Sequence record: NC_006883.2
Strand: one strand, 5' to 3'
DNA length: 64,000 nucleotides
Shown here: piece by piece, positions 1-64,000 of the stretch
Numbering within the stretch: the first letter of the stretch is position 1
How the letters are laid out: each line of letters begins with the position of its first letter
Position numbers and translations under genes: made by a program
The notes under the pieces: generated by a model
Database searches by the model: none
What the model saw: only the letters and a program-made list of their open reading frames with translations
Told to the model about the DNA's origin: nothing

Positions 1-2
1 GT

Positions 3-371
3 AATGTCTTTTTTGTTCATGGTGGAGTGGATACCCAAGACCGAGAGAGAGTTCGAGAAATCACTGAGCAAGAGAATAATGCGATTATCGTGGCCTCGTA
101 TGGAACCTTTTCCACTGGTATTAACATCAAGAATTTACACAACATAATATTCGCTTCTCCTTCTAAATCTAGAATCAGAAATTTACAATCTATCGGGAGG
201 GTTCTTAGAAAAGGTAATCAAAAATCTAAAGCTACTTTATATGATATTGCCGATGATATTAGTAGTAAGTCTAGAAAAAATTATACGTTAAATCATTTGA
301 TAGAAAGAATTAAAATTTATAATGAAGAAAACTTTAATTATGATATTGTAAATATACCGCTTAAGAAATAA
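3..371 (+). CDS. uvsW: UvsW RNA-DNA/DNA helicase, C-terminal part (5'-truncated by window)
   Basis: SF2 helicase C-terminal motifs ASYGTFSTGINI and QSIGRVLR; frame is open from the window edge; sits upstream of gp55 as in T4-like cyanophages. Confidence 0.9.
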   Translation, partial: NVFFVHGGVDTQDRERVREITEQENNAIIVASYGTFSTGINIKNLHNIIFASPSKSRIRNLQSIGRVLRKGNQKSKATLYDIADDISSKSRKNYTLNHLIERIKIYNEENFNYDIVNIPLKK

Positions 372-784
372 TGGGAGAAGAATTCTACGGAGTCATAAAG
401 TTAGTAACTGGAGAAGAAATCTTTGCTTTGATTTCTGTAGAGGAAAATGACCACGGTAATCCAGTTGTTTTAGTTCAAACTCCTGTAGTTATGAAGGTAT
501 TAAGTCATGCTCATGGACAGTATGTAAAAATAAAACCTTGGTTAGAATTAGCTGATGAAGATATGTACTTAATTAATTATGATAGAGTTGTTACAATGAC
601 TCAAGTAAAAGATTCTGATTTAATTGGTTTCTATGAAAGATATCTTAAAGATGATGAAGTAGATATTGAATTAGATGGTAAAGTTAAACTTCATGAAAAT
701 ATGGGATTTATATCAACTGTAGACGATGCTCGTAAAAAACTTGAAGATATCTTTAAAAATACTAATAAACCTGAAGAAGATTAA
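371..784 (+). CDS. conserved cyanophage hypothetical protein (Sm-like fold candidate)
   Basis: 137 aa ORF, KLVTGEE...KPW pattern, start adjacent to uvsW stop. Confidence 0.7.
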   Translation: MGEEFYGVIKLVTGEEIFALISVEENDHGNPVVLVQTPVVMKVLSHAHGQYVKIKPWLELADEDMYLINYDRVVTMTQVKDSDLIGFYERYLKDDEVDIELDGKVKLHENMGFISTVDDARKKLEDIFKNTNKPEED

Positions 785-833
785 AGCCATCCCATCAACC
801 CTTACAGAGTTATTGTACTGATATTTTGTTACC

Positions 834-862
834 TTGTCAAGTCGAGTAAATAATGTTATAAT
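834..862 (+). promoter_or_regulatory. sigma70-type early promoter for gp55
   Basis: TTGTCA-N17-TATAAT. Confidence 0.65.
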
Positions 863-895
863 ATAAACAATTATTAATAAGGATATATTAATGTT

Positions 896-1375
896 ATGGC
901 TAAGAAGAAATCAGAACATTATGTTAATAATAAAGAACTCTTAGCAGCGTTAATAGATTATCGTGCTGAAGTTGCTGTAGCAAAATCAAAGGATTTACCT
1001 AAACCACGTATTAGTAATTACCTTGGATCTTGTTTTTTAAAGATTGCTACACACCTTTCTTATAAACCAAACTTTGTAAACTATATGTTTAGAGATGATA
1101 TGATCTCTGATGGTATAGAGAATTGTGTACAATACATTCATAATTTTGATCCTAATAAGTCTAGAAATCCATTTGCTTACTTTACTCAGATCATTCATTA
1201 TGCTTTTTTAAGAAGGATTCAGAAAGAGAAGAAGCAATTAGAAATTAAGACAAAGATAATTGAGAAAACTGGATTTGATGAAGTTATGGTGGTTGATGAT
1301 GGAGCACTTACTGGTAGTAGTTCCGATTATAATACTATCAAAGATAATATTCAGTATAAGTCTGGTAATAGATGA
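896..1375 (+). CDS. gp55: late transcription sigma factor gp55
   Basis: HYVNNKE, YMFRDDMISDG and NPFAYFTQ motifs. Confidence 0.95.
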   Translation: MAKKKSEHYVNNKELLAALIDYRAEVAVAKSKDLPKPRISNYLGSCFLKIATHLSYKPNFVNYMFRDDMISDGIENCVQYIHNFDPNKSRNPFAYFTQIIHYAFLRRIQKEKKQLEIKTKIIEKTGFDEVMVVDDGALTGSSSDYNTIKDNIQYKSGNR

Positions 1376-2412
1376 AGATAGCGATAATAACGGATCAGCA
1401 CTTCGGTGCTCGTAAAGGATCTAAATCATTTCATTCTTATTTCAAAAAGTTTTACGATAATGTCTTTTTCCCATATTTGGAAGAACACAAAATCGATACT
1501 GTTATTGATATGGGTGATACCTTTGATAATCGTAGATCTATAGATTTATGGTCTATTGATTGGGCAAAGGAGACTTACTTTGATAGGCTCCAAGAAATGG
1601 GAATAACACTTCATAGTGTTGTTGGTAATCATACTGCTTATTATAAAGATACGAATGAAGTTAATACTATAGATCTGTTATTAAAAGAATATAATAATAT
1701 AACAACCTATTCCGAAACAACTTCTATTGAAGTGGGTGGATGTAATATTCTTCTTGTTCCTTGGATTAATGAAGAGAACAGGGAAATGAGTTTGGGACTT
1801 ATTAAGAAGTCAAAGGCTCCTGTTTGTATGGGGCATCTTGAGTTGAATGGATTTGTTGCTACTGCTGGTCATGTAATGGATCATGGTATGGATATGGATC
1901 CTTTTAAGAAGTTTAAAAAGGTTTATTCTGGTCATTATCATACAAGATCTAATGTTGGTAATATCTACTATCTTGGTAATCCTTATGAGATGTTCTGGAA
2001 CGATTGTGAAGATTCTAGAGGATTTACTATCTTTGATACTGAAACACTAGAACAAACACCAATCAATAATCCATATAGATTGTTCTATAAAGTTTATTAT
2101 GAAGATCATAACTATAAATTATTCAATACAAAAGAACTGAAAGATAAAATTATTAAACTGATTGTAAGGAAGAAAACCGACCAAAAACAGTTTGAAAAAT
2201 TTATAGATAAATTATACTCTACTGGAATATTAGAATTAAAGATTATAGAGAACTATGTTCTAAATGAGAGTGAAGACTTTGTAGCAGAAGAAGATGAGAA
2301 TACGATGAGCACTTTGAATCGGTATATTGATGATTCTGATTTTGAGTGTGATAAGAATATAATAAAGGGTATTTTACAGAAAATCTATGCAGAGGCTTGC
2401 GAGGTTGATTAA
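1372..2412 (+). CDS. gp47: recombination endonuclease subunit gp47 (Mre11/SbcD-like)
   Basis: Metallophosphoesterase motifs TDQHFG, GDTFD, GNH, GHYH. Confidence 0.95.
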   Translation: MKIAIITDQHFGARKGSKSFHSYFKKFYDNVFFPYLEEHKIDTVIDMGDTFDNRRSIDLWSIDWAKETYFDRLQEMGITLHSVVGNHTAYYKDTNEVNTIDLLLKEYNNITTYSETTSIEVGGCNILLVPWINEENREMSLGLIKKSKAPVCMGHLELNGFVATAGHVMDHGMDMDPFKKFKKVYSGHYHTRSNVGNIYYLGNPYEMFWNDCEDSRGFTIFDTETLEQTPINNPYRLFYKVYYEDHNYKLFNTKELKDKIIKLIVRKKTDQKQFEKFIDKLYSTGILELKIIENYVLNESEDFVAEEDENTMSTLNRYIDDSDFECDKNIIKGILQKIYAEACEVD

Positions 2413-2690
2413 TGTATCTTCTTACTTTAAAAGATTCAATTACCGATGGTGCTTATGCTGTTGCCAATAAGTATGGTGAGAATGTATTATTTCTCTTTCA
2501 AAAGGAGGATGATGCTGAGAGATATGCTATGCAAATTGAAGACCAAGAAGATAAATCAATGTCAGTTGTAGAGGTTGATGATAACCTTGCAATTATTACG
2601 TGTAGACGCTATAATTATAAGTATGCTGTGATTACTCCTAATGACATCGTTATTCCACCAAAGTTGAATGATAATATTTCAAAAAATTAG
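2412..2690 (+). CDS. hypothetical protein (DUF3110-like)
   Basis: 92 aa, LFQKEDDAERYA motif, located between gp47 and gp46. Confidence 0.6.
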   Translation: MYLLTLKDSITDGAYAVANKYGENVLFLFQKEDDAERYAMQIEDQEDKSMSVVEVDDNLAIITCRRYNYKYAVITPNDIVIPPKLNDNISKN

Positions 2691-4380
2691 ATGGAAAAAT
2701 TTCCTTAGTACGGGTAATCAGTTTACTGAGGTTGATTTTCAACAGAATGCAACAAATTTAATTATTGGGACAAATGGTACAGGTAAATCAACTGTGCTTG
2801 ATGCCCTTACTTTTAGTTTGTTTAATAAACCCTTTCGTAAGATTAATAAGGGGCAGTTGGCAAATAGCACCAATGAGAAAGATTGTCTTGTAGAAGTTGA
2901 ATTCAGTATCAATAATAAAGAATATATTGTAAAAAGGGGAATAAAACCTAATCTTTTTTTAATAATTGTAGATGGGACTCCTATGCATAAGGAGGCAGAT
3001 GATCGTGTAATGCAAAAAATGCTTGAGGAAAATATCCTTAAGGTGAATTATAAGTCATTTACTCAGATCGTTATATTGGGTAGCACTAACTTTGTTCCCT
3101 TTATGCAATTATCAGGATCAAATCGTAGAGAAGTTATTGAGGATTTATTAGATATTCGTATATTCTCTGCTATGAATAGTCTCATTAAAGATAAGATCAG
3201 GGGACAGAAGGATGAAATTAAAACATTAGATCTAAGTAAGGATAATATAAAAGATAAAGTTGAGATGCAAACTAACTTTATTAATGAGTTAGAGAGTCAA
3301 GGTAAGCAAATAATAGATGAGAAGAGATCTAAGATTGATACTCTTTTGTGTGAGGCAGAAGATTATGTTATGCAAAATGAGCAGTTATCTGATGATGTTA
3401 TTGATCTAACTAGGGAGCAAGAAAATGTAACAGGTGCGAAAGGTAAGTTAAAGAAACTAAACACACTTAAGGGTAAAATGTCTAATAAAGTAGCAACCCT
3501 TACCAAAGAACATAAGTTTTTCACAGAGCATACGGTTTGTCCTACTTGTACCCAGAATATAGAAGAAGAGTTCCGTGTAAATAGAATTACTGATGCTCAA
3601 ACTAAAGCAAAGGAGTTGCAAACTGGTTACAGGGAACTGGAAGACGCAATTCAAAAAGAAGAGGAAAGAGAGCATCAATTTACAAAACTAACAAAGGAGA
3701 TTACTGAACTCAATAATGGCATTTCTAAGAATCATACTCTCATCTCTGGATGTAACAGACAGGTCAGGGATTTGGAATCGGAAATTCAGAGACTTACCGA
3801 CCAGCATGCAAACAGAAATACTGAACAAGAAAAATTAGCAGAGTTCAATCAAAACCTCCAAGAAGTATTTAAAAAATTAGCAGATAAGAAAGAAGAAGTT
3901 ATGTATCATGACTTCGCATATTCTCTGTTAAAGGATGATGGAGTAAAGACAAAAATAATTAAGAAGTACCTTCCTCTTATTAATCAGCAAGTAAATCGTT
4001 TCTTGCAGATGATGGATTTCTATATCAATTTTAAACTTGATGAGGAGTTTAGTGAAACTATTGAATCACCAATTCACGAGAAGTTTTCTTATGCTTCTTT
4101 TTCTGAAGGAGAGAAGATGAGAATTGACCTTGCACTTTTATTCACTTGGAGAGAAGTTGCTAGAGTTAAAAACTCTGTGAATACAAATCTTCTAATTATG
4201 GATGAGATCTTTGACAGTTCTCTTGATGGGTTTGGTACAGATGAGTTTCTTAAGATCATTCGCTTTGTGATCAAGGATGCGAATGTATTTGTTATATCAC
4301 ATAAAGCAGAACTACAGGATAAATTTGAGAGTGTGATTAGATTTGAGAAAATAAAGGGATTCTCAAGAATGGTAGTATGA
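2668..4380 (+). CDS. gp46: recombination endonuclease subunit gp46 (Rad50/SbcC-like)
   Basis: Walker A GTNGTGKS, zinc hook CPTC, FSEGE signature, MDEIFD Walker B. Confidence 0.95.
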   Translation: MIIFQKIRWKNFLSTGNQFTEVDFQQNATNLIIGTNGTGKSTVLDALTFSLFNKPFRKINKGQLANSTNEKDCLVEVEFSINNKEYIVKRGIKPNLFLIIVDGTPMHKEADDRVMQKMLEENILKVNYKSFTQIVILGSTNFVPFMQLSGSNRREVIEDLLDIRIFSAMNSLIKDKIRGQKDEIKTLDLSKDNIKDKVEMQTNFINELESQGKQIIDEKRSKIDTLLCEAEDYVMQNEQLSDDVIDLTREQENVTGAKGKLKKLNTLKGKMSNKVATLTKEHKFFTEHTVCPTCTQNIEEEFRVNRITDAQTKAKELQTGYRELEDAIQKEEEREHQFTKLTKEITELNNGISKNHTLISGCNRQVRDLESEIQRLTDQHANRNTEQEKLAEFNQNLQEVFKKLADKKEEVMYHDFAYSLLKDDGVKTKIIKKYLPLINQQVNRFLQMMDFYINFKLDEEFSETIESPIHEKFSYASFSEGEKMRIDLALLFTWREVARVKNSVNTNLLIMDEIFDSSLDGFGTDEFLKIIRFVIKDANVFVISHKAELQDKFESVIRFEKIKGFSRMVV

Positions 4381-4964
4381 AGAAACCTTTTGTTGCGAAA
4401 ATATATCCAACATTAGTATTTAAATTAGATTGTAGTGATCTAATAAAACAAGTATCTGATATTTGTAATAAGGTTGAATGGAAAGGTAAAGATTTTAATG
4501 ATTCTAGTTCTAGTAATTTTATACTATCTAAAAATGTTAACTTAACTTCTACCTTTAATGAAAGAATAAATTTGTGTTTAAAGGAATTAGATTATAAGGT
4601 TCCTTTTAAAATGAGTACCAGTTGGTTTACTAGAACTAAACCAGAAGATTCTGTTTGGCAGCATAAACATACTAATTCTGTTTGGAGTGCTGTCTTTTAT
4701 TTTGATGATAATTTATCTAATCTTGTTTTTGATAAAAGAGAACTGCCTATGATAAGTGTTGATTTTAATAATACAGATCCTTCAACTATACCTTATGGTC
4801 TTTGTATATTTCCTGTTACTATTGGTGATTTAATTATATTTCCTAGTGATTTGTATCATGCTTCTCAACCAAACACTAGTAATAAATACAGATATTCTCT
4901 TGCAATGAATTTTATGCCTTATGGTATGATAGACCAAGGCGATTCAAGCTACCATTACCAATGA
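4377..4964 (+). CDS. 2OG-Fe(II) oxygenase-like protein
   Basis: HKH..S(A)VFY, LIIFPSDLYH and RYSLAMN motifs. Confidence 0.8.
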   Translation: MKKPFVAKIYPTLVFKLDCSDLIKQVSDICNKVEWKGKDFNDSSSSNFILSKNVNLTSTFNERINLCLKELDYKVPFKMSTSWFTRTKPEDSVWQHKHTNSVWSAVFYFDDNLSNLVFDKRELPMISVDFNNTDPSTIPYGLCIFPVTIGDLIIFPSDLYHASQPNTSNKYRYSLAMNFMPYGMIDQGDSSYHYQ

Positions 4965-5176
4965 ACACTCCAAATTGGCAACATCATTCTAAGAAGGTTG
5001 CCAAACGAAAACTTAAACCCCAAGCATTACGCCAAGCGAAAGCAAGGCGTGGACAGTTGATAAACCGTCTGAAACCCCCCACGAAGGGGGTTTTTTCATA
5101 TATAATAAAAAACAAAAAGAAATGCCTAATACTCCTGCGAGAAAGGAATTGCGTGAGGAACGCTTTGAATGGTTAA
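4961..5176 (+). CDS. small basic hypothetical protein
   Basis: MNTPNWQHHSKK N-terminus; the 3' part runs through a regulatory hairpin and may be incidental. Confidence 0.5.
   Translation: MNTPNWQHHSKKVAKRKLKPQALRQAKARRGQLINRLKPPTKGVFSYIIKNKKKCLILLRERNCVRNALNG
5051..5106 (+). promoter_or_regulatory. early-promoter-associated motif with hairpin
   Basis: GGACAGTT-N3-AAAC, CCCCC-acgaa-GGGGG hairpin with T run, then TATAAT; matches element at 8716. Confidence 0.55.
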
Positions 5177-5397
5177 GAGAAAGTAAGAGAAATAAACCTT
5201 GTGCTGATTGTGGTGGGATATTTGATCCTGTATGTATGGACTATCATCATATAGACCCTTCTACCAAGTATCATCCTGGTGGAGTGGGTGGTGTCATTAA
5301 GAGTGGATATAGTATGAAGAGGATACAGGAGGAAATTGATAAGTGCGTGTGCCTCTGTGCAAACTGTCACAGGATTAGGCACAAGGATGATCCCTAG
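5122..5397 (+). CDS. HNH endonuclease
   Basis: CADC...DYHHIDP...CVCLCANCHRIRH. Confidence 0.85.
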   Translation: MPNTPARKELREERFEWLRESKRNKPCADCGGIFDPVCMDYHHIDPSTKYHPGGVGGVIKSGYSMKRIQEEIDKCVCLCANCHRIRHKDDP

Positions 5398-5429
5398 AGT
5401 TATAATAGGTACATCAAACAAAGAGAACT

Positions 5430-7643
5430 ATGTTGGTTAAGCACGAAATCAAATCACAACTAGCAAAACTCCTTGCTACAGAAGATCTTATAGTAGAGAA
5501 CAAAAAAGTAGAAACTGCTGAGTTTAATGTTCACACTCGTGTATTAACTCTTCCAAGATGGGAGCAAGCAAGTAATAATGTATATGATTCTTTAGTTGCC
5601 CACGAAGTAGGACACGCTCTTTTCACCCCTGATGTGGATTGGAGAGAGACCCACGATATCCCACATGTATTTGTAAATGTATGTGAGGATGTAAGAATTG
5701 AAAAGTTGATGAGAAGAAAATATGCAGGAATTGCAAAAACCTTTTATAATGGATACCACGAACTAAGTGATAATGATTTTTTCGATCTTGCTGATAAAGA
5801 TATTTCTGACCTTAATCTTGCTGATAGGATTAATATATACAATAAAATTGGGAGTTTCGTTGATGTATCTTTTTCAGATGCTGAGAAGAAGATTCTATCG
5901 TTAGTAGAAAGTTGTGAAACATTTGAACAAGTACTGGATGCGTCACAAACTCTTTATGAGTATTGCAAAGACGAAGTTAATTCTGATGATGATGAATCTT
6001 CAGAACAAGTTGCTGAAGTGGAACCAACAGAGGATGGTACTGAAGAAATAGAAGCAAATGATCAAGGTGAAGAAACTGAAGAAGAAGAGTTTCAAACACC
6101 AGAATCTTCCACTCAAGGATCTTCTCAATATGATCCAGTATTGGAAGATTTTGAAGATATGGATATGGGTGGACAAGAAGGTAGTGAGGAACCAACAGTA
6201 GAAACTGCTGAAGCATTAGCAGATAAACTTAAGGATTTGATCAACCTTGATGGTGTAGAGAATGCTTATGTAGAACTACCAAAACTAAACTTGGATGATG
6301 TTGTTGTTCCTAATGATGCCATTCATAAAGTTTGTAATGATTCTTGGGAAGAATCTATTGCATATAATAAACAGTTCATCGATAAAAAAGACTTTCATTC
6401 TGAAGCAAATATTTTTGAAGATGTTGATGCTGAGTATGTTCAGTTCAAAAGAGAAGCACAGAAAGAAGTTAATTATCTTGTAAAAGAGTTTGAGTGTAAG
6501 AAGGCAGCAGACAGTTATGCTCGTGCCACTACTGCTAGAACTGGTGTTTTAGATTGCTCTAAACTTCATACCTATAAGCATAATGAAGATCTATTCAAAA
6601 AAGTAACTACACTTGCAGATGGTAAGAACCACGGATTAGTTTTCATCCTTGACTGGTCTGGATCTATGCATACAGTTTTGAAGGATACTGTTAAGCAACT
6701 CTATAACCTAATCTGGTTCTGTAAAAAAGTGAATATTCCTTTTGAAGTTTATGCTTTCACTCAGGAATATCCTCTAGTTAGATATGATGATGAGCGTGGA
6801 GAAATGTCAAGAATCACACCATATACTCCAAAGAATAATATGGCACAAGTTCCTGATTGGTTTTCTTTGATGAACTTCTTCTCTAGTAAAGTAAATGCAA
6901 AAACTTTAGATGATCAATTGAAGAATATCTGGAGAGTTACTTCTTCTATAATGGGATACGGTTATCATGCTTCTCACAGTGGTTATGCTAATCGCTATAA
7001 TTTCAGAACTCCACTTGGATTGAATCTTTCTGGAACACCTTTAAATGAAACTCTAGTTGCTCTACATCAGATACTACCAAAATTCAAGAAGGAGAATAAG
7101 TTACAGAAAGTTCAATGTGTAATTCTTACTGATGGTGAAGCACAACCTCTTAGATATCATAAAGAAGTTCAAAGACAGTGGGAAGATGAGCCATATCTAG
7201 GAACCTCATACTTTAGTTCTAATGTTTTTCTAAGAGATAGATCTATTGGTAAAACATATTCCTTCAGTAAAATGGTTCAGTATTCTGATATGACTGATAT
7301 TCTTTTGGAGAATCTAAGAGATAAGTTCCAAGATATAAACTTTGTTGGTATTCGCATTCTTGAAAGTAGAGATGCTGGTCAGTTTGTTCGTAGATATACT
7401 GGGTATTGTGAGTTGTATGAGAAGGTTATGAAGGAGTGGAGAAAAGAAAAAGCATTTAGTCTTAAGAATAGTGGTTATCATCGTTATTTTGGACTATCAT
7501 CTAAGATGTTGAACACCGATGCTGAGTTTGATCCTATTCACGATGCCACAAAAGCACAGATCAAGAGAGATTTCATCAAGAGTCTCAAAGGTAAAAAAAT
7601 GAATAAGAAAATCCTTAGTGAGTTTATTGAGTTAGTAGCATGA
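5430..7643 (+). CDS. CobT-like VWA protein with N-terminal HExxH metallopeptidase-like domain
   Basis: AHEVGHA motif, acidic linker, VWA MIDAS DWSGSM and LTDGE. Confidence 0.8.
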   Translation: MLVKHEIKSQLAKLLATEDLIVENKKVETAEFNVHTRVLTLPRWEQASNNVYDSLVAHEVGHALFTPDVDWRETHDIPHVFVNVCEDVRIEKLMRRKYAGIAKTFYNGYHELSDNDFFDLADKDISDLNLADRINIYNKIGSFVDVSFSDAEKKILSLVESCETFEQVLDASQTLYEYCKDEVNSDDDESSEQVAEVEPTEDGTEEIEANDQGEETEEEEFQTPESSTQGSSQYDPVLEDFEDMDMGGQEGSEEPTVETAEALADKLKDLINLDGVENAYVELPKLNLDDVVVPNDAIHKVCNDSWEESIAYNKQFIDKKDFHSEANIFEDVDAEYVQFKREAQKEVNYLVKEFECKKAADSYARATTARTGVLDCSKLHTYKHNEDLFKKVTTLADGKNHGLVFILDWSGSMHTVLKDTVKQLYNLIWFCKKVNIPFEVYAFTQEYPLVRYDDERGEMSRITPYTPKNNMAQVPDWFSLMNFFSSKVNAKTLDDQLKNIWRVTSSIMGYGYHASHSGYANRYNFRTPLGLNLSGTPLNETLVALHQILPKFKKENKLQKVQCVILTDGEAQPLRYHKEVQRQWEDEPYLGTSYFSSNVFLRDRSIGKTYSFSKMVQYSDMTDILLENLRDKFQDINFVGIRILESRDAGQFVRRYTGYCELYEKVMKEWRKEKAFSLKNSGYHRYFGLSSKMLNTDAEFDPIHDATKAQIKRDFIKSLKGKKMNKKILSEFIELVA

Positions 7644-8170
7644 ACATTTTTGTAACCAACCCTGATCCCCATAAGGCTGCCACAGAATTGCCTGACAAGC
7701 ATGTGGTTAAGATGCCATTAGAAACTTGTCAGATGCTTTCTATCATATACTCTAAGTGGTATTATGATTGGGGTACTCTTAATAAAAAAGATGGTACTCC
7801 TTATGAAACTAAGAAAGGTGCTTTTCGTAATCATCCTTGTACTCAATGGGCAGCAGATAGTATATACAATACTGCTTGGTTGATTCAACATGGATGTGCT
7901 TTAGCAGATGAGTATTCTTATCGTTATGGTAAGGTTCATGGATGTGCTAATACTTTATTTGAAGCAAAGAAGATGTTTCATAGATGTGCTGGTGAGGTGA
8001 TTACTTGTTACTGTATGGTAGAAGGTTTCACAAGAGCGATGCCTGATGAGATCAAGACTGATAGAACTATTGATACCTTTACTGCATATCAAAAGTATAT
8101 CAATACTAAACCTTGGGTGAAAGATAACTATCTCCGTAAACCAGAACGTAAACCTGAATGGGTCTTATAA
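7640..8170 (+). CDS. pyrimidine-dimer DNA glycosylase-like protein
   Basis: MNIFVT...DKHVVKMPLETCQMLS and NHPCTQW motifs. Confidence 0.65.
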   Translation: MNIFVTNPDPHKAATELPDKHVVKMPLETCQMLSIIYSKWYYDWGTLNKKDGTPYETKKGAFRNHPCTQWAADSIYNTAWLIQHGCALADEYSYRYGKVHGCANTLFEAKKMFHRCAGEVITCYCMVEGFTRAMPDEIKTDRTIDTFTAYQKYINTKPWVKDNYLRKPERKPEWVL

Positions 8171-8173
8171 ATA
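8166..8173 (+). promoter_or_regulatory. T4-type late promoter
   Basis: TATAAATA upstream of small ORFs. Confidence 0.65.
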
Positions 8174-8195
8174 AAACACCTTACATATTTTTACG

Positions 8196-8333
8196 ATGAG
8201 AATTACACCTAAAGATGCAGAAGGATTATTGGCTGCATATGCTAAGGTTCATGCACCAAAAGAAGAACCTAGTATAAAGGAACCTGCTGATGAGACCCCT
8301 CCACCTGCAGAGCCTTCTGAAAATAATAAATAA
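8196..8333 (+). CDS. small hypothetical protein (45 aa, not in ORF track)
   Basis: MRITPKDAEGLLAAYAKVHAP... read from sequence, downstream of late promoter. Confidence 0.55.
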   Translation: MRITPKDAEGLLAAYAKVHAPKEEPSIKEPADETPPPAEPSENNK

Positions 8334-8356
8334 CTAAAAGAATTGAGTCTGGAAAG

Positions 8357-8716
8357 ATGAGTAAGTTTTCTGATTTCGCACATTTAGGAACAACAACACA
8401 TGAGTCAGGAGTTACTGAAACAACTGCTCCTCCTGTTGCACCTACACCACCAGAACCAGTAGTAGAAGAATATGTGCCTCCTGTAGAAGCACCTCCTACT
8501 ACTCCACCTGAATATGAGAATCCTTTAGATGATATGCCAGTTGCTGTTGCACCTTCAGCAGAGGCAGAAGCATTTTCTGTTGATGATCTTCAGTGGATGT
8601 CAAAGATTAAATTAGAAGAGATTGGTAGATCTCTTGGTGTTGAGTTAGATAGAAGATTATCTCAACCAAAACTTGTTAGACAATTAAAAGAAGTTATAGA
8701 ACAACAGCAAGATTAG
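8357..8716 (+). CDS. Pro/Glu-rich hypothetical protein
   Basis: Low-complexity N-terminus; C-terminal KLEEIGRSLGVELDRR helical module. Confidence 0.65.
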   Translation: MSKFSDFAHLGTTTHESGVTETTAPPVAPTPPEPVVEEYVPPVEAPPTTPPEYENPLDDMPVAVAPSAEAEAFSVDDLQWMSKIKLEEIGRSLGVELDRRLSQPKLVRQLKEVIEQQQD

Positions 8717-8773
8717 GACAGTTAACAAACTGGCATACTAGGGGTCGTAAGACCCCTTTTTTAGTCTTATAAT
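8716..8773 (+). promoter_or_regulatory. early-promoter-associated motif with terminator-like hairpin, upstream of cobS
   Basis: GGACAGTT-N3-AAACTGGCA, GGGGTC-gtaa-GACCCC plus T6, then TATAAT. Confidence 0.6.
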
Positions 8774-8800
8774 AGGTTCAACTAAATAAAGCACTACATC

Positions 8801-9895
8801 ATGGCATTTGAAATCAAAATGACCGAAGACCAAATTGTTGATGGATTGAGAGGATCATATGGAACTGAATTCACTGCTGCTGATATTCGTGGATTCTGTG
8901 CTGTTAATGATATCTCATATCAAACAGTTACTAAGAAACTAAAAAAATATAATGTATCAAAGGGTAAGTGGAACCTTGAAGTTACTGTACAGGCAGTTGA
9001 AAAGATTGAAAAAGCATTTGCTGCTCCTGCTGTTCAAGACGCTGTTACTCAAAACCTTGTACCAGAACAGGACAATACCTTTGTTAAGTTTGGACCTTTT
9101 AATGATCTAAAGAACATTATAAAATCCAAGCAGTTCTATCCTACATTCATTACAGGACTTTCTGGTAACGGTAAAACTTTTGGTGTAGAACAAGTTTGTG
9201 CTCAACTTAAGAGAGAGTTAATCCGTGTCAACATCACAATCGAAACTGATGAAGATGATCTTATTGGTGGTTTTCGTCTTATTGATGGCAACACTGTTTG
9301 GCACAACGGACCTGTCATCGAAGCTTTGGAAAGGGGAGCTATCCTCCTTTTAGATGAGATCGATCTAGCATCGAATAAGATTCTATGTTTGCAACCTATT
9401 CTTGAGGGTAAGGGTATCTTCCTTAAAAAGATTGGTAGGTTCATTCAACCAGCAGCAGGTTTCAACGTAGTTGCTACTGCTAATACTAAAGGTAAAGGAT
9501 CTGATGATGGTAGATTCATAGGAACTAATGTTCTTAATGAAGCGTTCCTTGAAAGATTTCCTGTAACCTTTGAGCAAGAGTATCCACCTATTTCTGTAGA
9601 AAAGAAGATTCTTGGTGGTATTGCATCACAGTTAGGTGTTACTGATACAGACTTTATTGCAAGGTTAGTTGATTGGGGTGATATCATCCGTAAGACATTC
9701 TACGATGGTGGTATTGAAGAGATCATCAGTACTCGTAGATTGGTTCACATTGTTCGTGCTTTCAGTATCTTTAATGATAAGGCAAAGGCAATCCAAGTTT
9801 GCATCAACCGTTTCGATGATGAGACCAAGCAAGCATTCCTTGAGTTGTATGATAAAGTAGATGCAGATTTCCAATTACCAACTGAGGAAGTTTAA
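8801..9895 (+). CDS. cobS: CobS-like MoxR-family AAA+ ATPase
   Basis: GLSGNGKT Walker A, LLLDEID Walker B, ATANTKG, ISTRRL. Confidence 0.9.
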   Translation: MAFEIKMTEDQIVDGLRGSYGTEFTAADIRGFCAVNDISYQTVTKKLKKYNVSKGKWNLEVTVQAVEKIEKAFAAPAVQDAVTQNLVPEQDNTFVKFGPFNDLKNIIKSKQFYPTFITGLSGNGKTFGVEQVCAQLKRELIRVNITIETDEDDLIGGFRLIDGNTVWHNGPVIEALERGAILLLDEIDLASNKILCLQPILEGKGIFLKKIGRFIQPAAGFNVVATANTKGKGSDDGRFIGTNVLNEAFLERFPVTFEQEYPPISVEKKILGGIASQLGVTDTDFIARLVDWGDIIRKTFYDGGIEEIISTRRLVHIVRAFSIFNDKAKAIQVCINRFDDETKQAFLELYDKVDADFQLPTEEV

Positions 9896-9897
9896 AT

Positions 9898-10578
9898 ATG
9901 AGTGATTATAATACTAGTTGTCCTTTTGGACCCCTGATATACAAAGCAAATATATCAGGGGATTTTCAAAATTTTCTTGTAGATGGTTTATCTGCTAGTA
10001 GGATGGGTGATGATGCTAGAAAACGTTTGGTTGGAAATATTGAAGGTCAACGTAGAGCTTTAAATTATGAGGAAGATAAATTTGTTAAATTTGTTGATCC
10101 TCATGTAGTGAACTATCTTGTAGAAAAGCATAAGAGACATAATGTAATAAAGGATACTTGTTCCAAACCTACTATAGAATGGAATTATGAATGTTCTAGA
10201 ATTGCATATGATTTAGATAAAGGACCTTGGATTAATTTTCAAAATTCTAATGAGTTTAATCCATTACATAATCATGCTGGTATAATTAGTGCTGTTATTT
10301 TTATAGACATACCTGAAGAAATTTCTAAAGAAAGGGAAGAATCTACATTTAACGCAAAAGTTAATGGATGTTTAGAGTTTGTTTATATGAATCAGCATAT
10401 AATACTTAATCCTGAATCTGCTACTTTACTTTTATTTCCTGCATATCTATGGCATACTGTTTATCCCTACCACAGCGATGTTGAGAGAATAACAATGTCA
10501 TTTAATGTGCATAATTTAACTATTGATGATTACCCAGTACCAGGAAATGATGACATTATTTTCTACCAAGATACTTGA
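9898..10578 (+). CDS. 2OG-Fe(II) oxygenase-like protein
   Basis: EFNPLHNH, LFPAYLWHTVYP, RITMSFN. Confidence 0.8.
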   Translation: MSDYNTSCPFGPLIYKANISGDFQNFLVDGLSASRMGDDARKRLVGNIEGQRRALNYEEDKFVKFVDPHVVNYLVEKHKRHNVIKDTCSKPTIEWNYECSRIAYDLDKGPWINFQNSNEFNPLHNHAGIISAVIFIDIPEEISKEREESTFNAKVNGCLEFVYMNQHIILNPESATLLLFPAYLWHTVYPYHSDVERITMSFNVHNLTIDDYPVPGNDDIIFYQDT

Positions 10579-10603
10579 CTAAAACCTTTTACTTTGATAT
10601 AAT
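10575..10603 (+). promoter_or_regulatory. sigma70-type early promoter
   Basis: TTGACT-N17-TATAAT. Confidence 0.75.
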
Positions 10604-10609
10604 GCAACT

Positions 10610-11272
10610 ATGAATGCTTGGGCTTTACTTTACGATGAACTTTATGGAGATGAGAAGATGACAGATGATAATAGAGTCACCCCACAAGAGAGTGATGAAT
10701 ATGATCCAAAACCAAAATCAGATGTAGAAGATTCTGATTGGAATGATCCTGTAATAAGTGCTGGAGATTCAATTAATATAGGTGGTGGTGTTGATTTCGA
10801 TTATGGTGGTTTCACTTTAAGTGATGATTATCTTGTAGGAGTTTCAACAGCATCAGCAGATACATCAGCGTATTTTGTTGATACTAGTGACTATGAGGTG
10901 ACTATTGACACCTCTAATTTTGATACTGTTACCTTTGGTGGTGAAGATTCTCCAACACCAGGAATAGAATCAAATAATCCTAGAAAATATAAAGAGGATG
11001 AAGCTATCAAAGCCCTTCAGGATTATATCTCTACCACTTATGGTGGACACTATACTTCCAAAGAAAACAATGTCCAAACACTTGATCTTATTGAATCTGT
11101 AGGAGATGCTGAATCATTCTGTAGATCTAATGCAATCAAATATCTAAGTCGCTATGATAAGAAGGGACAAGCAAAACGTGATATACTAAAAGCACTACAC
11201 TATTCACTCCTACTTTATCACTTCAGTGGGCAACTAAAAGAGACAACTACCCGTGGTTATGAAACTTTCTGA
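10610..11272 (+). CDS. hypothetical protein with C-terminal DUF3310-like domain
   Basis: GGHY...NAIKYLSRYDKKG...DILKALHY motif after an acidic N-terminus. Confidence 0.7.
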   Translation: MNAWALLYDELYGDEKMTDDNRVTPQESDEYDPKPKSDVEDSDWNDPVISAGDSINIGGGVDFDYGGFTLSDDYLVGVSTASADTSAYFVDTSDYEVTIDTSNFDTVTFGGEDSPTPGIESNNPRKYKEDEAIKALQDYISTTYGGHYTSKENNVQTLDLIESVGDAESFCRSNAIKYLSRYDKKGQAKRDILKALHYSLLLYHFSGQLKETTTRGYETF

Positions 11273-11924
11273 AAAAACTTTAACAGTTCTAAAAAACTTT
11301 GCTGGAATTAACAATTCTATTCTTGTAAAAGAAGGCAATCAACTTCGCACTATTTCTGTTGCTAAGAACATTCTAGCAGAGGCAAATATAGATGAAGAGT
11401 TTCCTAGACAATTTGGTGTATATGATTTAAATCAATTTCTTAATGGATTGAGTTTACATCAAGATCCTGATTTGGATTTTACTGAAGAATCATATCTTAA
11501 TATTCGTGAAGGTAAGCGTAGAGTAAAATACTTCTTTGCCGATCCCCAAGTTATTATTTCTCCACCAGACAAGCAGATTACTTTACCATCTGAGGATGTA
11601 CATTTTCAATTAGAGAGTAGTGCTTTGGATAAGTTACTCAAAGCAGCAGCAGTATATCAATTACCAGATCTTTGTGTTGTTGGTGAAGCAGGTGCAGTTA
11701 GACTTGTTGTTCGTGATAAAAAGAATGATACTTCAAATAGTTATTCTGTTGCTGTAGGAGAAACTGATAAGGAGTTTAGTTTCAATTTTAAGGTGGAGAA
11801 TATTAAAATTATTCCTGGTTCTTATGACGTTGTAGTATCTTCTAAGTTACTTTCCGAGTTTACTAATAGTAACTATAACTTAAAGTATTATATTGCTTTA
11901 GAACCTGATTCTACTTTTGGATAA
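11259..11924 (+). CDS. gp45: DNA polymerase sliding clamp gp45
   Basis: MKLSEKTL..LKNFAGINNSI, YDLNQFL, YYIALE. Confidence 0.95.
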   Translation: MKLSEKTLTVLKNFAGINNSILVKEGNQLRTISVAKNILAEANIDEEFPRQFGVYDLNQFLNGLSLHQDPDLDFTEESYLNIREGKRRVKYFFADPQVIISPPDKQITLPSEDVHFQLESSALDKLLKAAAVYQLPDLCVVGEAGAVRLVVRDKKNDTSNSYSVAVGETDKEFSFNFKVENIKIIPGSYDVVVSSKLLSEFTNSNYNLKYYIALEPDSTFG

Positions 11925-11926
11925 TC

Positions 11927-12079
11927 ATGGCAAATTGGGAAGTAACATATAGATTACCTACCACAGGAACCAAATATCATAAGGCTATTGTGCAAGCAGA
12001 TAACCAAGTTTATGCTGGTAAAATATTTGATGCACAATATCCTACTGCTAAAAGATGTGGTAATGCTAGGAGATTATGA
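11927..12079 (+). CDS. small hypothetical protein (50 aa, not in ORF track)
   Basis: MANWEVTYRLP... fills the gap, ATGA overlap with next gene. Confidence 0.6.
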   Translation: MANWEVTYRLPTTGTKYHKAIVQADNQVYAGKIFDAQYPTAKRCGNARRL

Positions 12080-12660
12080 ACAAGGATCTTGTTTGGACTC
12101 ATAAACTTCAATGTCATTCTGATATAAAATCTAATATCTTAGGTCTTATTGATGAATATGAACAAAATGGTGATTGCCCAGATGCAGTTACTAAAACTGA
12201 TTTTTATGATGATACATTAAAATCTTTGCCAAATTATTTTAACGTATTAGGGCAAAATGCGGATTTATTATGGCAAGATATTTGTAATAAGTATTGGGTT
12301 TCTGATTTTAATGTAATTAGTTCTTGGTTTCAACAATATTATTGTAAAGATTTTCACGGATGGCATATACATCCAAATTCTAATATTTCTATATCTTATT
12401 TTTTAGAATTGCCTGATAGTAAATACAGCACGGAATTTATTGATACTGAAACAAATAGTATATTTCAATCTAATGTTGAAGAAGGAGATGTTATAATATT
12501 TCCATCACATATAATACATCGTTCTCCACTTATTACAGATAGTAATGTTAGAAAAACTACCATTGCTATTAATTTAAATCTGGGTGATGTTAATACAAAT
12601 TTGATTAATCCAATCGATCCTATTTTTGAAGGAACAATTAATGAAAAAAATACAAATTGA
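12076..12660 (+). CDS. 2OG-Fe(II) oxygenase-like protein
   Basis: HGWHIH, EGDVIIFPSHIIHRS, RKTTIAIN. Confidence 0.8.
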   Translation: MNKDLVWTHKLQCHSDIKSNILGLIDEYEQNGDCPDAVTKTDFYDDTLKSLPNYFNVLGQNADLLWQDICNKYWVSDFNVISSWFQQYYCKDFHGWHIHPNSNISISYFLELPDSKYSTEFIDTETNSIFQSNVEEGDVIIFPSHIIHRSPLITDSNVRKTTIAINLNLGDVNTNLINPIDPIFEGTINEKNTN

Positions 12661-13198
12661 TGATTGTATTTGTCATAGTAAGATAAAAAATCATTTTCAA
12701 ATCAGGGATAAAATTTTATCTGAAATTGATAAGTGTAATGATAATAGTGTATATTTTGATAACGTTCCAGAGGATGTCATTGCCGATAGTATTTCAAAAT
12801 TAGATTGGGACAATTCTGGAGATGAAGAAAGACCTTGGCTTAAAATATTTTTACCAGAATTTTGTGAGGATATAAAAGAAATATTTTCTAGTATGTGCTA
12901 TACTGGAATTAATATAAAACAAGTGTGGTATCAACAATACTTAGAAGGTGATACTCATGGATGGCATATTCATGGACATCACTTTACTGGTGTTTATTAT
13001 CTTGAGTATCCTGAAGGGTGTTCTAAGACGGGGGTTTGTTCTCCTTTTACTTTAAAGGAAAGGCAAATGGATACTGTTGAAGGAGATCTTATAGTATTTC
13101 CTGCACATTATATCCATCGTGGATTGCCTAATAGTAATATTAGGAAAACTATTGTATCTTTTAATTTTGATGTAGTTGGTAATTTAAAACCAAACTGA
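12641..13198 (+). CDS. 2OG-Fe(II) oxygenase-like protein
   Basis: HGWHIH, EGDLIVFPAHYIHRG, RKTIVSFN; tandem paralog of previous gene. Confidence 0.8.
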   Translation: MKKIQIDDCICHSKIKNHFQIRDKILSEIDKCNDNSVYFDNVPEDVIADSISKLDWDNSGDEERPWLKIFLPEFCEDIKEIFSSMCYTGINIKQVWYQQYLEGDTHGWHIHGHHFTGVYYLEYPEGCSKTGVCSPFTLKERQMDTVEGDLIVFPAHYIHRGLPNSNIRKTIVSFNFDVVGNLKPN

Positions 13199-13211
13199 AC
13201 TATTTTAAATC

Positions 13212-14153
13212 ATGAGTGACTTTATTTGGGTTGAGAAATATCGCCCACAGACAATTGAAGAATGTATCTTACCTGAAAGCACAAAGAAAATGTTTCAGGA
13301 TTTTTTATCTAAGGGTGAGATTCCTAATATGCTTCTTTCTGGACCACCTGGTATTGGAAAGACTACTGTTGCTAAATGTTTATGTAACCAGTTAGGGGCA
13401 GATTATTATGTCATTAACGGATCGGATGAGGGGCGTTTTCTTGACACTGTTAGGAATAATGCCAAGAACTTTGCGTCTACGGTATCTCTCACGAGTGAGT
13501 CGAAGCACAAGGTTATCATCATCGATGAAGCAGACAATACCACTCCCGACGTACAACTCCTTCTCAGAGCGAGTATTGAGGAGTTCTCCAAAAACTGTAG
13601 ATTTATCTTCACCTGCAACTATAAGAATAAGATCATCGAACCACTCCATAGTCGTTGTGCTGTCGTTGAGTTTTCAGTAAATGGAAAAGAAAAACAAACA
13701 ATTGCCTCCCAGTTTTTTAAAAGAATTAACTACATATTGGAGCAAGAAAGGGTTGAGGCAGATAAGAAAGTTCTAGCAGAACTCATCAATAAGCACTTTC
13801 CTGATTGGAGAAGAGTTCTTAATGAGTGTCAAAGATACTCGGTGGGAGGTAAGATAGATAGTGGAATACTAGCTCACTTTAGTGATGTAAAGGTTAATGA
13901 TCTCATTAAAAACCTCAAAGCGAAGAACTTTTCGGAAGTACGTAAATGGTGTGTCAATAACTTGGACAATGATCCTAATGTTTTATTGCGTCGCCTTTAC
14001 GATAGTTTATACGAATCCCTTGTGCCTTCCACTATTCCTGCTGCCGTTCTTGTTATTGCGAAGTACCAGTACCAAATAGCATTTGTAGCAGATCAAGAGA
14101 TAAATATGCTTGCATGTTTAACTGAAATCATGGTGGAGTGTGAATTTAAATGA
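13212..14153 (+). CDS. gp44: clamp loader large subunit gp44
   Basis: WVEKYRP, GPPGIGKTT, IIDEAD, LHSRC. Confidence 0.95.
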   Translation: MSDFIWVEKYRPQTIEECILPESTKKMFQDFLSKGEIPNMLLSGPPGIGKTTVAKCLCNQLGADYYVINGSDEGRFLDTVRNNAKNFASTVSLTSESKHKVIIIDEADNTTPDVQLLLRASIEEFSKNCRFIFTCNYKNKIIEPLHSRCAVVEFSVNGKEKQTIASQFFKRINYILEQERVEADKKVLAELINKHFPDWRRVLNECQRYSVGGKIDSGILAHFSDVKVNDLIKNLKAKNFSEVRKWCVNNLDNDPNVLLRRLYDSLYESLVPSTIPAAVLVIAKYQYQIAFVADQEINMLACLTEIMVECEFK

Positions 14154-14275
14154 AGCAAACTAACCTTGAAGAAAAAATTAAAATCGCAGAGGAGCGAATT
14201 AGTGAATTGAACATCTTAATTACACAATGGAGAAAACAAAATGATGAACAGAGAAAAGGTACGGAATCAAGTTAA
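14150..14275 (+). CDS. small coiled-coil hypothetical protein (41 aa, not in ORF track)
   Basis: ATGA overlap with gp44 stop; MKQTNLEEKIKIAEERISEL. Confidence 0.4.
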   Translation: MKQTNLEEKIKIAEERISELNILITQWRKQNDEQRKGTESS

Positions 14276-14438
14276 GAGTAGATTTTATTATCTGTTCTGG
14301 GGAATAGCAACATTTTCTGTAGTAGCAGGTCAAGTATATGTTGGGGTTGGATATAGAACTTTTGCCAGATCATTGAATAGAATTTTTGATACTATTGAAG
14401 TTCAAGTTAGTGATGAATATGAACAGTTTTATTACTAA
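14241..14438 (+). CDS. small membrane protein
   Basis: Hydrophobic stretch FYYLFWGIATFSVVAG. Confidence 0.6.
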   Translation: MMNREKVRNQVKSRFYYLFWGIATFSVVAGQVYVGVGYRTFARSLNRIFDTIEVQVSDEYEQFYY

Positions 14439-14982
14439 ATTAAAAAATCCCAAAACAAAAGAATATAATATTCTAAAAAAAGAAATATTATCTATGCATT
14501 TTCCTTGGAATTATAGGGAATCTACTAATCCAGTTGATAATATTGATAGTAATGAATTTACACCAAATCCAGTTTATCAACACACTATTGTTGCTGGTGC
14601 TGATGTTAATCCAGAATTTTTAATTCCAGTTGTAGAATCTCAATATGCGGAACCTATGTTCTGTATAATTAGACAGATACTTGATTATAATAGGATTGAA
14701 TATACCCAAATTCATAGATGTGTTGTTAATCAACTTCATTATTGGGATGGTAAACCAAGTCCACCTCATTTAGATCATCATACATTTTTTCATAGAAATT
14801 GTTTAATTTATTTAAATTCGTTTGATAAAGGTGAAATATCTCTCTATGATGAGAATTGTGAACTTATGGAATCATATAAACCATATGAAGACGATATTGT
14901 AATCTTTGATGGATACAATCATTCAGTTAATCAATGTGAACCTATGCAAAGAAGAGTGGTTATTGTTTTTACATACTCATGA
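14413..14982 (+). CDS. 2OG-Fe(II) oxygenase-like protein
   Basis: PHLDH, IVIFDGYNH, RRVVIVFT. Confidence 0.75.
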   Translation: MNMNSFITKLKNPKTKEYNILKKEILSMHFPWNYRESTNPVDNIDSNEFTPNPVYQHTIVAGADVNPEFLIPVVESQYAEPMFCIIRQILDYNRIEYTQIHRCVVNQLHYWDGKPSPPHLDHHTFFHRNCLIYLNSFDKGEISLYDENCELMESYKPYEDDIVIFDGYNHSVNQCEPMQRRVVIVFTYS

Positions 14983-15191
14983 GAATAGAAACTAGAGAAG
15001 CAATGGAAATGTTGTTTTCTGCTAAGTGGAACTTGCCAAAAGCAGCAAAACACTGTAAACTATCACGTAAGGAAATGATGATTACCTTTAGTGAGTACTG
15101 TGCATTTCATCAACCAACTTACAATAAGTTTGAAACAGAACTTCAATTAGAATTAGATTATGAGCAAAAAGGGACTGAAAACCCCACTTAG
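14979..15191 (+). CDS. hypothetical protein
   Basis: 70 aa, ATGA overlap, possible HTH (WNLPKAAKHC). Confidence 0.6.
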   Translation: MRIETREAMEMLFSAKWNLPKAAKHCKLSRKEMMITFSEYCAFHQPTYNKFETELQLELDYEQKGTENPT

Positions 15192-16020
15192 ATATCCTGG
15201 TGGTAAATCTCGTGCCTGTACTAAGATGGGAGAATACTTTCCCGATCTTAGAGAGTATGTAGAATTTCGTGAACCCTTTCTAGGTGGTGGAAGTGTTGCG
15301 ATACATGTTAGTAAGTTATATCCACATCTAAAGATTACTGTTAATGATCTTTATGAACCTTTAATAAACTTCTGGATGAATCTCCAGATGTTTGGTGATG
15401 AATTATCTACCAATCTAAAGAACCTTAAAATTGCTCATCCTAATCAAGATTCTGCAAGATGTTTATTTGCAGAGATGAAAGATGTTATTAACGATAGTAC
15501 ACAGACTAATCTTGATAGGGCAGTTGCTTTTTATGTTGTTAATAAGTGTAGTTTCTCAGGTCTTACTGAATCATCTTCTTTCTCAGCACAAGCAAGTGAT
15601 TCTAACTTCTCTATGAGAGGTATTGAAAAGTTACCAGAGTATTCTGAGATCATTTCACACTGGCATATCAATTCATATTCTTATGAATATTGTTTCAGAA
15701 CAGATATTCATGATGGATTGTTTATGTACTTAGATCCTCCATATGACATAAAGGATAACCTCTATGGAAAGAGTGGAGCGATGCACAAAAGTTTTGATCA
15801 CGACAAATTTGCTGCTGATTGTGACGAGCATAACAATATTAATATGCTAATTAGTTACAACTCTGATCAGTTGGTCAAAGATAGATTCAAAAACTGGAGT
15901 GCTAGTGAGTTTAAATTAACTTACACAATGCGTTCAGTTGGAGAATATATGAGAGAGCAACAAGAAAGAAAAGAGTTACTATTATTCAATTATAAATTAG
16001 GAGGACTTTTAGATGGATGA
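15160..16020 (+). CDS. dam: DNA adenine methyltransferase (Dam/D12 family)
   Basis: YPGGKSR, EPFLGGGSV, YLDPPY. Confidence 0.92.
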   Translation: MSKKGLKTPLRYPGGKSRACTKMGEYFPDLREYVEFREPFLGGGSVAIHVSKLYPHLKITVNDLYEPLINFWMNLQMFGDELSTNLKNLKIAHPNQDSARCLFAEMKDVINDSTQTNLDRAVAFYVVNKCSFSGLTESSSFSAQASDSNFSMRGIEKLPEYSEIISHWHINSYSYEYCFRTDIHDGLFMYLDPPYDIKDNLYGKSGAMHKSFDHDKFAADCDEHNNINMLISYNSDQLVKDRFKNWSASEFKLTYTMRSVGEYMREQQERKELLLFNYKLGGLLDG

Positions 16021-16189
16021 GGAACATTACCACTTAAATGATCTATATGAAGATATGGATCGCCTTAACGCTTTGTATGAAGAACTAATGTGGCCTCATG
16101 ATGCTCCACTTGATTTCTCTGCCGATTATGAAAATAATCGTATTATAATCTCAGTAAGAGATCTAGATTTAAAACGACCTGCTTTATAA
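16013..16189 (+). CDS. small acidic hypothetical protein (58 aa, not in ORF track)
   Basis: GGAGG SD then MDEEHYHLNDLYEDM... Confidence 0.6.
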   Translation: MDEEHYHLNDLYEDMDRLNALYEELMWPHDAPLDFSADYENNRIIISVRDLDLKRPAL

Positions 16190-16191
16190 AA

Positions 16192-16494
16192 ATGATTTTT
16201 CTATCAAAACCATCTGTATATAACTTACCAGGAACATGGGAGAAACAACCTATGATTCAGCATCTTAATCTATCACCAGAACAAGGATTTATTTTATTCT
16301 TTGGTTTACTTCTTTTTGGTTTAGTAGGATGGGGATTATATCTTACTGTAGGAGCAGGAAAGAAGGAATTGAGAGATCCTATTGATGAACACGCTAAAAT
16401 GCACGAACTAGGAATTGCTCACGGTCACGGTGGAAATAAGGAGGCATATGAGATGTCTGGAAAGTTAAAGCACAACCACGATGACGCTGAATGA
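16192..16494 (+). CDS. psbN: PsbN-like membrane protein
   Basis: TM helix followed by GAGKKELRDPIDEH, resembling the PsbN C-terminal ..KELRDPFEEH. Confidence 0.6.
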   Translation: MIFLSKPSVYNLPGTWEKQPMIQHLNLSPEQGFILFFGLLLFGLVGWGLYLTVGAGKKELRDPIDEHAKMHELGIAHGHGGNKEAYEMSGKLKHNHDDAE

Positions 16495-16630
16495 TCATAT
16501 AGGTAAACCAAGGAAAGATTGGACTGATGAGCAGTGGTTACAACACGCTCAAATAATGGTTCATTCTCCTTGGATTAGTCAAGATGATCGAGAATACTGG
16601 GTAGATAAGATTAAAGAAAAAAGAAAGTGA
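16481..16630 (+). CDS. small hypothetical protein (49 aa, not in ORF track)
   Basis: MTLNDHIGKPRKDWTDEQWL... fills the gap. Confidence 0.5.
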   Translation: MTLNDHIGKPRKDWTDEQWLQHAQIMVHSPWISQDDREYWVDKIKEKRK

Positions 16631-17223
16631 TGAATAGTCCTAATACCAAATTGAGTGATCTTATACATGTTGTAAATGGTATTATTCCATCAAATATTTG
16701 TGAAGATGTTATTGAAGAAATAGAAAGGAGAGATTGGAGTCCACATCAATGGTATAATCCAACCTCAGATTCTTCCCTTTCAAAACCAAAAAAAGAACTT
16801 GATGTTCAACATATAACACCTGAATTGCAGGAGATATTAACTCCTTTTGTGATAGAGTCTGGTAGAGAATATAATAACAAATATGCATATCAACATCCAT
16901 CTTGTTATATAAACACAAGATCGATAATGGATAATTTTTGTCAAATTCGTTTTAATAGGTATAGTGGGGATCAAATTATGCATCAACATATAGATCATAT
17001 CTATTCTCTTTTTGATGGGACAAATAAAGGAATACCAGTTTTAAGTTTTATTTTGAATTTTAATGATGATTATGAAGGTGCTAATTTATTTTTTTGGGAA
17101 GATACTATAGTTAAATTGGGTAAGGGTGATATTATTATGTTCCCTTCTAATTTTTTGTTTCCACACGGAGTAACTGAAGCAAAAAAAGGAATACGTTACT
17201 CAGGGGTTTGTTGGGGTTGGTAA
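16627..17223 (+). CDS. 2OG-Fe(II) oxygenase (prolyl-hydroxylase-like)
   Basis: HID, YEGANL, FPSNFLFPHGV, RYS. Confidence 0.85.
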   Translation: MMNSPNTKLSDLIHVVNGIIPSNICEDVIEEIERRDWSPHQWYNPTSDSSLSKPKKELDVQHITPELQEILTPFVIESGREYNNKYAYQHPSCYINTRSIMDNFCQIRFNRYSGDQIMHQHIDHIYSLFDGTNKGIPVLSFILNFNDDYEGANLFFWEDTIVKLGKGDIIMFPSNFLFPHGVTEAKKGIRYSGVCWGW

Positions 17224-17230
17224 TTTAATT

Positions 17231-17719
17231 ATGTTTTATGTTGAGGTATATGATAATTTCTTTACTGAAGAATTACATATGGAAATATTTAATAAGTTGA
17301 TGGAACCAAAGTGGCAATTAACTGGCGGTTCTCCTAATAATAAATTCTGGCATATTGAGGATCTTCATGATGAAGAATATTTTAATACGTATCTTTTTGA
17401 TATTATAAAGAAAAAAATAGGCGAAGATTTTACTTATGAGAGAATATATGCAAATGGTCAAACTGCAGGTCAATGTGGAACACCTCATAAAGATGAAGGT
17501 GATTTAACCTTTTTATATTATCCATCACCAATATGGGATGTTACTTGGGAGGGTCATTTGGCATTTTTGGATGAAGATTGTAAGTATGTTAAGATGATTC
17601 CTCATGCAGCAAATAGGGCTGTTTTATTTGATGCTAATGTTACTCACTATGCAAATGCACCGTCTAGGTTTTTTAATGATCTTAGAATTTCATTAGCATA
17701 TAAACTATGGAAAAAATAA
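17231..17719 (+). CDS. 2OG-Fe(II) oxygenase-like protein
   Basis: PHKD, NRAVLFDANVTH, RISLAYK. Confidence 0.8.
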   Translation: MFYVEVYDNFFTEELHMEIFNKLMEPKWQLTGGSPNNKFWHIEDLHDEEYFNTYLFDIIKKKIGEDFTYERIYANGQTAGQCGTPHKDEGDLTFLYYPSPIWDVTWEGHLAFLDEDCKYVKMIPHAANRAVLFDANVTHYANAPSRFFNDLRISLAYKLWKK

Positions 17720-17828
17720 TTTTTCTTTCTATAATATTTTTTGAAGAGTTTGTCAAAAGAACTCTTATTGGTGTATACTATATGTGGCAGAAGTTTGATT
17801 ACTGGAACTTCAATAGAAAATTACCTAA

Positions 17829-17993
17829 ATGAAAAAAGCATGGAGGATATGGAAGTATGCGTTGGGTAGCTTCTCTGACGAAAAAACTAAACGATACGAC
17901 AACTACATTGTTCTGGTACGTTCTGTTATTTTCGTATCTTATCTCATCACTAACTGTTTTATTATTGCAGGGGTCATAAGACATTGGAATTAA
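17829..17993 (+). CDS. small membrane protein (54 aa, not in ORF track)
   Basis: MKKAWRIWKYALGSFSD...TNCFIIAGVIRHWN, co-oriented with neighbours. Confidence 0.65.
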   Translation: MKKAWRIWKYALGSFSDEKTKRYDNYIVLVRSVIFVSYLITNCFIIAGVIRHWN

Positions 17994-18364
17994 AAGACTG
18001 GTTGAACTCAATCAACCTAACAAAAAAGAATTTGATTGATGAAGATCCATCCATAGAAAAGGAGTATGCTCCTTATATAATTAACCGCATTTATTCAGGT
18101 CATCTTGATTCTGTGATGTTTGCAAATGAAATGAATAAGTATTCCTTTCTATCAAAGAAGATTCAATATGATTTTTATCTAAATAGTTTACGATCTAAGA
18201 AGAGGTTCTCTCCTTGGCTCAGAAAAGATAAGATTAAAGATCTTGATTATGTAAAACGTTACTATGGTTATAGTAATGAAAAGGCACAACAAGCATTGAA
18301 AATCCTAACTAAAGAACAACTTAATTTTATAAGATTAAAATTTGAAACTGGAGGAAAGCAATGA
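17984..18364 (+). CDS. gp62: clamp loader small subunit gp62
   Basis: YAPYIINR, QYDFY, YYGYSNEKA; TTG start. Confidence 0.9.
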   Translation: MELKDWLNSINLTKKNLIDEDPSIEKEYAPYIINRIYSGHLDSVMFANEMNKYSFLSKKIQYDFYLNSLRSKKRFSPWLRKDKIKDLDYVKRYYGYSNEKAQQALKILTKEQLNFIRLKFETGGKQ

Positions 18365-18804
18365 GTGTGGTTAAAGAACCCGAAGTGAGTTGGTCGCAAG
18401 ATCAAATGGTAGAAGTGACTCTAAATGAGCCAGATGACTTCCTAAAGGTAAGAGAAACCCTTACAAGAATTGGTGTAGCATCAAGAAAAGAAAAGAAGAT
18501 ATATCAATCTTGTCATATACTTCATAAGCAAGGAAGATATTTTCTTGTCCACTTTAAAGAATTATTTGCCTTAGATGGGAAACACGCTAACCTTACTTCT
18601 AACGACGTTCAGCGTCGCAACCGTATTGCTCAGCTCCTTGCTGATTGGGGATTGGTTGGTATCGTAGATACTGATAGGATACAGGACATTGCTCCACTTA
18701 ATCAGATAAAGGTTTTATCTTATAAAGATAAAGGAGATTGGATTTTAGAAACTAAGTATAATATTGGTGCAAAGAAAAAGAAAGTAGAGGAAGGGGGGAC
18801 TTGA
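18361..18804 (+). CDS. regA: translational repressor RegA
   Basis: DDFLKVRETLTRIG, HILHKQGRY, VHFKELF. Confidence 0.95.
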   Translation: MSVVKEPEVSWSQDQMVEVTLNEPDDFLKVRETLTRIGVASRKEKKIYQSCHILHKQGRYFLVHFKELFALDGKHANLTSNDVQRRNRIAQLLADWGLVGIVDTDRIQDIAPLNQIKVLSYKDKGDWILETKYNIGAKKKKVEEGGT

Positions 18805-18828
18805 CACCCTCTTTTTTTATGCTATAAT
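18801..18828 (+). promoter_or_regulatory. sigma70-type promoter upstream of ncRNA
   Basis: TTGACA-N16-TATAAT with TGn extension. Confidence 0.7.
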
Positions 18829-18854
18829 ATATTTGTTGAATCGACGGGTTCAAC

Positions 18855-19030
18855 GGGGAGTGACTGAATAAACTTTCTGGCATATAGCTGGTTAAGGTGA
18901 CGAGACACAGGTGGTGCTGCTACTCGCAAGAGTAGAATCGACTTACCAGTCGGGTCTCAGGCAAGGACGTAAAATTTACTACTGTAGTAATGCCCGTTCT
19001 TTGTTGGTAATACAGAAACCCAACCTCCCA
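18855..19030 (+). ncRNA. structured ncRNA, probably the manA RNA motif of cyanophages
   Basis: GC-elevated intergenic region; terminal GGGAG/CTCCC pairing, GAGAC/GTCTC stem, CTACTC-gcaa-GAGTAG GNRA hairpin. Family name is from recall, not a search. Confidence 0.6.
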
Positions 19031-19049
19031 CCCCAATATTTTTTTGATT

Positions 19050-19373
19050 ATGAGATTCAAAGCATTAGTTTTTGTTAGGTTAAGAGGATCTGTATCTGAT
19101 GCTGCTGGTAACGCAGTGATGAATAATGTAAAAATGGTTGCCCCTAAACTTAAACCACATTTGTTGAGGATAGGTAAGGCAATTGATTTTTGGTTTGATG
19201 CTGAGACTGAAGAGATAGCAAGAGAACAAATGGATCTTCTTTCTGATAGAATGCTTTCCAATACTGTGATAGAAGATTGGGAATATGAATTAGAGGAAAC
19301 CGAAGAAACTGGTATAGGAAATATATCAAATGATAATGCTGGTACATCAAAGCATCATCTATTTGGAGAATAA
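19050..19373 (+). CDS. purS: FGAM synthase subunit PurS
   Basis: VRLRGSVSDAAG..V, RIGKAI, LSNTVIEDW match the PurS pattern DPQG/RVGK/LANPVIEDY. Confidence 0.85.
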   Translation: MRFKALVFVRLRGSVSDAAGNAVMNNVKMVAPKLKPHLLRIGKAIDFWFDAETEEIAREQMDLLSDRMLSNTVIEDWEYELEETEETGIGNISNDNAGTSKHHLFGE

Positions 19374-19388
19374 CCGAATAAATAGGTA

Positions 19389-19411
19389 GGGGATACAACA
19401 TCCCCTTTTTT
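19389..19411 (+). terminator. rho-independent terminator
   Basis: GGGGAT-acaac-ATCCCC followed by T6. Confidence 0.75.
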
Positions 19412-19424
19412 AATGCTTTATGGT

Positions 19425-19483
19425 TAAATAGTAATGTACGCCTTCGGGGTACAAATTACACACTCGCTTATTTAAGGAGAACC
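19425..19483 (+). promoter_or_regulatory. late-type promoter and two-hairpin hsp20 leader (ROSE-like thermometer candidate)
   Basis: TAAATA; UUCG hairpin; CUCGCUU/AAGGAG stem over the SD. Confidence 0.55.
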
Positions 19484-19942
19484 ATGAACGCATTACAACG
19501 CTACCACGCTGAAAATCTTCCAGAACTAATGGATAAGATTTCAAAGCATGGAATTGGGATGGATGACTATCTGGATCGTTTTTTTAATTCAGATTTCCCA
19601 CAATCAAATTATCCACCATATAATTTAATTCAATTGAATAATCATGAGTCAACACTGGAGATCGCACTTGCAGGGTTTAAGAAAGATCAGTTACAAGTCT
19701 TCACGGAGTTTGGAAAACTATTTGTTGAAGGCAGAAAAGAAGAATCGGAAGTTGATGGAACGTTTATCCACAAAGGATTGGCCCAACGTAGTTTTAAACG
19801 AGTCTGGACGGTCTCCGACGATACAAAGGTTGGATCCGTCAAGTTTGAAGATGGACTCCTCACAGTGGAACTAAAGAAGATTGTACCAGAGCATCACGCT
19901 CGTAAAACTTACTTGGGAGGTAATGATCATGAAACTAACTAG
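19484..19942 (+). CDS. hsp20: small heat shock protein Hsp20 (IbpA-like)
   Basis: YPPYNLI, EIALAGF, HKGLAQRSFKR, DGLLTV. Confidence 0.95.
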   Translation: MNALQRYHAENLPELMDKISKHGIGMDDYLDRFFNSDFPQSNYPPYNLIQLNNHESTLEIALAGFKKDQLQVFTEFGKLFVEGRKEESEVDGTFIHKGLAQRSFKRVWTVSDDTKVGSVKFEDGLLTVELKKIVPEHHARKTYLGGNDHETN

Positions 19943-20027
19943 TCCTTTCAGCATTATAAAGAATGCTATTAGTGATCTCAAACGAGTTCCTAAAGAGAAG
20001 AAGCAAAAAGAAAAATCTGTGGTATAA
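19929..20027 (+). CDS. small basic hypothetical peptide (32 aa)
   Basis: GGAGG SD, MKLTSPFSIIKNAISDLKR. Confidence 0.45.
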   Translation: MKLTSPFSIIKNAISDLKRVPKEKKQKEKSVV

Positions 20028-20047
20028 TAAAAGAGTCAGAGAAATAC

Positions 20048-20102
20048 TGGCTGCGGTTATCTCCTTTGGTAGGTTCAGGATAAGCGGCTATAGGAATCTA
20101 CC
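20048..20102 (+). ncRNA. putative H-type pseudoknot RNA element
   Basis: S1 TGGCTGC..TTATC/GATAAGCGGCTA; S2 GGTAGGTTC/GAATCTACC. Confidence 0.45.
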
Positions 20103-20116
20103 ACAATATTATTTCA

Positions 20117-20791
20117 TTGTATATGCCAGCATTGATTTGTAACTTACCTTCTTATGAGGTATGGGTTAGAAAAGAATATCTCACTGATCATCAAAGTGGT
20201 CATGGAGAATATGTAAAGGGCGTTTGGGTATCGGCAAAATCGATACCTGGACGTGCTTTTTATTTTGAAACTTATCTACCAGAATACGCAGCAGTTTACG
20301 ATAAACTACCTATCAGTGCTTTTCTCTCATCACCAGAGAAACCAGAACCAGATATGGAATTACATAATCTACAGTTTTGGAACTGTATGGATTATGGATT
20401 AGTTGTTGTTCAAAAGCAATTCATTGGTTCAATGCATTATGAAATAATGACTCGTGATTATGGTAAACAAACTGGCACATATATTTGTACGCTAGATAAT
20501 TATCATCAAGACCCTGATCTAATAGATTATTCTACGAGTGAGAATCCTGGTGAACATAAATCTCATAACTTAATTGAATTGGATAATGGGCAGTTTGCTT
20601 TGTATCCTAATAATAGAATGAGAATCTATGACAATAGTTTGACTCCTGAGACACCAAAAACTCCTGACTTTAAAGTATCAACAGTTTATTATCAAGTTGA
20701 GAATGGTCACGATAGAGATGGATTAGGATCAGAAGAAAATTATTTTTGGAAAACAGCAAAGGAGAGAGATGGCGAATCGGAATTGGGATGA
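20117..20791 (+). CDS. conserved cyanophage hypothetical protein
   Basis: 224 aa; CNLP, LQFWNC, EHKSHN, YPNNR motifs. Confidence 0.7.
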   Translation: MYMPALICNLPSYEVWVRKEYLTDHQSGHGEYVKGVWVSAKSIPGRAFYFETYLPEYAAVYDKLPISAFLSSPEKPEPDMELHNLQFWNCMDYGLVVVQKQFIGSMHYEIMTRDYGKQTGTYICTLDNYHQDPDLIDYSTSENPGEHKSHNLIELDNGQFALYPNNRMRIYDNSLTPETPKTPDFKVSTVYYQVENGHDRDGLGSEENYFWKTAKERDGESELG

Positions 20792-21764
20792 TCCCCTTGA
20801 TTTTAAAGAAGAGGGTATTGTATTAGATTATAAAACTGCTGGTGTTGATATAGATGCTGGTAATAAGTTTGTAGAAGATCTTAAAACTAAAGTTCCTAAT
20901 CTTGGTGGGTTTGGTGGAATGATAAAGGTTCCTTCGGGATATGAGGAACCTATTTTAGTATCTGGAACTGATGGTGTAGGAACTAAAATTGATATTGCAC
21001 AAGCCGCTAATGACTATACAACTATTGGTATAGATCTTGTTGCCATGTGTGTGAATGATATAATAACCTGTGGTGCGAAACCATTATACTTCTTAGATTA
21101 TATTTCTACTCAGAAGTTAGATGATAAGATACCTGATATTATGACAGGTATTATTAAGGGTTGTGAGATAGCAGGTATGGATCTCTTAGGTGGAGAAACT
21201 GCTGAACATCCTCAGTATCAGATGAAGATTGACCTTGCTGGTTTCTGTACGGGTATAGTAGAAAAGAAAAAGATTATTGATGGATCTGTTATTAAACCAA
21301 GTGATAGAATTATTGGATTAGCAAGTAGTGGTGTTCATAGTAATGGATACAGTATTATTAATTATTTGGCACGTAGACTTAAGTTAGGGTATTATAGTCA
21401 CCCTGAGTTACTTACACCAACAACCATCTATGCTCCTGTTGTAGAACGTCTCTTAAATGAGGTTGAAGAGGTTTATGGTATGTCACATATTACTGGAGGA
21501 GGAATCCCTGAGAACCTTCCTAGATGCCTTCCAAAGGGACTTAAAGCACACGTTGATTGGAATGCTTGGAGTGTCCCAGAGATCTTCTTAGAGATCCAAA
21601 GACAGGGTAATATGGATGAGTTGGAGATGAGAAGAGTATTTAATCTAGGTATCGGATATTGTGTAATTGTTCCTGCTAATCGTGCTGAGTTGACTATGGA
21701 TATTATTAGAGGTGAAGGTATAGAGTGTTGGGAGATTGGTGAAGTTTATGAGGATAAGTGTTGA
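20769..21764 (+). CDS. purM: phosphoribosylaminoimidazole synthetase
   Basis: YKTAGVDI, TDGVGTK, GGETAE, HSNGYS, HITGGG. Confidence 0.95.
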   Translation: MANRNWDDPLDFKEEGIVLDYKTAGVDIDAGNKFVEDLKTKVPNLGGFGGMIKVPSGYEEPILVSGTDGVGTKIDIAQAANDYTTIGIDLVAMCVNDIITCGAKPLYFLDYISTQKLDDKIPDIMTGIIKGCEIAGMDLLGGETAEHPQYQMKIDLAGFCTGIVEKKKIIDGSVIKPSDRIIGLASSGVHSNGYSIINYLARRLKLGYYSHPELLTPTTIYAPVVERLLNEVEEVYGMSHITGGGIPENLPRCLPKGLKAHVDWNAWSVPEIFLEIQRQGNMDELEMRRVFNLGIGYCVIVPANRAELTMDIIRGEGIECWEIGEVYEDKC

Positions 21765-23479
21765 TGGCAGATGTATGTATTCATACTGGACCGCATGATT
21801 CTTCAGTTTCCATTATAAAAGATGGAAAACTTTATCATTTTATTGAAGAGAGATTTTCTCATATAAAACATGCATCAACAGCAATGTACGCTGTTGATCA
21901 TATTAAAGAGCATTGTGATGAGATTGAAAACTTATCATTTTCTAATTTATTTTTTCAAAATACTGATTTTGGGTGCTATCAGGCATTTATAAGTGAGATA
22001 TTAAAAATAAAAACGCCTCTACTGGAGGGGTTGGTGCATATAGATCATCATTATCTACATGCAAATACCTCATATCGTCATTCTGGGTTTGATGATGCTA
22101 TTGTTTTGGTTATAGATGGTGCAGGTTCTCAATATACTTTTGGTAAAGAAAATCTCTCAGTATATAAAGCATCAAATAATAATCTTGAACCAGTTTATAA
22201 AACCGTTATTGGTAATGGAGAATCTATTACTGAGGATGCTCCAGATTTTGTTGATAAAAAAACAAATATAGGAGCAGGATATGTATATACTGCAGTTACA
22301 GAATGGTTAGGTTTTGATACTCTTGATGCAGGTAAAACTATGGGTCTTTCTGCATATGGGAATAATGATGGAAGAATATCTGAATTAATTTCAATTGAGT
22401 ATTGTGGTACTAAAAGTTGTAAATTAAAGGATAATATGTATAATAATGATGGTGGAATAGAGTATGTTAAAACTTCAAGTATAGGACATTGTGGTGCAAT
22501 TATCAATAATCTACCAGAAGATAATTTAGATACTATAAAAGGATATAGAGATGAAAATCTTATCCATTCTGTTAAGAAAACTGCTAATGAATTTAAACAA
22601 AATATTGCATATAGAGTTCAAAAGGATTATGAGAAATATTTAATTCATACTTGTAAGAAAGTATTGAGTATGTCTAAATCTAAAAATCTAATATTAACTG
22701 GTGGATGTGCTTTAAATTGTGTTGCCAACTATAAGTTATTAAAATCTTTACCTGTAGATGTTAATCTATATGTAGATCCAACTTGCGATGATTCTTCGGT
22801 TAGTATTGGTGGTGCATATACCACTTATAATAATCAAGAAAGGACACTTAATTTTAAATTAACTGATTTATATAAAGGAAGATCCTTACAGTATGAATAT
22901 GAGTTGCTAGATGGTGAAGATGAATATGAAGTAACTGCAAAAGATATTACTAAGATAATATCTAAAGGTAATATAGTTGCTATTGCTCAAGGAAGGAGTG
23001 AGATTGGTCCTAGAGCACTTGGAAATAGATCTATTCTATTTGATCCTAGAGTGAAGAATGGTAAGGATATAGTGAATAGAGTAAAGAAGAGAGAGTGGTT
23101 TAGACCTTTTGCTGGAACAGTTCTTTTAGAACACTCTAGAGAATGGTTTGATATGAATAGATTAGAAGAAAGTCCATTTATGATGTATGCTGTTGATGTA
23201 TTACCTGAGAAAAGGGATCTAATACAATCAATAGTTCATGTGGATGGGACTTGTAGAATACAAACAGTTACTAGAGAACAGAATAAACATTACTATGATT
23301 TGATTTCTGAGTTCTATAAATTAACTGGAGTTCCTATTCTTTTCAATACTTCATTTAATCTTGCTGGTGATACTATGGTAGATACTATTGAAGATGGTCT
23401 TTGGACCTTAAGGAATAGTGAAATAGAATATATGTATCTACCAGAAACTAGTTCATTAATACACGTTCCCAATAAATAA
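21764..23479 (+). CDS. carbamoyltransferase (NodU/CmcH family)
   Basis: HDSS, EER, HHYLHA, GKTMGLSAYG, GPRALGNRS, FRPFA, NTSFN. Confidence 0.9.
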   Translation: MADVCIHTGPHDSSVSIIKDGKLYHFIEERFSHIKHASTAMYAVDHIKEHCDEIENLSFSNLFFQNTDFGCYQAFISEILKIKTPLLEGLVHIDHHYLHANTSYRHSGFDDAIVLVIDGAGSQYTFGKENLSVYKASNNNLEPVYKTVIGNGESITEDAPDFVDKKTNIGAGYVYTAVTEWLGFDTLDAGKTMGLSAYGNNDGRISELISIEYCGTKSCKLKDNMYNNDGGIEYVKTSSIGHCGAIINNLPEDNLDTIKGYRDENLIHSVKKTANEFKQNIAYRVQKDYEKYLIHTCKKVLSMSKSKNLILTGGCALNCVANYKLLKSLPVDVNLYVDPTCDDSSVSIGGAYTTYNNQERTLNFKLTDLYKGRSLQYEYELLDGEDEYEVTAKDITKIISKGNIVAIAQGRSEIGPRALGNRSILFDPRVKNGKDIVNRVKKREWFRPFAGTVLLEHSREWFDMNRLEESPFMMYAVDVLPEKRDLIQSIVHVDGTCRIQTVTREQNKHYYDLISEFYKLTGVPILFNTSFNLAGDTMVDTIEDGLWTLRNSEIEYMYLPETSSLIHVPNK

Positions 23480-23490
23480 CAATTTTAACT

Positions 23491-23724
23491 ATGCCTGAAC
23501 AACAAACTATTAAATTTACTATAAGCCAAGATGGCATCGTTTCTGAAGAAGTTATGGGTGTTATTGGTAATGAATGTGAAAATATAACTAAATCCATAGA
23601 AGAAAAACTTGGTAATGTTACTTACACGGAAACGAAACCAGAGTATTATCTTGCTCAACCCATAGAAAATTTTTGGAAAAATACAACAGATGTCACACTT
23701 CAGCACGATCAAGACCAAGATTAA
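23491..23724 (+). CDS. DUF2997-like protein
   Basis: FTISQDGIVSEEVMGVIG..CE.IT..IEE.LG. Confidence 0.7.
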   Translation: MPEQQTIKFTISQDGIVSEEVMGVIGNECENITKSIEEKLGNVTYTETKPEYYLAQPIENFWKNTTDVTLQHDQDQD

Positions 23725-24070
23725 AGAGAAACCTTATTTGATTAAGGCACTTCAACTTCTTCAGTATGATGTTCAAGAGGATCAAGAATTAGTTAATCCT
23801 ATTGATCATCAACATGAAAAGGTAAAGGTGGATGTTTCTATAGGAAATGATATTGGATTTCGTTTAAACAAAGATGGTGTATATGAATTAGTAGCAGATA
23901 TACAAACTTGGAAAGATCCAGTTCCACCTAGAAGGTTTGTTGAAAAGGTTACTCAACAATATGCAAAGGCTACGATATTGGATACGATTCAGCAAGAGGG
24001 ATTTACAATTGCGGAAGAATCGACTACAATAGATAACGAGATTACAATTACTGCAACTAGATGGCAATAA
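23690..24070 (+). CDS. DUF1257/Ycf35-like protein
   Basis: MSHFSTIKT, DIGF, YELVAD, QQYA. Confidence 0.8.
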   Translation: MSHFSTIKTKIKEKPYLIKALQLLQYDVQEDQELVNPIDHQHEKVKVDVSIGNDIGFRLNKDGVYELVADIQTWKDPVPPRRFVEKVTQQYAKATILDTIQQEGFTIAEESTTIDNEITITATRWQ

Positions 24071-24402
24071 AACTAACCCTCCTAAAATCAGGAGAACTTC
24101 TCATATCAGATGCAAAGGAATTGGTTCAAGAAGATGGGCAATTAGAACCTTATGCATATCTTTTAAATCATCCTCATGCAGTTATAATATCCCATAGGCA
24201 AGAAGATACTGAACAAGTAGACGTTGTTTTTAGACCTTGGATTGTTATTTCTAAGGATAATAATATTGTAGTTCCTACTGATTGGGTTGTAACTATTGTT
24301 GAACCACTTGACAGTATTAGAGAAATGTATGTTGAAAAACAAAAAACATTTCCAAAAGAAAAAACTTTAGATTTTACGGAGACTAAAAAAGATGGCGATT
24401 AA
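24061..24402 (+). CDS. hypothetical protein (Sm-like fold candidate)
   Basis: LKSGE, FRPW, VVT. Confidence 0.65.
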   Translation: MAIKLTLLKSGELLISDAKELVQEDGQLEPYAYLLNHPHAVIISHRQEDTEQVDVVFRPWIVISKDNNIVVPTDWVVTIVEPLDSIREMYVEKQKTFPKEKTLDFTETKKDGD

Positions 24403-24640
24403 ATGCGTTCTGGTTAACATTGATAATGTTCTCATCAGTGAATTGGAAGAAGTTATGTCAGAACCAGGTGAACCTGATTGTCGTTTAATTAATCCATATC
24501 TATTCAATTCTATAGATGATATGACACCTTGGTTAGAAGCTTCCAATCAAAAGGAATATATGCTAAGATCAGAGAACATTCTTACTATTGCCGATCCTAC
24601 TGAAGAGGTAATAGAAAAATATAAAGAACTCACTACATAA
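24392..24640 (+). CDS. hypothetical protein
   Basis: 82 aa directly upstream of DNA polymerase; LINPY, TPW. Confidence 0.65.
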   Translation: MAIKCVLVNIDNVLISELEEVMSEPGEPDCRLINPYLFNSIDDMTPWLEASNQKEYMLRSENILTIADPTEEVIEKYKELTT

Positions 24641-27135
24641 TGCGATTTTATACAAACGTTCAGATGGTTGGGGACAACTTCTTGGTTCGTGGTTATGAAG
24701 ATGGAAAACACTTTGCAACCCGTGAGAAGTTTTACCCAACCCTTTTTGTTGATTCAAAAAAGAAATCAAGATATAAAACTCTAACAGGTGATCCTGTAGA
24801 AGCGATTGAGCCAGGTACGGTTAGAGAAACAAGAGAGTTTATAAAGAGATATGATGGTGTAGAGAATTTTAATGTATATGGAAATGAGAGATTTATATAT
24901 CAGTATATTTCTGAGAAGTATCCTGAAGAAGAATTAAAGTTTGATATTGATAAAATTAAATTAGTTACTCTTGATATTGAGGTTAAATCTGAACAGGGTT
25001 TCCCTGATGTAGAATCTTGTGCTGAAGAGATACTTCTTATATCAATACAAGATTATAATACAAAGCAGATTATAACTTGGGGTCAAGGACCTTTCAAAAA
25101 TACAAAGAAAAATGTTTTATACAAATCATTTAGAACTGAGTATGAACTTCTAAATGATTTTATTAACTGGTGGATGATTGAATCCAATACACCAGAAGTT
25201 ATTACTGGATGGAATAGTAAGTTATATGATATTCCATATATGTGTCGTAGGATAGATCGTATTCTTGGAGAGAAGTTAAAGAAACGTATGTCTCCTTGGG
25301 GTCTTGTAACTGAGGATACAACTGTTATTATGGGTAGAGAGCATATAACCTATGATATTGGTGGTGTATCTCAGTTAGATTATCTTGATCTTTATAAGAA
25401 GTTTACTTATAAGGCACAGGAATCATATCGTTTGGATTATATTGCTAGTGTAGAACTTGGGCAAAAGAAACTCGACCACTCTGAGTTTGATACATTTAAG
25501 GACTTCTATACTAATGGGTGGCAAAAGTTTGTAGAATACAATATAATTGACGTAGAACTTGTTGACCGTTTGGAAAGCAAGATGAAGTTGATTGAACTTG
25601 CTCTTACTATGGCATATGAAGCCAAGGTGAACTATGAGGATGTGTTCTATCAAGTACGGATGTGGGATACAATAATCTATAACTATTTAAAGAGAAGGAA
25701 TATTGTTATTCCTCCTAAGAATAGATCCGACAAAAACGACAAATACGCAGGTGCTTATGTCAAGGAACCGATTCCAGGAAAGTATGATTGGGTGGTCAGT
25801 TTTGATCTCAATAGTCTGTATCCTCACCTTATTATGCAATATAACATTTCCCCAGAGACCATCAGGGAAACTAGACATCCCAGTGCGAGCGTTGAAAGGA
25901 TCTTAAACAAGGATTGTGAATTTGATGGAGATTATGCAGTTTGTGCGAATGGAGCACAATATCGGAAGGATGTTCGTGGTTTCCTTCCTGAACTTATGGA
26001 CAAGATGTATGGGGATCGTGTCATCTTCAAGAAGAAGATGCTTCAGGCAAAGCAGCAATATGAGAAGACTCCCACGGAAGCATTGGAGAAGGAGATTGCT
26101 AGGTGTAACAATATTCAGATGGCGAAGAAAATATCTCTTAACTCTGCTTATGGTGCTATCGGCAACCAGTACTTTAGGTATTACAAACTTGCTAATGCAG
26201 AAGCCATTACTTTGTCTGGCCAAGTATCCATACGTTGGATAGAAAATAAGATGAATGCCAAGATGAATAATATTTTGAAAACTAAGGAGGTTGATTATGT
26301 TATTGCTTCAGATACTGATTCCATCTATCTTAATTTGGGTCCTTTGGTTGAGGCTGTATACAAGAGCAGAGAGAAAACTAATGAGAGCGTTGTTGGGTTC
26401 CTTAATAAGGTGTGTCAAAATGAATTTGAACCTTTTATTGAGAGTTCTTACCAAGAACTGGCCGATTACGTAGGTGCTTATGATCAGAAAATGGTTATGA
26501 AACGTGAGAACATCGCTGATCGTGGTATTTGGACTGCCAAGAAAAGATATATCTTAAATGTGTGGGATAGTGAGGGTGTTCGATATGATGAACCCAAACT
26601 AAAGATGATGGGTATTGAGGCAGTTAAATCTTCTACACCAGCACCTTGTAGGGCAATGATTAAGGATGCTCTAAAGTTAATGATGAATGGAACAGAAGAA
26701 GAAGTTCAGACTTTTATTGAGGAGTGTAGAACTAAATTTAGAAAACTCCCACCAGAAGATATTGCCTTTCCAAGAACCGCATCTAATGTGCAAAAATATA
26801 AGGCACATGCTACAATATATGCAAAAGGAACTCCTATACATATACGTGGTGCATTACTTTTTAATCACTATGTAAATCAAAAGAAATTGGATAATAAATA
26901 TTCTCCCATCGGTAATGGTGAGAAAGTGAAGTTTCTGTATTTAAAGAAACCAAATATTATTCAAGAGAATGTAATATCTTTCATTCAAGACTTTCCACAC
27001 GAACTCGGTCTTGATATGTACATTGATTATGATTTACAATTTGATAAGAGTTTCGTGGAACCACTTAGAGCCATTTTAAATGCTATAGAATGGAGTGTGG
27101 AAAAAACTGTAAACTTGGATTCATTTTTCTCTTAA
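24640..27135 (+). CDS. gp43: family B DNA polymerase gp43
   Basis: DIE exonuclease, SFDLNSLYP, KISLNSAYG, ASDTDS. Confidence 0.97.
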   Translation: MRFYTNVQMVGDNFLVRGYEDGKHFATREKFYPTLFVDSKKKSRYKTLTGDPVEAIEPGTVRETREFIKRYDGVENFNVYGNERFIYQYISEKYPEEELKFDIDKIKLVTLDIEVKSEQGFPDVESCAEEILLISIQDYNTKQIITWGQGPFKNTKKNVLYKSFRTEYELLNDFINWWMIESNTPEVITGWNSKLYDIPYMCRRIDRILGEKLKKRMSPWGLVTEDTTVIMGREHITYDIGGVSQLDYLDLYKKFTYKAQESYRLDYIASVELGQKKLDHSEFDTFKDFYTNGWQKFVEYNIIDVELVDRLESKMKLIELALTMAYEAKVNYEDVFYQVRMWDTIIYNYLKRRNIVIPPKNRSDKNDKYAGAYVKEPIPGKYDWVVSFDLNSLYPHLIMQYNISPETIRETRHPSASVERILNKDCEFDGDYAVCANGAQYRKDVRGFLPELMDKMYGDRVIFKKKMLQAKQQYEKTPTEALEKEIARCNNIQMAKKISLNSAYGAIGNQYFRYYKLANAEAITLSGQVSIRWIENKMNAKMNNILKTKEVDYVIASDTDSIYLNLGPLVEAVYKSREKTNESVVGFLNKVCQNEFEPFIESSYQELADYVGAYDQKMVMKRENIADRGIWTAKKRYILNVWDSEGVRYDEPKLKMMGIEAVKSSTPAPCRAMIKDALKLMMNGTEEEVQTFIEECRTKFRKLPPEDIAFPRTASNVQKYKAHATIYAKGTPIHIRGALLFNHYVNQKKLDNKYSPIGNGEKVKFLYLKKPNIIQENVISFIQDFPHELGLDMYIDYDLQFDKSFVEPLRAILNAIEWSVEKTVNLDSFFS

Positions 27136-27284
27136 TGGAATTACCTATCAATCATAAAGATTTGGATACTATTATTAATGCACTATCTCTTGGTGGTGAT
27201 ACTCGACTTTATTTCGTATTAAAAAATGTTAGAGATGATAATAGATTAAATGATGTCTGGGATGAAGTGGAGTGTGATATCTAA
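27135..27284 (+). CDS. small hypothetical protein
   Basis: MELPINHKDL..., start adjacent to gp43 stop. Confidence 0.55.
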   Translation: MELPINHKDLDTIINALSLGGDTRLYFVLKNVRDDNRLNDVWDEVECDI

Positions 27285-27985
27285 TGAATGATAGTTGGTA
27301 TATGATTCTTCCTCCAAATATTCCTCTTTTAAAGTGTGAATTGGGGAAAGATGCTGTAGAGTATCTTTGGAAACAGATAGAGAAAGCAAAGATAGAAAAC
27401 AAAAATGCTAATAAGTATCTTGCAGGAAATATAAAGGAAAGTCTTTATTTGGAAGATGAAGATGATTACTTTTTTAATACACATCTAAGGGATAATTTTG
27501 AAAGGTATGCTGGTGAGTATCTTCATGGAGTTTGTTTTAGAAATGCGTTTAGTAATGTAAAAACAAATAAATTGATATTGCAAGAGTTCTGGGTTAATTT
27601 TTCAAAGAAAACTGAATTTAACCCATTACATAATCATGGTGGTTGTTTATCTTTTGTTATTTGGATGAAGATACCAACTAAATCTGAAGAGCAACACAAT
27701 CTTCCGATTTCTAAAAATACATCTCTACCTGCTTCTTCAGATTTTATGTTTACCTATACTGATATTCTTGGATCTATACAACCAATGACTTGGGAAATGG
27801 ATCCTGAAATAGAAGGTACTATGATTGTATTTCCAGCAACTTTAAGTCATCAAGTATATCCTTTTTATGGAAGTGATGATGAAAGAGTATCAATATCGGG
27901 TAATGTTTATTTTGATACTGATATATTGCGTAATGAATCTGGCGAAGTAAAATTTGAAAGTAAATCAACATTGGATAAAACATAA
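27284..27985 (+). CDS. 2OG-Fe(II) oxygenase-like protein
   Basis: EFNPLHNH, FPATLSHQVYPF, RVSISGN. Confidence 0.8.
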   Translation: MNDSWYMILPPNIPLLKCELGKDAVEYLWKQIEKAKIENKNANKYLAGNIKESLYLEDEDDYFFNTHLRDNFERYAGEYLHGVCFRNAFSNVKTNKLILQEFWVNFSKKTEFNPLHNHGGCLSFVIWMKIPTKSEEQHNLPISKNTSLPASSDFMFTYTDILGSIQPMTWEMDPEIEGTMIVFPATLSHQVYPFYGSDDERVSISGNVYFDTDILRNESGEVKFESKSTLDKT

Positions 27986-27999
27986 ATTTGTGTTATAAT
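27971..27999 (+). promoter_or_regulatory. sigma70-type promoter for uvsX
   Basis: TTGGAT-N17-TATAAT with TG extension. Confidence 0.55.
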
Positions 28000-28019
28000 A
28001 TTATTATTGAGGCTATAGA

Positions 28020-29027
28020 ATGGACTTTTTAAAAGAGATTGTAAAAGAGATTGGAGACGAATACACCCAAGTCGCAGCAGACATCCAAGAAAACGAACGA
28101 TTCATCGACACAGGTTCGTACATCTTTAATGGATTGGTGTCGGGTTCCATTTTTGGTGGCGTATCTAGCAGCCGCATTACTGCCATCGCTGGTGAAAGCA
28201 GTACTGGGAAAACTTACTTCTCCCTCGCAGTTGTCAAGAACTTTTTGGATAACAATCCTGACGGTTACTGTTTGTATTTCGATACTGAGGCTGCTGTTAA
28301 TAAAGGATTACTTGAGTCTCGTGGTATAGATATGAACCGCCTAGTGGTGGTTAATGTAGTTACTATTGAAGAGTTTAGAAGTAAGGCACTTCGTGCTGTA
28401 GATATATACTTGAAAACATCCGAAGAAGAACGCAAACCTTGTATGTTTGTTTTAGATTCTTTGGGTATGCTTTCCACAGAAAAAGAGATTAGAGACGCTC
28501 TAGATGATAAGCAAGTAAGAGATATGACTAAATCTCAACTTGTAAAAGGTGCTTTCAGAATGTTAACTCTGAAGTTGGGTCAAGCAAATATTCCACTAAT
28601 AGTAACAAATCACACCTACGATGTCATCGGATCTTATGTCCCTACTAAAGAAATGGGAGGAGGCTCTGGTCTCAAATATGCCGCAAGTACGATCATTTAT
28701 CTCAGCAAAAAAAAGGAAAAGGATCAGAAAGAGGTTATTGGAAACCTTATCAAAGCTAAGACGCATAAATCAAGACTCTCCAAAGAAAACAAGGAAGTCC
28801 AAATTCGCCTCTATTATGACGAAAGAGGATTAGATCGTTATTATGGTCTTCTAGAATTGGGAGAGATTGGTGGCATGTGGAAGAATGTTGCTGGTCGTTA
28901 TGAAATGAATGGTAAGAAGATCTATGCTAAAGAGATTCTAAAGAATCCTACAGAATACTTCACAGATGATATAATGGAACAGTTGGACAACATTGCGAAG
29001 GAACACTTCTCTTATGGAACGAATTGA
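28020..29027 (+). CDS. uvsX: RecA-like recombinase UvsX
   Basis: GESSTGKT, FDTE, LDSLG, GGSGLKY. Confidence 0.95.
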   Translation: MDFLKEIVKEIGDEYTQVAADIQENERFIDTGSYIFNGLVSGSIFGGVSSSRITAIAGESSTGKTYFSLAVVKNFLDNNPDGYCLYFDTEAAVNKGLLESRGIDMNRLVVVNVVTIEEFRSKALRAVDIYLKTSEEERKPCMFVLDSLGMLSTEKEIRDALDDKQVRDMTKSQLVKGAFRMLTLKLGQANIPLIVTNHTYDVIGSYVPTKEMGGGSGLKYAASTIIYLSKKKEKDQKEVIGNLIKAKTHKSRLSKENKEVQIRLYYDERGLDRYYGLLELGEIGGMWKNVAGRYEMNGKKIYAKEILKNPTEYFTDDIMEQLDNIAKEHFSYGTN

Positions 29028-30396
29028 AACCACCATTCTCAGGAATCTGGTATTCAATGAAGATTTTTCTCGCAAAGTTATTCCGTTCATAGAACCAGAT
29101 TATTTTGAAGAAAGAAAGGAAAAAATAATATTTGAGGAAGTAACTAAGTTTATTGTTAAGTATGGATCTGCTATAACGGTAGAGGCACTTAATATTGAGA
29201 TAGAAAATAGAACAGACTTGAATGAGTCTGAGATAAAAGAAACTAGAGATATTTCAAATACTTTACATGATTCTGCTGTAGAACCACAGTGGTTGCTAGA
29301 TACTACTGAAAAGTGGTGTAGAGATAGAGCAATCTATCTTGCACTTATGGAGTCAATTCATATTGCTGATGGTGAGGATGAACAGAAGAATAGAGATGCT
29401 ATTCCTTCTATCCTATCAGATGCTTTAGCAGTATCTTTTGATAGTCATATAGGACACGATTATTTAAATGATTATGAGGAAAGATACGAATCGTACCACA
29501 GGAAAGAAGACAAGATTCCGTTCGACCTCGAATACTTTGACAAGATTACGAAAGGAGGTCTCCCGAATAAAACTCTCAACATTGCTCTTGCTGGCACAGG
29601 GGTTGGAAAGAGTTTATTTATGTGCCATATGGCTAGCAGTGTCCTCCTCCAAGGGAAAAACGTCCTCTACATCACTCTCGAAATGGCAGAGGAAAAGATT
29701 GCGGAGAGGATCGATGCTAATCTACTTAATGTCAATATACAGAACATAACAGATCTTCCTAAACCTATGTTTGAAAATAAGGTTAGTAGCCTTACTAAGA
29801 AGACACAGGGATCTTTAATCATCAAGGAGTATCCAACTGCTTCTGCCCACTCAGGTCATTTCAAATCATTGCTACAAGAGTTAGCGTTGAAGAAATCATT
29901 TAGACCTGATATAATATTCATAGACTACCTTAACATCTGTGCTAGTTCACGATATCGTCAAAACGCCTCTGTCAATTCCTACTCGTTCATCAAAGCGATT
30001 GCGGAAGAACTCAGGGGTCTCGCAGTTGAGGCGAACCTTCCGATTGTATCTGCCACTCAAACTACTCGTAGCGGTTTTGCTAGTAGCGATGTGGACCTTA
30101 CTGACACCTCTGAATCTTTTGGACTCCCTGCTACTGCTGACCTTATGTTTGCCCTTATTTCTACAGAAGAGTTGGAGGGGTTAAATCAAATAATGGTAAA
30201 GCAATTGAAGAATAGGTATAATGATCCTACAATCTTTAAAAGATTTATTGTAGGTATTGATAGAGCTAAAATGAGGTTGTATGATGTTGAACAAAAAGCA
30301 CAAGAGGATATTCTTGATAGTGGAAAAGAGGAAGAATATGATCCACATGAAGAAAAGAAACCTAAAAAATCATTTGCAGGATTTAAGTTTAATTGA
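29014..30396 (+). CDS. gp41: replicative helicase gp41
   Basis: AGTGVGKS, TLEM, IDYL, SATQTTR, QLKNRY. Confidence 0.95.
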   Translation: MERIETTILRNLVFNEDFSRKVIPFIEPDYFEERKEKIIFEEVTKFIVKYGSAITVEALNIEIENRTDLNESEIKETRDISNTLHDSAVEPQWLLDTTEKWCRDRAIYLALMESIHIADGEDEQKNRDAIPSILSDALAVSFDSHIGHDYLNDYEERYESYHRKEDKIPFDLEYFDKITKGGLPNKTLNIALAGTGVGKSLFMCHMASSVLLQGKNVLYITLEMAEEKIAERIDANLLNVNIQNITDLPKPMFENKVSSLTKKTQGSLIIKEYPTASAHSGHFKSLLQELALKKSFRPDIIFIDYLNICASSRYRQNASVNSYSFIKAIAEELRGLAVEANLPIVSATQTTRSGFASSDVDLTDTSESFGLPATADLMFALISTEELEGLNQIMVKQLKNRYNDPTIFKRFIVGIDRAKMRLYDVEQKAQEDILDSGKEEEYDPHEEKKPKKSFAGFKFN

Positions 30397-31040
30397 TGAA
30401 TATACAAACAATTGATATGGCAGGTCTGGATGTCAGTACCTCAAATGAGACTGATGGATTTGGATTTAAAACATGTCAAGAAGCTGTTTCTATTTTTCAT
30501 CAATTTGCGGATGGAAGAAAATTTGATAATGCCCTAGAGTGGTGCTGTGGTCCTGGATATTATGGATTGGGTATTTGGAAAACAGGATTAGTAAGGACAG
30601 TATCTTTTAATGATATTGCACCTGAATCTAAAGAAGTAATGGGAAGAACATTTGAAGATAATGATATAGATTTTCCTTTCTACTTATCTGATAATTTTGA
30701 TGATATTCCTAAACAAAAATTTGATTTAATTGTTGGTAATCCCCCTCATTTTAATTTTAGTATTCCCTTTGATGATGATCTCAAACCTGATCATCATGAA
30801 GATAGAAAAATGAGAGATTTGGATTGGGAAGTTCATAAGAAATTTTATAGGCAAGTTGGAGAATATTTGAGTGATGATGGTTCTATAATGTTAATGGAAA
30901 ATTGGAAGGGTTCGAGTGTAGAAACTTTTAAATCTATGTGGGAAGAAAATGGACTTCATTTGACAAAATTTTATTCAAGTGAAGATAAGGAATCCAGGAA
31001 TTATTATATTGAAGTAAGAAAGAATTGTGCTATAATATAA
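30393..31040 (+). CDS. class I SAM-dependent methyltransferase (NPPx type)
   Basis: LEWCCGPG motif I; DLIVGNPPHF motif IV. Confidence 0.8.
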   Translation: MMNIQTIDMAGLDVSTSNETDGFGFKTCQEAVSIFHQFADGRKFDNALEWCCGPGYYGLGIWKTGLVRTVSFNDIAPESKEVMGRTFEDNDIDFPFYLSDNFDDIPKQKFDLIVGNPPHFNFSIPFDDDLKPDHHEDRKMRDLDWEVHKKFYRQVGEYLSDDGSIMLMENWKGSSVETFKSMWEENGLHLTKFYSSEDKESRNYYIEVRKNCAII

Positions 31041-31056
31041 GAAAGAAAATAAATTA

Positions 31057-31473
31057 ATGAGTAAACAAGTAGATACCCAGAAGTATACTGAGTTTGTAGA
31101 CGCAGTTACATCTCAAGAATCAAAGGATTATATTGCATTTAATTCTAGATGTTTTGAGATACAGAAAGACCCTGATGCGATACCTGTTCATCGTTTATTA
31201 ACTGCTGCTCTTGGTATTTGTGCTGAAGGTGGTGAGTTTACTGAAGTAGTAAAGAAGATGGTGTTTCAAGGCAAACCCGTAAATGATGAGAACATCTTTC
31301 ATATGAAAAGAGAACTTGGAGATATTATGTGGTATGTTGCTCAGGCATGTATGGCACTTGATACTGACTTCAATGAGATTATTGAAATGAATGTGGAGAA
31401 GTTAAAAGCAAGATATCCTGGTGGAGAGTTTGATGTTCACTACTCAGAAAATAGAAAGGAAGGTGATGTATAG
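31057..31473 (+). CDS. mazG: MazG-like nucleotide pyrophosphohydrolase
   Basis: EGGEFTE..KK, ELGDIMWY, NVEKL..RYP. Confidence 0.9.
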   Translation: MSKQVDTQKYTEFVDAVTSQESKDYIAFNSRCFEIQKDPDAIPVHRLLTAALGICAEGGEFTEVVKKMVFQGKPVNDENIFHMKRELGDIMWYVAQACMALDTDFNEIIEMNVEKLKARYPGGEFDVHYSENRKEGDV

Positions 31474-31708
31474 TATTAGATTTAATGAAGAGTTAATACA
31501 CGAGTGTCTTCCAAAAGAAGAGTGTGAGATGTTGTTAGATAAGTATAAAGAAAGATATGAAAGTGGAACAGTAGAATGGCCACTTGAATATCAGAAAATG
31601 AAGATTGAAGAATTTTCTGGTAAATTTATTCTCGTTGATGAGAAAGAAGTAAAGAAAGTTCAAAAAGATTATGATGCATCATTAAAGGAGAATAAAGAAC
31701 ATGCATGA
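31466..31708 (+). CDS. hypothetical protein
   Basis: ORF between mazG and purH. Confidence 0.5.
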   Translation: MYSIRFNEELIHECLPKEECEMLLDKYKERYESGTVEWPLEYQKMKIEEFSGKFILVDEKEVKKVQKDYDASLKENKEHA

Positions 31709-32642
31709 TTCATCTAAGTTATTAACTGGATTAAAGTTCAAACAAACTTTAAGATATGGTGAGAATCCGCAGCAACAAGCAACTTGGTGTGTTTACCCAG
31801 ATCACGGTTTATCATCAGCAAACCAATTACAAGGTAAGGAATTAAGTTATAACAATCTTATAGATTTAGATGCAGCAGTATCAACAGTAAAGGAATTTCC
31901 CGATGAACCTGCTGCTGTTGTAATTAAGCATACTAATCCTTGTGGAGTTGCTATAGGAAAGACAATAGATTCTGCCTTAACCAGAGCATTAGATTCTGAT
32001 AGAGTCAGTTGTTTTGGTGGAATTATTGCTCTGAATAGAGAGGTAAATACTGAGTGTGCTAATGAAATTATAGGTGCTTTTTATGAATGTATCGTTGCTC
32101 CATCGTTTAGTGATGAAGCGAAGGAAATACTTGCTTCTAAAAAGAACTTAAGATTACTTGAGTTGGATATTGATAATATTCAATTAAAACCATATAACGT
32201 CAGAAGTATTCTTGGTGGAGTATTGGTTCAAGAAAAGGATAATGATCCAGTTAATATTGATGATTGGAAAGTGGTTAGTGAAAGACAACCATCAGTTCAA
32301 GAAAGAATTGATCTTACTTTTGCTTGGAAGGTATGTCGTCATGTCCGTTCAAATGCAATTTTAGTTGCTAGTGATGGTGCTACGTTAGGAGTTGGTGCAG
32401 GACAAATGAATCGAGTGGGTTCAGCAAAGATTGCACTAACTTCATATACTCAGGTTAGTGGTGCTGCATTAGCTAGTGATGGATTCTTCCCATTTGGGGA
32501 TACTGTAAGATTGGCATATGATTATGGTATTAAAGCACTCATTCAACCAGGTGGAAGTATCAAAGATCAAGAATCTATTGATGCTTGTAATGAACTTGGT
32601 ATGACGATGATATTTACAAACAAACGACATTTCTTACATTAA
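31701..32642 (+). CDS. purH: AICAR transformylase domain of PurH (stand-alone)
   Basis: LRYGENP, LSYNN, IKHTNPCG, SNAI, GQMNRV, ASDGFFPF, RHFLH. Confidence 0.92.
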   Translation: MHDSSKLLTGLKFKQTLRYGENPQQQATWCVYPDHGLSSANQLQGKELSYNNLIDLDAAVSTVKEFPDEPAAVVIKHTNPCGVAIGKTIDSALTRALDSDRVSCFGGIIALNREVNTECANEIIGAFYECIVAPSFSDEAKEILASKKNLRLLELDIDNIQLKPYNVRSILGGVLVQEKDNDPVNIDDWKVVSERQPSVQERIDLTFAWKVCRHVRSNAILVASDGATLGVGAGQMNRVGSAKIALTSYTQVSGAALASDGFFPFGDTVRLAYDYGIKALIQPGGSIKDQESIDACNELGMTMIFTNKRHFLH

Positions 32643-32648
32643 ACAATT

Positions 32649-33239
32649 ATGGCTAATTACGCATTATTAAGTGTATCCAATAAAACTGGTATTGTAGATT
32701 TTGCAAGATCTCTAGTTGATTATGGATATACTATCATTTCTAGTGGTGGAACACATTCTGTAATAGCAGCAGAAGGAATACCTGTAACTAAGGTTTCTGA
32801 TTATACTGGATCACCAGAGATTCTTAATGGAAGAGTGAAGACATTACATCCAAAGATTCATGGTGGTATTCTTGCACAGCGTGGTAATCCTGTACATGAT
32901 ATGGATCGTAATGCAAATGATATTGGATTGATTGATATTGTTGCAGTAAACTTATATCCTTTCGCAGAAACAGTTGCTAAACCAGATGTAACTCTTGCAG
33001 ATGCAATAGAGAATATTGATATTGGTGGTCCTAGTATGGTGAGATCAGCAGCAAAGAATTATAAGGATGTTGCTGTAATGACTAACCCACATCAGTATGG
33101 GATTTATATGGATTCAATAAAAGGTAATCTATCAATTAAACCTGAGACTTTAAGAGAACAATTTATGGTAGAAGCATTCAGACATACTGCTGAATATGAT
33201 ACTACTATTAATAGATGGATGGAAGACCAAGTCCTTTAA
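32649..33239 (+). CDS. purH: IMP cyclohydrolase (MGS-like) domain of PurH (stand-alone)
   Basis: ALLSVSNKTG, GRVKTLHP, VNLYPF, IDIGGP, AAKN. Confidence 0.92.
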   Translation: MANYALLSVSNKTGIVDFARSLVDYGYTIISSGGTHSVIAAEGIPVTKVSDYTGSPEILNGRVKTLHPKIHGGILAQRGNPVHDMDRNANDIGLIDIVAVNLYPFAETVAKPDVTLADAIENIDIGGPSMVRSAAKNYKDVAVMTNPHQYGIYMDSIKGNLSIKPETLREQFMVEAFRHTAEYDTTINRWMEDQVL

Positions 33240-33262
33240 ATAAATACTTAAAAAGTATTTAA

Positions 33263-33940
33263 ATGGCAGGGCAACAGGGATTTGCTTATGAAAGTAGAGT
33301 CCACAATAAATTAAAAAGTGGTGGATATGTTCCTGCTGGATTTTCTCCTGCAGGATCTAATCCCAGTGCTCCTGATGCGATGTTTATGTATGGTGGAGGA
33401 ACTCATAAATTAGAAGTTAAATTAAATATGGCAGCAGACTACGGTCAAGGTACTTTAAATTATAGTCAAGGTGTTTGGACTTTAGGTGGTGCTAATACTG
33501 CAGCAGCACAAGAATTAAGAACTTTAATGAGAGCAGTTGGTGTTGAACCTTTTGTAAATCGAGTATGGGGAGTTCAAGGTCCTCCAAATAAAGGAACGGT
33601 AATACCTGCACAATTTACTCAAGCAATGGTGACTGAAGACTATAGAAAGTTTGCTGATAAATTTGTAGCGATACCATCGTCAGCATTACATAGTTATTAT
33701 GCTGCTAAGGGAACATATTATATTCAAGTTGGTGGATATGGACTTTATTATATGGCAGCAAATCCAGCAGGATTAGATGTGCCACAATTTACACCAGGAT
33801 TGAGAGTAAGAATAAGAACAAAAAGAGGTGGTAGTACACCCATATATAATTACAGATTTACTACAGCACTTCAGGTAACTCAAAAACCTGCTAGATCTTC
33901 TGTAGATATAGATCGTAATCTTGATTTCTTGGTTGAATAA
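33263..33940 (+). CDS. hypothetical protein, possible PD-(D/E)xK nuclease
   Basis: PDAMF...LEVKL spacing; preceded by ATAAATA. Confidence 0.5.
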   Translation: MAGQQGFAYESRVHNKLKSGGYVPAGFSPAGSNPSAPDAMFMYGGGTHKLEVKLNMAADYGQGTLNYSQGVWTLGGANTAAAQELRTLMRAVGVEPFVNRVWGVQGPPNKGTVIPAQFTQAMVTEDYRKFADKFVAIPSSALHSYYAAKGTYYIQVGGYGLYYMAANPAGLDVPQFTPGLRVRIRTKRGGSTPIYNYRFTTALQVTQKPARSSVDIDRNLDFLVE

Positions 33941-34143
33941 TGAATAATTTGATAGATCAACTCATTATTGAGTTTAAAAAATTGAAAGGAGTTAAAGGTA
34001 ATATATTTGAAAATTTTCTATCTTTTGTGCATTTATGCTTAACAGGTAACAAAGATGATAAATATAAGGTAAAGAAGACTCAAATATTAGAATATATTGT
34101 TGCCAATAGGCAATCAATTAAATCGAAATTAATACAAAACTGA
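33940..34143 (+). CDS. hypothetical protein
   Basis: 67 aa ORF coupled to both neighbours. Confidence 0.55.
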   Translation: MNNLIDQLIIEFKKLKGVKGNIFENFLSFVHLCLTGNKDDKYKVKKTQILEYIVANRQSIKSKLIQN

Positions 34144-35417
34144 TGAAATCTTTTTCGCAATTTTTAACTGAAACTACTGCTACTCAACAAGCTGCTCGTC
34201 TAGGATTAGAGGGTGATGGGCATGGTGGGTGGTATGATAGGTCTACTGGAGAGTTTGTTGCAAAAACCGAAAAGGGAAGATTAAAGTTTTATAATAAGAG
34301 ACAAAAGGTAGGTGCTCAAGATCCAGCACAATCCGAGAAAGAAAAGAATTTATCATCACCTAATACTCAGGCTCCACCTGAAGAACAACAACCAGAACAG
34401 GAAGTAGCACCTGAACAAGAGCAACAACCTTTACCTGTTCAGAGTCCTGATCTTGCTGCTGGACCTCCACCAGTTCCTAAAACTAAAGGAACATTAACAC
34501 TTGCATTTGGTAGATTTAATCCACCACACGCAGGTCATCAACAATTAATGGATATTGCTGCTGCTTCTGCTGAAGAACAGGAGAGTGATTACATTATTGT
34601 TCCTTCTCGTAGTAATGATAAAAAGAAAAATCCATTAGACGCTGATACTAAGATTTCTATGATGAGGCAGATGTTCCCTCAACATAGTGAGAGAATTATT
34701 AATGATACTGGTAATAGAACTATCTTCGATGTTTTAAAGAAAGCTCATAATGATGGGTATGCAAATGTAAGAATAGTTGCTGGTGATGATAGAGTAAAGG
34801 AATTTGATAAACTATCTCAAAATTATAATGGTACTTTATATGATTTTGAAGGATTAGAAGTTATATCTTCTGGGGAAAGAGATCCTGATTCTGATGGTGT
34901 AGAAGGTTTATCTTCATCAAGGATGAGATTGGCGGCAATGGAAGGTGATTTTAAAACTTTCCGTTCTGGTCTTCCTGAAGATGTTCCTAGAAAACAAGCA
35001 ATGACTTTGTTTGATACTGTTCGTCAGGGAATGGGTGTTGATGAAGTTAAAGAGTGTTGGAACATATGGGAAATAGCACCTAAAGATGATCCAGAAAACT
35101 TACGTGAAGCATACATTAAAAAAGAAGTTTTTGATATAGGAACTAAAGTTGAAAATGTAAATACTGGTTTAATTGGTAGAATTATTCGTAGAGGTGCGAA
35201 TCATTTGATCTGTGTAACAGAAGATAATATAATGTTTAAATCGTGGATTAAGGATGTAACCGAAGCAGTAGTAAACGGAACTACTATATCTGGTGTTTCT
35301 TCAGATAATAGACTAGTTGGTACAGATAAACATCTTAAGTATGTTGCCTCTATGGTTCCTGGAGCTACATGGGGAATAAGTTTCATAAATAAATACAAGG
35401 TAAGAAAAAAGTCGTAG
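34143..35417 (+). CDS. cytidyltransferase-like nucleotidyltransferase with N-terminal extension
   Basis: FGRFNPPHAGH (HxGH), VAGDDR, SSSRMR. Confidence 0.85.
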   Translation: MKSFSQFLTETTATQQAARLGLEGDGHGGWYDRSTGEFVAKTEKGRLKFYNKRQKVGAQDPAQSEKEKNLSSPNTQAPPEEQQPEQEVAPEQEQQPLPVQSPDLAAGPPPVPKTKGTLTLAFGRFNPPHAGHQQLMDIAAASAEEQESDYIIVPSRSNDKKKNPLDADTKISMMRQMFPQHSERIINDTGNRTIFDVLKKAHNDGYANVRIVAGDDRVKEFDKLSQNYNGTLYDFEGLEVISSGERDPDSDGVEGLSSSRMRLAAMEGDFKTFRSGLPEDVPRKQAMTLFDTVRQGMGVDEVKECWNIWEIAPKDDPENLREAYIKKEVFDIGTKVENVNTGLIGRIIRRGANHLICVTEDNIMFKSWIKDVTEAVVNGTTISGVSSDNRLVGTDKHLKYVASMVPGATWGISFINKYKVRKKS

Positions 35418-35429
35418 TGAAGTTTTCCA

Positions 35430-36785
35430 ATGAGTAAAAATATCGTTGAAGAATTACCAGCAAGAAAACATGCACCTGCTGCAGCACCTGAGGCTAAGAA
35501 AGAGGGTGGTAAACCAGAGGCAAAGAAAGGTGGTGGTTCTGTAGAGGAAGGTTCTGAGAAGAAAATTCGTCAGGCTGTATATGACATAAGATATCGTGCT
35601 CGGAGAGAAGATATTGATCTGAAGGCTGCTTACGCTCAATATATGTCTAATAGTAGTTTAAGTCAGGCAGAAAGAACTGCTGTTAGAGCTAAGTTATTTG
35701 GTAAAGAAGGTGGTGGTGTGAAGGAGCAAGCAATGCTTAATGTTGATGAGATTGCATCTGATAATCTAGCAAATGCATTATTTAAAGTGTTCGTTGAAAA
35801 AGAAGAAAATAAAGAAATAGAACTTGCATATCTTCAGCAATTAGAAGAGCAAGAAGGTGGTAAGTATAAGATAAGAGTTAAAGATAAGAACGGTAAATCA
35901 TATGTAAGGTATGCTGACCGTGCTAAGATCACACAACTTCGTTCTAATCCAAATATTCAATCGGTTGAAATGACTGATCATGGCGAACCTTATGAAGGTG
36001 AGCGTAAGAAGGGATCCGATACTGCTAAGGCAAAAGGTGGTGGTAAGTTAGATCCTGTTGGTAAGGAAGATGCTGATGTGGATAATGATGGTGATGTTGA
36101 TAAGAGTGATAAGTATTTACTAAAACGTCGTAAGGCAATTGGTAAGGCTATTAAGACAAGAGCAGAAGCATTTATCGCTGATGGAACTATTTCTACCGAA
36201 CCTAAAGGTAAAAAGGTAGGTGAAGGTGCTGTTGACAATTATAAGTCTGGTGCTGTAAAGGTTGCTCCAGAAGATAAGTCTGAAGAGAGTTCTAAGAATG
36301 CTGCTAGAGGTGGCATCTATGCTTCATTCGCACATCAGAGAATGCTTAAGAATCTTGCAGAGAAAAGAGCATTAGAAGAAAAGAAAGCAGAAGAAGTTGA
36401 AGAGTCAACTATTAATACTGCTGACTGTGAAAAGAAACCTGAAGAGAAAGAGAAAGATATGCGTGGAACTTACGCAAAGATCAATCTCATAAGAAACAAA
36501 CTACGTTCTATGGGTCAGAAAGATCCTATAGTTATGCTTTCTGCTCTTGATGGTGATGAGGATGACAACGCTGATAAGGTAAAAGAAGAGAGAACTGCTG
36601 CTGATCCTGGAGCACCTGCCAGAATGGGTAGAGGTGTTCCTACTCCAAAAAAACAAGGACCAAAAACAGAAGAGCAAGCACCAGAAACAACAAAAGGTCA
36701 AGGACCAAAAACAGAAAAACCAAGATATAATCCTTTTAAAGATGGTAGAACACCAACCAGTGCTTCACAAACAACTGGTCCATAA
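35430..36785 (+). CDS. charged hypothetical protein with EF-hand-like loop (probable virion protein)
   Basis: DVDNDGDVDKSD loop; late-type ATAAATA upstream. Confidence 0.65.
   Translation: MSKNIVEELPARKHAPAAAPEAKKEGGKPEAKKGGGSVEEGSEKKIRQAVYDIRYRARREDIDLKAAYAQYMSNSSLSQAERTAVRAKLFGKEGGGVKEQAMLNVDEIASDNLANALFKVFVEKEENKEIELAYLQQLEEQEGGKYKIRVKDKNGKSYVRYADRAKITQLRSNPNIQSVEMTDHGEPYEGERKKGSDTAKAKGGGKLDPVGKEDADVDNDGDVDKSDKYLLKRRKAIGKAIKTRAEAFIADGTISTEPKGKKVGEGAVDNYKSGAVKVAPEDKSEESSKNAARGGIYASFAHQRMLKNLAEKRALEEKKAEEVEESTINTADCEKKPEEKEKDMRGTYAKINLIRNKLRSMGQKDPIVMLSALDGDEDDNADKVKEERTAADPGAPARMGRGVPTPKKQGPKTEEQAPETTKGQGPKTEKPRYNPFKDGRTPTSASQTTGP
36654..36716 (+). repeat. 18 bp direct repeat (QGPKTE twice)
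   Basis: CAAGGACCAAAAACAGAA at 36654 and 36699. Confidence 0.7.
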
Positions 36786-36794
36786 TGTGCTATA

Positions 36795-37037
36795 ATGAGT
36801 GAAGTTATTATTACACCTGATTATGACGGTCTATATGATGACTGGTTCGACCCCCCTATGGAGATTAAAATGAAAATGAATGAAGACATCGTGATTAACA
36901 CGACTGAAGGATTAGAAGTGGTTAATGTCCCACAATCTTTACATGAGATAGCATACGATTTTGCTACAAAAGGTATTACAACCACTATTAATACTACTGG
37001 TGGTTCAGAAGTTTTTAACGTCCCAGATGATGCTTGA
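36795..37037 (+). CDS. hypothetical protein
   Basis: 80 aa ORF. Confidence 0.55.
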   Translation: MSEVIITPDYDGLYDDWFDPPMEIKMKMNEDIVINTTEGLEVVNVPQSLHEIAYDFATKGITTTINTTGGSEVFNVPDDA

Positions 37038-37248
37038 AGAGAATAAATTTTCGGATTTTTATCATAAGGCAAGAAAAAAAGTCTTAGATAAAAAGAAAAA
37101 GAAGGAAGAAAAGAAACCTGAAAAGGCACAAGATGCTGGTGCTAGAGCACGAAGGGTATTAAAACGCAAAGAACACGCTAAGTATGTGTCTGGATCGACA
37201 GAAAACGTTCCAGATGATATACGAGACCATAAAGAATTTTATAAATAA
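37027..37248 (+). CDS. basic hypothetical protein
   Basis: Lys-rich ORF; in-frame ATG at 37027. Confidence 0.55.
   Translation: MMLEENKFSDFYHKARKKVLDKKKKKEEKKPEKAQDAGARARRVLKRKEHAKYVSGSTENVPDDIRDHKEFYK
37240..37247 (+). promoter_or_regulatory. T4-type late promoter
   Basis: TATAAATA 22 nt upstream of the aaRS-like gene. Confidence 0.65.
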
Positions 37249-37269
37249 ATTCAGTTTTGCGAAGAATTA

Positions 37270-38073
37270 ATGACAAGCCTGATTGATCCGAAAAAATATA
37301 CCAAAACACTTGACCTATTAAGGTCATTTTTTTTGTCTAAAGGTTTTTATGAAGTCCATACTCAGAACCGTTTAAGTATCCTTGCTGCATGTGAAGATCC
37401 AGAAACAGTAGCAACCTATAATTATGGTGATAATGTTTGGCCATTACCTCAAACTGGACAGATGTGGTTAGAGTATGAATTACTCAAAAACCCAGAAGCA
37501 GCAGGATTCTTCTGTTTATCTACATCCTATAGAGCAGAACCTAATCCAGTACCAGGTAGGCATGAAACTATCTTCCCTATGTTTGAGTTTGAAATGCACG
37601 GTGGTGTAGAAGAACTTGAAAAGATGGAAGTTGAATTGTGCGAACATCTTGGGATACCCTTAGATCAAGAGAATATCCTTTCTTATGATGATTGGGGTAA
37701 TATGTTTAATGCAAAAGAACTTGAGCATGAACATGAAGAGAAGATTGGTCGTGGTATGATTACTAAGTTCCCTGAGTGGACATCACCATTTTGGAATATG
37801 GCAAGATACGATGATGGTGTAACCAGTAAGAAGATTGATGTTATATTAAATGGTATGGAAACTATTGGTAGTGCAGAACGCAGCACTGATAAGAAACAGA
37901 TGCGTGATACATTCCATACTATTTCTGATGGTGAATATGCTAATTTACTTTACAAATTATTTGGTAAGGAAAGAGTAGAAGCAGAACTTGAAGAGTTTCT
38001 TGACTTTGACTTCTTTCCTAGAAGTGGAGGAGGAATCGGTGTAACACGTATCATGCAAGCAATCCCTGATTAG
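37270..38073 (+). CDS. class II aaRS catalytic-domain protein (AsnRS/AS-AR-like, no anticodon-binding domain)
   Basis: Motif 1 FFLSKGFYEVHT, motif 2 SYRAE..GRHETIFPMFEFE, motif 3 SGGGIGVTR; only 267 aa. Confidence 0.85.
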   Translation: MTSLIDPKKYTKTLDLLRSFFLSKGFYEVHTQNRLSILAACEDPETVATYNYGDNVWPLPQTGQMWLEYELLKNPEAAGFFCLSTSYRAEPNPVPGRHETIFPMFEFEMHGGVEELEKMEVELCEHLGIPLDQENILSYDDWGNMFNAKELEHEHEEKIGRGMITKFPEWTSPFWNMARYDDGVTSKKIDVILNGMETIGSAERSTDKKQMRDTFHTISDGEYANLLYKLFGKERVEAELEEFLDFDFFPRSGGGIGVTRIMQAIPD

Positions 38074-38082
38074 GGATTCCTT

Positions 38083-38168
38083 TGTGAGGTGACGAAATTG
38101 GTAAACGTGTCAGTCTGTTTAACTGATGTTCCTGGCGGGACTTGAAGGTTCGACTCCTTCCCTCACAG
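38083..38168 (+). tRNA. tRNA-Asn(GTT) with long variable arm
   Basis: Acceptor TGTGAGG/CCTCACA plus G73; D loop TGG; anticodon stem TCAGT/ACTGA with loop CTGTTTA; 17 nt variable region; T arm GAAGG-TTCGACT-CCTTC; no encoded CCA. Confidence 0.85.
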
Positions 38169-38203
38169 TTTAGATTACTATATAGTTCAGTTGCGTTTAG
38201 CAA

Positions 38204-38818
38204 ATGACTTGTACAGGAACACTCCCAAAAGAGGTAGTTCTCGAAGCACTTCGGTGTTGTAGGGACGTCTACCCACATGAGCAAGATTATTTGGTTAGTA
38301 GGAAAGTTGCAGGACATACTATTCTTGCAGTAGAAGGTACGAATGAAACTACTGATTGGATTACTAATCTTAAGTTCTTAATTAAGAGGGATGATTGTCA
38401 TAGGGGATTTAAAAATAATGCTAATAGAACATTAGCACAATTAGTAGTTGCCTATGAAGGATTAAATCCAGAAAGAAAACTTGTTATTGCAGGTCATTCA
38501 CTTGGTGGTGCTACTGCCACATTAATAGCAGATCTCCTTTGGGAATCTGGTAATACAAATATTGCACTTATTACTGCTGGTTCTCCGAGACCAGGAGGAA
38601 GAAGATTGAAAAGGAGGATTAAGGATCTTGAACACTACAGGTTTGTACACGGTAATGATATTGTTCCAACGACTCCTCCATGGCTTGCTGGATACGTTCA
38701 TACTCATCCAGTTACTAAACTTGAGGATGCAAACGACACAAGATTTGATGGGGTCGCAGATCATAACATGGGCGACTACTATGACGCAGCAGTAAAACAC
38801 TACGAAAATCACGAGTAA
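38204..38818 (+). CDS. lipase class 3 (alpha/beta hydrolase)
   Basis: VEGT..DW, GFK, GHSLGG nucleophile elbow, DIVP, DH. Confidence 0.88.
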   Translation: MTCTGTLPKEVVLEALRCCRDVYPHEQDYLVSRKVAGHTILAVEGTNETTDWITNLKFLIKRDDCHRGFKNNANRTLAQLVVAYEGLNPERKLVIAGHSLGGATATLIADLLWESGNTNIALITAGSPRPGGRRLKRRIKDLEHYRFVHGNDIVPTTPPWLAGYVHTHPVTKLEDANDTRFDGVADHNMGDYYDAAVKHYENHE

Positions 38819-39030
38819 TGTGGAGTCTTCTTCTACCTCTCGCTAAGAAGGTAATTATAAAGCAGTTGGCAAAACCAACTGTTAAAAAGTTAGTTATTGA
38901 ATTGTTGGAAGCAGTTGTCAGAACTACTGATACTGATCTTGATGATATGATGCTTAAGAGGTTGAAGAAGTCTATTCTCGCCCCTACGGGTAAACCACTC
39001 TCTAAGCAATTGCTTGGGGAACAGAAATAA
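38818..39030 (+). CDS. small amphipathic basic protein
   Basis: Coupled to lipase stop; LLEAVVRTTDTDLDD. Confidence 0.6.
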   Translation: MWSLLLPLAKKVIIKQLAKPTVKKLVIELLEAVVRTTDTDLDDMMLKRLKKSILAPTGKPLSKQLLGEQK

Positions 39031-39031
39031 T

Positions 39032-39039
39032 TATAAATA
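39032..39039 (+). promoter_or_regulatory. T4-type late promoter
   Basis: TATAAATA. Confidence 0.7.
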
Positions 39040-39065
39040 TTGATATAAAGTTTAAGGAAAGTCAA

Positions 39066-39359
39066 ATGTCACTTTGGGGAAAAACTGACACTAGTGGTGA
39101 CGAACCAAAGTTCGGTGCAGCACTTAATTCAGCAACTTCAGCAACAATAGAAGTATTTGGTGTAGATGCCACCGAGCAAGGTGTTGCTACTGCTGCTTCT
39201 GGAGATGCTGGTAAATATGCTCCACAACATGCAGGTTGGGTAGGTATTGCAACTCATATGGATTGCCACGGTAATCTAAGAGTTAAAAATGAAACTCTTG
39301 TAGCAATGGGTTCTATAACTGGAGACCAAGCAGACGACGCAACATTCGCAGATAGTTAA
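39066..39359 (+). CDS. late hypothetical (putative virion) protein
   Basis: MSLWG N-terminus, HAGWVG, ETLVAM; downstream of late promoter with AAGGA SD. Confidence 0.65.
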   Translation: MSLWGKTDTSGDEPKFGAALNSATSATIEVFGVDATEQGVATAASGDAGKYAPQHAGWVGIATHMDCHGNLRVKNETLVAMGSITGDQADDATFADS

Positions 39360-39372
39360 TTAATGGTTTAGT

Positions 39373-39744
39373 ATGAAATTTGATGAATTGAATGAGAGCA
39401 ATTATATGCTCTTCGCTATAAAATTCTATGATAATCCACAAGCAGTTACAAAGGACGACTTTGAATCTGACTTGAAAAGGATTCGTTATATAAAACGACT
39501 GCTGAAAAGGTATAAGAATACTGGTGAGTTAAAGATTCATCTTATATTAAATCATATTACTATATTGTTTAATGTCTTTAATGAAGCAGCAGTCCCTTTG
39601 TTATTTTATAATTTGGAAGAAGAACTTTGGCCTTGCATCAAAAGTTTTCTAGTATTTTTAAATAGGATACCAGAATACCCAAGAACAAAGATTAATGATA
39701 TAGAAGTAGATGATGATTGTCTTAAGCAATTAAATACAGTTTAA
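39373..39744 (+). CDS. conserved T4-like hypothetical protein
   Basis: YDNPQ..F..DLKR..YIKRL..Y..GELK.HLILNH. Confidence 0.75.
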   Translation: MKFDELNESNYMLFAIKFYDNPQAVTKDDFESDLKRIRYIKRLLKRYKNTGELKIHLILNHITILFNVFNEAAVPLLFYNLEEELWPCIKSFLVFLNRIPEYPRTKINDIEVDDDCLKQLNTV

Positions 39745-40046
39745 TGGACATCAATAAAGCCATTGAAATTATTAGAGAATCTAAGAGGAAGTCTAAATGT
39801 CCTCCAGGTTCTAAGTGGGATAAGAAATTAAAATCATGTGTTCCAAAAAAATACTCTGGTAGAGTATATGTTGGATGGGGAAGAAATCGTGACGAAAAGG
39901 ATGAAGGTGATGATGATTCTAAGAAGAATGGTAAAAACGGGTCTAATGGGAATGGGCATAATAATGGTGGCTCTGGGAACGGTAATGGTGGTAACGGCAA
40001 CGGTGGAAATGGTAACGGGGGTGGAAACGGAGGTGGTGGAGAGTGA
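39744..40046 (+). CDS. Gly/Asn-rich hypothetical protein
   Basis: CPPG..WDKKLKSC motif then (GNG)n tail. Confidence 0.6.
   Translation: MDINKAIEIIRESKRKSKCPPGSKWDKKLKSCVPKKYSGRVYVGWGRNRDEKDEGDDDSKKNGKNGSNGNGHNNGGSGNGNGGNGNGGNGNGGGNGGGGE
39945..40040 (+). repeat. GGN/AAY low-complexity coding repeat
   Basis: Tandem Gly/Asn codons encoding GNGNGG. Confidence 0.6.
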
Positions 40047-40690
40047 AAACTTTTAAACAATTCCAAGAAGCTGCTTTAGCGATACCTGCTGCTGGTTTTA
40101 TAAGTAAATTTCTCCCTGCTGCTGCAGCAACTATCGGTGCTGCTGGAACAATAATGCAGATTAAAGATAGAGCAGGTGGTAATAGGAAAAAAATTAAGGG
40201 TAGAATTGGAGGACAATCACCTGAAGTTAAACAAAACCATATGACTCCTAGACAAAGGAGAACAATGGAAGCACAGGGATTAATACCAAAACAAGATCCT
40301 CTTAAAAATAATCAAGGACCAGGATTAAAACCTGGATCGGGTACAAAACCTGGTGGAAAGTGGGATAAATTACCAAAAGGACAGAGTTCAAATTGGAGTA
40401 AGGGTAATAATCTTACGGGCATTGCTAATGAAGTGCAGAAGAATCAGAATAAAATTAAGTTAAAAGATTTTATTAAGAAAAAATATGGTAATAAGGATCA
40501 ATTAACAGGTGGAACATTACCAGAAGAAATGATGGGTGCAGGAGCAATAGCCAATAACGTTGGTGATGGTAAGATTGCTGGCACAGTAGAAGCAGGAGAC
40601 GATCCTCCAGTAAAGAAGAAGAAAAAAAGTAAGAAGAAAAAGAGATATGTTTACGGTGGAAAAGGATCTCGTAAAATGTGGTTGACCTAG
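40043..40690 (+). CDS. putative internal head protein (CTS-like N-terminus)
   Basis: MKTFKQFQE; GTG start. Confidence 0.6.
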   Translation: MKTFKQFQEAALAIPAAGFISKFLPAAAATIGAAGTIMQIKDRAGGNRKKIKGRIGGQSPEVKQNHMTPRQRRTMEAQGLIPKQDPLKNNQGPGLKPGSGTKPGGKWDKLPKGQSSNWSKGNNLTGIANEVQKNQNKIKLKDFIKKKYGNKDQLTGGTLPEEMMGAGAIANNVGDGKIAGTVEAGDDPPVKKKKKSKKKKRYVYGGKGSRKMWLT

Positions 40691-40749
40691 ATTTACTAGT
40701 TTGTATATAATGATACATTAGAATAAATATTACGGTATATCTACCTATA

Positions 40750-41124
40750 ATGGAGAATAATAGTCCCCTGATACAAAGATTAGAAAGAGTTATTGATACT
40801 CTACAGGACAACTCCGTGAAGATGGGGCAGATGCTTGCCGTCCACGATGAGAAGTTAGACAAACAGGATAGGATCGATGCCGTATTATTCGAGAAAGTGG
40901 AATCGCTTCATAGGGAACTTAACCGTTCGACTCAGGAGATTAAGAAGGGATGTGAGAGAGATATTCGCAAGGTAGATGATAGACTCCGCATTATGGAAAA
41001 GAAGATGTGGAGTATGTTTGGTGCGATAGGTATAATAACTTTTATAGTAAGTCCAATTGGAATGAGAGTTATGGGTAATGTCTTGACTACAGCAACAACA
41101 CCGAGTATAATACAAAAACGATAA
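40750..41124 (+). CDS. coiled-coil protein with C-terminal TM segment
   Basis: Heptad region followed by WSMFGAIGIITFIV. Confidence 0.65.
   Translation: MENNSPLIQRLERVIDTLQDNSVKMGQMLAVHDEKLDKQDRIDAVLFEKVESLHRELNRSTQEIKKGCERDIRKVDDRLRIMEKKMWSMFGAIGIITFIVSPIGMRVMGNVLTTATTPSIIQKR
41083..41111 (+). promoter_or_regulatory. sigma70-type promoter for primase
   Basis: TTGACT-N17-TATAAT. Confidence 0.7.
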
Positions 41125-41136
41125 TAATTTTTTATA

Positions 41137-42108
41137 ATGGATTTGACTGATACCAAGTATATTGGACTGGTATCATCTCGCTTGCCAAAATTTAAAAAGG
41201 TTAAACCTGATCTTTATAACTTTCGTTGTCCTCTCTGTGGGGATTCCCAGAAGCAAAAGAATAAGGCGAGAGGGTATATCTATGCTAAGAAGGCAGATGC
41301 TAACTACAAGTGCCATAACTGTGGTGCATCTACAACTTTTAGTAACTTTTTAAAGATCTTAGATTCTACTCTTTATAAGCAATATATTTTTGAAAAATTC
41401 CAAACCAGAAATACTGGAAAGGGATCTATATTTGAGGAACCAAAGTTAGAATTTAAGAAACCAGTATTTAGAAAAAAGTTAGATCTTCCAAAAGCATCAG
41501 AGGTTAAGATTGCTAAACAATATCTGGAGAATAGAAAATTAGATCCTACTAAATTCTATTACACGGATAAGTTTAAAGAATGGACAAATACTCAAAAACA
41601 GACCTTCGATTACATAGGGAAAGATGAACCCCGTATAATCATACCGATGTATGATACCGAACAGAAGATGATCGGGTTTCAGGGAAGAAGTCTAATTCCA
41701 AACTCGGTTAAATATATTACCATCATGATTGATGAAGAAGCACCGAAGATCTATGGACTCGACAAAATTAATAAAGAAAAACCCATTTACATCATTGAAG
41801 GACCTTTCGACTCGTCCTTGGTTGAAAACAGTATTGCTATGTGTGGGGCCGATGTTGATATTGGGTCGCTTGGTTGGAGCGATTATATTTGGGTTTATGA
41901 TAATGAACCTCGGAGCAGAGAAATCACAGACAGAATCCGTAAAACCCTTGATAGAGGAGATAAGGTAGTTATTTGGCCAACAAGTATAGAGGAGAAAGAT
42001 GTTAATGACATGATACTCGGTGGACACGATGTAATGGGTGTGTTAAAATCAAATACATACTCAGGATTAAAAGCAAAGATTAAATTTAACAACTGGAAAA
42101 AAATATGA
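41137..42108 (+). CDS. gp61: DNA primase gp61
   Basis: CPLCGDS...CHNCG zinc finger, EGPFDS, DNEPR TOPRIM. Confidence 0.95.
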   Translation: MDLTDTKYIGLVSSRLPKFKKVKPDLYNFRCPLCGDSQKQKNKARGYIYAKKADANYKCHNCGASTTFSNFLKILDSTLYKQYIFEKFQTRNTGKGSIFEEPKLEFKKPVFRKKLDLPKASEVKIAKQYLENRKLDPTKFYYTDKFKEWTNTQKQTFDYIGKDEPRIIIPMYDTEQKMIGFQGRSLIPNSVKYITIMIDEEAPKIYGLDKINKEKPIYIIEGPFDSSLVENSIAMCGADVDIGSLGWSDYIWVYDNEPRSREITDRIRKTLDRGDKVVIWPTSIEEKDVNDMILGGHDVMGVLKSNTYSGLKAKIKFNNWKKI

Positions 42109-44432
42109 GTAACGGTACAACTGTTAAGAAGAGAAATGGAAGAGGTGTAGAACCTCTTAATCTTGAAAAGATTCATGTAATGTGTGAGGAAGCATGTGAG
42201 GGGTTAGCAGGAGTATCTGCTTCTCAAGTGGAGATACAATCAGGAATACAATTCTATGACGGAATCACGACAGCAGAAATACAAGAAATACTCATTCGCA
42301 GTGCTTCTGATCTTATTGACCTTGATCATCCTAACTACCAGTTCGTTGCTGCTAGGCTTCTTTTATTTTCTTTGAGAAAGCAGTTGTTTGGTAGATTGCG
42401 TGAGTGTCCAACTGTAATAGATCACGTTCAAAAATGTGTGAAGAAAGGTATATACGATGCAGAAATTCTTGACTTGTATTCTGAAGAAGAGTATAATAGA
42501 TTACAATCATTTATAGATCACAGTCGTGACTTTCTTTTTACTTATGCTGGACTACGCCAAGTAGTTGATAAGTATTTGGTACAGGATAGAAGCACTGGAG
42601 AGGTGTATGAAACACCACAGTTCATGTATCTTATGATCGCTGCGACTATATTCTCAAAGTATCCAAAAGAAACGAGGTTAGACTATGTCAGAAAGTACTA
42701 CGACGCAATCAGCAGACACCGCATCAACATCCCAACGCCCATTATGGCAGGTGTCAGAACACCCATACGTCAATTTGCATCTTGTGTTCTGGTTGATATT
42801 GACGATACCCTCGATAGTATCTTTAGCTCTGATATGGCTATTGGGAAATACGTTGCACAGAGGGCTGGTATCGGTATTAACGCTGGAAGAATCCGAGGAA
42901 TCAACGCTAAAATCAGAGGTGGAGAGGTTCAGCACACAGGTGTTGTACCCTTCCTTAAAAAATTTGAGTCAACTGTCAGATGTTGCACACAAAACGGTAT
43001 TAGAGGCGGCTCCGCAACTGTCCACTTTCCTATCTGGCATCAAGAGATCAGCGACATCTTGGTACTCAAAAACAACAAAGGAACAGAAGACAACCGTGTC
43101 AGAAAACTCGACTACTCCATCCAATTAAGTAAATTATTTTATGAGCGATTTATCCAAAACCTACCTATTACTTTATTCAGTCCTCATGATGTGCCTGGGC
43201 TGTATGACGCTTTTGGTAGCGATACCTTTGACGAACTCTATACTCAATACGAATCAGACGAGTCTATCCCCAGAACCACAATCGGTGCTCAAGAGTTAAT
43301 TCTTGACCTATTGAAAGAAAGAGCAGAAACTGGTAGAATATACTTGATGAACATAGATCATTGTAATTCTCACTCATCCTTCTTGGATAAAGTTGAGATG
43401 AGCAATCTATGTCAAGAGATTACTCTACCAACCAAACCTATACAACACATTGACGATGAAACTGGAGAAATTGCTCTCTGTATCCTTTCTGCTATTAATA
43501 TTGGCAAAATTAGGGATGTTTCGGATCTTGAAGGTCTTTGTGATCTTAGCATTCGGTCTCTTGATGAACTCATTGATTTTCAAGGATACCCCGTCAGAGC
43601 AGCAGAGATCGCTACAAAGGCAAGAAGATCCTTGGGAGTTGGTTTTATTGGACTCGCACACTACCTTGCCAAGCAAGGGGTTAAGTACGAAGATCCAGAG
43701 GCATGGAAACTAGTTCACGATCTTACTGAGGTATTTCAATATAATTTGATTAAGTCATCAGTTAATCTTGCTAAAGAGAAAGGTGCTTGCACCTATTCTG
43801 ATAGGACTAAGTACTCTCAAGGTATTCTTCCTATTGATACGTATAAGCAAGATGTAGATGAATTAGTTCCTAATAATCTTAGTTGTGATTGGGAATCACT
43901 TAGAGAGGATGTAAAACAATATGGTATTCGTAATAGTACTCTGTCTGCTCAAATGCCCTCAGAGTCTTCTTCTGTTGTATGTAATGCCACTAATGGTATT
44001 GAACCACCTAGAGGATATCTCTCTATTAAGAAATCAAAGAAAGGACCACTCAAACAGATAGTTCCTTCTTATAATACTCTTAAGAATAACTATACTCTTC
44101 TTTGGGATATGCCAAACAATACTGGTTATATTAATATCGTTGCAGTAATGCAGAAATTCTTTGATCAGGCGATCTCTGGTAACTGGTCTTATAACCCACA
44201 ACACTTTGATGAGGGAGAAGTTCCTACAAGTGTTATGGCACAAGATCTTTTAACTACATATAAGTACGGTTGGAAGACTTCTTATTATCAGAATACTTAT
44301 GATGTTAAAACTGATGAGATTGATCTATCAGTTTCTAATCCTAATGATGTTGGCATTCAGGGGTCAACTAGATTGGAAAACTTAATATCTGAATTAGAAA
44401 ACCAAGAAGAGTGTGAATCCTGTGCAATTTAG
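42105..44432 (+). CDS. nrdA: class Ia ribonucleotide reductase alpha subunit
   Basis: ATP cone KRNG, PTPIM, SCVL, SNLCQEI, ECESC. Confidence 0.97.
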   Translation: MSNGTTVKKRNGRGVEPLNLEKIHVMCEEACEGLAGVSASQVEIQSGIQFYDGITTAEIQEILIRSASDLIDLDHPNYQFVAARLLLFSLRKQLFGRLRECPTVIDHVQKCVKKGIYDAEILDLYSEEEYNRLQSFIDHSRDFLFTYAGLRQVVDKYLVQDRSTGEVYETPQFMYLMIAATIFSKYPKETRLDYVRKYYDAISRHRINIPTPIMAGVRTPIRQFASCVLVDIDDTLDSIFSSDMAIGKYVAQRAGIGINAGRIRGINAKIRGGEVQHTGVVPFLKKFESTVRCCTQNGIRGGSATVHFPIWHQEISDILVLKNNKGTEDNRVRKLDYSIQLSKLFYERFIQNLPITLFSPHDVPGLYDAFGSDTFDELYTQYESDESIPRTTIGAQELILDLLKERAETGRIYLMNIDHCNSHSSFLDKVEMSNLCQEITLPTKPIQHIDDETGEIALCILSAINIGKIRDVSDLEGLCDLSIRSLDELIDFQGYPVRAAEIATKARRSLGVGFIGLAHYLAKQGVKYEDPEAWKLVHDLTEVFQYNLIKSSVNLAKEKGACTYSDRTKYSQGILPIDTYKQDVDELVPNNLSCDWESLREDVKQYGIRNSTLSAQMPSESSSVVCNATNGIEPPRGYLSIKKSKKGPLKQIVPSYNTLKNNYTLLWDMPNNTGYINIVAVMQKFFDQAISGNWSYNPQHFDEGEVPTSVMAQDLLTTYKYGWKTSYYQNTYDVKTDEIDLSVSNPNDVGIQGSTRLENLISELENQEECESCAI

Positions 44433-45609
44433 AAAATCAACAGAAAGAAAGTCAATGGCAGAAGTTAAAGGAATGACTGTCTTCAATACTGAAGAAGTTA
44501 ATACTAAAAAACAACCGATGTTTTTTGGCAAACCTTTAGGAGTTCAGAGATATGATAATTTTAAATATCCTTCTTTTGAGAATCTAACAAAGCAGCAGTT
44601 AGGATATTTTTGGAGACCAGAAGAAGTATCGTTACAGAAAGATCGTGGAGACTATCAGACGCTTCGTCCAGAACAAAAGCACATCTATACGAGCAATCTT
44701 AAATACCAGATCATGCTCGATAGTGTACAAGGTCGTGCTCCTGGTATGGCTTTCTTACCTTACTGTTCTCTACCTGAGTTAGAAGCATGTATGGAAGTAT
44801 GGTCTTTTATGGAGATGATCCATAGCAGATCATATACCTATGTGATTAAGAATGTATATGCAGATCCATCTGAAGTATTTGATAAGATTCTTAGTGATGA
44901 TAGAATTTTAAGTCGTGCTGCTAGTGTTACTGAGTCCTATGATGACTTTATTAATGAGGCACAAGGATGGGGGCAAAGTAATTTGTGGAGAGATATGGAT
45001 AAGTCCTTGGACACATCCTTACCTGTTTTAGAAATGAAAGAGGTTAAACGTAAACTTTATAGAGCAGTAACTAATGTCAACATCTTGGAGGGTATTCGTT
45101 TTTACGTATCTTTTGCTTGCTCTTTCGCTTTCGGTGAGCTCAAAGTCATGGAGGGATCAGCAAAGATTATATCCCTCATTGCACGAGATGAGAATCAACA
45201 CCTTGCAATCACCCAAAACATTTTAAATAATTGGAGAAAGGGTGATGATCCAGAAATGGTTGAGATAATGAAAGAAGAAGAGCAATGGACATACCAGATG
45301 TTTGAGAAGTGTGTGAATGAAGAGAAGATGTGGGCAGAGTATCTATTTAAAGATGGTTCCATGATCGGTTTGAATGATAAGTTATTACATCAATATGTTG
45401 AATGGGTAGCAAATCGTAGAATGAGATCTATTGGAATGAAACCTGTATATGATATTGCTGCTAAGAACAATCCATTACCTTGGACAGAGCATTGGATTAG
45501 TTCTAAAGGATTGCAAGTAGCACCACAAGAAACAGAAGTAGAATCTTATATTGTAGGAGGAATTAAGCAAGATGTTAAAAAAGACACCTTCGCAGGATTT
45601 AAACTCTGA
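44413..45609 (+). CDS. nrdB: class Ia ribonucleotide reductase beta subunit
   Basis: FWRPEEV, EMIHSRSY, LEGIRFY, DENQH, PQETE. Confidence 0.97.
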   Translation: MNPVQFRKSTERKSMAEVKGMTVFNTEEVNTKKQPMFFGKPLGVQRYDNFKYPSFENLTKQQLGYFWRPEEVSLQKDRGDYQTLRPEQKHIYTSNLKYQIMLDSVQGRAPGMAFLPYCSLPELEACMEVWSFMEMIHSRSYTYVIKNVYADPSEVFDKILSDDRILSRAASVTESYDDFINEAQGWGQSNLWRDMDKSLDTSLPVLEMKEVKRKLYRAVTNVNILEGIRFYVSFACSFAFGELKVMEGSAKIISLIARDENQHLAITQNILNNWRKGDDPEMVEIMKEEEQWTYQMFEKCVNEEKMWAEYLFKDGSMIGLNDKLLHQYVEWVANRRMRSIGMKPVYDIAAKNNPLPWTEHWISSKGLQVAPQETEVESYIVGGIKQDVKKDTFAGFKL

Positions 45610-45709
45610 TGAAGAGTTTAGAAGGATTTGGATGGAGATGGATCGTTTAGAACCTCTTACACCAACTCCTATTTGGCATCCTGATAATTATAAGAAAGAA
45701 GATAGATAA
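45572..45709 (+). CDS. small hypothetical protein (45 aa, overlaps nrdB end)
   Basis: MLKKTPSQDLNSDEEFRRIWMEMDRLEP... Confidence 0.4.
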   Translation: MLKKTPSQDLNSDEEFRRIWMEMDRLEPLTPTPIWHPDNYKKEDR

Positions 45710-45736
45710 ATATTAAAATATAGTGTCTGGATTCAG

Positions 45737-47458
45737 ATGAAATCTTTAAGTCAGTTTATAATAGAGACTCAATCTGGTAGTAATAAACCTAGTACTGATC
45801 CTTGGTTTCCAGATGAAGACAAGAATGGGAAGAATAAAAAATCTACTAATGGTAAGAAGAAATCAATTAAGAATACTCAGAAGAATCTGGAGCAAAATAC
45901 AAAACCAGGAAATAAGAGTAATAAGGGTATAGATCCTAAAGAAGTAAATAAAAGATTATCAGCATCTACAACAAAAGGCGATCAAGCAAGAAGTCAATAT
46001 AATACTTCTGGTATACAAGGTGATAGTAATGTTGGAGATCCAACTCAGAGTAAGTCTAATACACCGAAGAAAACCCCAACACCAAAACCTAAACCTCTAA
46101 CTGGTGCTGAAAGAAATATTTTACAGAAAACTAATCGCCAAAGTGGTGGAAAAATTTCTGTCAATTTTGCTGAACCAATAGATAATAGATCCCAGATGAG
46201 ATCTATTGAAGGTGATCCACAGTCTAATAAGATAAAAGCTGAAGTAGAAAAATCTGTTAATCAAAAAACTAGAGAATTTACTCAGAAGAAAGGAGTAACT
46301 TCAGGTAATGAATTTAAGTATAGTGGTGGTAAAAAACCCTATACTAAAGGAGCAGATAAATTATTAGATAAAATATTTAATGTTAAGAAAGGAGAGAAAA
46401 AACCAGTTAATCCAAAAACAGGTTCTAGGATACCTGATCTTAAAAAGGGTGAACTTGGTAAGTTATATCAAACATCTACTAAAGCGGATCCAAAAAGAGG
46501 AGGTAGTGTAAGAACTACTGATAAAATAAATCAAGAATTAACAGCAAAAAGAGCAGCACGTATAAACCCCAAAACAGGTAAGGCAACAAGGAAAGGTGTT
46601 GAGAATTTTGCTATAAACCAACAAACTAAAGGTTTGAGCACTAAAGGTGATGCTGGAAAGCAAGCCATGGCAAATGCTAAGAAAATTGCTGGTAATGCTC
46701 GTAGTGCTGCATATAAGGATATTGCAAATAAGATTAATACTAGTGATTATGCTGGTAAGAGAGCAAAATTAGCAAGTACTAAAGAACTTGATAGGATTGT
46801 AAATGATATAAAAACCTCAAAAACTATTAGTAGGTCTGTTGATGTTGGTACAACAACTAAAGCACCAACTGTTCTTAGGAAACCACTTTCATCATATAAG
46901 ACTTCACTTAATACTGCAACGAGAAAAGTAAAAATTACGCCCCTTACTAAAACATCAGGAATTAAATATAAACCTTCTGAGACTCCGAAGACAGGTAATA
47001 AAACATTTTCACAGTTTAGAAATGTTAGTGGTCAAAAATCTAATCTTGCAAAATTAAAGATTAAACCTGGTAGATTATTAGGAAAGGGATTTGCTGCATG
47101 GAATGCGATTGATAATTATAAAGCAGCAAAAGGTAGTCCACTTAGGAAACTTGCTAAATCTGCGGTTACAACTGCAGCATATTACAAGGGTGGTACTGCT
47201 GGTGCTTCTTTAGGAACTGGTTTTGGTGCTATAACTGGACCTGGTGCAGTAGTAACTGGAACTGCTGGATTTATTGCTGGTTCTGAAACAGCATCAAATC
47301 TTACAAGTAGAGCATTTGATAAAGTTTGGAAACCACCTACCACTAAAACTAAGGATAAGGATAAGAATAAGAAGATAATTGGTGGTACTACTAGTGGTGG
47401 TATGAAACCTTTTAAATGGAAGAGTGGTATTGCAATTGAAAGTGGTCCAAAGAAATAA
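45737..47458 (+). CDS. large Lys-rich putative internal/ejected virion protein
   Basis: MKSLSQFIIE N-terminus; very basic; C-terminal glycine-zipper-like segment; ATAAATA upstream. Confidence 0.6.
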   Translation: MKSLSQFIIETQSGSNKPSTDPWFPDEDKNGKNKKSTNGKKKSIKNTQKNLEQNTKPGNKSNKGIDPKEVNKRLSASTTKGDQARSQYNTSGIQGDSNVGDPTQSKSNTPKKTPTPKPKPLTGAERNILQKTNRQSGGKISVNFAEPIDNRSQMRSIEGDPQSNKIKAEVEKSVNQKTREFTQKKGVTSGNEFKYSGGKKPYTKGADKLLDKIFNVKKGEKKPVNPKTGSRIPDLKKGELGKLYQTSTKADPKRGGSVRTTDKINQELTAKRAARINPKTGKATRKGVENFAINQQTKGLSTKGDAGKQAMANAKKIAGNARSAAYKDIANKINTSDYAGKRAKLASTKELDRIVNDIKTSKTISRSVDVGTTTKAPTVLRKPLSSYKTSLNTATRKVKITPLTKTSGIKYKPSETPKTGNKTFSQFRNVSGQKSNLAKLKIKPGRLLGKGFAAWNAIDNYKAAKGSPLRKLAKSAVTTAAYYKGGTAGASLGTGFGAITGPGAVVTGTAGFIAGSETASNLTSRAFDKVWKPPTTKTKDKDKNKKIIGGTTSGGMKPFKWKSGIAIESGPKK

Positions 47459-47460
47459 AA

Positions 47461-47468
47461 TATAAATA
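47461..47468 (+). promoter_or_regulatory. T4-type late promoter
   Basis: TATAAATA. Confidence 0.7.
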
Positions 47469-47492
47469 TTACTGATAGTAGTATTTGTAGAA

Positions 47493-48905
47493 ATGTCTTA
47501 CAAGAAATTTGAAGATATACAATATCTTTATGAGAATATAGATGGGCAAGATAGTGATATAGAGGATCTTTCTAATCTTATAATAGAGAAATTAATATCT
47601 GAAGGGTATTCTGATAATGCCATCAATTCCTTTATGGAAACTGCTGATGAATTTGCATTACAAGAAAAAATAATGCAGTTGGATGAAAAAGATTTAAGTA
47701 AAATTCAAAAAGGTTTACAGTTATTAAGAAAGTTTGGCAGAGCTGCATATACTAGACTTAGAAGAAATACTCCTGTAAATGTTAGAAAAAATATAAATCG
47801 AAAAGGGACTCAAGTAAAGGATGGTGTAAATAAGACAAAAGATAAGTTTGTTGATACTGTAAAAAATAATCCAAAGACGTCTTCTGCTGTTGCCATCTCA
47901 GGATTAACTGCATCAGCAATAGCTAGTAAGGAAAATAATAAAAATAAAACTGACGATACTGAAACTAAATCTGGAACATTTAAAGATTCACAAGGTAAGG
48001 AGTTTCCAACTACAGACACTATTCGTGGTACAAAACCAGATCCTAATGCAGGTAGATTAACATATTCAACATCTAAAGGACAGGGAAATCAAACAGTAGC
48101 TACTAATCCTAATAGGCAAGGTGGTGAAAAAGCTAAGGAAATACTTGATAAGAAATCTTCTGATGCTAAGATTGATAAGGAAGTAGATAAGTATGTTGCT
48201 GATAGAAAAGTACCGATTAATAAAGATTTAACTATTGATAAATCGGAAGAAGGAAAGGCAAAATACGCAGAGAAGGCAGCAGAAAGAACAGCAAAAGAAA
48301 CTGAGAAAGATATAAAGGTGGATCCACCTAAACCAGTTAAAATGCATTCTCTTGAAAAGAAAAATAGAGCAAGATTTGGTGATGATGCAATTGATAAATT
48401 AAAGGCAAAGCAAGTTGACTTTAAGAAGATGCAGAGTAAGGATATGAGTAAGGATGACTTCATTAAGAAGTATCCAAAATCTATTACCGCACAGAAAGCA
48501 GCAGGTCTAAGAGATCATTATGATCCTTTTGATATCGTTCTAGGATATCTTGTAGAATCAGAACAAGTTGATTCTATGGATGAAGCACTATACATTATGA
48601 TGGAAATGGATGCTACAACCATTCAAGGTATTGTAAGAGACTTTGAAATGCTTACTGAAGAAGAAGCAGATCGTATGAAAGATGAACGCCTTGAGAAATA
48701 TGGTATAGGACATGATGGATCAGATAGAAAGGCTGGTTCAGGTGGTAGATCCGATTCTAAAAAACCAAAAGGAAAAACCAATCTTCAGAAAGAAACTGAG
48801 AAAAAGCACGGGAAGGGTAAATCTCCACTTGACGTTGCAAAGGCAAACATTATAGCCAAATATGGTAAAGGTGCTATTGCTCCATCTAAGAAGAAAAAGA
48901 AGTGA
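47493..48905 (+). CDS. putative internal virion protein
   Basis: Downstream of late promoter; alternating acidic and basic blocks; several (I/L)xE sites. Confidence 0.55.
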   Translation: MSYKKFEDIQYLYENIDGQDSDIEDLSNLIIEKLISEGYSDNAINSFMETADEFALQEKIMQLDEKDLSKIQKGLQLLRKFGRAAYTRLRRNTPVNVRKNINRKGTQVKDGVNKTKDKFVDTVKNNPKTSSAVAISGLTASAIASKENNKNKTDDTETKSGTFKDSQGKEFPTTDTIRGTKPDPNAGRLTYSTSKGQGNQTVATNPNRQGGEKAKEILDKKSSDAKIDKEVDKYVADRKVPINKDLTIDKSEEGKAKYAEKAAERTAKETEKDIKVDPPKPVKMHSLEKKNRARFGDDAIDKLKAKQVDFKKMQSKDMSKDDFIKKYPKSITAQKAAGLRDHYDPFDIVLGYLVESEQVDSMDEALYIMMEMDATTIQGIVRDFEMLTEEEADRMKDERLEKYGIGHDGSDRKAGSGGRSDSKKPKGKTNLQKETEKKHGKGKSPLDVAKANIIAKYGKGAIAPSKKKKK

Positions 48906-49654
48906 AGACTTATCAACAATTTAATGAGAGCATTGGTAAAGCTCTAGTGAAACTAGGAAGTGTTGGGTTGCGTAAACTTCCCAAGTATCTTCCTAAGTTT
49001 AAGTCCACAATAAAGAATTTATCTAAACCTAAGTTTGAGAAAACTTTATTAAAGAAAATTGGTAGTGGAAGTGAGCAAACAAGAGAGACTGCAAAGAATC
49101 TCCTAGCAAAATCTCAAGTATCTAATCCAAAGAATAGTGGATTTACTTCAACTGTAAAACCTTTAGGTAGTAGTACTGCTAGTAGAGTTGATACTGCAAC
49201 AAAGGATCTTCAATTCCAAGGCAATCTTAAAGGTGCTGAATATAAACCTAGACTAGGTGGTAAGGGTGATAAAGGTCCTTTGGGTCCTGTTATTGGTAGT
49301 AGAGGAAAAGGTAATAAAGCATTAAGAAGATCTGGACAATCAGATAAGATAACTGATTATGAAGGAACTGGTAGGAAACCAACTCCCATGTTTAGGAAAA
49401 CTGAAAAGGAGATGGGTACTTTATATCAAAAACACGAAGTAACTTTAGATCCTAGCAATCCAAAACCTGAACCACATAAGTGGAAGGCAGGTGATATTTA
49501 TATGCAATCCGTTAATATCAAACAGAGTAAAGCACATTCTCGTGCTATAAGAAATCAATTAAAAGATCGGCAAAGGAAATTGTCAAACGTAAAAAATAAG
49601 ACACCCAAATCAGAGATTGAGAGGATGAGAAAAAGACTAGAGTCTGGTAACTGA
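48902..49654 (+). CDS. putative internal head protein (CTS-like N-terminus)
   Basis: MKTYQQFNE; basic. Confidence 0.6.
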   Translation: MKTYQQFNESIGKALVKLGSVGLRKLPKYLPKFKSTIKNLSKPKFEKTLLKKIGSGSEQTRETAKNLLAKSQVSNPKNSGFTSTVKPLGSSTASRVDTATKDLQFQGNLKGAEYKPRLGGKGDKGPLGPVIGSRGKGNKALRRSGQSDKITDYEGTGRKPTPMFRKTEKEMGTLYQKHEVTLDPSNPKPEPHKWKAGDIYMQSVNIKQSKAHSRAIRNQLKDRQRKLSNVKNKTPKSEIERMRKRLESGN

Positions 49655-49984
49655 TTTCTTAACTAATGCCACACCTTCAACAACTCTTGTTGTGGTTCCG
49701 TTTGGACTGTTTAATAATAAGTCGTAAAAATATTTTCCTGGTTTTAAAGTAGAGGTTACGCTTTCTAACATCTCTATTGATAGTCTCCCAGTATTCCTAT
49801 CACTTGCAAAGGATATTGCGAAATCTGCTGTCTTTGTAGAAGATTCAAATCTTTTTAATTGAGCACAACCAGTATAATCGTTTAGATTCATTACACTATT
49901 TGATTGGGTATCTTCCAATACAAAAGTTTGTGCGAAATCTGTCCCAGTATATATTGTTATGTTTGTTGTAAAAACTGCTTGCAT
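49637..49984 (-). CDS. BppU-N-like beta-sandwich putative virion protein
   Basis: GTDF..TF, G..AQL, GKYFYDL, VVEG. Confidence 0.6.
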   Translation of the reverse strand: MQAVFTTNITIYTGTDFAQTFVLEDTQSNSVMNLNDYTGCAQLKRFESSTKTADFAISFASDRNTGRLSIEMLESVTSTLKPGKYFYDLLLNSPNGTTTRVVEGVALVKKSVTRL

Positions 49985-49988
49985 GTTA

Positions 49989-50585
49989 TTAATCCAATGC
50001 TGTTAGGAATGGTTGAATCCAATCTTCTTGATTGTTTGTTACGCTAATAACTGTTATATTCCTTTCGTTTAACTTTGCAATAAAGGCATCGTAAGATGCT
50101 TGAACGGATGAAGTTCCACCATCAACAAATAAAGCAATTTTAGATCCATTAGGTAAACTATCTATATCACATATGCTATACCAATCACTATCAGAACCTA
50201 TTTGAACTGGTCCGAATGTTTTACCAGTAGCAGTTTGACCTGTGTTAACTGAAGTATCAATAATTGACACTTCCTCTGATGTTGCTAATAAGGTTCCTGT
50301 GCTAGATCCACTTCTTATTTCTATTTGAAATATTTCAATTTCTTCTGTAGATCTATCTCCTACAATAGTTTTGGAGATAGAACCAACACCACTAGTATTA
50401 ATACCAACAGAACCAATTAAAGTCCCATCTGTAAAATCTGTAGTAGCAATTAATCCTTTTACTTGTTCTGTTGAGTAATATAGAGTACCAGATGTACCAA
50501 TACCTATTGCGTCAGTAGTTATTGTAAAACTGACTGTGCCTCTTTCATTTACAGATGTTGAAGATTGTGTTATTTGTGTTGCCAT
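49989..50585 (-). CDS. putative virion structural protein (Calx-beta-like N-terminus)
   Basis: SVNERGTVSFTITT; Thr/Gly-rich. Confidence 0.55.
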   Translation of the reverse strand: MATQITQSSTSVNERGTVSFTITTDAIGIGTSGTLYYSTEQVKGLIATTDFTDGTLIGSVGINTSGVGSISKTIVGDRSTEEIEIFQIEIRSGSSTGTLLATSEEVSIIDTSVNTGQTATGKTFGPVQIGSDSDWYSICDIDSLPNGSKIALFVDGGTSSVQASYDAFIAKLNERNITVISVTNNQEDWIQPFLTALD

Positions 50586-50586
50586 A

Positions 50587-51177
50587 TTAAATTAGAGGTG
50601 GGGTATTTACAATGCTTTCTGAAAGAAAGTTATCTGGACAATCTAGATCATCATAATTTGTGTTAGTTACACTTACACCAAAACCAACTGATGTTTTTTG
50701 TAAAAGATAGAATATCCTATTTGGATAAGTTCCTCTAAAGGAATACCATTTATCTGATAATGTACTAACTCCAACATTAGAATCTGGGATAACAGCAATA
50801 CATGTTCTTTGAGCACTATTTGGTAATGAAAAGTCACATCCAGTTGAAATACCTGCTCGTACTAATACGCTACCTTCTAGAACAATTTCCTTTTTTCCAC
50901 CAGGTTTAGTTACAAGAACATCATATACATAACGACCTTGTTTTAAATTGGATGTAGTCCAACTTGGAATTGATAGGTTTATTTTTCCAAATGCTCTATT
51001 AGGAAATCCAACAGTAAAACTAATTGCAGTTGAACTATCAGGGTGCTTTCTTATTTGTGCTTTGGCAGTATAGTTGGTTAGGTTTATAGTATTCCCACCA
51101 GTTTCAATCAGGTCAAAGTCCTGTTCAAAATCTTCACCACTATTAACTGTAAGATTATTTACATATACGACTGCCAT
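50587..51177 (-). CDS. BppU-N-like putative virion protein with C-terminal extension
   Basis: GEDFEQDF, AKAQIRK, GRYVYDV, VLEG; paralog of 49637-49984. Confidence 0.6.
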   Translation of the reverse strand: MAVVYVNNLTVNSGEDFEQDFDLIETGGNTINLTNYTAKAQIRKHPDSSTAISFTVGFPNRAFGKINLSIPSWTTSNLKQGRYVYDVLVTKPGGKKEIVLEGSVLVRAGISTGCDFSLPNSAQRTCIAVIPDSNVGVSTLSDKWYSFRGTYPNRIFYLLQKTSVGFGVSVTNTNYDDLDCPDNFLSESIVNTPPLI

Positions 51178-51239
51178 ATTCTAGTGTATGATTATCTTAG
51201 ATATTTATCTTCTATATACCTTGTAATCAATTATTAGTA

Positions 51240-52697
51240 ATGAGTGATAGTGATTTTATTGTAGTTGGTGGAGGAAATGCTGGATGTATATCTGCATTAC
51301 TTTTACAATGTTCCTTTCCCAATAAGAAGGTATCGATAATTAAATCTGAAAATATTGGTACTGTTGGAGTTGGTGAGAGCTCAACAGAACATTTTGCACA
51401 ATTTTGTAATACTTGTGGTATTAGTATACTTAATGTCTTATTAGCTACTAAGGCAACTTTCAAAGGTGGGGTTTATTTTGAGAATTGGTCTGATGAAGAT
51501 TTTATGCATGTTGTAAATCTTGATAATGTTAATCAACCAATAGGACATTTCTTTCCTTATTTGCAGAGAGTTGTTGCATATAATAAACCAAATCGTGAGA
51601 TGAATATTTATGGAGCTTGGGATCGTAAAGTTCCTCTTAAGTTTTTCAATGATATGAATAATTCACCAACAAATCAGTTTCATTTTGATACACTTGCATT
51701 AAATAAATTTTTAATTGATAAATGCCTTGAGAGAAATATTAATATTATTGAGGATGAATTGATGGGTGCTATTGTCCATCCAGAATCAGGAGATATAGTT
51801 TCTGTTAATGGTGAAACTGATAAGTATAGTGCAGATTTCTTTATTGATTGTTCTGGGTTTTCAAGATTATTATTAGAGAAAACTCTAGGTGTTAAGTGGA
51901 AATCTTATTCAGAGTATTTGCCTCTCAATTCTGCAATTTCATTTGCTACTGATGAAATGGAAGAATATAATATGTACACAAAATCAACTGCTAGAGATTA
52001 TGGATGGAGTTGGCAGATTCCAACTCAAGGTAGAACTGGTAATGGATATGTCTTTTCTGAAAAATTTATTAATGAAACTCAAGCACACGAAGAGATGGAG
52101 AAATCATATGGTCATGAAATTGATGTTGCTAAAACTTTTAAATTTGATCCTGGTAGATTAGAAAAGGCATGGTGTAAGAATTGTTATGCAGTTGGTTTAT
52201 CTCAAAGTTTTGTTGAACCTTTAGAAGCAACCTCAATTGGCAGTGTAATACAGCAGATGGTTGCATTTATTCATTATTATCCATCTAATAGTATTGATGA
52301 ATGTAATGAAATTGTTAATGGTATTTTTGATAATATATTTGATTATGTTCAAGCACATTATCTTGTAAAGAAAGAAGATACTCCATTTTGGAGGGAAGTT
52401 AAAAATGATCTTAAGATTACTCCATCTCTTCAAAATTTATTGGATAAATGGAAAAAAAGATTTCCTTTAGTTGGAGATGTGTTCTGTAGATGGGGTATGT
52501 TTAGTGAAGTGAATTATATTATTATATTGCAAGGATTAAAATGGTTTGATAGTGAAAAAGTTATGCAAGAATATAAAAATATAGAACATATACCATTAAT
52601 AGATTGGAAAGATACTAGTGATAGATGTTTAAGTATGGGACATAAAAACTTTATAAAAGAGCTTGTTAGGATACATAATCTAAATAAAGAAAATTAA
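51240..52697 (+). CDS. tryptophan-halogenase-family flavin-dependent halogenase
   Basis: GGGNAG, VGVGES, FIDCSGF, WSWQIP (WxWxIP), FVEPLEATS. Confidence 0.9.
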   Translation: MSDSDFIVVGGGNAGCISALLLQCSFPNKKVSIIKSENIGTVGVGESSTEHFAQFCNTCGISILNVLLATKATFKGGVYFENWSDEDFMHVVNLDNVNQPIGHFFPYLQRVVAYNKPNREMNIYGAWDRKVPLKFFNDMNNSPTNQFHFDTLALNKFLIDKCLERNINIIEDELMGAIVHPESGDIVSVNGETDKYSADFFIDCSGFSRLLLEKTLGVKWKSYSEYLPLNSAISFATDEMEEYNMYTKSTARDYGWSWQIPTQGRTGNGYVFSEKFINETQAHEEMEKSYGHEIDVAKTFKFDPGRLEKAWCKNCYAVGLSQSFVEPLEATSIGSVIQQMVAFIHYYPSNSIDECNEIVNGIFDNIFDYVQAHYLVKKEDTPFWREVKNDLKITPSLQNLLDKWKKRFPLVGDVFCRWGMFSEVNYIIILQGLKWFDSEKVMQEYKNIEHIPLIDWKDTSDRCLSMGHKNFIKELVRIHNLNKEN

Positions 52698-52710
52698 TTA
52701 AGATTATGAA

Positions 52711-53148
52711 ATGGAAGGAGATTATGAAAATCCCTGGTACTACAAAGGTACAGCTTTCACTTCTGATGATATTGGCGATTTCTTCGGTTTCGTCTACTGT
52801 ATTACTAATATCCAGTCGGGTAAACAATATATCGGAAGAAAGTATTTCCAACAAAAACGTAAGCCTAGAGGTGGTAAGAGACGGGTTACGTCTGAGAGTG
52901 ACTGGAAAAAATACTATGGAAGCTCTGACGAGCTTAGTGCAGATAGAAAGTTACTTGGAAACGCAGCGTTCAAACGAGAGATCTTATCCCTCCATACCAG
53001 ACTCGGAGATGTAAACTACGAGGAAACAAAGCAGTTATTTTTAAATAATGTTCTTCAAGAATCTCTTGACAATGGAGAACCAGCATACTACAATAGCAAC
53101 ATCCTTGGACGGTATATGAAAAAAGATTATGGTAATTTTGGAAAATAA
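52711..53148 (+). CDS. GIY-YIG family endonuclease-like protein
   Basis: FVYCITN....YIGRK, YYGSS, YYN. Confidence 0.75.
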   Translation: MEGDYENPWYYKGTAFTSDDIGDFFGFVYCITNIQSGKQYIGRKYFQQKRKPRGGKRRVTSESDWKKYYGSSDELSADRKLLGNAAFKREILSLHTRLGDVNYEETKQLFLNNVLQESLDNGEPAYYNSNILGRYMKKDYGNFGK

Positions 53149-53714
53149 TGTTACACAATACTTTTACTCATTATATTCATAATGAAATAATTCCTCCGAA
53201 TAAGGATGAATTATTATATGAACTTGAAAATGCAGAATTAGATGAGCATCAGAATTTTGAATGGAATGATGCATGTTTAGTTGATTTGGAGAGATTGGAT
53301 TTAGGCGAAAAAACTATTAGCTTGTTTAGACCTACCTTAGAGATATTCTTTGAGGAGATGAATATAGATGCTAGTAAACTAAAAATATTTTTGAGTGAGA
53401 TTTGGAGAAATACTTATAAGAAAGGATTTTTTCAAGAAGTCCATGACCATACACCTTTACATTTATCGGGTGTTGTTTTTCTTACTGATGAACAGGATGG
53501 TGATGGTAGATTTTATTTTCATCATAGACATGATGCAGAGATTTCTAAAGAGTGGAGAGATCTAGATGTTTTTCATGGAAGAGCTTGGATTAAAGCAGGA
53601 AGAGGTAAAGTTATATTGTTTCCTTCCTTTATGTTGCATGGTGTAAGTATCCATAAGACTGATAATATAAGAAAAACTGTATCTTTTAATTTGGCATTTG
53701 ATACAAGATCTTGA
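53148..53714 (+). CDS. 2OG-Fe(II) oxygenase-like protein
   Basis: QEVHDH, LFPSFMLHGV, RKTVSFN. Confidence 0.8.
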   Translation: MLHNTFTHYIHNEIIPPNKDELLYELENAELDEHQNFEWNDACLVDLERLDLGEKTISLFRPTLEIFFEEMNIDASKLKIFLSEIWRNTYKKGFFQEVHDHTPLHLSGVVFLTDEQDGDGRFYFHHRHDAEISKEWRDLDVFHGRAWIKAGRGKVILFPSFMLHGVSIHKTDNIRKTVSFNLAFDTRS

Positions 53715-53739
53715 CATTCAACGTTTACTGTATTACAAT
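53711..53739 (+). promoter_or_regulatory. sigma70-type promoter
   Basis: TTGACA-N17-TACAAT. Confidence 0.7.
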
Positions 53740-53760
53740 AATTACATCTTAAATAAAAAA

Positions 53761-53967
53761 ATGGATCTTTTAGAAGAGACGCTAAAGAATAGTTATGATT
53801 ATGCGATTCATCGTATGGATGTATTGTGCAAGTTAGGAACTATTGAAGATATAGAAGATGCAGAATCGATTCGACAAGAATTTAAAGAATGGATTCAACC
53901 TACCAATGATGATCATGATATTCTTTCTCTTGAATATTTTGGAGAAGGAAGTCAGTTTGATAAATAA
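53761..53967 (+). CDS. hypothetical protein
   Basis: ATG 21 nt downstream of the promoter. Confidence 0.6.
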   Translation: MDLLEETLKNSYDYAIHRMDVLCKLGTIEDIEDAESIRQEFKEWIQPTNDDHDILSLEYFGEGSQFDK

Positions 53968-53988
53968 GAATTACTTAGGGGAAAAATT

Positions 53989-54255
53989 ATGCAAAAAATT
54001 ATAAATGTACTTGCTATTGCGTCTGGTCTTGTATCTGCTGCCGTTGTCGCTAGTGGTGTACTTGTATATGTCAACAGAGATTCAATTGTTGATAGCATCA
54101 AGTCTCAAGCTATTGAAGCAGTTACTGGGTCTTTAGGTGGTGGATTAGGAGGAGATCTTCCTATTGGTACTCCTGATCTTGCTGCTCCTGATAATGCAGC
54201 AACTGCACCTCAAGGTGCTAGTATGGGTCTTCCTGTTCCTAGTTCTGCTTTTTAA
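53989..54255 (+). CDS. membrane-anchored hypothetical protein
   Basis: N-terminal hydrophobic helix. Confidence 0.65.
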   Translation: MQKIINVLAIASGLVSAAVVASGVLVYVNRDSIVDSIKSQAIEAVTGSLGGGLGGDLPIGTPDLAAPDNAATAPQGASMGLPVPSSAF

Positions 54256-54260
54256 TAACA

Positions 54261-54641
54261 ATGGCAATTTATGATGATGTAAAGATCTCTATCAACCTTA
54301 ATGAGTTGGTAGAGATCAGAGCGAAACTTATTTCTCAGTATGATGATTACTCAGACAAAGTAGTTAAAGGTGAGTACTTAGATGGTGGTGATATTGATCG
54401 TATCGCAACTGGATTAAGAGATACTTTAACTTGGGATACTCTTTATCAAATGGTTGATGATGCTGTATTGGATTACTTAGGTATGAAAGAAACTCATTAT
54501 GGTGAGAGATCTATTGAAACCATTGAGATAACAATGGAGAAGGAACGGAAAGAAAAAGAGAAGGAGTTTAAAAAGAACTTTGATCTAGTTAAATTAGAAT
54601 CATCTTCATGGACTATTGAGGTTCCTGTAAGAAAGAAATAA
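54261..54641 (+). CDS. hypothetical protein
   Basis: 126 aa ORF. Confidence 0.6.
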   Translation: MAIYDDVKISINLNELVEIRAKLISQYDDYSDKVVKGEYLDGGDIDRIATGLRDTLTWDTLYQMVDDAVLDYLGMKETHYGERSIETIEITMEKERKEKEKEFKKNFDLVKLESSSWTIEVPVRKK

Positions 54642-54674
54642 ACTTGCTATATAGTAGGATGTTGCTATATTGTA

Positions 54675-55166
54675 ATGGCAGAAGAAGTAAAAGAAGAGAT
54701 TCTGGAAGAAGAACCTAAAGAAGAAAAGAAGGGGTTGCTTCAAAAGGCAAAAGATGCTATACTACCTGATGCTGATGAACAAGCAGCCATAATCAGTACA
54801 TTCGTCAGAATTACTGTCCTTGCCTGGTCAGGTGGAATATTGACATTAAATTATGTTGCCATTCCAGGTGTACCACAACAGAAAATTGACCCAACATTTA
54901 TAGCTTCGGTATTTACAGGAGTTTTAGCTTCCTTCGGAATTCAGACTGCATCTAAGAAAGGTGACGGAACGATGAAGATGCAGAACAACGGTAACGGAAA
55001 TGGAAATGGTGGTGGCAACGGTGGCGGTGGCATTAGCAAAAAAGACCTTGAGTTGTTAATCGAAAAAGCTTCCCAGACTGGTCCTACTCAAACAATTAAG
55101 ATTGAGCAAGCACCTATTAAGATTAGTACTGTTGACGACAAACCAACAGATACATTCAAGATGTAA
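54675..55166 (+). CDS. membrane protein with NG repeat
   Basis: Two hydrophobic segments; NGNGNG tract. Confidence 0.65.
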   Translation: MAEEVKEEILEEEPKEEKKGLLQKAKDAILPDADEQAAIISTFVRITVLAWSGGILTLNYVAIPGVPQQKIDPTFIASVFTGVLASFGIQTASKKGDGTMKMQNNGNGNGNGGGNGGGGISKKDLELLIEKASQTGPTQTIKIEQAPIKISTVDDKPTDTFKM

Positions 55167-55180
55167 AATCCGTGTTTTTT

Positions 55181-55795
55181 ATGATGGACAAACAAATAAA
55201 TTGGACTAAGTGGTCTGCCCTTGGATTGGGTGGGTTACTTGGTCTTTCGCATATTGGTATGCTTGTAATGCTTGCTACCAGAGACAATAGTAAGTATCCT
55301 AAGATTGCTATCCCTCCTGTGAATCAATACTCTTCAGTTAGAGTAATGGCAGGAGAAGATGGATATAGTCTTGAGTATCGTGGGAATGATCCTAAGAGTA
55401 TGTTTACTACCAAAACTGTAAACAGAGGTGGGTTCCTTAAGAAAGGTGATACAACTACTGTCACACAAGAATATACTATGGATGGTGCAGTACATCATGG
55501 TGGTCCAGTATCTAATGGTAGAACTTGGATTGACCCTGTAGCTGTAGGTAGTTTAGGCGAAAAAAAGAGTAGTGCCAAAACCGAGGAATGTATTGAAGCT
55601 AGAGGTGGTGGAAAGCAGACAGGAAGAATTGTCGGTGGTAGCGTTGGTGCTGCTGCTGGTTCTGGTCTCTCCTCTATTCCTTTCGTTGGCTGGGTTTTGG
55701 CTGGTGCTGCTACGATGATTGGTATGAATGAAGGTGCTGATCTAGGTGGTGATGTAGCAGAAAGATTTAGTGATTCTTGTGAAGAGGAAATCTAA
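55181..55795 (+). CDS. glycine-zipper membrane protein
   Basis: N-terminal TM; GRIVGGSVGAAAG...GWVLAG. Confidence 0.65.
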   Translation: MMDKQINWTKWSALGLGGLLGLSHIGMLVMLATRDNSKYPKIAIPPVNQYSSVRVMAGEDGYSLEYRGNDPKSMFTTKTVNRGGFLKKGDTTTVTQEYTMDGAVHHGGPVSNGRTWIDPVAVGSLGEKKSSAKTEECIEARGGGKQTGRIVGGSVGAAAGSGLSSIPFVGWVLAGAATMIGMNEGADLGGDVAERFSDSCEEEI

Positions 55796-55827
55796 AGCAG
55801 ACCTTAAATAACTAACTAATTAGGAAA

Positions 55828-56031
55828 ATGACCAATCCATATCCCAAGCCACGGTGGGATTTAGAGAATGATGTCCTTCGATTAGAGCAAATGATTATCA
55901 TCTACGAGCAAGAAATCGAGCAATTGAAAATAGAAAAGAAAGAGTTAAAACAGGAAATTAAATTTCTTAGAACTCAACTTGAATATAAATCATTAGGTAA
56001 TCCAAATAGTGGAATAGATGTGGAATCTTAA
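55828..56031 (+). CDS. coiled-coil hypothetical protein
   Basis: Heptad pattern; GGAA SD. Confidence 0.6.
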   Translation: MTNPYPKPRWDLENDVLRLEQMIIIYEQEIEQLKIEKKELKQEIKFLRTQLEYKSLGNPNSGIDVES

Positions 56032-56173
56032 TCTAAAAGAAGCTTTTACCAAAGTTAAGGATTGGGACAAGGCGATGGCAAAGAAATTACAAGAGAAGTT
56101 TAAACTAACTGATTATCAGATGTTAGTTCTAGCATTTGGTAAAGGATTTATCATAGGTGCTATACTCTTATGA
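56018..56173 (+). CDS. small membrane protein (51 aa, not in ORF track)
   Basis: ...LTDYQMLVLAFGKGFIIGAILL; ATGA overlap with next gene. Confidence 0.55.
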   Translation: MWNLNLKEAFTKVKDWDKAMAKKLQEKFKLTDYQMLVLAFGKGFIIGAILL

Positions 56174-56496
56174 TATTTGCGATACTGTATATACTAATAA
56201 GCGTTGCTATGTTAGGTGCAGCATTCGCTTTAATTTTTAGGAACCTAAGAGATATTGATAAAATTGAAAAAGGAGAGTATAATATTAGAGAGAAGACGAC
56301 GTTTGTTACTAAATCTGTTCATCCAGAAATGGAAGAGGTAGAAGTTGGTGACGAACTTTTGGTAGTTAGGTTTGATGAACCTGAAAAGGAAGAAGATCCT
56401 AGATTCAAATTAGATTCACCAGAACTTCATAACCTTGGAGATTCTTTACATAAATCCTTACAGGATAGAATTGATGAATTGAAAGAGGATGAGTGA
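56170..56496 (+). CDS. DUF2973-like membrane protein
   Basis: N-terminal TM; HPEMEEVEVGDELLVVRF. Confidence 0.55.
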   Translation: MIFAILYILISVAMLGAAFALIFRNLRDIDKIEKGEYNIREKTTFVTKSVHPEMEEVEVGDELLVVRFDEPEKEEDPRFKLDSPELHNLGDSLHKSLQDRIDELKEDE

Positions 56497-56779
56497 CAAT
56501 CAGTATGAGTATCTGAAAAGACAACATTATTTGGCAACACATATGGAATTAACAGAAGAGAATGTAGTAAGGGTTCTTGAAGAACTTGCTCCTTATGTTG
56601 AGGCAGATGGAGGGTTTCTTCAGTTTGTAGAAATAGAAGAAGAAACTGGGTATGTTAAAGTAAGATTGGGTGGTGCGTGTGAGACATGTGCTATGAGTGC
56701 TATGACATTAAAACAGGGTATAGAAAAGAAAGTAATGAGTGAGATACCTGATTGTGTGGGAGTTGTTCAGGTTCTCTAA
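56489..56779 (+). CDS. NifU/NfuA C-terminal domain Fe-S protein
   Basis: PYVEADGG, VKVRLGGACETC, TLKQGIE. Confidence 0.9.
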   Translation: MSDNQYEYLKRQHYLATHMELTEENVVRVLEELAPYVEADGGFLQFVEIEEETGYVKVRLGGACETCAMSAMTLKQGIEKKVMSEIPDCVGVVQVL

Positions 56780-56860
56780 CTGAGTGTGGAACTCCACATA
56801 TTAATGCGTAAAAATACCTATATGGTATAATAAATAACCATAGTACGGGATTGAAAAATC

Positions 56861-57085
56861 ATGCCCCTGACGCAACAAAAGCATTACACTGTTGGTTATC
56901 ACGATAATCAACATAAGCATTATGAGATCTGTGAATACGCAGAAAGTTCATATCAAGCAATACAAAACTGTAAAGAGGATATCCCTTCATTAGGGGAGCA
57001 TCCTTCTTCTATTGACTATTGTGTAACAGAAGAAGTTCAGAAGATATCTGATTTCTTGTCCTCTGGAATTCCTATGGGACATTAA
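56861..57085 (+). CDS. hypothetical protein
   Basis: 74 aa, His/Cys-containing; TATAAT and TAAATA upstream. Confidence 0.6.
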   Translation: MPLTQQKHYTVGYHDNQHKHYEICEYAESSYQAIQNCKEDIPSLGEHPSSIDYCVTEEVQKISDFLSSGIPMGH

Positions 57086-57087
57086 TT

Positions 57088-57447
57088 ATGAAACACGAAA
57101 TAATGTGGTGGATGAGTAGATTAACTATTATGCTCACTTCACTTTTCTTATCGTTCTCACTAGCACAATCAGCTTGGGCAACAGAAGTTACGATGGGTTC
57201 AAATGGGAACTTAGTTTTTGAACCAAATGATATTACTATTAACGCTGGTGATACAGTTACCTTTACTAATGGAGCATTACCTCCACACAATATGATAGTA
57301 AAGGATCATCCAGAATTATCACACGGAGATCTAGCATTTGCTACTGGTGATAGTTTCGATGTTACATTCCCAGATGCAGGAGACTTTGAGTTTCAATGCG
57401 ATCCTCATGCTGGTGCAGGTATGAAGGGGGTTATCCATGTTCAGTAG
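57088..57447 (+). CDS. petE: plastocyanin
   Basis: Signal peptide AWA; Cu ligands PHN...C-DP-H-AGAG-M. Confidence 0.95.
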   Translation: MKHEIMWWMSRLTIMLTSLFLSFSLAQSAWATEVTMGSNGNLVFEPNDITINAGDTVTFTNGALPPHNMIVKDHPELSHGDLAFATGDSFDVTFPDAGDFEFQCDPHAGAGMKGVIHVQ

Positions 57448-57571
57448 TTTTGTAGAATGGATAGGGGAGAATATGAATACTCTCGCCCTATTCAGTTGGG
57501 TAATATTTTTACCAATAGGATTCATGACAATAGACGCACCAAGAAACCCAGAGAAGTATAAGCATAAGTGA
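57437..57571 (+). CDS. small membrane peptide (44 aa, not in ORF track)
   Basis: Hydrophobic LALFSWVIFLPIGF. Confidence 0.45.
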   Translation: MFSSFVEWIGENMNTLALFSWVIFLPIGFMTIDAPRNPEKYKHK

Positions 57572-57762
57572 CAGGTGAAGTTGTTTGGGGTGTAATATGG
57601 ATGGTTGCAATACTTCTTGTATTAGTAACTATTGCCATATACTACATATTCATGTATGATACATGGTATCCAAATGACGAAGCAGGGCATGGAGACCAAG
57701 ATAGCAGTCTTGGAAGCGAAAGTAGAACACATGATGGTTCATACGAAAGAACTCACTCTTAG
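57568..57762 (+). CDS. small membrane protein
   Basis: Hydrophobic N-terminus; GTGA overlap. Confidence 0.4.
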   Translation: MTGEVVWGVIWMVAILLVLVTIAIYYIFMYDTWYPNDEAGHGDQDSSLGSESRTHDGSYERTHS

Positions 57763-58144
57763 AGTTCGTGCAAATGAGAAGGTAGTTGCGTCTGTTAGTC
57801 TTTTAGGAGTTATAGCCTGTACTTTTATTGGTGCAGGTTATTTTGCTCCAAAGGCAGATGCTTCTATTGCTGGTGAATGGATACAGAGACTAAGAGATCA
57901 TGAATCAGAACAAACTCGAACTGCTCCAGAAGACTCTATAAATAACTCACTACAAGAACTGGAGTGGGACTATGGGAGCGATGACACCCCCAAGCAGGAA
58001 GAGTTGTTACAACTTCCGAGTAACGGAGATAGTGAAAGTATTAGACGGGGATACGATAGATGTTCTGATCGATCTTGGATTCGATTTATTCAAGAAAGAA
58101 CGGGTAAGAATTGCTGGAGTGGACACCCCAGAGAAAAGAACTAG
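57674..58144 (+). CDS. hypothetical membrane protein
   Basis: Coiled coil plus TM; 3' end overlaps the nuclease. Confidence 0.45.
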   Translation: MTKQGMETKIAVLEAKVEHMMVHTKELTLRVRANEKVVASVSLLGVIACTFIGAGYFAPKADASIAGEWIQRLRDHESEQTRTAPEDSINNSLQELEWDYGSDDTPKQEELLQLPSNGDSESIRRGYDRCSDRSWIRFIQERTGKNCWSGHPREKN

Positions 58145-58433
58145 AGATTTAGAGGAGAAAGCACTTGGTATTGACGCAACTAACTGGCTTAAAGACAAGC
58201 TCGAAAGTACTATTGACGGTGATGATGAGCTTACTATTAGGACTGAACTTGTTGGTGGGGTCGGTAAATATGGTCGTCTTCTTGGGTGGCTTTATATCGG
58301 GGATTCAGACCTGTCGCTTAACGAACAAATGATTACTGAAGGATACGCATGGAGTTATGATGGTGGAACTAAGCAGAAGAATTTTGACGATTTGCGTGAA
58401 ATTAGGAGATCGTTTGGGACTCTGGTCGAGTAA
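57972..58433 (+). CDS. SNase/thermonuclease-like endonuclease
   Basis: VLDGDTI, RVRIAGVDTPE, GKYGRLLG, GYAW.Y. Confidence 0.9.
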   Translation: MGAMTPPSRKSCYNFRVTEIVKVLDGDTIDVLIDLGFDLFKKERVRIAGVDTPEKRTRDLEEKALGIDATNWLKDKLESTIDGDDELTIRTELVGGVGKYGRLLGWLYIGDSDLSLNEQMITEGYAWSYDGGTKQKNFDDLREIRRSFGTLVE

Positions 58434-58520
58434 CAATCAAGTGTATATTGATATACACGGTAAAACTGGTAGAAGATTATATGCTGAATGGTCTATACCA
58501 ACTAAAGAATATGAAGAAGC

Positions 58521-59069
58521 ATGAAGGTTGAAGTATATGATGATTTTTTAGAAGATGAAAAATTCCGTTGGGTTCAAAATCAAATGCTCGGAACATCTTT
58601 TAATTGGCATTTTTCGACAGTATTAAATCCAGAAGTAGATACTATAGATTGTAATGAATTAGAAAATATTCAATTCTCTAATTGGTTATATCATGGTCTT
58701 GAACCAGGAGGACCTGAATATGGTATTGTTGAACCTTTTATTAGTGATCCTAGATTGGGTATAACAGCTTTGGTAAGAATCAAAGCTAATTTAACTATGA
58801 GAACACCTAAAGTAATTACGCATGGTTTTCATAAAGATGGTAAATGTCATCATACTAGTGCTATATACTATGTTAATAGTAATGATGGATATACTGAATT
58901 TGAAGATGGAACTCAAATTGAAAGTATAGGGAATAGATTACTTGTATTTGATTCTCAAATATCACATACAGGATCTACTTGCACTAACGCTAGAGTTAGA
59001 TGTGTGATTAATTTTAATTATTATACCAGTAAACATATTATAGAAGATGGACATACAAAAGGTAGCTAG
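58521..59069 (+). CDS. 2OG-Fe(II) oxygenase-like protein
   Basis: FHKD, NRLLVFDSQISH, RCVINFN. Confidence 0.8.
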   Translation: MKVEVYDDFLEDEKFRWVQNQMLGTSFNWHFSTVLNPEVDTIDCNELENIQFSNWLYHGLEPGGPEYGIVEPFISDPRLGITALVRIKANLTMRTPKVITHGFHKDGKCHHTSAIYYVNSNDGYTEFEDGTQIESIGNRLLVFDSQISHTGSTCTNARVRCVINFNYYTSKHIIEDGHTKGS

Positions 59070-59304
59070 TACAGGCACAGCAGTAGCAGTTCTAGGAACT
59101 GGTGCTTTTGTTGGTGGTAATCACCAGATTGATAAGATGCAAGGTGGTCCTCAGAAGAGAGAGGATGCTAAGATAGAAGCAATCCGACAGGTAGTAAGAG
59201 AAGAAATTTATATACAGTTAGTTAATAACTGGCCTAAGAGCTCTGGACCCGTTAAAGGTCTTACAGTTCCCAAACAAGATTATAGAAAGGAGGTTCCTAA
59301 GTAA
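59047..59304 (+). CDS. hypothetical protein
   Basis: N-terminal hydrophobic segment. Confidence 0.55.
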   Translation: MDIQKVASTGTAVAVLGTGAFVGGNHQIDKMQGGPQKREDAKIEAIRQVVREEIYIQLVNNWPKSSGPVKGLTVPKQDYRKEVPK

Positions 59305-59939
59305 TGGGTATACCTACACAAGCAGATGATGACGGAGTTGTTCGTGGATGGGGAAATGTTTTTGATGTTGGTAAGGAACTTATAATAGATAATTTACCAC
59401 AGATAGAAACTCCTTTCTTTAGAACTAAATTTGAAGAACCAGATATAGAAGAATATATTGGAAGAGTTCGTGAACATGAACGTCTTCATCAGTTTTTAGA
59501 GTGTGAAGAGAAACATACTGATAATAAAGAGAATGATCCTTTAAAAATATTTCAACAAGATGGTAATGGTAAAGCAACTAATGCTGCTGTAACACCAGAG
59601 GAGAATGATTTACGTGGATGGAGAGAAGGATTACAAACAGTTGGTGAAGAGAACTGGGAGTTTTATCCTGATGATGATATGAATAATCCCCAAGGACAAT
59701 TCCTTGGACCAATAAGAAACGATGATTATTACTTATCTGGTTGCCATGATACTTATTCGGAAGTTATGTTGGGTGAATATGCAGCATATAAAGGTGCTCA
59801 ATTTGAACTAACAACACTTGGTATAATATTACTTACTATGGTATCGTGGTCTTTTAAAAATTATATTTGGAAAATAATAAAAGAAAGAGGTATTGCGGAT
59901 GGTAAAAAAGTAATTGATAAGATGAAAGGTGGTAAGTAA
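59304..59939 (+). CDS. hypothetical protein with C-terminal TM
   Basis: Acidic body; LGIILLTMVSW. Confidence 0.55.
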   Translation: MGIPTQADDDGVVRGWGNVFDVGKELIIDNLPQIETPFFRTKFEEPDIEEYIGRVREHERLHQFLECEEKHTDNKENDPLKIFQQDGNGKATNAAVTPEENDLRGWREGLQTVGEENWEFYPDDDMNNPQGQFLGPIRNDDYYLSGCHDTYSEVMLGEYAAYKGAQFELTTLGIILLTMVSWSFKNYIWKIIKERGIADGKKVIDKMKGGK

Positions 59940-60205
59940 TGAAAGGTTATACCAAAGAAGATATTAAAAGGATCTTAGGATCTTCTTGGCCTACTATGCC
60001 TGAAGGTCATGAAACGGGTAATCAATTAAGAAGAAGAAAGGGTAGGGAGATGAGAGAAGGGAAAAGACCTTATCCTACATACCCTGCAAAGAAGGTAGGT
60101 CCAAACTTTGATGAGAATGGAAAATATATTTACCCTGAAGGTAGTGGATTTAATTATATGGATAGATTAGATCCTAATTCTGAATGGGGTGGTAAAGTAT
60201 CATGA
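59939..60205 (+). CDS. hypothetical protein
   Basis: 88 aa, coupled to neighbours. Confidence 0.55.
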   Translation: MKGYTKEDIKRILGSSWPTMPEGHETGNQLRRRKGREMREGKRPYPTYPAKKVGPNFDENGKYIYPEGSGFNYMDRLDPNSEWGGKVS

Positions 60206-61209
60206 GTGGGATACGTAACATACGTCGTGTTACAACTTACGATGCTTCTATACCTCATACTAATAATGTACAAGTAAATGGTGCAAATACAATATATCCA
60301 GTAAATGTAAATGGTATACCATTAAGTAATACTGATTTAATAGTAGTTGATAGTGCTGATAATATACAAGTAGATGGTAATGAGGTGCAATTTGTGAGAA
60401 GTATTCAATCAACAGATACAAATATAAGACCTATTGGTGTGGGTAAGATTGCTGATGCTAGAATATTTGAGAATGGTGCTCCAACAGTAATACCTCCAAC
60501 TGTTCCTGTTACTGAAGTTATAGGAGTTCCTATAGTTAATATGCCTGGTTGTGTAAAGGTACACAAGGAGAATTTAAAGCAGAGATCGAGAAATAAGATG
60601 TTGGTCGATGATGACCCTAAAGGTAATACAGTATTGTGTGATGCTGGTGCTCCTTATTACGATCCAGCAAACTATGATTATAGAGGATTAAGTTGGCAGA
60701 CTGTATATAATGAATCAAACGAAACACCTGAAGGTATTGATACTGGAGAACCACCTGCACCTGAGATACCAGATGCTCCATCAGCACCTGAAACACCAGG
60801 AAAAACTGCTGAAGGACCAGTAGAATGTCCACCACCTAATGCAAGACGTATAGGAGACTTGAATCAGGCAGGAACAGAAAAAGTTGTTGGATATAAATTA
60901 ACTCCTGACGGAAAAATTTGTGAAACACAATGGGAAACACTTGGTTTTACTGAAAAATATCTACCCAGTGTTCCTATTGTATCTACGACTGCTACTATTG
61001 CTGTGGTTGCGACCAGCTCTGCCCTACTTGCAAAACCCCTAGCGGATTTGCTTTTGAAGGTGATAAAACCTGTTGTGAAGAAGGTTTTAGCCAAGGTAGA
61101 TAAGATAAGGGGGAAGAAGGAGAAGGTTCTTTCTGTACGGGAACGACTTCTTGCTCAACGAGATCGGAATCGGGCGGTGATGGAACTTCGGAAAGCTCTG
61201 AAGAAGTAG
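60202..61209 (+). CDS. hypothetical protein (Pro-rich linker, C-terminal TM and basic tail)
   Basis: PGCV.VH, CPPP, TTATIAVVAT..ALLAKP. Confidence 0.65.
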   Translation: MSGIRNIRRVTTYDASIPHTNNVQVNGANTIYPVNVNGIPLSNTDLIVVDSADNIQVDGNEVQFVRSIQSTDTNIRPIGVGKIADARIFENGAPTVIPPTVPVTEVIGVPIVNMPGCVKVHKENLKQRSRNKMLVDDDPKGNTVLCDAGAPYYDPANYDYRGLSWQTVYNESNETPEGIDTGEPPAPEIPDAPSAPETPGKTAEGPVECPPPNARRIGDLNQAGTEKVVGYKLTPDGKICETQWETLGFTEKYLPSVPIVSTTATIAVVATSSALLAKPLADLLLKVIKPVVKKVLAKVDKIRGKKEKVLSVRERLLAQRDRNRAVMELRKALKK

Positions 61210-62068
61210 AAGTATTAGTATTAGGATTAGTCCACTGTGGTTGTGGTATCTGGTGTTCGTGTGGAATTATCTTTCCACCAGGTGCAGTAACAACTACATC
61301 AGCACATACACTAAAGTATGGTGAGTTAGGGTGGAACATAATACCTTGTTTTTTGAGCTCACCACAATTTTTTAATCTTGCGATCTCAAAGTCTAATCTT
61401 TTGTTAGCAACTAATTGAGCAGCCATAGCATTTTGATTTGCTGCTGCCTCATGACATTGCCTTTGGAATTTTCTATTGAGGGGTAATGAAAGAGTACCAG
61501 AGAGACCTACGTTAAATGATTGGTTTGCTCTCATGTCTGTACGCACAGGTTTAAACCATGATGGTTCCATTTTTCCACCACTATCAACTACATCAGGAAC
61601 ACCATTAGGACTGTCTATATCTTGGATGATACTTATATCTGATCCATCAGGGAACCATCTAATTACTTCTCCAATAGTATTACCATCAGTTCCATCAGAG
61701 ACATATGTTCTATCATCATACCATTCTTCCCACGGGTAGTTCTTGACGGTCACATATGTGGGAACCATCTTACCTGTGGCATCAGTAGTATTGTATTGTG
61801 GTTCATCATAATAATCTTCCCAAGGCCACTTTCTACTATCAGCATATTGTACATACGGTGTAAGGTTAAATGTACTACCTTGACACTGCACACCACCACC
61901 ATAGGTGTTAGTTATGTAAGGACCTTGTAAGACTTGAATTGCTTGGTTAGTGACTGAGCCAGAACTATTCGCTATCGGATTCGCTGTGGCACTCACACCC
62001 CCTACACCCTGTGCATTCACAGGGGCAGTCACAACCACACTCAGAGCAGATAGACATATTGCTTTTAT
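60995..62068 (-). CDS. secreted/periplasmic-type hypothetical protein (probable ATA start)
   Basis: Signal-peptide-like IKAICLSALSVVVTAPVNA; downstream NQAIQVLQGPY. Confidence 0.6.
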   Translation of the reverse strand: MKAICLSALSVVVTAPVNAQGVGGVSATANPIANSSGSVTNQAIQVLQGPYITNTYGGGVQCQGSTFNLTPYVQYADSRKWPWEDYYDEPQYNTTDATGKMVPTYVTVKNYPWEEWYDDRTYVSDGTDGNTIGEVIRWFPDGSDISIIQDIDSPNGVPDVVDSGGKMEPSWFKPVRTDMRANQSFNVGLSGTLSLPLNRKFQRQCHEAAANQNAMAAQLVANKRLDFEIARLKNCGELKKQGIMFHPNSPYFSVCADVVVTAPGGKIIPHEHQIPQPQWTNPNTNTSTSSELSEVPSPPDSDLVEQEVVPVQKEPSPSSPLSYLPWLKPSSQQVLSPSKANPLGVLQVGQSWSQPQQ

Positions 62069-62538
62069 TGGGTAAATGTACTTGTTGTATCGGTAACGCT
62101 TTGTATTGTTGTTACTCTTTGTATTACTGTTTGATTGGTCATTCCTGGTCCAGAATACGTCTGGGTAAATTGAAAGGCTCCACCAGGTTCGCTTATCGTG
62201 AAGTTGTTTTGACCGTTGAAGTTTAATGAATCGAACGAAGAAGTTGTCGCTGCTGCGGTTGCTCCTGTTTCGTCTGTCCCTACGGTTGGTGCTATTTGCA
62301 CTGTTGATGTACTCACACTGGGATTGAGGGCTTCGCCATTGTTGTCTACGCCTACCCCAGTAACGCTGTATTCCCATCCTGTCCTATAGTCAATTGAATT
62401 TATAGTTTCCGTGACCGTAGATTCAGTCTCGGTGTGGCTCGTCATTGAACCCTGCTGGAAATTGGGGACCACTGGCACTGCTCTTACAGCACCAGCACTA
62501 CCTAATAACACTAATATAGTTATAAGACTTTTCATCAC
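62065..62538 (-). CDS. signal-peptide-bearing hypothetical protein
   Basis: AVRA|VPVVPNF; Thr/Ser-rich. Confidence 0.7.
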   Translation of the reverse strand: MMKSLITILVLLGSAGAVRAVPVVPNFQQGSMTSHTETESTVTETINSIDYRTGWEYSVTGVGVDNNGEALNPSVSTSTVQIAPTVGTDETGATAAATTSSFDSLNFNGQNNFTISEPGGAFQFTQTYSGPGMTNQTVIQRVTTIQSVTDTTSTFTQ

Positions 62539-62546
62539 CTAGTTTC

Positions 62547-63047
62547 CTAGTTAATTGTCAACTCAGTTACAAACTGTCCAGTAGCTGAAGTTCCAGCTCC
62601 ACCAGCCGTTACAGTCAAAGCACCTTGCGAAGTTACAGTTCCAGCCAAGGATCCAGCACTTCCTGCAGCAGTAGACAACTGATCACCGTATGCCGAAACA
62701 TCACCGATGTCAGGTCCAGTTGTATCAATTGCGTCAGCTTGGGTAAATGCCTGAGTGAAGCTAAAAGATTCACCAGGATCATCCTGTGTTGCAGCAATAG
62801 TACCAGGAGAATATACACCTGATGCTATAGTACCAGCACTAATTGTGTTAGCTGTCGTTCCATCAGTTGTATCCACATTATTACCTGTGATACTAAATGA
62901 AGATCCAATTCTTTGCATTTGTGTTGCAGCAGCATTGACTGTTAGCTGAACACTAGAAGTCATTCTGGATGTCATATCAGCCTTAGCTGATGGTGCTACC
63001 ACAGCACCAGTCATCAATAACATTACAATGGGTAAGAATCTTTTCAT
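62547..63047 (-). CDS. signal-peptide-bearing Thr/Gly-rich protein
   Basis: AKA|DMTSR; FSFTQ motif similar to FQFTQ in neighbour. Confidence 0.7.
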   Translation of the reverse strand: MKRFLPIVMLLMTGAVVAPSAKADMTSRMTSSVQLTVNAAATQMQRIGSSFSITGNNVDTTDGTTANTISAGTIASGVYSPGTIAATQDDPGESFSFTQAFTQADAIDTTGPDIGDVSAYGDQLSTAAGSAGSLAGTVTSQGALTVTAGGAGTSATGQFVTELTIN

Positions 63048-63148
63048 ATTTCTGAGTATTTCTTACTGTAGCTATATTTAGCATTTGCTAATTTAATACA
63101 CAAATACTAAAAGTATGTTATAATATATAATAAAATTTAGTGTAACCG

Positions 63149-63373
63149 ATGACACAAAATAGTCAGCATCAAACACATTTAGAGTCCGCAATAGAGCAGC
63201 AGAAACAGTTATTGAACGATGTTCAAGAACTTAATAATCAAGTTGCTACTAAAAAAGAAATAATTCTAAAGGTACAAGGTGTGATAGAATATCTACAGCA
63301 AGTAACTGCTGCACCCGAAGAACCAACTGAACCAGTTGTAGTCCCAGAAGAAACTAAGAAATCAAAATCATGA
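63149..63373 (+). CDS. coiled-coil hypothetical protein
   Basis: Heptad repeat; TATAAT upstream. Confidence 0.6.
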   Translation: MTQNSQHQTHLESAIEQQKQLLNDVQELNNQVATKKEIILKVQGVIEYLQQVTAAPEEPTEPVVVPEETKKSKS

Positions 63374-64000
63374 AAATCTTTTTAGATACTGCCGATACTG
63401 ATGCTATTAAACAGCATTATGATACAGGCATCATTGATGGTATTACTACCAATCCAACTTTAATTAGAAAGAGTGGTAGAGATCCTGAAGAAGTATATCA
63501 GGAACTCATTGACTATGGTATCAATGATATTAGTATGGAAGTCGTGGGTGACTATGGTACTATGTTTGAGGAAGGAACTCGTCTTTCTCGTAAGTTCGGT
63601 AAAGCATGTACTGTTAAAGTTCCTTGCACTCCAGATGGTTTGAAAGTTTGTAGAGAACTTTCTAGGGATCTTGTAAATGTTAATGTTACTTTGATTTTCT
63701 CTGCAGCACAAGCAATCCTTGCTGCTAAGTCTGGTGCGAAGTATGTATCACCATTCGTAGGAAGAGTTGATGATAATTCTTTCGTTGGTATGGATCTTAT
63801 AGAACAGATTTCTGACATCTATACTATTCAGAATGTTCATAAGACAGAAATTCTATCAGCATCCATTCGTGATGTGAAGAGTGTTTCTGATTCCTTTGCT
63901 TCAGGTGCTCACGTAGTAACTATGCCACCAACAGTATTTGAGAAGATGTATAACCATGTTCTTACTGATAAAGGTTTATATCTTTTTGATATGGATTGGG
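63370..64000 (+). CDS. talC: transaldolase TalC (3'-truncated by window; absent from ORF track)
   Basis: Translated by hand: MKIFLDTAD, GITTNPTL, VKVPCT, NVTLIFS, YVSPFVGR, SASIR. Confidence 0.95.
   Translation, partial: MKIFLDTADTDAIKQHYDTGIIDGITTNPTLIRKSGRDPEEVYQELIDYGINDISMEVVGDYGTMFEEGTRLSRKFGKACTVKVPCTPDGLKVCRELSRDLVNVNVTLIFSAAQAILAAKSGAKYVSPFVGRVDDNSFVGMDLIEQISDIYTIQNVHKTEILSASIRDVKSVSDSFASGAHVVTMPPTVFEKMYNHVLTDKGLYLFDMDW

Follow-up and report, generated by a model that had tools for sequence, protein, structure and literature searches.

The hsp20 locus and its leader

The window analysed here is a 64,000-nucleotide stretch of sequence record NC_006883.2, and all positions given below are those of the window. 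It carries an hsp20 gene, and the encoded protein matches Hsp20 of Prochlorococcus phage P-SSM5 (HQ632825.1) with 100% identity; this cyanomyovirus is T4-like, belongs to the Kyanoviridae and has NATL2A as its host. Marine cyanomyoviruses have 25 core genes, hsp20 among them (PMC3037559). The genes on the 5' side of hsp20 are those for a clamp-loader subunit, regA and purS, and a terminator scan found an intrinsic terminator after purS that is the 5' limit of the hsp20 transcription unit; most relatives have an equivalent GC hairpin with a T run behind it. Between purS and hsp20, the GenBank record of P-SSM5 has no regulatory feature annotated. The features of the locus are as follows:

18361-18804, regA, upstream of hsp20
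19044-19373, purS, upstream of hsp20
19388-19411, plus strand, purS intrinsic terminator, AGGGGAU..AUCCCCU followed by a T run
19424-19430, plus strand, TTAAATA box, a candidate promoter element similar to a T4 late promoter and also to a -10 box
19436-19452, plus strand, hairpin I, GUAC-G-CC(UUCG)GG-GUAC, 6 bp with bulged G19440 and a UUCG tetraloop (ΔG37 -5.8 kcal/mol)
19453-19462, plus strand, single-stranded A/C-rich stretch separating hairpins I and II, without pairs in the minimum-energy fold
19463-19479, plus strand, hairpin II, candidate thermosensor (ΔG37 -1.7 kcal/mol)
19484-19942, plus strand, hsp20 coding sequence, 152 aa, IbpA-like (class A) small heat-shock protein (PF00011)

Hairpin II is composed of an arm that mimics an anti-Shine-Dalgarno (anti-SD) sequence, CUC-G-CUU (19463-19469), an AUUU loop (19470-19473) and the SD sequence AAGGAG (19474-19479). 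The ROSE motif UCGCU occupies 19464-19468 and pairs with AGGA(G), leaving G19466 bulged, and the hsp20 AUG (19484-19486) is unpaired and lies 4 nt past the hairpin. When 19436-19486 was folded with ViennaRNA, the minimum-energy and the centroid folds both consisted of exactly hairpins I and II (-10.3 kcal/mol). The initial annotation of this DNA, made from the letters alone, had placed a TAAATA at 19425-19430 and the two hairpins correctly to the base, and the pairing that it described for the second stem, which sequesters the SD with a bulged G, was the one obtained in the minimum-energy and consensus folds. The single-sequence fold is weakly above chance (z -1.7 to -2.1; 9-12 of 200 dinucleotide shuffles fold as well), so the structure is not established by one sequence alone. 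When the P-SSM5 leader is folded together with coding sequence, a different structure is predicted at 35 °C or below, in which the SD is covered too.

Conservation and covariation of the leader among phages

We collected 335 phage loci in all: 80 IMG/VR loci found with the window protein as query (amino-acid identity 79-95%), 15 loci comprising named phages across the cyanomyovirus genera together with pelagiphage HTVC115P, and three further sets of 80 loci, for which the queries were Hsp20 of S-RIM2, of ACG-2014i and of the pelagiphage. Nearly everywhere, the region before hsp20 follows the same plan from 5' to 3', with the box, a GC-topped tetraloop hairpin, a variable spacer, hairpin II, a short spacer and the ATG. 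Hairpin II takes the general form (C/G)U(C/U)GCU(U/A), a loop of 3-6 nt, and AAGGAG or a close variant of it; its loop varies freely in sequence and length, and the spacer between the two hairpins varies in both as well. When 73 distinct leaders were aligned with MAFFT, no columns were invariant except the U-C-G-C-U of the anti-SD arm, which include the column of the bulged G (G19466), and one G of the SD, so that the ROSE signature is better conserved than the SD itself; purifying selection is strong on the anti-SD arm and the bulge. RNAalifold, run on this plain MAFFT alignment, recovered hairpin II independently, bulge included.

A loose regular expression, T[CT]GCT..AGGA, gave 18 matches on both strands of the window and was too unspecific; it was replaced by a covariance model, R1, built from the 73-leader alignment, whose single match in the window is the leader itself. 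R1 matched before hsp20 at 78 of the 80 S-RIM2-like loci, at 78 of the 80 ACG-2014i-like loci and at 72/80 pelagiphage-like and other loci, and the matched loci span all cyanomyovirus groups sampled, pelagiphages and unknown phages. Run on three whole genomes, R1 returned nothing at E <= 0.1 although the loci match locally, which marks a limit of sensitivity and not an absence of the element.

The named structure was paired in 91.2% of the cells of alignment A1, compared with 37-56% when the pairing partners were slid. The corresponding values for alignments A2, A6 and A7, which were fitted to R1 and are hence biased towards it, were 94.2% (slid, 51-61%), 92.1% (41-63%) and 91.5% (27-55%). The observed pairing and covariation scores were reached by none of the shuffles. 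Compensatory double changes were found at 7 of the 8 pairs of hairpin I, in A1 and again in A2, with stem swaps from GUAC/GUAC to GGAU/AUCC, GUAU/AUAC, GGUU/GACC and GAAU/GUUC, and the loops of hairpin I among the relatives include UUCG, GUAA and GAAA. Hairpin II was paired in 95.8-100% of cells across the four alignments and is nearly invariant, as is to be expected of a stem with the SD as one arm. Its changes are few: the basal C-G is a G-C in all 56 distinct ACG-2014i-like leaders, the top U-A is an A-U in S-CAM1, and C to U changes in some phages give U-G wobbles, that is, the UUGCU form of the motif. The support that these comparisons lend to the pairing of hairpin II is thus that of conservation and a few flips, not of rich covariation. 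For the S-RIM2-like leaders, a register-shifted alternative fold, which also covers the SD, is predicted.

The initial annotation had proposed covariation in hsp20 leaders as a check and had named a stem not conserved among homologs as evidence against its reading; the stem turned out to be kept in about 300 phage loci, with abundant compensatory changes in hairpin I and clade-level flips in hairpin II. Chance origin of the structure is ruled out by this conservation across phage loci, and the leader is very probably a real conserved element that occludes the SD. Such a conserved and recognisable cis-regulatory RNA offers a direct experimental handle on phage hsp20.

A candidate promoter box and the probable transcript start

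The columns of the TAAATA box are nearly invariant in the 73-leader alignment. TAAATA or TAATTA precedes hairpin I at a distance of exactly 5 nt in 60 of the 64 distinct leaders of A1, 37 of the 58 of A6 and 24 of the 46 of A7; the box is absent from a minority of lineages, and the pelagiphage leaders have a TTGACA-N17-TATAAT promoter instead. We take this spacing to be typical of a T4 late promoter, and equally of a -10 hexamer, with +1 at the first bases of hairpin I. With the candidate box upstream, transcription probably starts at or adjoining G19436, and a start at this point would make hairpin I a 5'-terminal stem-loop. The placement of TAAATA before the leader in the initial annotation therefore holds, and its status as a promoter box is that of a candidate and not of a mapped element. 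In public RNA libraries, hsp20-like sequence is present in marine metatranscriptome contigs, which do not give 5' ends. Two RNA-seq runs contain the full stretch as single contigs spanning the whole 1.2 kb, for which a DNA source is possible.

Rfam matches and features of the ROSE-like class

In a permissive Rfam scan of 19300-19600, ROSE_3 and ROSE_2 were the only thermoregulator families that matched, and ROSE (RF00435) gave no match in the window leader. ROSE_3 (RF02523) matched at full length over its 69-position model with 16.7 bits against a gathering score of 43, and ROSE_2 (RF01832) matched locally on hairpin II with 13.9 bits against a gathering score of 65, the consensus being nearly identical. 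ROSE_3 was also the top-scoring family for several phage relatives, the best of which reached 39.9 bits against the threshold of 43. By the Rfam gathering criterion, the leader is not a member of ROSE_3, ROSE_2 or ROSE. The Infernal search against the ROSE families that the initial annotation had suggested thus returned ROSE_3 and ROSE_2 as the only matching thermoregulator families, at scores that stay below the gathering thresholds. Since the scores lie below threshold, routine annotation overlooks the element, and current annotations do not display any of the phage leaders scanned here.

The ROSE-like class is defined by a position in the 5'UTR of a small heat-shock gene and by a U(U/C)GCU motif imperfectly paired with the SD in the 3'-proximal hairpin (PMC3669281), a conserved bulged G opposite the SD (PMC9016746), and two to four stem-loops (PMC4166951). 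All of these are present in the leader: 19436-19483 directly precedes an HSP20/IbpA-like coding sequence, the motif lies at 19464-19468 in hairpin II, G19466 is bulged, and there are two hairpins, of which the 5' one is stable (hairpin I, -5.8 kcal/mol). In contrast to a fourU thermometer, in which four U are paired with the SD, the anti-SD arm reads CUCGCUU and not UUUU. With every feature that can be looked for in a sequence in place, the ROSE-like reading is supported at this level. At the NMR level, ROSE elements have non-canonical, heat-labile pairs, including a syn G-G pair made by the 'bulged' G (PMC9016746). ROSE elements are thought to sense heat through their non-canonical pairs.

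Comparison with known thermometers

The SD hairpin of E. coli K-12 ibpA, CUCGCUGAUUUCAGGAG, is identical to hairpin II of the phage, CUCGCUUAUUUAAGGAG, at 15 of 17 positions. The two differences are compensatory, with the loop-closing G-C of E. coli replaced by a U-A in the phage, and the AUUU loop and the bulged G are common to both. The downstream proteins are homologous, and both have Arg93 and Tyr34 (E. coli IbpA numbering). The E. coli leader differs in being longer, with three hairpins to the phage's two, and its hairpin is more stable (-4.1 versus -1.7 kcal/mol at 37 °C). Taken together, the class features, the conserved motif and bulge, and the near-identity to the E. coli ibpA hairpin support the ROSE-like reading proposed in the initial annotation.

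The closest described architecture is the ROSE-like element of Pseudomonas ibpA (PMC3669281; Krajewski et al. 2013). The two leaders share a plan of only two hairpins, with a GC-rich 5' hairpin I, a hairpin II formed by U(U/C)GCU and the SD, and an unpaired AUG, and both are about 50-60 nt long and stand before an IbpA-type small heat-shock gene. In Pseudomonas, hairpin I is temperature-insensitive, hairpin II is sufficient on its own, and reporter expression rose 3.3- to 8.3-fold between 25 and 42 °C (PMC3669281). There, the SD/anti-SD core is held between G-C pairs at either end, of which the upper is required for repression (PMC3669281), whereas the phage hairpin II has a G-C only at its base and U-A pairs next to the loop, which makes it much weaker than the Pseudomonas hairpin. 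The elements differ as well in their promoters, the box of the phage being similar to a -10 box or to a T4 late promoter and not of the sigma-32 type, and in that the phage element is virus-borne and falls under the Rfam gathering threshold.

Classical ROSE (Bradyrhizobium hspA, RF00435) has the U(U/C)GCU anti-SD arm and the conserved bulged G opposite the SD in common with the phage leader. It is 70-120 nt long with three to four hairpins, compared with which the phage element is minimal, and its last hairpin, which includes a U-U pair as well as an internal loop, extends over the AUG too (PMC9016746). Among cyanobacteria, one leader of Anabaena variabilis has been described as using a ROSE-like sequence (PMC4166951). 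Synechocystis hsp17 resembles the phage gene in that translation of a small heat-shock protein is controlled by SD occlusion in cyanobacterial cells, and differs from it in having one hairpin without the ROSE motif.

In phage lambda cIII, whose mechanism is unrelated to that of the hsp20 leader, alternative structures favour translation at physiological temperature; no ROSE motif is involved and no heat-shock gene is controlled. A temperature-responsive mRNA structure in a phage gene, cIII appears as an RNA thermometer in the reference list of PMC4166951. The statement of the initial annotation that no description was known for a phage consequently needs to be narrowed: an element of the ROSE type in a phage is apparently undescribed, and phage thermometers as such are not new. 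Our literature searches, whose coverage leaves out most subscription journals, found neither a ROSE-like element nor any other thermometer for phage hsp20. The phage element is notable in being virus-borne, very widespread in marine phages, minimal and unusually weak.

Hairpin energetics and a possible thermometer

The nearest-neighbour energy of the phage hairpin II at 37 °C is -1.1 to -1.7 kcal/mol; for the hairpin in the window it falls from -1.7 kcal/mol with the bulge to -5.5 kcal/mol once the bulge is removed in silico. Cooling to 20 °C brings the phage hairpin to -3.1 to -3.8 kcal/mol, a stability close to that of the E. coli hairpin at 37-42 °C (-4.1 to -3.4 kcal/mol); this modelled correspondence fits tuning to sea temperatures and is not proof of it. 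In the nearest-neighbour ensemble, which leaves the non-canonical pairs of ROSE outside the model, the accessibility of the SD is almost flat at 0.2-0.3 from 5 to 50 °C with no sharp switch, and two-state melting, calculated with a model blind to the same pairs, lies above 50 °C. The almost flat accessibility speaks for an alternative in which the leader does no relevant sensing, hairpin I protecting the mRNA from 5'-end-dependent decay and hairpin II fixing translation at a low level, and so does the general ability of 5' stem-loops to stabilise mRNAs (discussed in PMC3669281). We consider such constitutive control improbable, given that a fixed attenuator would not need the exact ROSE signature, that the bulged G is retained in essentially every lineage at a cost of about 3.8 kcal/mol, and that all phage groups hold hairpin II in a narrow, weak band (group medians of ΔG37, -1.1 to -1.8 kcal/mol).

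We propose instead that the leader, of about 48 nt, acts as a short two-hairpin ROSE-like RNA thermometer. The transcript would begin at or adjoining G19436, downstream of TTAAATA, and hairpin I with its UUCG loop, being 5'-terminal, would form at any temperature; by analogy with Pseudomonas ibpA, it most likely shields the 5' end and aids the folding of the weak hairpin II. In hairpin II, the anti-SD mimic CUC-G-CUU would pair with the SD AAGGAG, and the conserved bulged G would keep the stem weak (about -1.7 kcal/mol at 37 °C and about -3.8 at 20 °C). So long as the temperature is low, the SD would be occluded and 30S binding poor; on warming, hairpin II would open, the 30S subunit would be admitted and Hsp20 would be translated, the AUG never being paired. 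In addition, Hsp20 may bind the leader and repress its own translation, as E. coli IbpA does. We infer the temperature response from the validated ibpA thermometers of E. coli and Pseudomonas, with the structure and its conservation coming from the present comparisons, and we put the probability that the leader gates hsp20 translation by temperature in vivo at roughly 55%. A consideration against temperature as the cue is that open-ocean changes are small and slow, so that such a cue may matter less than it does for soil or enteric bacteria.

Self-repression by Hsp20 as a possible second layer

The near-identity of hairpin II to the E. coli ibpA hairpin also bears on a different reading, in which the leader works chiefly as an operator, and as an aggregation sensor, through which Hsp20 represses its own synthesis, and temperature is secondary. 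Free Hsp20 oligomers would bind the leader and block translation, and their titration by unfolded or assembling proteins would restore it. IbpA of E. coli, Cedecea and Vibrio binds the ibpA 5'UTR and represses its own translation (PMC10474464). For this activity Arg93 is irreplaceable and Tyr34 and a basic residue at position 97 are needed, and IbpB is without these (PMC10474464). In 255 distinct phage Hsp20 sequences, Arg is found at the position of Arg93 in 255/255 and Tyr at that of Tyr34 in 255/255, and position 97 is Arg or Lys in 253; in the Hsp20 of the window, the counterparts are R102, Y43 and R106. Self-repression would account, moreover, for strict conservation in viruses from thermally stable water, where the load of unfolded or assembling protein could by this argument be a more important signal than temperature. 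Lys98, by contrast, is not conserved among the same 255 sequences, and Arg93 may persist for structural reasons; since the RNA features that IbpA recognises are undefined, the conserved residues are only suggestive. We regard self-repression as unlikely to be the main function, and it may coexist with a thermometer as it does in E. coli. There, both operate on one leader, which makes self-repression a rival for primacy and at the same time a likely complement of the thermometer.

The combination of the two may be entertained tentatively for the leaders of cyanomyoviruses, pelagiphages and many uncultured marine phages: a dual sensor made up of a ROSE-type thermometer, with an unusually weak SD hairpin tuned to sea-surface temperatures, and a self-repression operator, the whole being a cassette derived from proteobacterial ibpA and working in cyanobacterial hosts that are without it. 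If this were true, the ocean's most abundant viruses would read the temperature and the proteostasis of the infected cell directly. With this leader before hsp20 in hundreds of marine phages, such viruses probably couple chaperone synthesis to temperature or to protein stress, and the amount of viral chaperone made is predicted to vary with how warm the infected cell is or with its protein-folding stress. This is relevant to the response of Prochlorococcus, Synechococcus and SAR11 infections to warming, and the phage leaders provide minimal, low-temperature hairpins as a natural series in which the tuning of thermometers can be studied.

Origin of the gene and its leader

The best NCBIfam match of the phage Hsp20 proteins is IbpA, at 69-106 bits, below the equivalog cut-off. 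Their alignment with E. coli IbpA has the YPPYN and AxAGF blocks in common, and the literature groups phage small heat-shock proteins with bacterial class A. A genome scan with the pattern NYPPYN[LVI].., derived from a subset of seven proteins, gave 74 loci. The eight most similar ones probably belong to phage contigs that binning had placed in MAGs, and the remainder are mostly from Pelagibacterales, with Burkholderiaceae, Rhodobacteraceae and others. R1 matched upstream of the gene at 56 of the 74 loci at E <= 10, and 39 of these matches were at E <= 0.01. The bacterial IbpA-like genes, in SAR11, Burkholderiaceae and others, carry hairpin II as CU(U/C)GCUU..AAGGAG.

A search of 200 further genomes from the class of a Fischerella MAG (the class was inferred) turned up no close homolog of phage Hsp20. 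An IbpA-like protein, the same hairpin in bacteria and the lack of a close homolog in the genomes sampled from that class point to a proteobacterial-type cassette and not to a host-derived gene, and from these comparisons gene and leader look like a single ibpA-type cassette of the proteobacterial kind that has been kept together in phages. Host origin of the cassette is not supported, given the absence of a close homolog in those 200 genomes and the placement of phage small heat-shock proteins with bacterial class A. On this evidence, gene and RNA regulator have stayed together across very different phage lineages and hosts, and ROSE-like elements extend from alpha- and gamma-proteobacteria to viruses and SAR11.

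The distribution of hairpin II also decides on a further candidate, namely that the leader is bound by RegA, a translational repressor of the phage that is encoded directly upstream in most cyanomyoviruses. The proximity is real, in that regA adjoins hsp20 in many cyanomyoviruses and occupies 18361-18804 in the window, but in P-SSM5 purS and its terminator stand between the two genes. The same hairpin stands before hsp20 in pelagiphages (about 55 kb) and before the ibpA-like genes of SAR11, Burkholderiaceae and E. coli, and no regA adjoins hsp20 at the pelagiphage or the E. coli locus. With the motif present at loci that have no adjacent regA, we rejected a RegA operator as highly improbable. 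Among the bacterial leaders, the UUGCU variant of the motif occurs in SAR11 too, and one locus, from Pseudolabrys, passes the Rfam threshold for ROSE (RF00435).

Conserved and clade-specific features of the hsp20 leader

Hairpin I, the stable 5' stem-loop of the hsp20 leader (window 19436-19452), also carries a bulged G, and this second bulge is conserved in the relatives throughout the cyanomyovirus groups. It lies in the context Y-G-CC / GG-R, immediately beneath the stable tetraloop. The hairpin I of the pelagiphages, in contrast, is constructed differently. Hairpin II, which holds the SD, has its own form in the ACG-2014i-like loci (L176-L255), where the SD arm is AAGGAC and the basal pair is flipped to G-C across the whole clade. 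Only 0-1 nt separates the SD arm from the ATG in these loci, an unusually tight spacing for SD-led initiation.

Upstream of hairpin I, the candidate promoter element (the TAAATA/TATAAT box) is absent from 22 of the 46 distinct ACG-2014i-like leaders, from 7 of the 58 S-RIM2-like leaders and from S-CAM1 (box-less loci: L177, L178 and L181, ACG-2014i-like; L088, S-CAM1; L133, L142, L144, L145 and L152). Directly 5' of hairpin I, the box-less leaders inspected have a GC hairpin, after which come a short run of T and an ACGC motif. Transcripts with such leaders could arise by read-through from regA, by RNA processing or from another promoter.

The leader is also overlaid by annotated genes in two relatives. 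In P-HM1 (GU071101.1; L083:344-394), the GenBank hsp20 CDS begins at a GTG within the leader, 51 nt 5' of the ATG that is preceded by an SD. The annotated coding sequence therefore takes in both hairpins; its start was probably mis-called. In S-SM1 (L090:307-444), an antisense CDS named 'heat shock protein' overlies the leader and is probably spurious.

Genomic context of hsp20

The features around the P-SSM5 hsp20 gene are as follows.

19044-19373, purS (PF02700; GenBank name 'PurL'), with its own terminator
19915-19920, SD-like GGGAGG ahead of the small ORF
19923-20027, + strand, small basic ORF (MIMKLTSPF..., 32-34 aa)
20769-21764, purM, downstream of hsp20

Whereas regA is immediately upstream of hsp20 in many other cyanomyoviruses, purS with its terminator intervenes between the two genes in P-SSM5. 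With purS upstream and purM downstream, hsp20 of this phage is thus flanked by purine-synthesis genes. The 3' end of hsp20 and the small ORF overlap in different frames, and the overlap is covered by the C-terminal extension GGNDHETN of the P-SSM5 Hsp20; short ORFs are likewise annotated directly 3' of hsp20 in P-RSM6 and P-TIM68.

Related sequences in metagenomes and metatranscriptomes

The short contigs L336-L343 carry genes for Hsp20 with 43-65% identity to the phage protein; they are placed in MAGs of Psychromonas, Actinomycetota, Acidibacter, a Thermoplasmata archaeon, Paceibacterota and others. All except L341 match R1, the covariance model of the hsp20 leader, five of them at 55-62 bits. 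These look like cyanophage contigs mis-binned into MAGs.

Contigs from two public marine metatranscriptome runs (X6 and X7) span hsp20 and purS of P-SSM5-like phages with 88-100% identity (window 19000-20200), which shows that this sequence is present in RNA libraries, short of proof of transcription. One variant among these contigs has AAU as the loop of hairpin II.

Follow-up and report, generated by a model that had tools for sequence, protein, structure and literature searches.

The window analysed here is a stretch of 64,000 nucleotides from the genome of the Prochlorococcus phage P-SSM2 (NC_006883.2), an ocean cyanophage of the cyanomyovirus group; window position 1 corresponds to record position 124001. 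Four ORFs on the plus strand, PSSM2_194, PSSM2_205, PSSM2_211 and PSSM2_213, begin with closely similar leaders (Table 1), and both their positions and their N-termini agree with the original prediction. The bodies behind the leaders are otherwise unrelated, as had also been claimed: BLASTP from residue 13 onwards gave no pair with E < 0.5. Six P-SSM2 proteins carry such a leader genome-wide, the remaining two being PSSM2_114 and PSSM2_115, which sit beyond the window within the structural gene module. The GTG starts of PSSM2_205, on the PSSM2_204 stop codon, and of PSSM2_213, coupled to PSSM2_212, both overlap as GTGA, and the latter start is supported because relatives have ATG at that codon.

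Table 1. Leader-bearing ORFs of P-SSM2, their neighbours and late-promoter-type sequences (window positions unless stated; an arrow marks a putative cut).
Feature	Position	Strand	Description
ATAAATA, late-promoter-like	33240..33246	+	23 nt upstream of PSSM2_192 ATG; heads overlapping unit PSSM2_192, 193, 194
PSSM2_194 (T4-GC190)	34143..35417	+	424 aa, acidic, ATG start, leader MKSFSQFLTE
PSSM2_194 leader	34143..34172	+	10 codons; putative gp21 cut after Glu10 (FLTE↓T)
PSSM2_195	35430..36785	+	451 aa, directly downstream of PSSM2_194, without leader
TATAAATA, T4 late-promoter consensus	39032..39039	+	upstream of PSSM2_202; heads unit PSSM2_202, 203, 204, 205
PSSM2_205	40043..40690	+	215 aa, GTG start, pI ~10.4, leader MKTFKQFQE↓A
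ATAAATA, late-promoter-like	45706..45712	+	31 nt upstream of PSSM2_211 ATG
PSSM2_211	45737..47458	+	573 aa, ATG start, pI ~10.4, leader MKSLSQFIIE↓T
TATAAATA	47461..47468	+	32 nt upstream of PSSM2_212; heads unit PSSM2_212, 213
PSSM2_212	47493..48905	+	470 aa, without canonical leader, translationally coupled to PSSM2_213
PSSM2_213	48902..49654	+	250 aa, GTG start, pI ~10.4, leader MKTYQQFNE↓S
PSSM2_114	record positions 99763-100529, jointly with PSSM2_115		outside window; leader MRTFQEFLQLCE
PSSM2_115	record positions 99763-100529, jointly with PSSM2_114		outside window; leader MKSFKQFLEE

The genes had been described as lying in clusters with late-type promoters. Known late genes and all four units with leader ORFs have an NTAAATA sequence 22-41 nt upstream of the ATG, and 19 early or middle genes have none; gp55 and gp33 are encoded in the genome. 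The association with late-type (TAAATA) promoters is therefore borne out at the sequence level for the four units. The genes do not form one cluster: they are spread over three to four separate units of late-promoter type, with gp61, nrdA and nrdB lying among them.

The leader motif is almost exclusive to ORF starts in P-SSM2. A six-frame search of the window for K[ST][FYLMIW]x[QE]F returned five occurrences, four of which are the starts of the four ORFs. The genome-wide scan suggested by the original prediction (252 kb, six frames) gave 10 matches, five of them at annotated starts, against an expectation of ~0.003 at the 335 P-SSM2 ORF starts (Poisson P ~1e-15). Across 80 IMG/VR loci, start codons hold 96 of the 99 leader-motif matches. 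Furthermore, at least 120 IMG/VR stretches encode MKTFKQF, compared with one for the permuted control MFKQTKF. Among the matches listed, 111 of 125 occurrences lie at ORF starts, residue 9 or 10 is Glu in 114 of 125, and the encoded protein has a pI above 9 in 96 of 117 cases. Four of the six P-SSM2 leader proteins have a pI of ~10, like the T4 internal proteins.

In PSSM2_194 the leader is followed by a small, conserved beta domain (residues ~11-50) and a low-complexity P/E/Q linker; the HIGH-motif nucleotidyltransferase domain spans residues ~115-300, and a beta-rich domain makes up the C-terminus. The protein matches Pfam CTP_transf_like (PF01467, residues 120-236, E 2e-11) and the phrog_395 cytidyltransferases (E 5e-101). 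Its structure model has pLDDT values of 80-93 in the enzyme domain, and the nearest folds are NadD/NMNAT and PPAT, with NadD and NMNAT as the top Foldseek matches (E ~1e-5, probability 1.00). The motif GRFNPPHAGH, which contains the (H/T)xGH signature of the superfamily, is invariant in 36 orthologues. With this N-terminal motif and a Rossmann-like alpha/beta fold, PSSM2_194 is a member of the HIGH-motif nucleotidyltransferase superfamily (cytidylyltransferase-like; NadD/NMNAT, PPAT and FAD synthetase branch). Against the NCBIfam NadD, NadR and NMNAT models its best score was 27 bits, below the cut-offs of 112-341 and short of equivalog level; ‘NMNAT-like’ therefore names the fold only. T4-GC190 is a core family of the 16 cyanomyoviruses in Sullivan et al. 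2010. The statement that these proteins are normally annotated as hypothetical does not extend to the whole set, since PSSM2_194 carries a cytidylyltransferase annotation and has a published virion association.

In PSSM2_205 a hydrophobic Ala/Gly-rich stretch (~10-38) follows the leader and precedes a basic low-complexity body; relatives start MKTF[NAK][QE]FQEA, and the pattern [LIVFM]xE[ASTGN] occurs at residue 9 only. PSSM2_211 is predicted to be mostly disordered (Atlas model pLDDT 0.43), with a Gly-rich hydrophobic patch at the C-terminus. Its sole cleavage-type site is at residue 10, and four relatives keep MKS[LF]S[QK]F..E and diverge immediately thereafter. Sixteen relatives of PSSM2_213, mostly ATG-started, keep MKT[YF]xQFNES. 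PSSM2_195 has in common with S-SM1 SSM1_191 a 35-residue LDPVG..DVDNDGD module (77% identity over 35 aa, E 2e-4); SSM1_191 is a virion protein detected by MS (Table S8 lists T4-GC1454), and PSSM2_195 is a possible co-packaged partner of PSSM2_194. One part of phrog_26015 is matched by the C-terminus of PSSM2_212 and another part by PSSM2_114.

Within the leaders, synonymous codons differ at conserved residues (TCN/AGY for Ser, TTT/TTC, GAA/GAG and TTA/TTG/CTA), which indicates that selection on the leader acts at the protein and not the DNA level. The six paralogues have a nucleotide identity of 0.60 within the leader, against 0.28 on its upstream and 0.31 on its downstream side, and relatives of PSSM2_211 and PSSM2_213 have retained the leader while the adjoining sequence has diverged. 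In the leaders of 79 PSSM2_194 orthologues M1, F4 and F7 never vary, K2, [ST]3, [LI]8 and E10 hardly do, and positions 5, 6 and 9 are unconstrained. Mutagenesis of T4 IPIII has assigned residues 4 and 7 to targeting and residues 8 and 10 to processing (PMC9026906); constrained positions of the PSSM2_194 orthologues coincide with these four.

The processing machinery is also encoded in P-SSM2, with gp21 (PSSM2_133), gp22 (PSSM2_134) and gp23 annotated, and its gp21 is 43% identical to that of T4 over 148 aa (E 1e-33). An alignment of gp23 places the T4 cleavage site FLTE↓A opposite FLSE↓A of P-SSM2, ILTE↓T of S-SM1 and LLTE↓A of S-CREM2. Much like this maturation site, the leaders terminate in FLTE↓T, FIIE↓T, FLEE↓A, FQE↓A or FNE↓S, all with the order hydrophobic-x-Glu-small, PSSM2_205 and PSSM2_213 being a variant in which the hydrophobic residue is Phe and the putative cut falls after residue 9. 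The similarity to the gp23 site, together with the gp21 homology, suggests that the leader would be cleaved after Glu by gp21. Two details count against this: PSSM2_205 and PSSM2_213 have F-x-E at 7-9 where T4 IPII and IPIII have [LI]-x-E at 8-10, and in PSSM2_114 the first Glu-Gly comes only at residue 12.

Published proteomes place proteins of this class in virions. The S-SM1 orthologue of PSSM2_194, the T4-GC190 cytidylyltransferase, starts MKKFSAFLNE and was detected by MS with 25 peptide counts. All five leader ORFs of S-CREM2 (SAM hydrolase gp6, gp13, kinase gp14, gp136 and cytidylyltransferase gp154) belong to its MS-detected virion set of 52 proteins out of 219 CDS (p about 6.5e-4). 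The orthologue is also present in S-SCSM1 and other virions according to the S-SCSM1 authors, who describe NMNAT-like proteins as recurrent in cyanophage virion proteomes. The older virion proteomes of Syn9 and S-PM2 do not include the cytidylyltransferase, probably owing to a limit of sensitivity; the Syn9 protein, gp184, has the leader MKKFSAFLSE. Presence in the virion is thus borne out for the leader class in related cyanophages, on evidence that covers the PSSM2_194 orthologues of S-SM1, S-CREM2 and S-SCSM1 and the S-CREM2 leader ORFs.

We consider it probable (roughly 0.75) that the leader ORFs of P-SSM2 encode T4-type capsid-targeted internal proteins. That the leaders are T4-type capsid targeting sequences (CTSs) is supported by their sequence, conservation pattern and genomic context. 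Each gene would be transcribed late from a gp55-type promoter, giving a product with an N-terminal leader of ~10 residues, M-K-[ST]-aromatic/Leu-x-[QE]-F-x(1,2)-E. As in T4, the gp22 scaffolding core would bind this leader, so that the protein is built into the prohead, where the protease gp21 would remove the leader after Glu 9 or 10 and the mature protein would be kept within the DNA-filled head. The cargo would comprise one conserved enzyme, the NadD/NMNAT-like nucleotidyltransferase of the cyanomyovirus core gene set, and several very basic, largely disordered proteins that vary from phage to phage. By analogy with T4, these proteins may be ejected into the host with the DNA and may act there as effectors. 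The original prediction had called the set cyanophage-specific, which fits the cargo bodies but not the leader, which is T4's own. Our search of the open-access literature found no paper linking this leader to cyanophages. Because the tag is shared and tagged proteins occur in virions of related cyanophages, the T4 internal-protein system is very probably at work in cyanophages, and with them in abundant marine viruses.

The main alternative accepts that the leader targets the prohead, and takes the basic proteins PSSM2_205, 211, 213, 114 and 115 to be core- or scaffold-type components, or fillers that neutralise DNA charge, degraded or structural rather than effectors, as T4 gp67 and gp68 are, or as the internal proteins are in their bulk role. 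These proteins are indeed basic and predicted to be disordered, with no domain or fold match, and the position of PSSM2_114 and PSSM2_115 in the structural gene module fits this view. Furthermore, gp21 also processes the T4 core proteins gp67, gp68 and gp22 (PMC5694885), and lysines of T4 internal proteins touch DNA phosphates (PMC3012670). However, each basic protein has one cleavage-type site, at the leader end, and degradation to small peptides is therefore not predicted. The leader is kept while the bodies turn over fast between phages, as in the anti-restriction internal proteins of T4 (PMC12373910), and in S-CREM2 it is found on enzymes rather than fillers. We regard this alternative as unlikely.

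A destination other than the head is less probable still. The leader could mark virion proteins bound for the tail, baseplate or neck, or serve as a tag for chaperones or assembly that has no connection with the gp22 core and gp21, since the published proteomes give presence in the particle rather than location, and S-CREM2 gp136 adjoins the small terminase subunit and neck genes. Against this, the leader is nearly identical to the T4 sequence that, in experiments, brought foreign proteins into the head (PMC9026906), it ends in the motif of the gp23 maturation site, and it was seen on none of the tail or baseplate N-termini inspected in three genomes. Very improbable is a feature of the nucleic acid, either one that enhances translation initiation or a linker for recombination that modular shuffling has left behind. 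Genes of AT-rich phage genomes often have AAA as the second codon and an A/T-rich 5' end, and mobile regulatory cassettes and shuffling through short shared sequences are known in T4-type phages (PMC2839356). Such a feature would not explain the free synonymous variation, the background nucleotide identity of the flanks, or the success of the motif in predicting virion incorporation in S-CREM2. In addition, the members have no upstream context in common, since translation starts at a GTG within an upstream ORF in two of them and at an ATG behind an intergenic promoter in the others. With so short a motif, a few AT-rich ORF starts might resemble one another by chance, but this is already refuted by the motif counts: the Poisson probability for the five P-SSM2 starts, the concentration at start codons in related loci and the excess over the permuted control.

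Capsid-targeted internal proteins, the preferred reading, can be compared with several known systems. The comparison with T4 made at the outset is accurate: NC_000866 gives MKTYQEFIAE for ipII and ipIII and MKTFKEF for ipI. A CTS is an N-terminal leader of ~10-19 residues with the consensus MKT[FY]x[EQ]F, and such a leader is found on all four window ORFs. The P-SSM2 leaders resemble those of IPI, IPII and IPIII in their length of ~10 residues and the pattern M-K-T-[FY]-x-[QE]-F, with up to six of the first seven residues matching, hydrophobic or aromatic residues at 4 and 7, and Glu at the cut site, which is putative in P-SSM2. In both phages mutually unrelated, mostly basic bodies stand behind the common leader, late-promoter-type sequences of the TATAAATA kind are present, the genes are placed away from the main head module, and the same genome encodes gp21, gp22 and gp23 with a conserved gp23 cleavage motif. 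The hosts and families differ, P-SSM2 being a member of the Kyanoviridae on Prochlorococcus and T4 one of the Straboviridae on E. coli. At position 6 the P-SSM2 leaders have Gln where T4 has Glu, and two P-SSM2 members have a putative cut after residue 9 in F-x-E where T4 has I-x-E. The cargo is larger (215-573 aa, compared with 76-193 aa) and has no sequence in common with any internal protein of T4. Glucosyl-hmC is not known from P-SSM2 DNA, and the T4 targets, GmrSD-type restriction enzymes, are therefore unlikely targets in P-SSM2. Packaging, cleavage and injection, known for the T4 internal proteins, are putative for the P-SSM2 set.

The ejection proteins of phiKZ and SPN3US are likewise head-internal cargo cut after Glu by a protease resembling T4 gp21, but their propeptides, of 80-130 residues, carry an A/S-x-E motif, in contrast to the short T4-type leader of P-SSM2. 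The virion-associated NMNAT-like or cytidylyltransferase proteins S-SM1 T4-GC190, S-SCSM1 ORF91 and S-CREM2 ORF154 are of the same family as PSSM2_194. The papers on these phages report presence in the particle and speculate on delivery, and their searchable text is silent on an N-terminal leader or gp21 processing. For PSSM2_194 and the SAM hydrolase and kinase of S-CREM2, the best analogy is T4 Alt, an enzyme (an ADP-ribosyltransferase) and not a small basic protein, which is packaged in the head at low copy number, trimmed by gp21 and injected. Alt has another fold and chemistry, whereas PSSM2_194 combines a HIGH-motif nucleotidyltransferase nearest to NadD/NMNAT with a leader of the internal-protein type.

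Four plus-strand ORFs of Prochlorococcus phage P-SSM2, a T4-like cyanomyovirus (Kyanoviridae, genome 252 kb), had been predicted to share a leader like the ~10-residue capsid targeting sequence (CTS) of T4 internal proteins (IPs). Between positions 34000 and 50000 the window matches P-SSM2 (AY939844.2 / NC_006883.2) at 100% identity, and its first position is position 124001 of the record. All four are present in the sequence with the expected N-termini (table), and the T4 leaders quoted in the original prediction agree with the T4 record, where ipII and ipIII share the start MKTYQEFIAE, and ipI has MKTFKEF and then a longer propeptide. The bodies are unrelated, as claimed: BLASTP without the first 12 residues gave E above 0.5 for every pair. 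Translating the window in all six frames gives five matches to K[ST][FYLMIW]x[QE]F, four of which are the starts of these ORFs. The whole P-SSM2 genome was assembled from the public record, and the genome-wide scan proposed as a check gave ten matches, five of them at annotated starts; the count expected at the 335 P-SSM2 ORF starts, computed from the amino-acid frequencies of P-SSM2 proteins, is 0.003 (Poisson P ~1e-15). The shared leader is a real feature and far exceeds what chance would give. The fifth member, PSSM2_115, lies with PSSM2_114 in the structural module, just before gp13.

Leader ORFs, late-type motifs and neighbouring features of P-SSM2
Feature	Window position	Strand	Sequence or N-terminus	Context
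Late-type motif	33240		NTAAATA	Ahead of PSSM2_192, head of run to PSSM2_194
PSSM2_194	34143-35417	+	MKSFSQFLTE	
PSSM2_195	35430-36785			Adjoins PSSM2_194, without leader
Late-type motif	39032		TATAAATA	Ahead of PSSM2_202, head of overlapping run to PSSM2_205
PSSM2_203	39373-39744		MKFDELNES	T4-GC198
PSSM2_205	40043-40690	+	MKTFKQFQE	
Late-type motif	45706		NTAAATA	Ahead of PSSM2_211
PSSM2_211	45737-47458	+	MKSLSQFIIE	
Late-type motif	47461		TATAAATA	Ahead of PSSM2_212, translationally coupled to PSSM2_213
PSSM2_212	47493-48905			
PSSM2_213	48902-49654	+	MKTYQQFNE	
PSSM2_114	Outside window (L004:1763-2272)		MRTFQEFLQLCE	Adjoins PSSM2_115 upstream
PSSM2_115	Outside window		MKSFKQFLEE	Fifth motif member

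GTG is the start codon of two leader ORFs, with GTGA overlapping the stop of the preceding gene, and PSSM2_194 and PSSM2_193 overlap by one base. The GTG start of PSSM2_213 is supported because its relatives have ATG at the aligned codon. The expectation that such ORFs are annotated as hypothetical holds for PSSM2_205, PSSM2_211 and PSSM2_213 and fails for PSSM2_194, which is annotated 'cytitidyltransferase' (T4-GC190). A tRNA-Asn overlapping PSSM2_205, implied by the AY939844.2 feature table (record 164094-164179, window 40094-40179), was rejected, as ARAGORN places tRNA-Asn at 38082-38169; its position is correct in GU071092.1, and the coordinates in AY939844.2 seem to be out of date by an offset of ~2 kb. 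The cyanophage core protein PSSM2_203 has a leader-like start one residue shorter, a resemblance that may be coincidental because its S-SM1 and S-CREM2 orthologues were not detected in virions.

The proposed association with late-type promoters is borne out at the motif level, NTAAATA heading all units that contain the four ORFs. In P-SSM2 this motif also lies 22-41 nt ahead of the ATG of gp3, gp8, gp18, gp20, gp25, gp26, a small ORF before gp21 and others, and ahead of 0/19 replication and metabolic genes. Both gp55 and gp33 are encoded by P-SSM2. Four public transcriptomic runs contain the region as assembled contigs of flat depth, which show neither transcript ends nor timing, and the supplements of PMC7238727 give orthology only.

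For leader analysis we used 80 IMG/VR loci encoding relatives of PSSM2_194 (61-100% identity). The consensus of 79 orthologues is M-K-[ST]-F-x-x-F-[LI]-x-E, with M1, F4 and F7 invariant, K2 and E10 near-invariant, and positions 5, 6 and 9 free. Mutagenesis of the T4 IPIII leader assigned residues 4 and 7 to targeting and residues 8 and 10 to processing (PMC9026906), and the positions conserved in the orthologues are those that it identified. In relatives of PSSM2_211, MKS[LF]S[QK]F..E is retained and all similarity ends at the residue that follows; relatives of PSSM2_213 retain MKT[YF]xQFNES. Two relatives of PSSM2_213 (L097:5800-6030 and L098:220-450) have TTA rather than a start codon at the leader, giving LKTYNQFNES; the frame is open for ~65 codons upstream, with an ATG four codons ahead of the motif, and here the leader may be extended or internal, as in a fusion.

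Conserved leader residues show synonymous codon variation, with serine encoded by TCN in some cases and by AGY in others. Among the six P-SSM2 paralogues the leader has a nucleotide identity of 0.60, against 0.28 in the upstream and 0.31 in the downstream flank. A promoter cassette, a translation element and a DNA repeat are thereby ruled out as the source of the likeness, and the leader reads as a protein signal under selection. We also considered whether PSSM2_211 might be a cleavable polyprotein; this is unsupported, its single cleavage-type site lying at residue 10. In the basic members, the site at the leader end is the sole cleavage-type site in the entire protein.

P-SSM2 encodes gp20, gp21 (the prohead protease), gp22 (the scaffolding core) and gp23, and its gp21 is 43% identical to that of T4 over 148 residues. 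T4 gp23 loses a propeptide of 65 residues at maturation (PMC5694885), and at this cut the T4 record reads GSFLTE/AEIGG (the slash marking the cut). In an alignment of gp23 N-termini, the T4 site coincides with NFLSE/AP in P-SSM2, QILTE/TL in S-SM1 and GLLTE/AP in S-CREM2, and the P-SSM2 leaders end FLTE/T, FIIE/T, FLEE/A, FQE/A and FNE/S. Conservation of both the machinery and a gp23-like site in P-SSM2 makes cleavage of the leaders by gp21 plausible. A complex prediction for PSSM2_194 residues 1-40 with a gp21 relative, 90% identical to P-SSM2 gp21, returned no verdict (score 0.00) and weighs neither way.

Leader-bearing proteins occur in the virions of related cyanophages. The 41 proteins detected in purified S-SM1 virions include 'a putative citidylyltransferase (T4-GC190)' (Sullivan et al. 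2010), for which the published table gives 25 peptide counts, above the portal protein; in the assembled S-SM1 genome this orthologue begins MKKFSAFLNE. Five further virion proteins (T4-GC 1453, 1454, 1455, 425 and 426) are encoded around it, in a cluster between mazG and gp61 that is syntenic with the window at 33-41 kb, and one virion protein of this cluster, SSM1_192, starts MLSFKELQE. The strict leader motif has zero matches in S-SM1, and positions 3 and 6 were relaxed because direct reading of S-SM1 N-termini showed these variants. No similarity was found between PSSM2_205 and SSM1_197, which occupies the syntenic position.

When the assembled S-CREM2 genome was scanned with the relaxed pattern, the only matches at true ORF starts were the SAM hydrolase gp6, gp13, the kinase gp14, gp136 and the cytidylyltransferase gp154. 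Each of the five appears in the published table of 52 virion proteins (hypergeometric p = 6.5e-4); the authors of that study described them as 'non-structural' proteins that 'may be encapsulated' and proposed no mechanism. The authors of the S-SCSM1 study remarked on the repeated presence of NMNAT-like proteins in the virion proteomes of cyanophages. T4-GC190 was undetected in the older virion proteomes of Syn9, whose gp184 has the leader, and S-PM2; these are shallow, with 5 counts for Syn9 gp20. A virion-detected HNH ('Cas9-like') nuclease, S-CREM2 gp12 (L234:4705-7314, minus strand), has no leader at residue 1 and carries RFASFMAE/A at residues 18-25; either its annotated start would be too far upstream or its leader is longer.

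The leader is a widespread N-terminal label. Across the 80 loci, K[ST][FYLW]xxFx(1,2)E has 99 matches in six frames, 96/99 at start codons of ORFs of at least 40 aa, and 28 of the start-codon matches are non-cytidylyltransferase ORFs of 45 to 745 aa. MKTFKQF is encoded in at least 120 stretches of IMG/VR DNA; the permuted control MFKQTKF is found in one. Among the matches listed, 111/125 occurrences of MKTFKQF have an upstream in-frame stop no more than 20 codons away, 114/125 have Glu at position 9 or 10, and 96/117 of the proteins have a pI above 9. In a viral contig of 27% G+C (L160:4800-7900, minus strand), four ORFs of 119-275 aa within ~2.4 kb each start MKTFKQFI.E and resemble an array of genes for internal proteins; two ORFs of this type are present on L159 and two on L188. 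A conserved 51-aa protein starting MKTFKQF[QRK]E[EDS]W[ST][ND]KYK occurs in ~30 of the 120 marine viral stretches listed (e.g. L129:1785; L133, minus strand) and is absent from P-SSM2.

Behind its leader, PSSM2_194 has a conserved small beta domain, then a P/E/Q-rich linker, a nucleotidyltransferase domain of the HIGH-motif type in which GRFNPPHAGH is invariant, and a C-terminal beta-rich domain; the family has 561 phage records, mainly from cyanomyoviruses. By Foldseek the closest folds to the enzyme domain are those of NadD/NMNAT, with PPAT and FAD synthetase next (E ~1e-5, 15-19% identity); NCBIfam scores are far under equivalog cut-offs, so that 'NMNAT-like' refers to the fold alone. Residues 318-378 match phrog_4808, labelled 'ribonucleotide reductase alpha subunit', and in several cyanophages the cytidylyltransferase tblastn match extends into annotated nrdA or nrdB, pointing to a small beta-rich module that is common to these genes or fused between them. 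PSSM2_205, PSSM2_211 and PSSM2_213 are basic and predicted to be largely disordered, with no function or family found in Pfam, NCBIfam, PHROGs or the protein atlas; PSSM2_205 has a hydrophobic stretch directly after the predicted cut.

PSSM2_195 has a 35-residue module in common with the S-SM1 virion protein SSM1_191. The motif LDPVG.ED.D[VI]DNDGD, shared by PSSM2_195, SSM1_191 (L011:2421-3839) and Syn9 gp185 (L233:4935-6524), resembles a calcium-binding or dockerin-type loop and lies at residue 207 in PSSM2_195 and residue 28 in SSM1_191. PSSM2_114 matches positions 420-587 of the 587-residue phrog_26015, and the C-terminus of PSSM2_212 matches positions 81-163; in other phages the two modules seem to belong to a single longer protein.

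T4-like cyanophages are among the most abundant marine viruses, and the majority of their genes carry the annotation 'hypothetical'. By pointing to capsid-borne proteins, a ten-residue leader provides several of these with a first functional label. It also singles out candidates for early-acting, possibly anti-defence, proteins in infection of Prochlorococcus and Synechococcus. Enzymes (cytidylyltransferase/NMNAT-like, SAM hydrolase, kinase) recur as 'virion-associated' in cyanophage proteomes, and the leader provides a mechanism for this; it also allows packaged proteins to be predicted from their sequence. Tentatively, with a probability of roughly 0.3, the leader may be a general, sequence-readable address label of marine T4-like phages, marking a large and fast-evolving repertoire, enzymes included, that is carried in the capsid, delivered with the DNA and acts earliest in infection. 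The core NadD/NMNAT-like nucleotidyltransferase would belong to this cargo, as would the SAM hydrolase, the kinase and the HNH nuclease of other cyanophages; such proteins might restore or alter nucleotide cofactors or disarm the defences of Prochlorococcus and Synechococcus hosts. Were this the case, sequence alone would suffice to predict which proteins the most abundant marine myoviruses inject.

For T4, the CTS system is textbook knowledge, and its leader has long served to recognise ip genes in T-even phages (PMC9026906, PMC3012670, PMC12373910). Full-text searches of open-access papers returned none linking the CTS, internal proteins or gp21 cleavage to cyanophages, an earlier mention in subscription papers being possible, and the words 'internal' and 'prohead' are absent from a 2010 review of T4-like cyanophages. 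Our analysis extends a known T4 mechanism to a new virus family and new cargo. That these are T4-type capsid-targeted proteins is well supported as regards targeting; injection with the DNA and effector function, by analogy with T4, would be further steps and are unproven. The data suggest that loading through the CTS, gp22 and gp21 has been retained since the deep divergence of Straboviridae and Kyanoviridae. PSSM2_213 and PSSM2_205 agree with the T4 leaders at six of the first seven residues, and four of six P-SSM2 leader proteins have a pI of about 10, as do the T4 IPs; PSSM2_194 is an acidic enzyme.

What the first reader, a model, noticed from the sequence alone, without database searches (positions are those of the whole stretch)
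37240..38168. Anticodon-domain-less AsnRS-like enzyme co-transcribed with an atypical tRNA-Asn: candidate dedicated phage enzyme/tRNA pair
Seen: a late promoter (TATAAATA, 37240) precedes a 267 aa class II aaRS core with motifs 1-3 and no N-terminal OB-fold anticodon-binding domain. Its stop is followed by a 9 nt gap and then a tRNA with the Asn anticodon. Known: canonical AsnRS needs the OB domain to read GUU; archaeal AS-AR is a similarly truncated AsnRS paralog that makes free Asn; SerRS (class II) recognises the long variable arm rather than the anticodon. Inference: the enzyme may act on this unusual tRNA through its variable arm (aminoacylation, or tRNA-linked amidation of Asp), forming a private late-infection module. 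Alternatively it is a free-amino-acid Asn synthetase that feeds the tRNA.
Basis: partly seen in the sequence, partly recalled or inferred. Interest (0 to 1): 0.88.

Follow-up and report, generated by a model that had tools for sequence, protein, structure and literature searches.

The report
Phage synthetase-like enzyme with private tRNA
Cyanophage P-SSM2 carries a late-expressed cassette of a truncated asparaginyl-tRNA-synthetase-like enzyme and an odd long-armed tRNA-Asn that are never found apart, yet the enzyme's relatives in bacteria and giant viruses work without that tRNA and sit with pyrimidine (UMP) synthesis genes, so it is more likely a metabolic enzyme than the tRNA's private charging enzyme.

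Summary
The window is Prochlorococcus phage P-SSM2. ORF 37270-38073 is a 267-aa class II synthetase core with no anticodon-binding domain. Nine nt downstream lies a genuine 86-nt tRNA(GUU) with a long variable arm, and a conserved late-promoter motif lies upstream. GenBank already lists both as "tRNA ligase" and "tRNA-Asn".

New here:
- Gene and tRNA form an inseparable cassette: 75/75 gene-anchored and 99/99 tRNA-anchored loci, in several genomic contexts.
- The tRNA keeps the bacterial tRNA-Asn marks (GUU, G73, invariant U1-A72). It also has invariant U37, variable position 33 and an always-present extra arm.
- The enzyme family is not viral-only and not tRNA-bound. At least 379 bacterial loci, giant viruses and jumbo phages carry it with identical catalytic motifs and no such tRNA.
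- The family is repeatedly fused to, or in an operon with, PyrD, PyrE and PyrF.
- Among about 460 cyanophage records, only P-SSM2, P-SSM5 and P-SSM7 have the cassette, and only they have pyrE.
- The tRNA-linked clade is derived and shows no gain of tRNA-binding features.

Best reading (about 0.45): a tRNA-independent Asp/Asn-type ligase feeding UMP synthesis, co-transcribed with a host-charged tRNA-Asn. A dedicated charging pair (about 0.17) is not excluded.

The parts
37240..37247 (+). Late-promoter-like motif TATAAATA (T4-like/cyanophage late type). It marks the left boundary of the conserved cassette.
   Evidence: Read. A TAAATA core lies at -26..-30 in 71/71 distinct upstream regions of homologs, against 2/71 in the control region. 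Sequence 5' of it is unrelated between loci. Homology with P-SSM7 starts at 37237. Function as a promoter is inferred, not shown.
37248..37269 (+). Conserved 5' leader (…CAGTTTNNC…AAAATA ATG).
   Evidence: Conserved in the alignment of upstream regions across loci with different neighbours.
37270..38073 (+). 267-aa standalone class II (subclass IIb, AsnRS/AspRS-type) catalytic core with no anticodon-binding domain. It is annotated 'tRNA ligase' and belongs to PHROG 29758 (unknown function).
37387..37401 (+). ACEDP (res 40-44). It aligns with the AsnRS/AspRS 'EGG' segment. By recalled AspRS/AsnRS structures, that glutamate contacts the substrate alpha-amino group.
   Evidence: Alignment to AsnRS. 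A39, A40, C41, E42 and P44 are invariant in alignment A5, and the whole motif is conserved across contexts. The role is inferred by homology.
37447..37473 (+). PQTGQMWLE (res 60-68). This is the AsnRS-type version of the QSPQ amino-acid-binding motif, with Leu-Glu where AspRS has the aspartate-binding Lys.
37519..37596 (+). Class II motif 2 (res 84-109, STSYRAEPNPVPGRHETIFPMFEFEM). It has the invariant Arg88 and an AsnRS-type E-x-E.
37831..37884 (+). KIDVILNGMETIGSAERS (res 188-205). This is the metal-binding Glu and side-chain-binding Arg segment of subclass IIb enzymes.
   Evidence: The roles are inferred by homology.
38017..38055 (+). Class II motif 3 (res 250-262, PRSGGGIGVTRIM), with invariant Arg260.
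38083..38168 (+). 86-nt tRNA with anticodon GUU. It has U1-A72, discriminator G73, a 3-bp D stem and a long variable arm. No CCA is encoded.
   Evidence: Scores: Rfam tRNA 52.5 bits, ARAGORN, clade-specific covariance model 94.3 bits. All 20 stem pairs are paired in 78-79 of 79 distinct variants with many compensatory changes, while pair 1-72 is invariant U-A.
38115..38121 (+). Anticodon loop CUGUUUA, with anticodon GUU at 38117-38119 and U37 at 38120.
   Evidence: Across 79 variants the loop reads Y32, N33 (U 65, C 10, A 4), G34, U35, U36, U37, A/C38. GUUU is invariant in the unbiased gene-anchored set.
38127..38143 (+). Variable region UGUUCCUGGCGGGACUU: 1 nt, then a 5-bp hairpin, then UU.
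   Evidence: In the 79 cyanophage-type variants the region is 12-29 nt and nearly always folds as a hairpin of about 3-10 bp. The divergent marine partners have arms of up to about 35 nt. Sequence and length are not conserved.

Best explanation
This is a late-transcribed two-gene cassette (promoter motif, enzyme, tRNA) that moves and is kept as one unit in marine T4-like phages.

The enzyme belongs to a widespread, uncharacterised family of standalone AsnRS/AspRS-type class II cores. It most likely works without tRNA. It would adenylate an aspartate- or asparagine-type carboxylate with ATP and form an amide bond, which is asparagine-synthetase-A-type chemistry.

Comparative genomics places this step immediately upstream of PyrD, PyrE and PyrF. 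The product is therefore probably dihydroorotate or its direct precursor. One candidate route is ATP-driven ring closure of N-carbamoyl-aspartate. Another is closure of an Asp/Asn adduct.

In P-SSM2 the enzyme would act with the phage's own pyrE to raise UMP supply for DNA synthesis.

The tRNA is a real tRNA carrying the bacterial tRNA-Asn identity marks. It is most likely charged by host enzymes: a non-discriminating AspRS plus GatCAB, or AsnRS. It would be released from the common late transcript by ordinary tRNA processing.

Shown: the anatomy, the conservation, the linkage, the family distribution, and the Pyr fusions and operons. Inferred: the chemistry, the substrate, late transcription, and who charges the tRNA.
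For: Family is tRNA-independent and cellular as well as viral.
- At least 379 loci in bacterial and archaeal assemblies carry it, at 56-68% identity to the phage protein. They include Patescibacteria, Rickettsiales, Dependentiae, Bacteroidota and Pasteurellaceae. Seven of the 80 loci held are marine contigs that carry the partner tRNA.
- It also occurs in giant viruses and jumbo phages.
- The clade-specific tRNA model finds the partner tRNA in none of these except 7 marine contigs closest to the phage.

Link to PyrD, PyrE and PyrF.
- Two independent fusions exist: DHO_dh-core (P0124, seen on 7 contigs) and core-OMPdecase (P0157).
- In a giant-virus MAG the core gene is followed by a PyrE-PyrF-PyrD triple fusion whose PyrE and PyrD parts pass NCBIfam cutoffs.
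- A conserved core-PyrF-PRTase-DHOdh operon occurs in Alphaproteobacteria and Pasteurellaceae. There PyrF passes the TIGR01740 cutoff, and Phocoenobacter has a canonical quinone PyrD adjacent.
- Of 80 genome-collection loci, 22 have at least one of the three genes within 2.5 kb, and 14 have all three.
- A DHOdh-like gene also lies next to core+tRNA cassettes in L244 and L235.

Phyletic pattern in cyanophages.
- Among 464 Synechococcus, Prochlorococcus or 'Cyanophage' records that carry g23, the cassette occurs only in P-SSM2, P-SSM5 and P-SSM7. Cyanophage-type pyrE occurs only in those same isolates.
- P-SSM4, P-SSM3 and P-RSM3, which infect the same hosts, have neither.
- The pyrE gene of P-SSM2 is reported in PMC1079782.

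Same activity expected in phage and bacteria.
- All catalytic motifs are identical across the tRNA-linked, Pyr-operon, Patescibacteria and giant-virus members.
- The tRNA-linked clade is a derived, well-supported subclade (99/95).
- It has gained two basic positions and lost three, and its net charge is about -19.

The tRNA fits host routes.
- It has anticodon GUU, G73 and an invariant U1-A72.
- U1-A72 is conserved in bacterial tRNA-Asn and is the GatCAB identity element (PMC1635274).
Against: - The absolute co-inheritance of gene and tRNA, across 60-100% protein identity and many genomic contexts, is stronger than co-expression convenience predicts. This reading leaves it unexplained.
- An AsnRS-type pocket next to an Asn anticodon would be partly coincidence.
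- Most genome-collection members, mainly Patescibacteria, have no pyr gene within 8 kb. There the neighbours are Dus and DnaX.
- Most viral loci also show no pyr neighbours.
- P-SSM2 has pyrE, 116 kb away, but no detectable phage pyrD or pyrF.
- No biochemical datum exists, and no paper on such an activity was found.
- U37 and the non-conserved position 33 are odd for an ordinary decoding tRNA.
Confidence: 0.45

Rival explanations
1. Dedicated charging pair. The OB-less core aminoacylates this tRNA with Asn or Asp. It would read the acceptor end (U1-A72, G73) and tolerate or use the extra arm. The arm would keep full-length host AspRS/AsnRS off the tRNA.
For: - Linkage is perfect in both directions: 75/75, 99/99 and 7/7.
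- The cassette is preserved in several genomic contexts.
- U1-A72 and G73 are invariant while the other acceptor pairs covary.
- The extra arm is always present although its sequence is free.
- The pocket is AsnRS-like and all adenylation motifs are intact.
- From general knowledge, class II enzymes approach the tRNA from the variable-loop side, so a long arm could clash with an N-terminal domain.
Against: - The family predates the tRNA and lacks it elsewhere.
- There is no clade-specific change at the active site or surface, and the protein is very acidic.
- The enzyme has no anticodon-binding domain, yet GUUU in the anticodon loop is invariant. That points to another reader of the anticodon.
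- The Pyr fusions and operons are unexplained by this reading.
Confidence: 0.17
2. Free asparagine synthetase plus decoder. The core is an ammonia-dependent Asn synthetase, convergent with archaeal AS-AR and AsnA. It supplies Asn for the AT-rich, Asn-rich late proteome, and the tRNA adds AAC/AAU decoding capacity.
For: - The architecture matches AS-AR: an AsnRS-type core without an anticodon domain. The family profile hits AS-AR 3p8t at E 2e-6.
- One homolog is named 'asparagine synthetase A' by a source, an automatic name.
- The family is common in Patescibacteria and other reduced genomes without pyr neighbours.
- Streamlined parasites are known to keep a lone AsnA (PMC12174568).
- This reading gives a thematic match with the Asn anticodon.
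Against: - The family is closer to true AsnRS (1e-14) and archaeal-type AspRS (4e-13) than to AS-AR, and it has no match to AsnA.
- It does not explain two independent fusions and the conserved operons with PyrD, PyrE and PyrF.
- From memory, unverified here: marine picocyanobacteria may lack AsnRS. If so, free Asn could not be loaded on tRNA.
Confidence: 0.2
3. The tRNA is not mainly a decoder. One version: it is a cofactor on which host ND-AspRS and GatCAB convert Asp to Asn for the enzyme. Another version: it is a nuclease-resistant substitute or decoy for host tRNA-Asn during anticodon-nuclease defence.
For: - The positions kept are exactly those read by AspRS/AsnRS (GUU, G73) and by GatCAB (U1-A72).
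- The positions important for ribosomal decoding are odd: U37 is invariant and position 33 is U, C or A.
- From general knowledge, phage tRNAs with altered anticodon loops are known to evade anticodon nucleases.
Against: No direct evidence. The canonical T loop, D loop and tertiary-pair nucleotides fit an ordinary tRNA. A decoy role does not explain the linkage to the enzyme.
Confidence: 0.1

Closest known systems
Archaeal asparagine synthetase AS-AR (Pyrococcus 'AsnRS2', PDB 3P8T/1NNH) and bacterial AsnA
   Same: A standalone class II subclass IIb catalytic core of about 270-330 aa with no anticodon-binding domain. Adenylation motifs are intact. These are the precedent for tRNA-independent amide formation on aspartate.
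   Different: Not the same clade. The family profile scores AS-AR at E 2e-6 but AsnRS at 1e-14, and AsnA not at all. AS-AR and AsnA are not known to be linked to PyrD/E/F or to a tRNA gene. The activity of this family is untested.
Canonical AsnRS and archaeal/eukaryotic-type AspRS
   Same: Best sequence and fold matches. The substrate-pocket motifs are AsnRS-type.
   Different: It lacks the OB-fold anticodon-binding domain and hinge. NCBIfam asnS and aspS scores (16-25 bits) lie far below the cutoffs of 343-414. The motif 1 proline is absent.
Other synthetase-derived paralogs: EpmA/PoxA (LysRS core that modifies EF-P) and HisZ (HisRS core that regulates a phosphoribosyltransferase)
   Same: A truncated class II core recruited to a non-translational job. 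HisZ is a precedent for a synthetase paralog working with a PRPP-using enzyme of nucleotide-type metabolism.
   Different: Similarity to EpmA is weak (E 1e-4; NCBIfam 17.8 bits against a cutoff of 264). Catalytic residues are conserved here, unlike in HisZ.
Bacterial tRNA-Asn
   Same: Anticodon GUU, discriminator G73, U1-A72, and no extra D-loop nucleotide 20A.
   Different: A long variable arm (class II architecture with a 3-bp D stem), U37 instead of A37 (the usual t6A site, from general knowledge), and a non-conserved position 33.
Gene-adjacent dedicated synthetase/tRNA pairs (PylRS with tRNA-Pyl; SepRS or SerRS with long-arm tRNAs)
   Same: Tight physical pairing of a class II enzyme gene with an atypical tRNA gene. 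The recognition idea does not depend on an anticodon-binding domain.
   Different: No evidence here that the enzyme touches the tRNA. The enzyme family mostly lacks the tRNA.

Membership tests
Class II aminoacyl-tRNA synthetase catalytic domain, subclass IIb (PF00152) | Sequence match above the curated threshold, and the antiparallel-sheet fold with motifs 2 and 3 | tested here: met
   Pfam 48.7 bits against a cutoff of 25. Model pLDDT 96. Foldseek E 2e-17 to AsnRS 1x54. The motif 2 and motif 3 arginines are present.
Class II aminoacyl-tRNA synthetase catalytic domain, subclass IIb (PF00152) | Motif 1 with the invariant proline (dimer interface) | tested here: not met
   HTQNRL aligns to AsnRS APPTLV, with Gln in place of Pro. 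This holds across the whole family.
Canonical asparaginyl-tRNA synthetase (AsnRS) | N-terminal OB-fold anticodon-binding domain | tested here: not met
   The protein starts at the equivalent of AsnRS residue ~140. Upstream ORFs are unrelated and differ between loci.
Canonical asparaginyl-tRNA synthetase (AsnRS) | Equivalog-level sequence membership | tested here: not met
   TIGR00457 17.6 bits against a cutoff of 342.6; PRK03932 15.9 bits against 414.
Canonical asparaginyl-tRNA synthetase (AsnRS) | Asn-type amino-acid pocket (S/T-G-Q…L-E, and E-x-E in motif 2) | tested here: met
   QTGQMWLE and FEFE aligned to QSSQLYLE and VEAE of Brugia AsnRS. AspRS has QSPQLYKQ and IDSE at these sites.
Canonical asparaginyl-tRNA synthetase (AsnRS) | Esterification of tRNA-Asn with Asn | not testable with these tools
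   Needs an aminoacylation assay.
Asparagine synthetase A type (AsnA / archaeal AS-AR) | Standalone class II core without a tRNA-binding domain | tested here: met
Asparagine synthetase A type (AsnA / archaeal AS-AR) | Sequence membership in the AsnA or AS-AR clade | tested here: not met
   No AsnA hit in PDB or NCBIfam. AS-AR scores only E 2e-6, weaker than AsnRS and AspRS.
Asparagine synthetase A type (AsnA / archaeal AS-AR) | Asp + NH3 + ATP to Asn activity (beta-carboxylate activation) | not testable with these tools
   Needs an enzyme assay or complementation.
EpmA/PoxA (EF-P lysine ligase) | Equivalog-level sequence membership | tested here: not met
   PRK09350 17.8 bits against a cutoff of 264; TIGR00462 11.3 bits against 286.9.
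PyrD/PyrE/PyrF-associated module (proposed here) | Adjacency or fusion to pyrD, pyrE or pyrF in the same locus | tested here: not met
   In P-SSM2 the neighbours are hypothetical genes and a lipase. The feature is met for relatives.
PyrD/PyrE/PyrF-associated module (proposed here) | Co-occurrence with a pyr late-step gene in the same genome | tested here: met
   pyrE lies at 44.9 kb of P-SSM2 and the cassette at 161.2 kb. Among cyanophage isolates, the same three carry both (PMC1079782).
Bacterial tRNA-Asn | Anticodon GUU, discriminator G73, U1-A72 | tested here: met
   The rule comes from PMC1635274.
Bacterial tRNA-Asn | Class I body (4-5 nt variable loop), purine 37, U33 | tested here: not met
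   The variable region is 12-29 nt in the 79 cyanophage-type variants and longer in the divergent marine partners. U37 is invariant. Position 33 is U, C or A.
Class II (long-arm) tRNAs Ser/Leu/Tyr | Long variable arm and 3-bp D stem | tested here: met
Class II (long-arm) tRNAs Ser/Leu/Tyr | Anticodon of Ser, Leu or Tyr | tested here: not met
   GUU in every copy.

The most novel reading that the evidence does not exclude
The family is a one-enzyme route to dihydroorotate. It would replace carbamoyl-phosphate synthetase, aspartate transcarbamoylase and dihydroorotase in front of PyrD, PyrE and PyrF. In marine phages it would have acquired a private long-arm tRNA(GUU) as substrate or cofactor. 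Either the core esterifies that tRNA, or the Asn/Asp it consumes is made on that tRNA by the host's ND-AspRS and GatCAB. That would be a tRNA-coupled step of nucleotide synthesis.
Probability: 0.1. Interest if true: 0.95.

Novelty: new variant of a known kind. Interest (0 to 1): 0.74.

Why it matters
Synthetase-derived paralogs such as AsnA, AS-AR, EpmA and HisZ are textbook cases of enzyme recruitment. This would be a further, very widespread family whose function is unassigned: thousands of marine phage variants, at least 379 loci in the bacterial and archaeal genome collection, and giant viruses.

If it feeds PyrD, PyrE and PyrF, it would explain orphan late-pyrimidine genes in reduced bacteria and viruses. 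It would also add a new auxiliary metabolic step to cyanophage takeover of nucleotide supply in the most abundant phototroph.

Separately, the tRNA is unusual in its own right. It is long-armed, has U37, carries Asn-type identity marks, is under strong purifying selection, and is never separated from the enzyme. It is a clean, testable case of either a natural orthogonal pair or a tRNA kept for a reason other than plain decoding.

Tried and rejected
- Single-sequence structure prediction gave pLDDT 38.6 and was discarded for the MSA-based model.
- Alignment-based locus searches with 61 and 12 divergent members failed because no stretch was conserved enough. Single proteins and a 6-member alignment were used instead.
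- ARAGORN missed copies with very long arms (L023, L068, L235, L236) and miscalled others (L024 as undetermined, L302 as 'tRNA-Asp atc'). They were recovered by eye and with a covariance model.
- Reading the tRNA as a Ser-type tRNA (from memory its acceptor resembles E. coli tRNA-Ser GCU) was not pursued. No host tRNAs were at hand, and U1-A72 with GUU fits tRNA-Asn.
- A quadruplet or shifted anticodon was rejected. The loop is always 7 nt.
- The sigma-70 promoter and terminator scan found nothing useful around the cassette. It found only a hairpin plus T-run inside the ORF.
- TATAAATA as a stand-alone signal is not over-represented.
- Neighbour censuses of 19 viral loci showed heterogeneous virus core genes and no common partner.
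- Ten literature searches found no study of this gene, this tRNA or an ATP-dependent dihydroorotate-forming enzyme.
- Whether Prochlorococcus lacks AsnRS, AsnA and AsnB could not be established with the tools or papers at hand. My recollection that it uses ND-AspRS plus GatCAB is unverified.
- A residue-level comparison with AS-AR could not be made because its sequence could not be fetched.
Full report
IDENTITY OF THE WINDOW. Positions 37000-38400 are 100% identical to Prochlorococcus phage P-SSM2 (AY939844.2, 161000-162400). They are 99.9% identical to P-SSM5 and 81% identical, over 37237-38172 only, to P-SSM7. GenBank annotates the ORF as 'tRNA ligase' and, in GU071092, P-SSM5 and P-SSM7, the downstream element as 'tRNA-Asn'. 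PHROGs files the protein in phrog_29758, function unknown. At annotation level the pair is therefore known. I found no functional study in ten literature searches.

CHECK OF THE OBSERVATION: THE ORF. ORF 37270-38073 encodes 267 aa and matches Pfam tRNA-synt_2 at E 7e-13. A profile of 67 family members hits AsnRS (2xti, E 1e-14) and archaeal/eukaryotic-type AspRS (3nel, 4e-13). It hits AS-AR (3p8t) at 2e-6 and LysRS/EpmA at about 1e-4. It does not hit AsnA. The alignment begins at residue ~140 of the 437-aa AsnRS, so the OB-fold domain is absent. The MSA-based AlphaFold model is confident (pLDDT 96) and superposes on AsnRS/AspRS catalytic domains. Motifs 2 and 3 are intact. Motif 1 lacks its invariant proline. 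The substrate-pocket motifs are of the AsnRS type rather than the AspRS type.

CHECK OF THE OBSERVATION: THE tRNA AND PROMOTER MOTIF. Nine nt after the stop codon lies an 86-nt tRNA (38083-38168). It scores 52.5 bits against Rfam tRNA (E 6e-10) and has anticodon GUU, U1-A72, G73, a 3-bp D stem and a 17-nt variable region with a 5-bp stem. TATAAATA at 37240 is not significant as a bare octamer, with 6 found against 9.9 expected. But a (TA/C)TAAATA motif sits 26-30 nt before the ATG in 71/71 distinct homologous loci whose further-upstream sequences are unrelated. A cassette-borne late promoter is a reasonable inference.

THE PAIR IS A UNIT. Of 80 IMG/VR loci encoding proteins 77-98% identical, every one with downstream sequence carries the tRNA 11-94 nt after the stop. 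ARAGORN found 73, and the two apparent misses contain it with longer arms. Conversely, of 115 matches to a degenerate tRNA pattern in IMG/VR, 99 have the gene just upstream, 13 lack upstream sequence and 3 are chance matches. The cassette occurs next to g23 and gp3, as in P-SSM7. It also occurs in the P-SSM2 context and in at least 40 loci with neither context. Homology between P-SSM2 and P-SSM7 begins at the promoter motif and ends at the tRNA.

THE tRNA IS UNDER SELECTION AS A tRNA BUT IS ODD. In 79 distinct variants, all 20 cloverleaf pairs are paired in 78-79 sequences, with up to six pair types per position. Pair 1-72 is always U-A and position 73 is always G. The D and T loops carry the canonical G18 G19 and T-Psi-C-type nucleotides. 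The variable region ranges from 12 to 29 nt. It nearly always folds as a hairpin flanked by one 5' nucleotide and usually two 3' nucleotides, with free sequence. More divergent marine partners have arms of up to about 35 nt and encode CCA. The anticodon loop is Y32, N33, G34, U35, U36, U37, A/C38. U37 is invariant and position 33 is U in 65, C in 10 and A in 4 variants. GUU, G73 and U1-A72 are the marks of bacterial tRNA-Asn. U1-A72 is the GatCAB determinant (PMC1635274). U37 and a variable position 33 are not expected of a normal decoder.

THE ENZYME FAMILY IS MUCH WIDER THAN THE PAIR.
- An exhaustive search of 1.8 billion cluster representatives gives 668 clusters at E<=1e-3 and 169 at E<=1e-30.
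- Members occur in jumbo phages (LR756501 and LR756508, 45-50% identity).
- They occur in giant-virus MAGs and contigs with NCLDV capsid, PolB and capping-enzyme neighbours.
- Unexpectedly, at least 379 loci of the bacterial/archaeal genome collection carry the family at 56-68% identity. These are Saccharibacteria and other Patescibacteria, Rickettsiales, Dependentiae, Saprospiraceae/Chitinophagales and Pasteurellaceae.
- NCBI names the Phocoenobacter atlanticus protein 'amino acid--tRNA ligase-related protein'. The P. uteri protein is named 'asparagine synthetase A', an automatic name.

THE PARTNER tRNA IS CONFINED TO ONE CLADE. A covariance model of the partner tRNA scores 79-94 bits on true partners and at most 60 bits on ordinary tRNAs. 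It finds the partner only in 7 marine contigs closest to the phage, always just after the gene. It finds none in the other 73 genome-collection loci or in 28 giant-virus and jumbo-phage loci. In a maximum-likelihood tree the tRNA-linked genes form one well-supported clade of 12 (99/95), plus one long unresolved branch (L244). They are nested among tRNA-less bacterial and viral lineages. The tRNA is therefore a late addition to an older, tRNA-independent enzyme.

WHAT THE FAMILY KEEPS COMPANY WITH.
- Two independent fusions join the core to pyrimidine enzymes. One is DHO_dh-core (P0124, on 7 contigs, next to an OMPdecase gene). The other is core-OMPdecase (P0157, next to PRTase and DHO_dh genes).
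- In a 116-kb giant-virus MAG the core gene is followed directly by a PyrE-PyrF-PyrD triple fusion. Adenylosuccinate synthetase and lyase lie upstream.
- In Alphaproteobacteria/Rickettsiales and Pasteurellaceae the order core, PyrF, small PRTase, DHOdh is conserved. PyrF passes the TIGR01740 cutoff, and Phocoenobacter has a canonical quinone PyrD alongside at 445 bits.
- Overall 22 of 80 genome-collection loci have at least one of the three genes within 2.5 kb, and 14 have all three. Three genes out of a genome would give about 1% by chance (my estimate).
- Two marine core+tRNA cassettes also have a DHOdh-like gene beside them (L244, L235).
- Among 464 Synechococcus, Prochlorococcus or 'Cyanophage' records with g23, the cassette occurs only in P-SSM2, P-SSM5 and P-SSM7. 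Cyanophage-type pyrE occurs in exactly these isolates, plus fragmentary uncultured viruses. Close relatives on the same hosts (P-SSM4, P-SSM3, P-RSM3) have neither.
- The original genome paper lists pyrE and purH/L/M/N as P-SSM2 peculiarities (PMC1079782).

COUNTER-EVIDENCE ON CONTEXT. Patescibacteria members sit between Dus and DnaX with no pyr gene within 8 kb. Most viral loci show no common neighbour.

SAME ENZYME EVERYWHERE. All conserved blocks are virtually identical in tRNA-linked, Pyr-operon, Patescibacteria and giant-virus members. These blocks are RLSILAACEDP, WPLPQTGQMWLE, STSYRxEPNPxPGRHxxIFPMFEFE, SPFWNM, KxDVIxxGxETIGSAERS and PRxGGGIGxTR. Positions that distinguish the tRNA-linked clade are a handful of hydrophobic swaps. 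Basic residues were gained at two positions and lost at three. The clade's mean net charge is -19 against -11 for the rest. Nothing suggests that the phage proteins acquired tRNA binding.

INTERPRETATION OF THE ENZYME. The shown facts favour a tRNA-independent ligase that adenylates an Asp/Asn-type substrate. The Pyr fusions and operons place it just before PyrD. I therefore propose that it forms dihydroorotate or an immediate precursor. The route could be ATP-driven amide closure on N-carbamoyl-aspartate, an intramolecular version of the asparagine-synthetase-A reaction. It could also proceed from an Asp/Asn adduct. This chemistry is inference only. A plain ammonia-dependent asparagine synthetase remains a serious alternative. 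It fits the Patescibacteria distribution and the Asn theme but not the Pyr links.

INTERPRETATION OF THE tRNA. The tRNA most simply serves as a late tRNA-Asn charged through host enzymes that read GUU, G73 and U1-A72. This leaves two things unexplained: the absolute co-inheritance of enzyme and tRNA, and the odd anticodon loop. For that reason I keep the dedicated-pair reading at about 0.17 and a cofactor or decoy reading at about 0.1. Whether the host lacks AsnRS and free-Asn synthesis could not be verified here, and it matters for choosing among these.

VERDICT. The object is a new, uncharacterised variant within the known kind 'synthetase-derived paralog', paired with a new variant of tRNA-Asn. 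Interest is high because the family is very widespread, its function is open and cheaply testable, and the tRNA association is unusually strict.

Noticed in passing
window 34143-35417 (+): A 424-aa ORF with an HxGH-type nucleotidyltransferase motif (GRFNPPHAGH) after a Pro/Gln/Glu-rich N-terminus. It is annotated only as a conserved hypothetical protein.
   Followed up: no
window 37311-37326 (+): A terminator-like hairpin (6 bp, 3 GC) followed by T8 lies inside the 5' end of the enzyme ORF (codons ~15-22). It could be a chance feature or an attenuator.
   Followed up: no
window 37270 vs GU071092 annotation (L004:3064): One GenBank record starts the CDS 63 nt downstream of ATG 37270. Homologs align from residue 1, and the conserved leader and promoter motif precede 37270, so the longer ORF is the better call.
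   Followed up: partly
window 38204-38818 (+): A class-3 lipase-like ORF (GHSLGG) lies directly after the cassette. In the uncultured viruses AG-341-P01 and AG-345-O18, homology to P-SSM2 starts exactly after the tRNA end, which marks the right cassette boundary.
   Followed up: partly
L283, L311, L268, L265 (Patescibacteria/Saccharibacteria loci): Synteny is conserved as Dus (tRNA dihydrouridine synthase), class II core, (NUDIX or desaturase), DnaX, tRNA-Gln. No pyr genes lie nearby. The family's role in these minimal bacteria is open.
   Followed up: partly
L302:6097-7287 and 10237-11424 (335-kb marine contig): A class I/II aminotransferase and a PEP carboxykinase flank a core+tRNA cassette. 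This hints at oxaloacetate-to-aspartate supply.
   Followed up: no
P0181, P0189, P0224 (family members from metagenomes): These members have lost the motif 2 Arg/His and the motif 3 glycine-arginine residues. They may be inactive paralogs kept for a non-catalytic role.
   Followed up: no
L085:1599-4515; L089:2822-4021; L210: Adenylosuccinate synthetase-like genes (and a PurB-like lyase in L085) lie near the core gene in giant-virus-like contigs. This is another aspartate-consuming nucleotide step.
   Followed up: no
L235, L236, L237, L244, L302 (just downstream of the core gene): The more divergent marine partner tRNAs encode the 3' CCA and have arms of up to about 35 nt. The cyanophage copies encode no CCA.
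   Followed up: partly
L243:9514-9915, L243:9893-10672 and equivalents: The PRTase (134 aa) and DHOdh-like (229-260 aa) genes of the alphaproteobacterial operons are much shorter than canonical PyrE and PyrD and score below the equivalog cutoffs. They may act on a non-standard substrate.
   Followed up: partly
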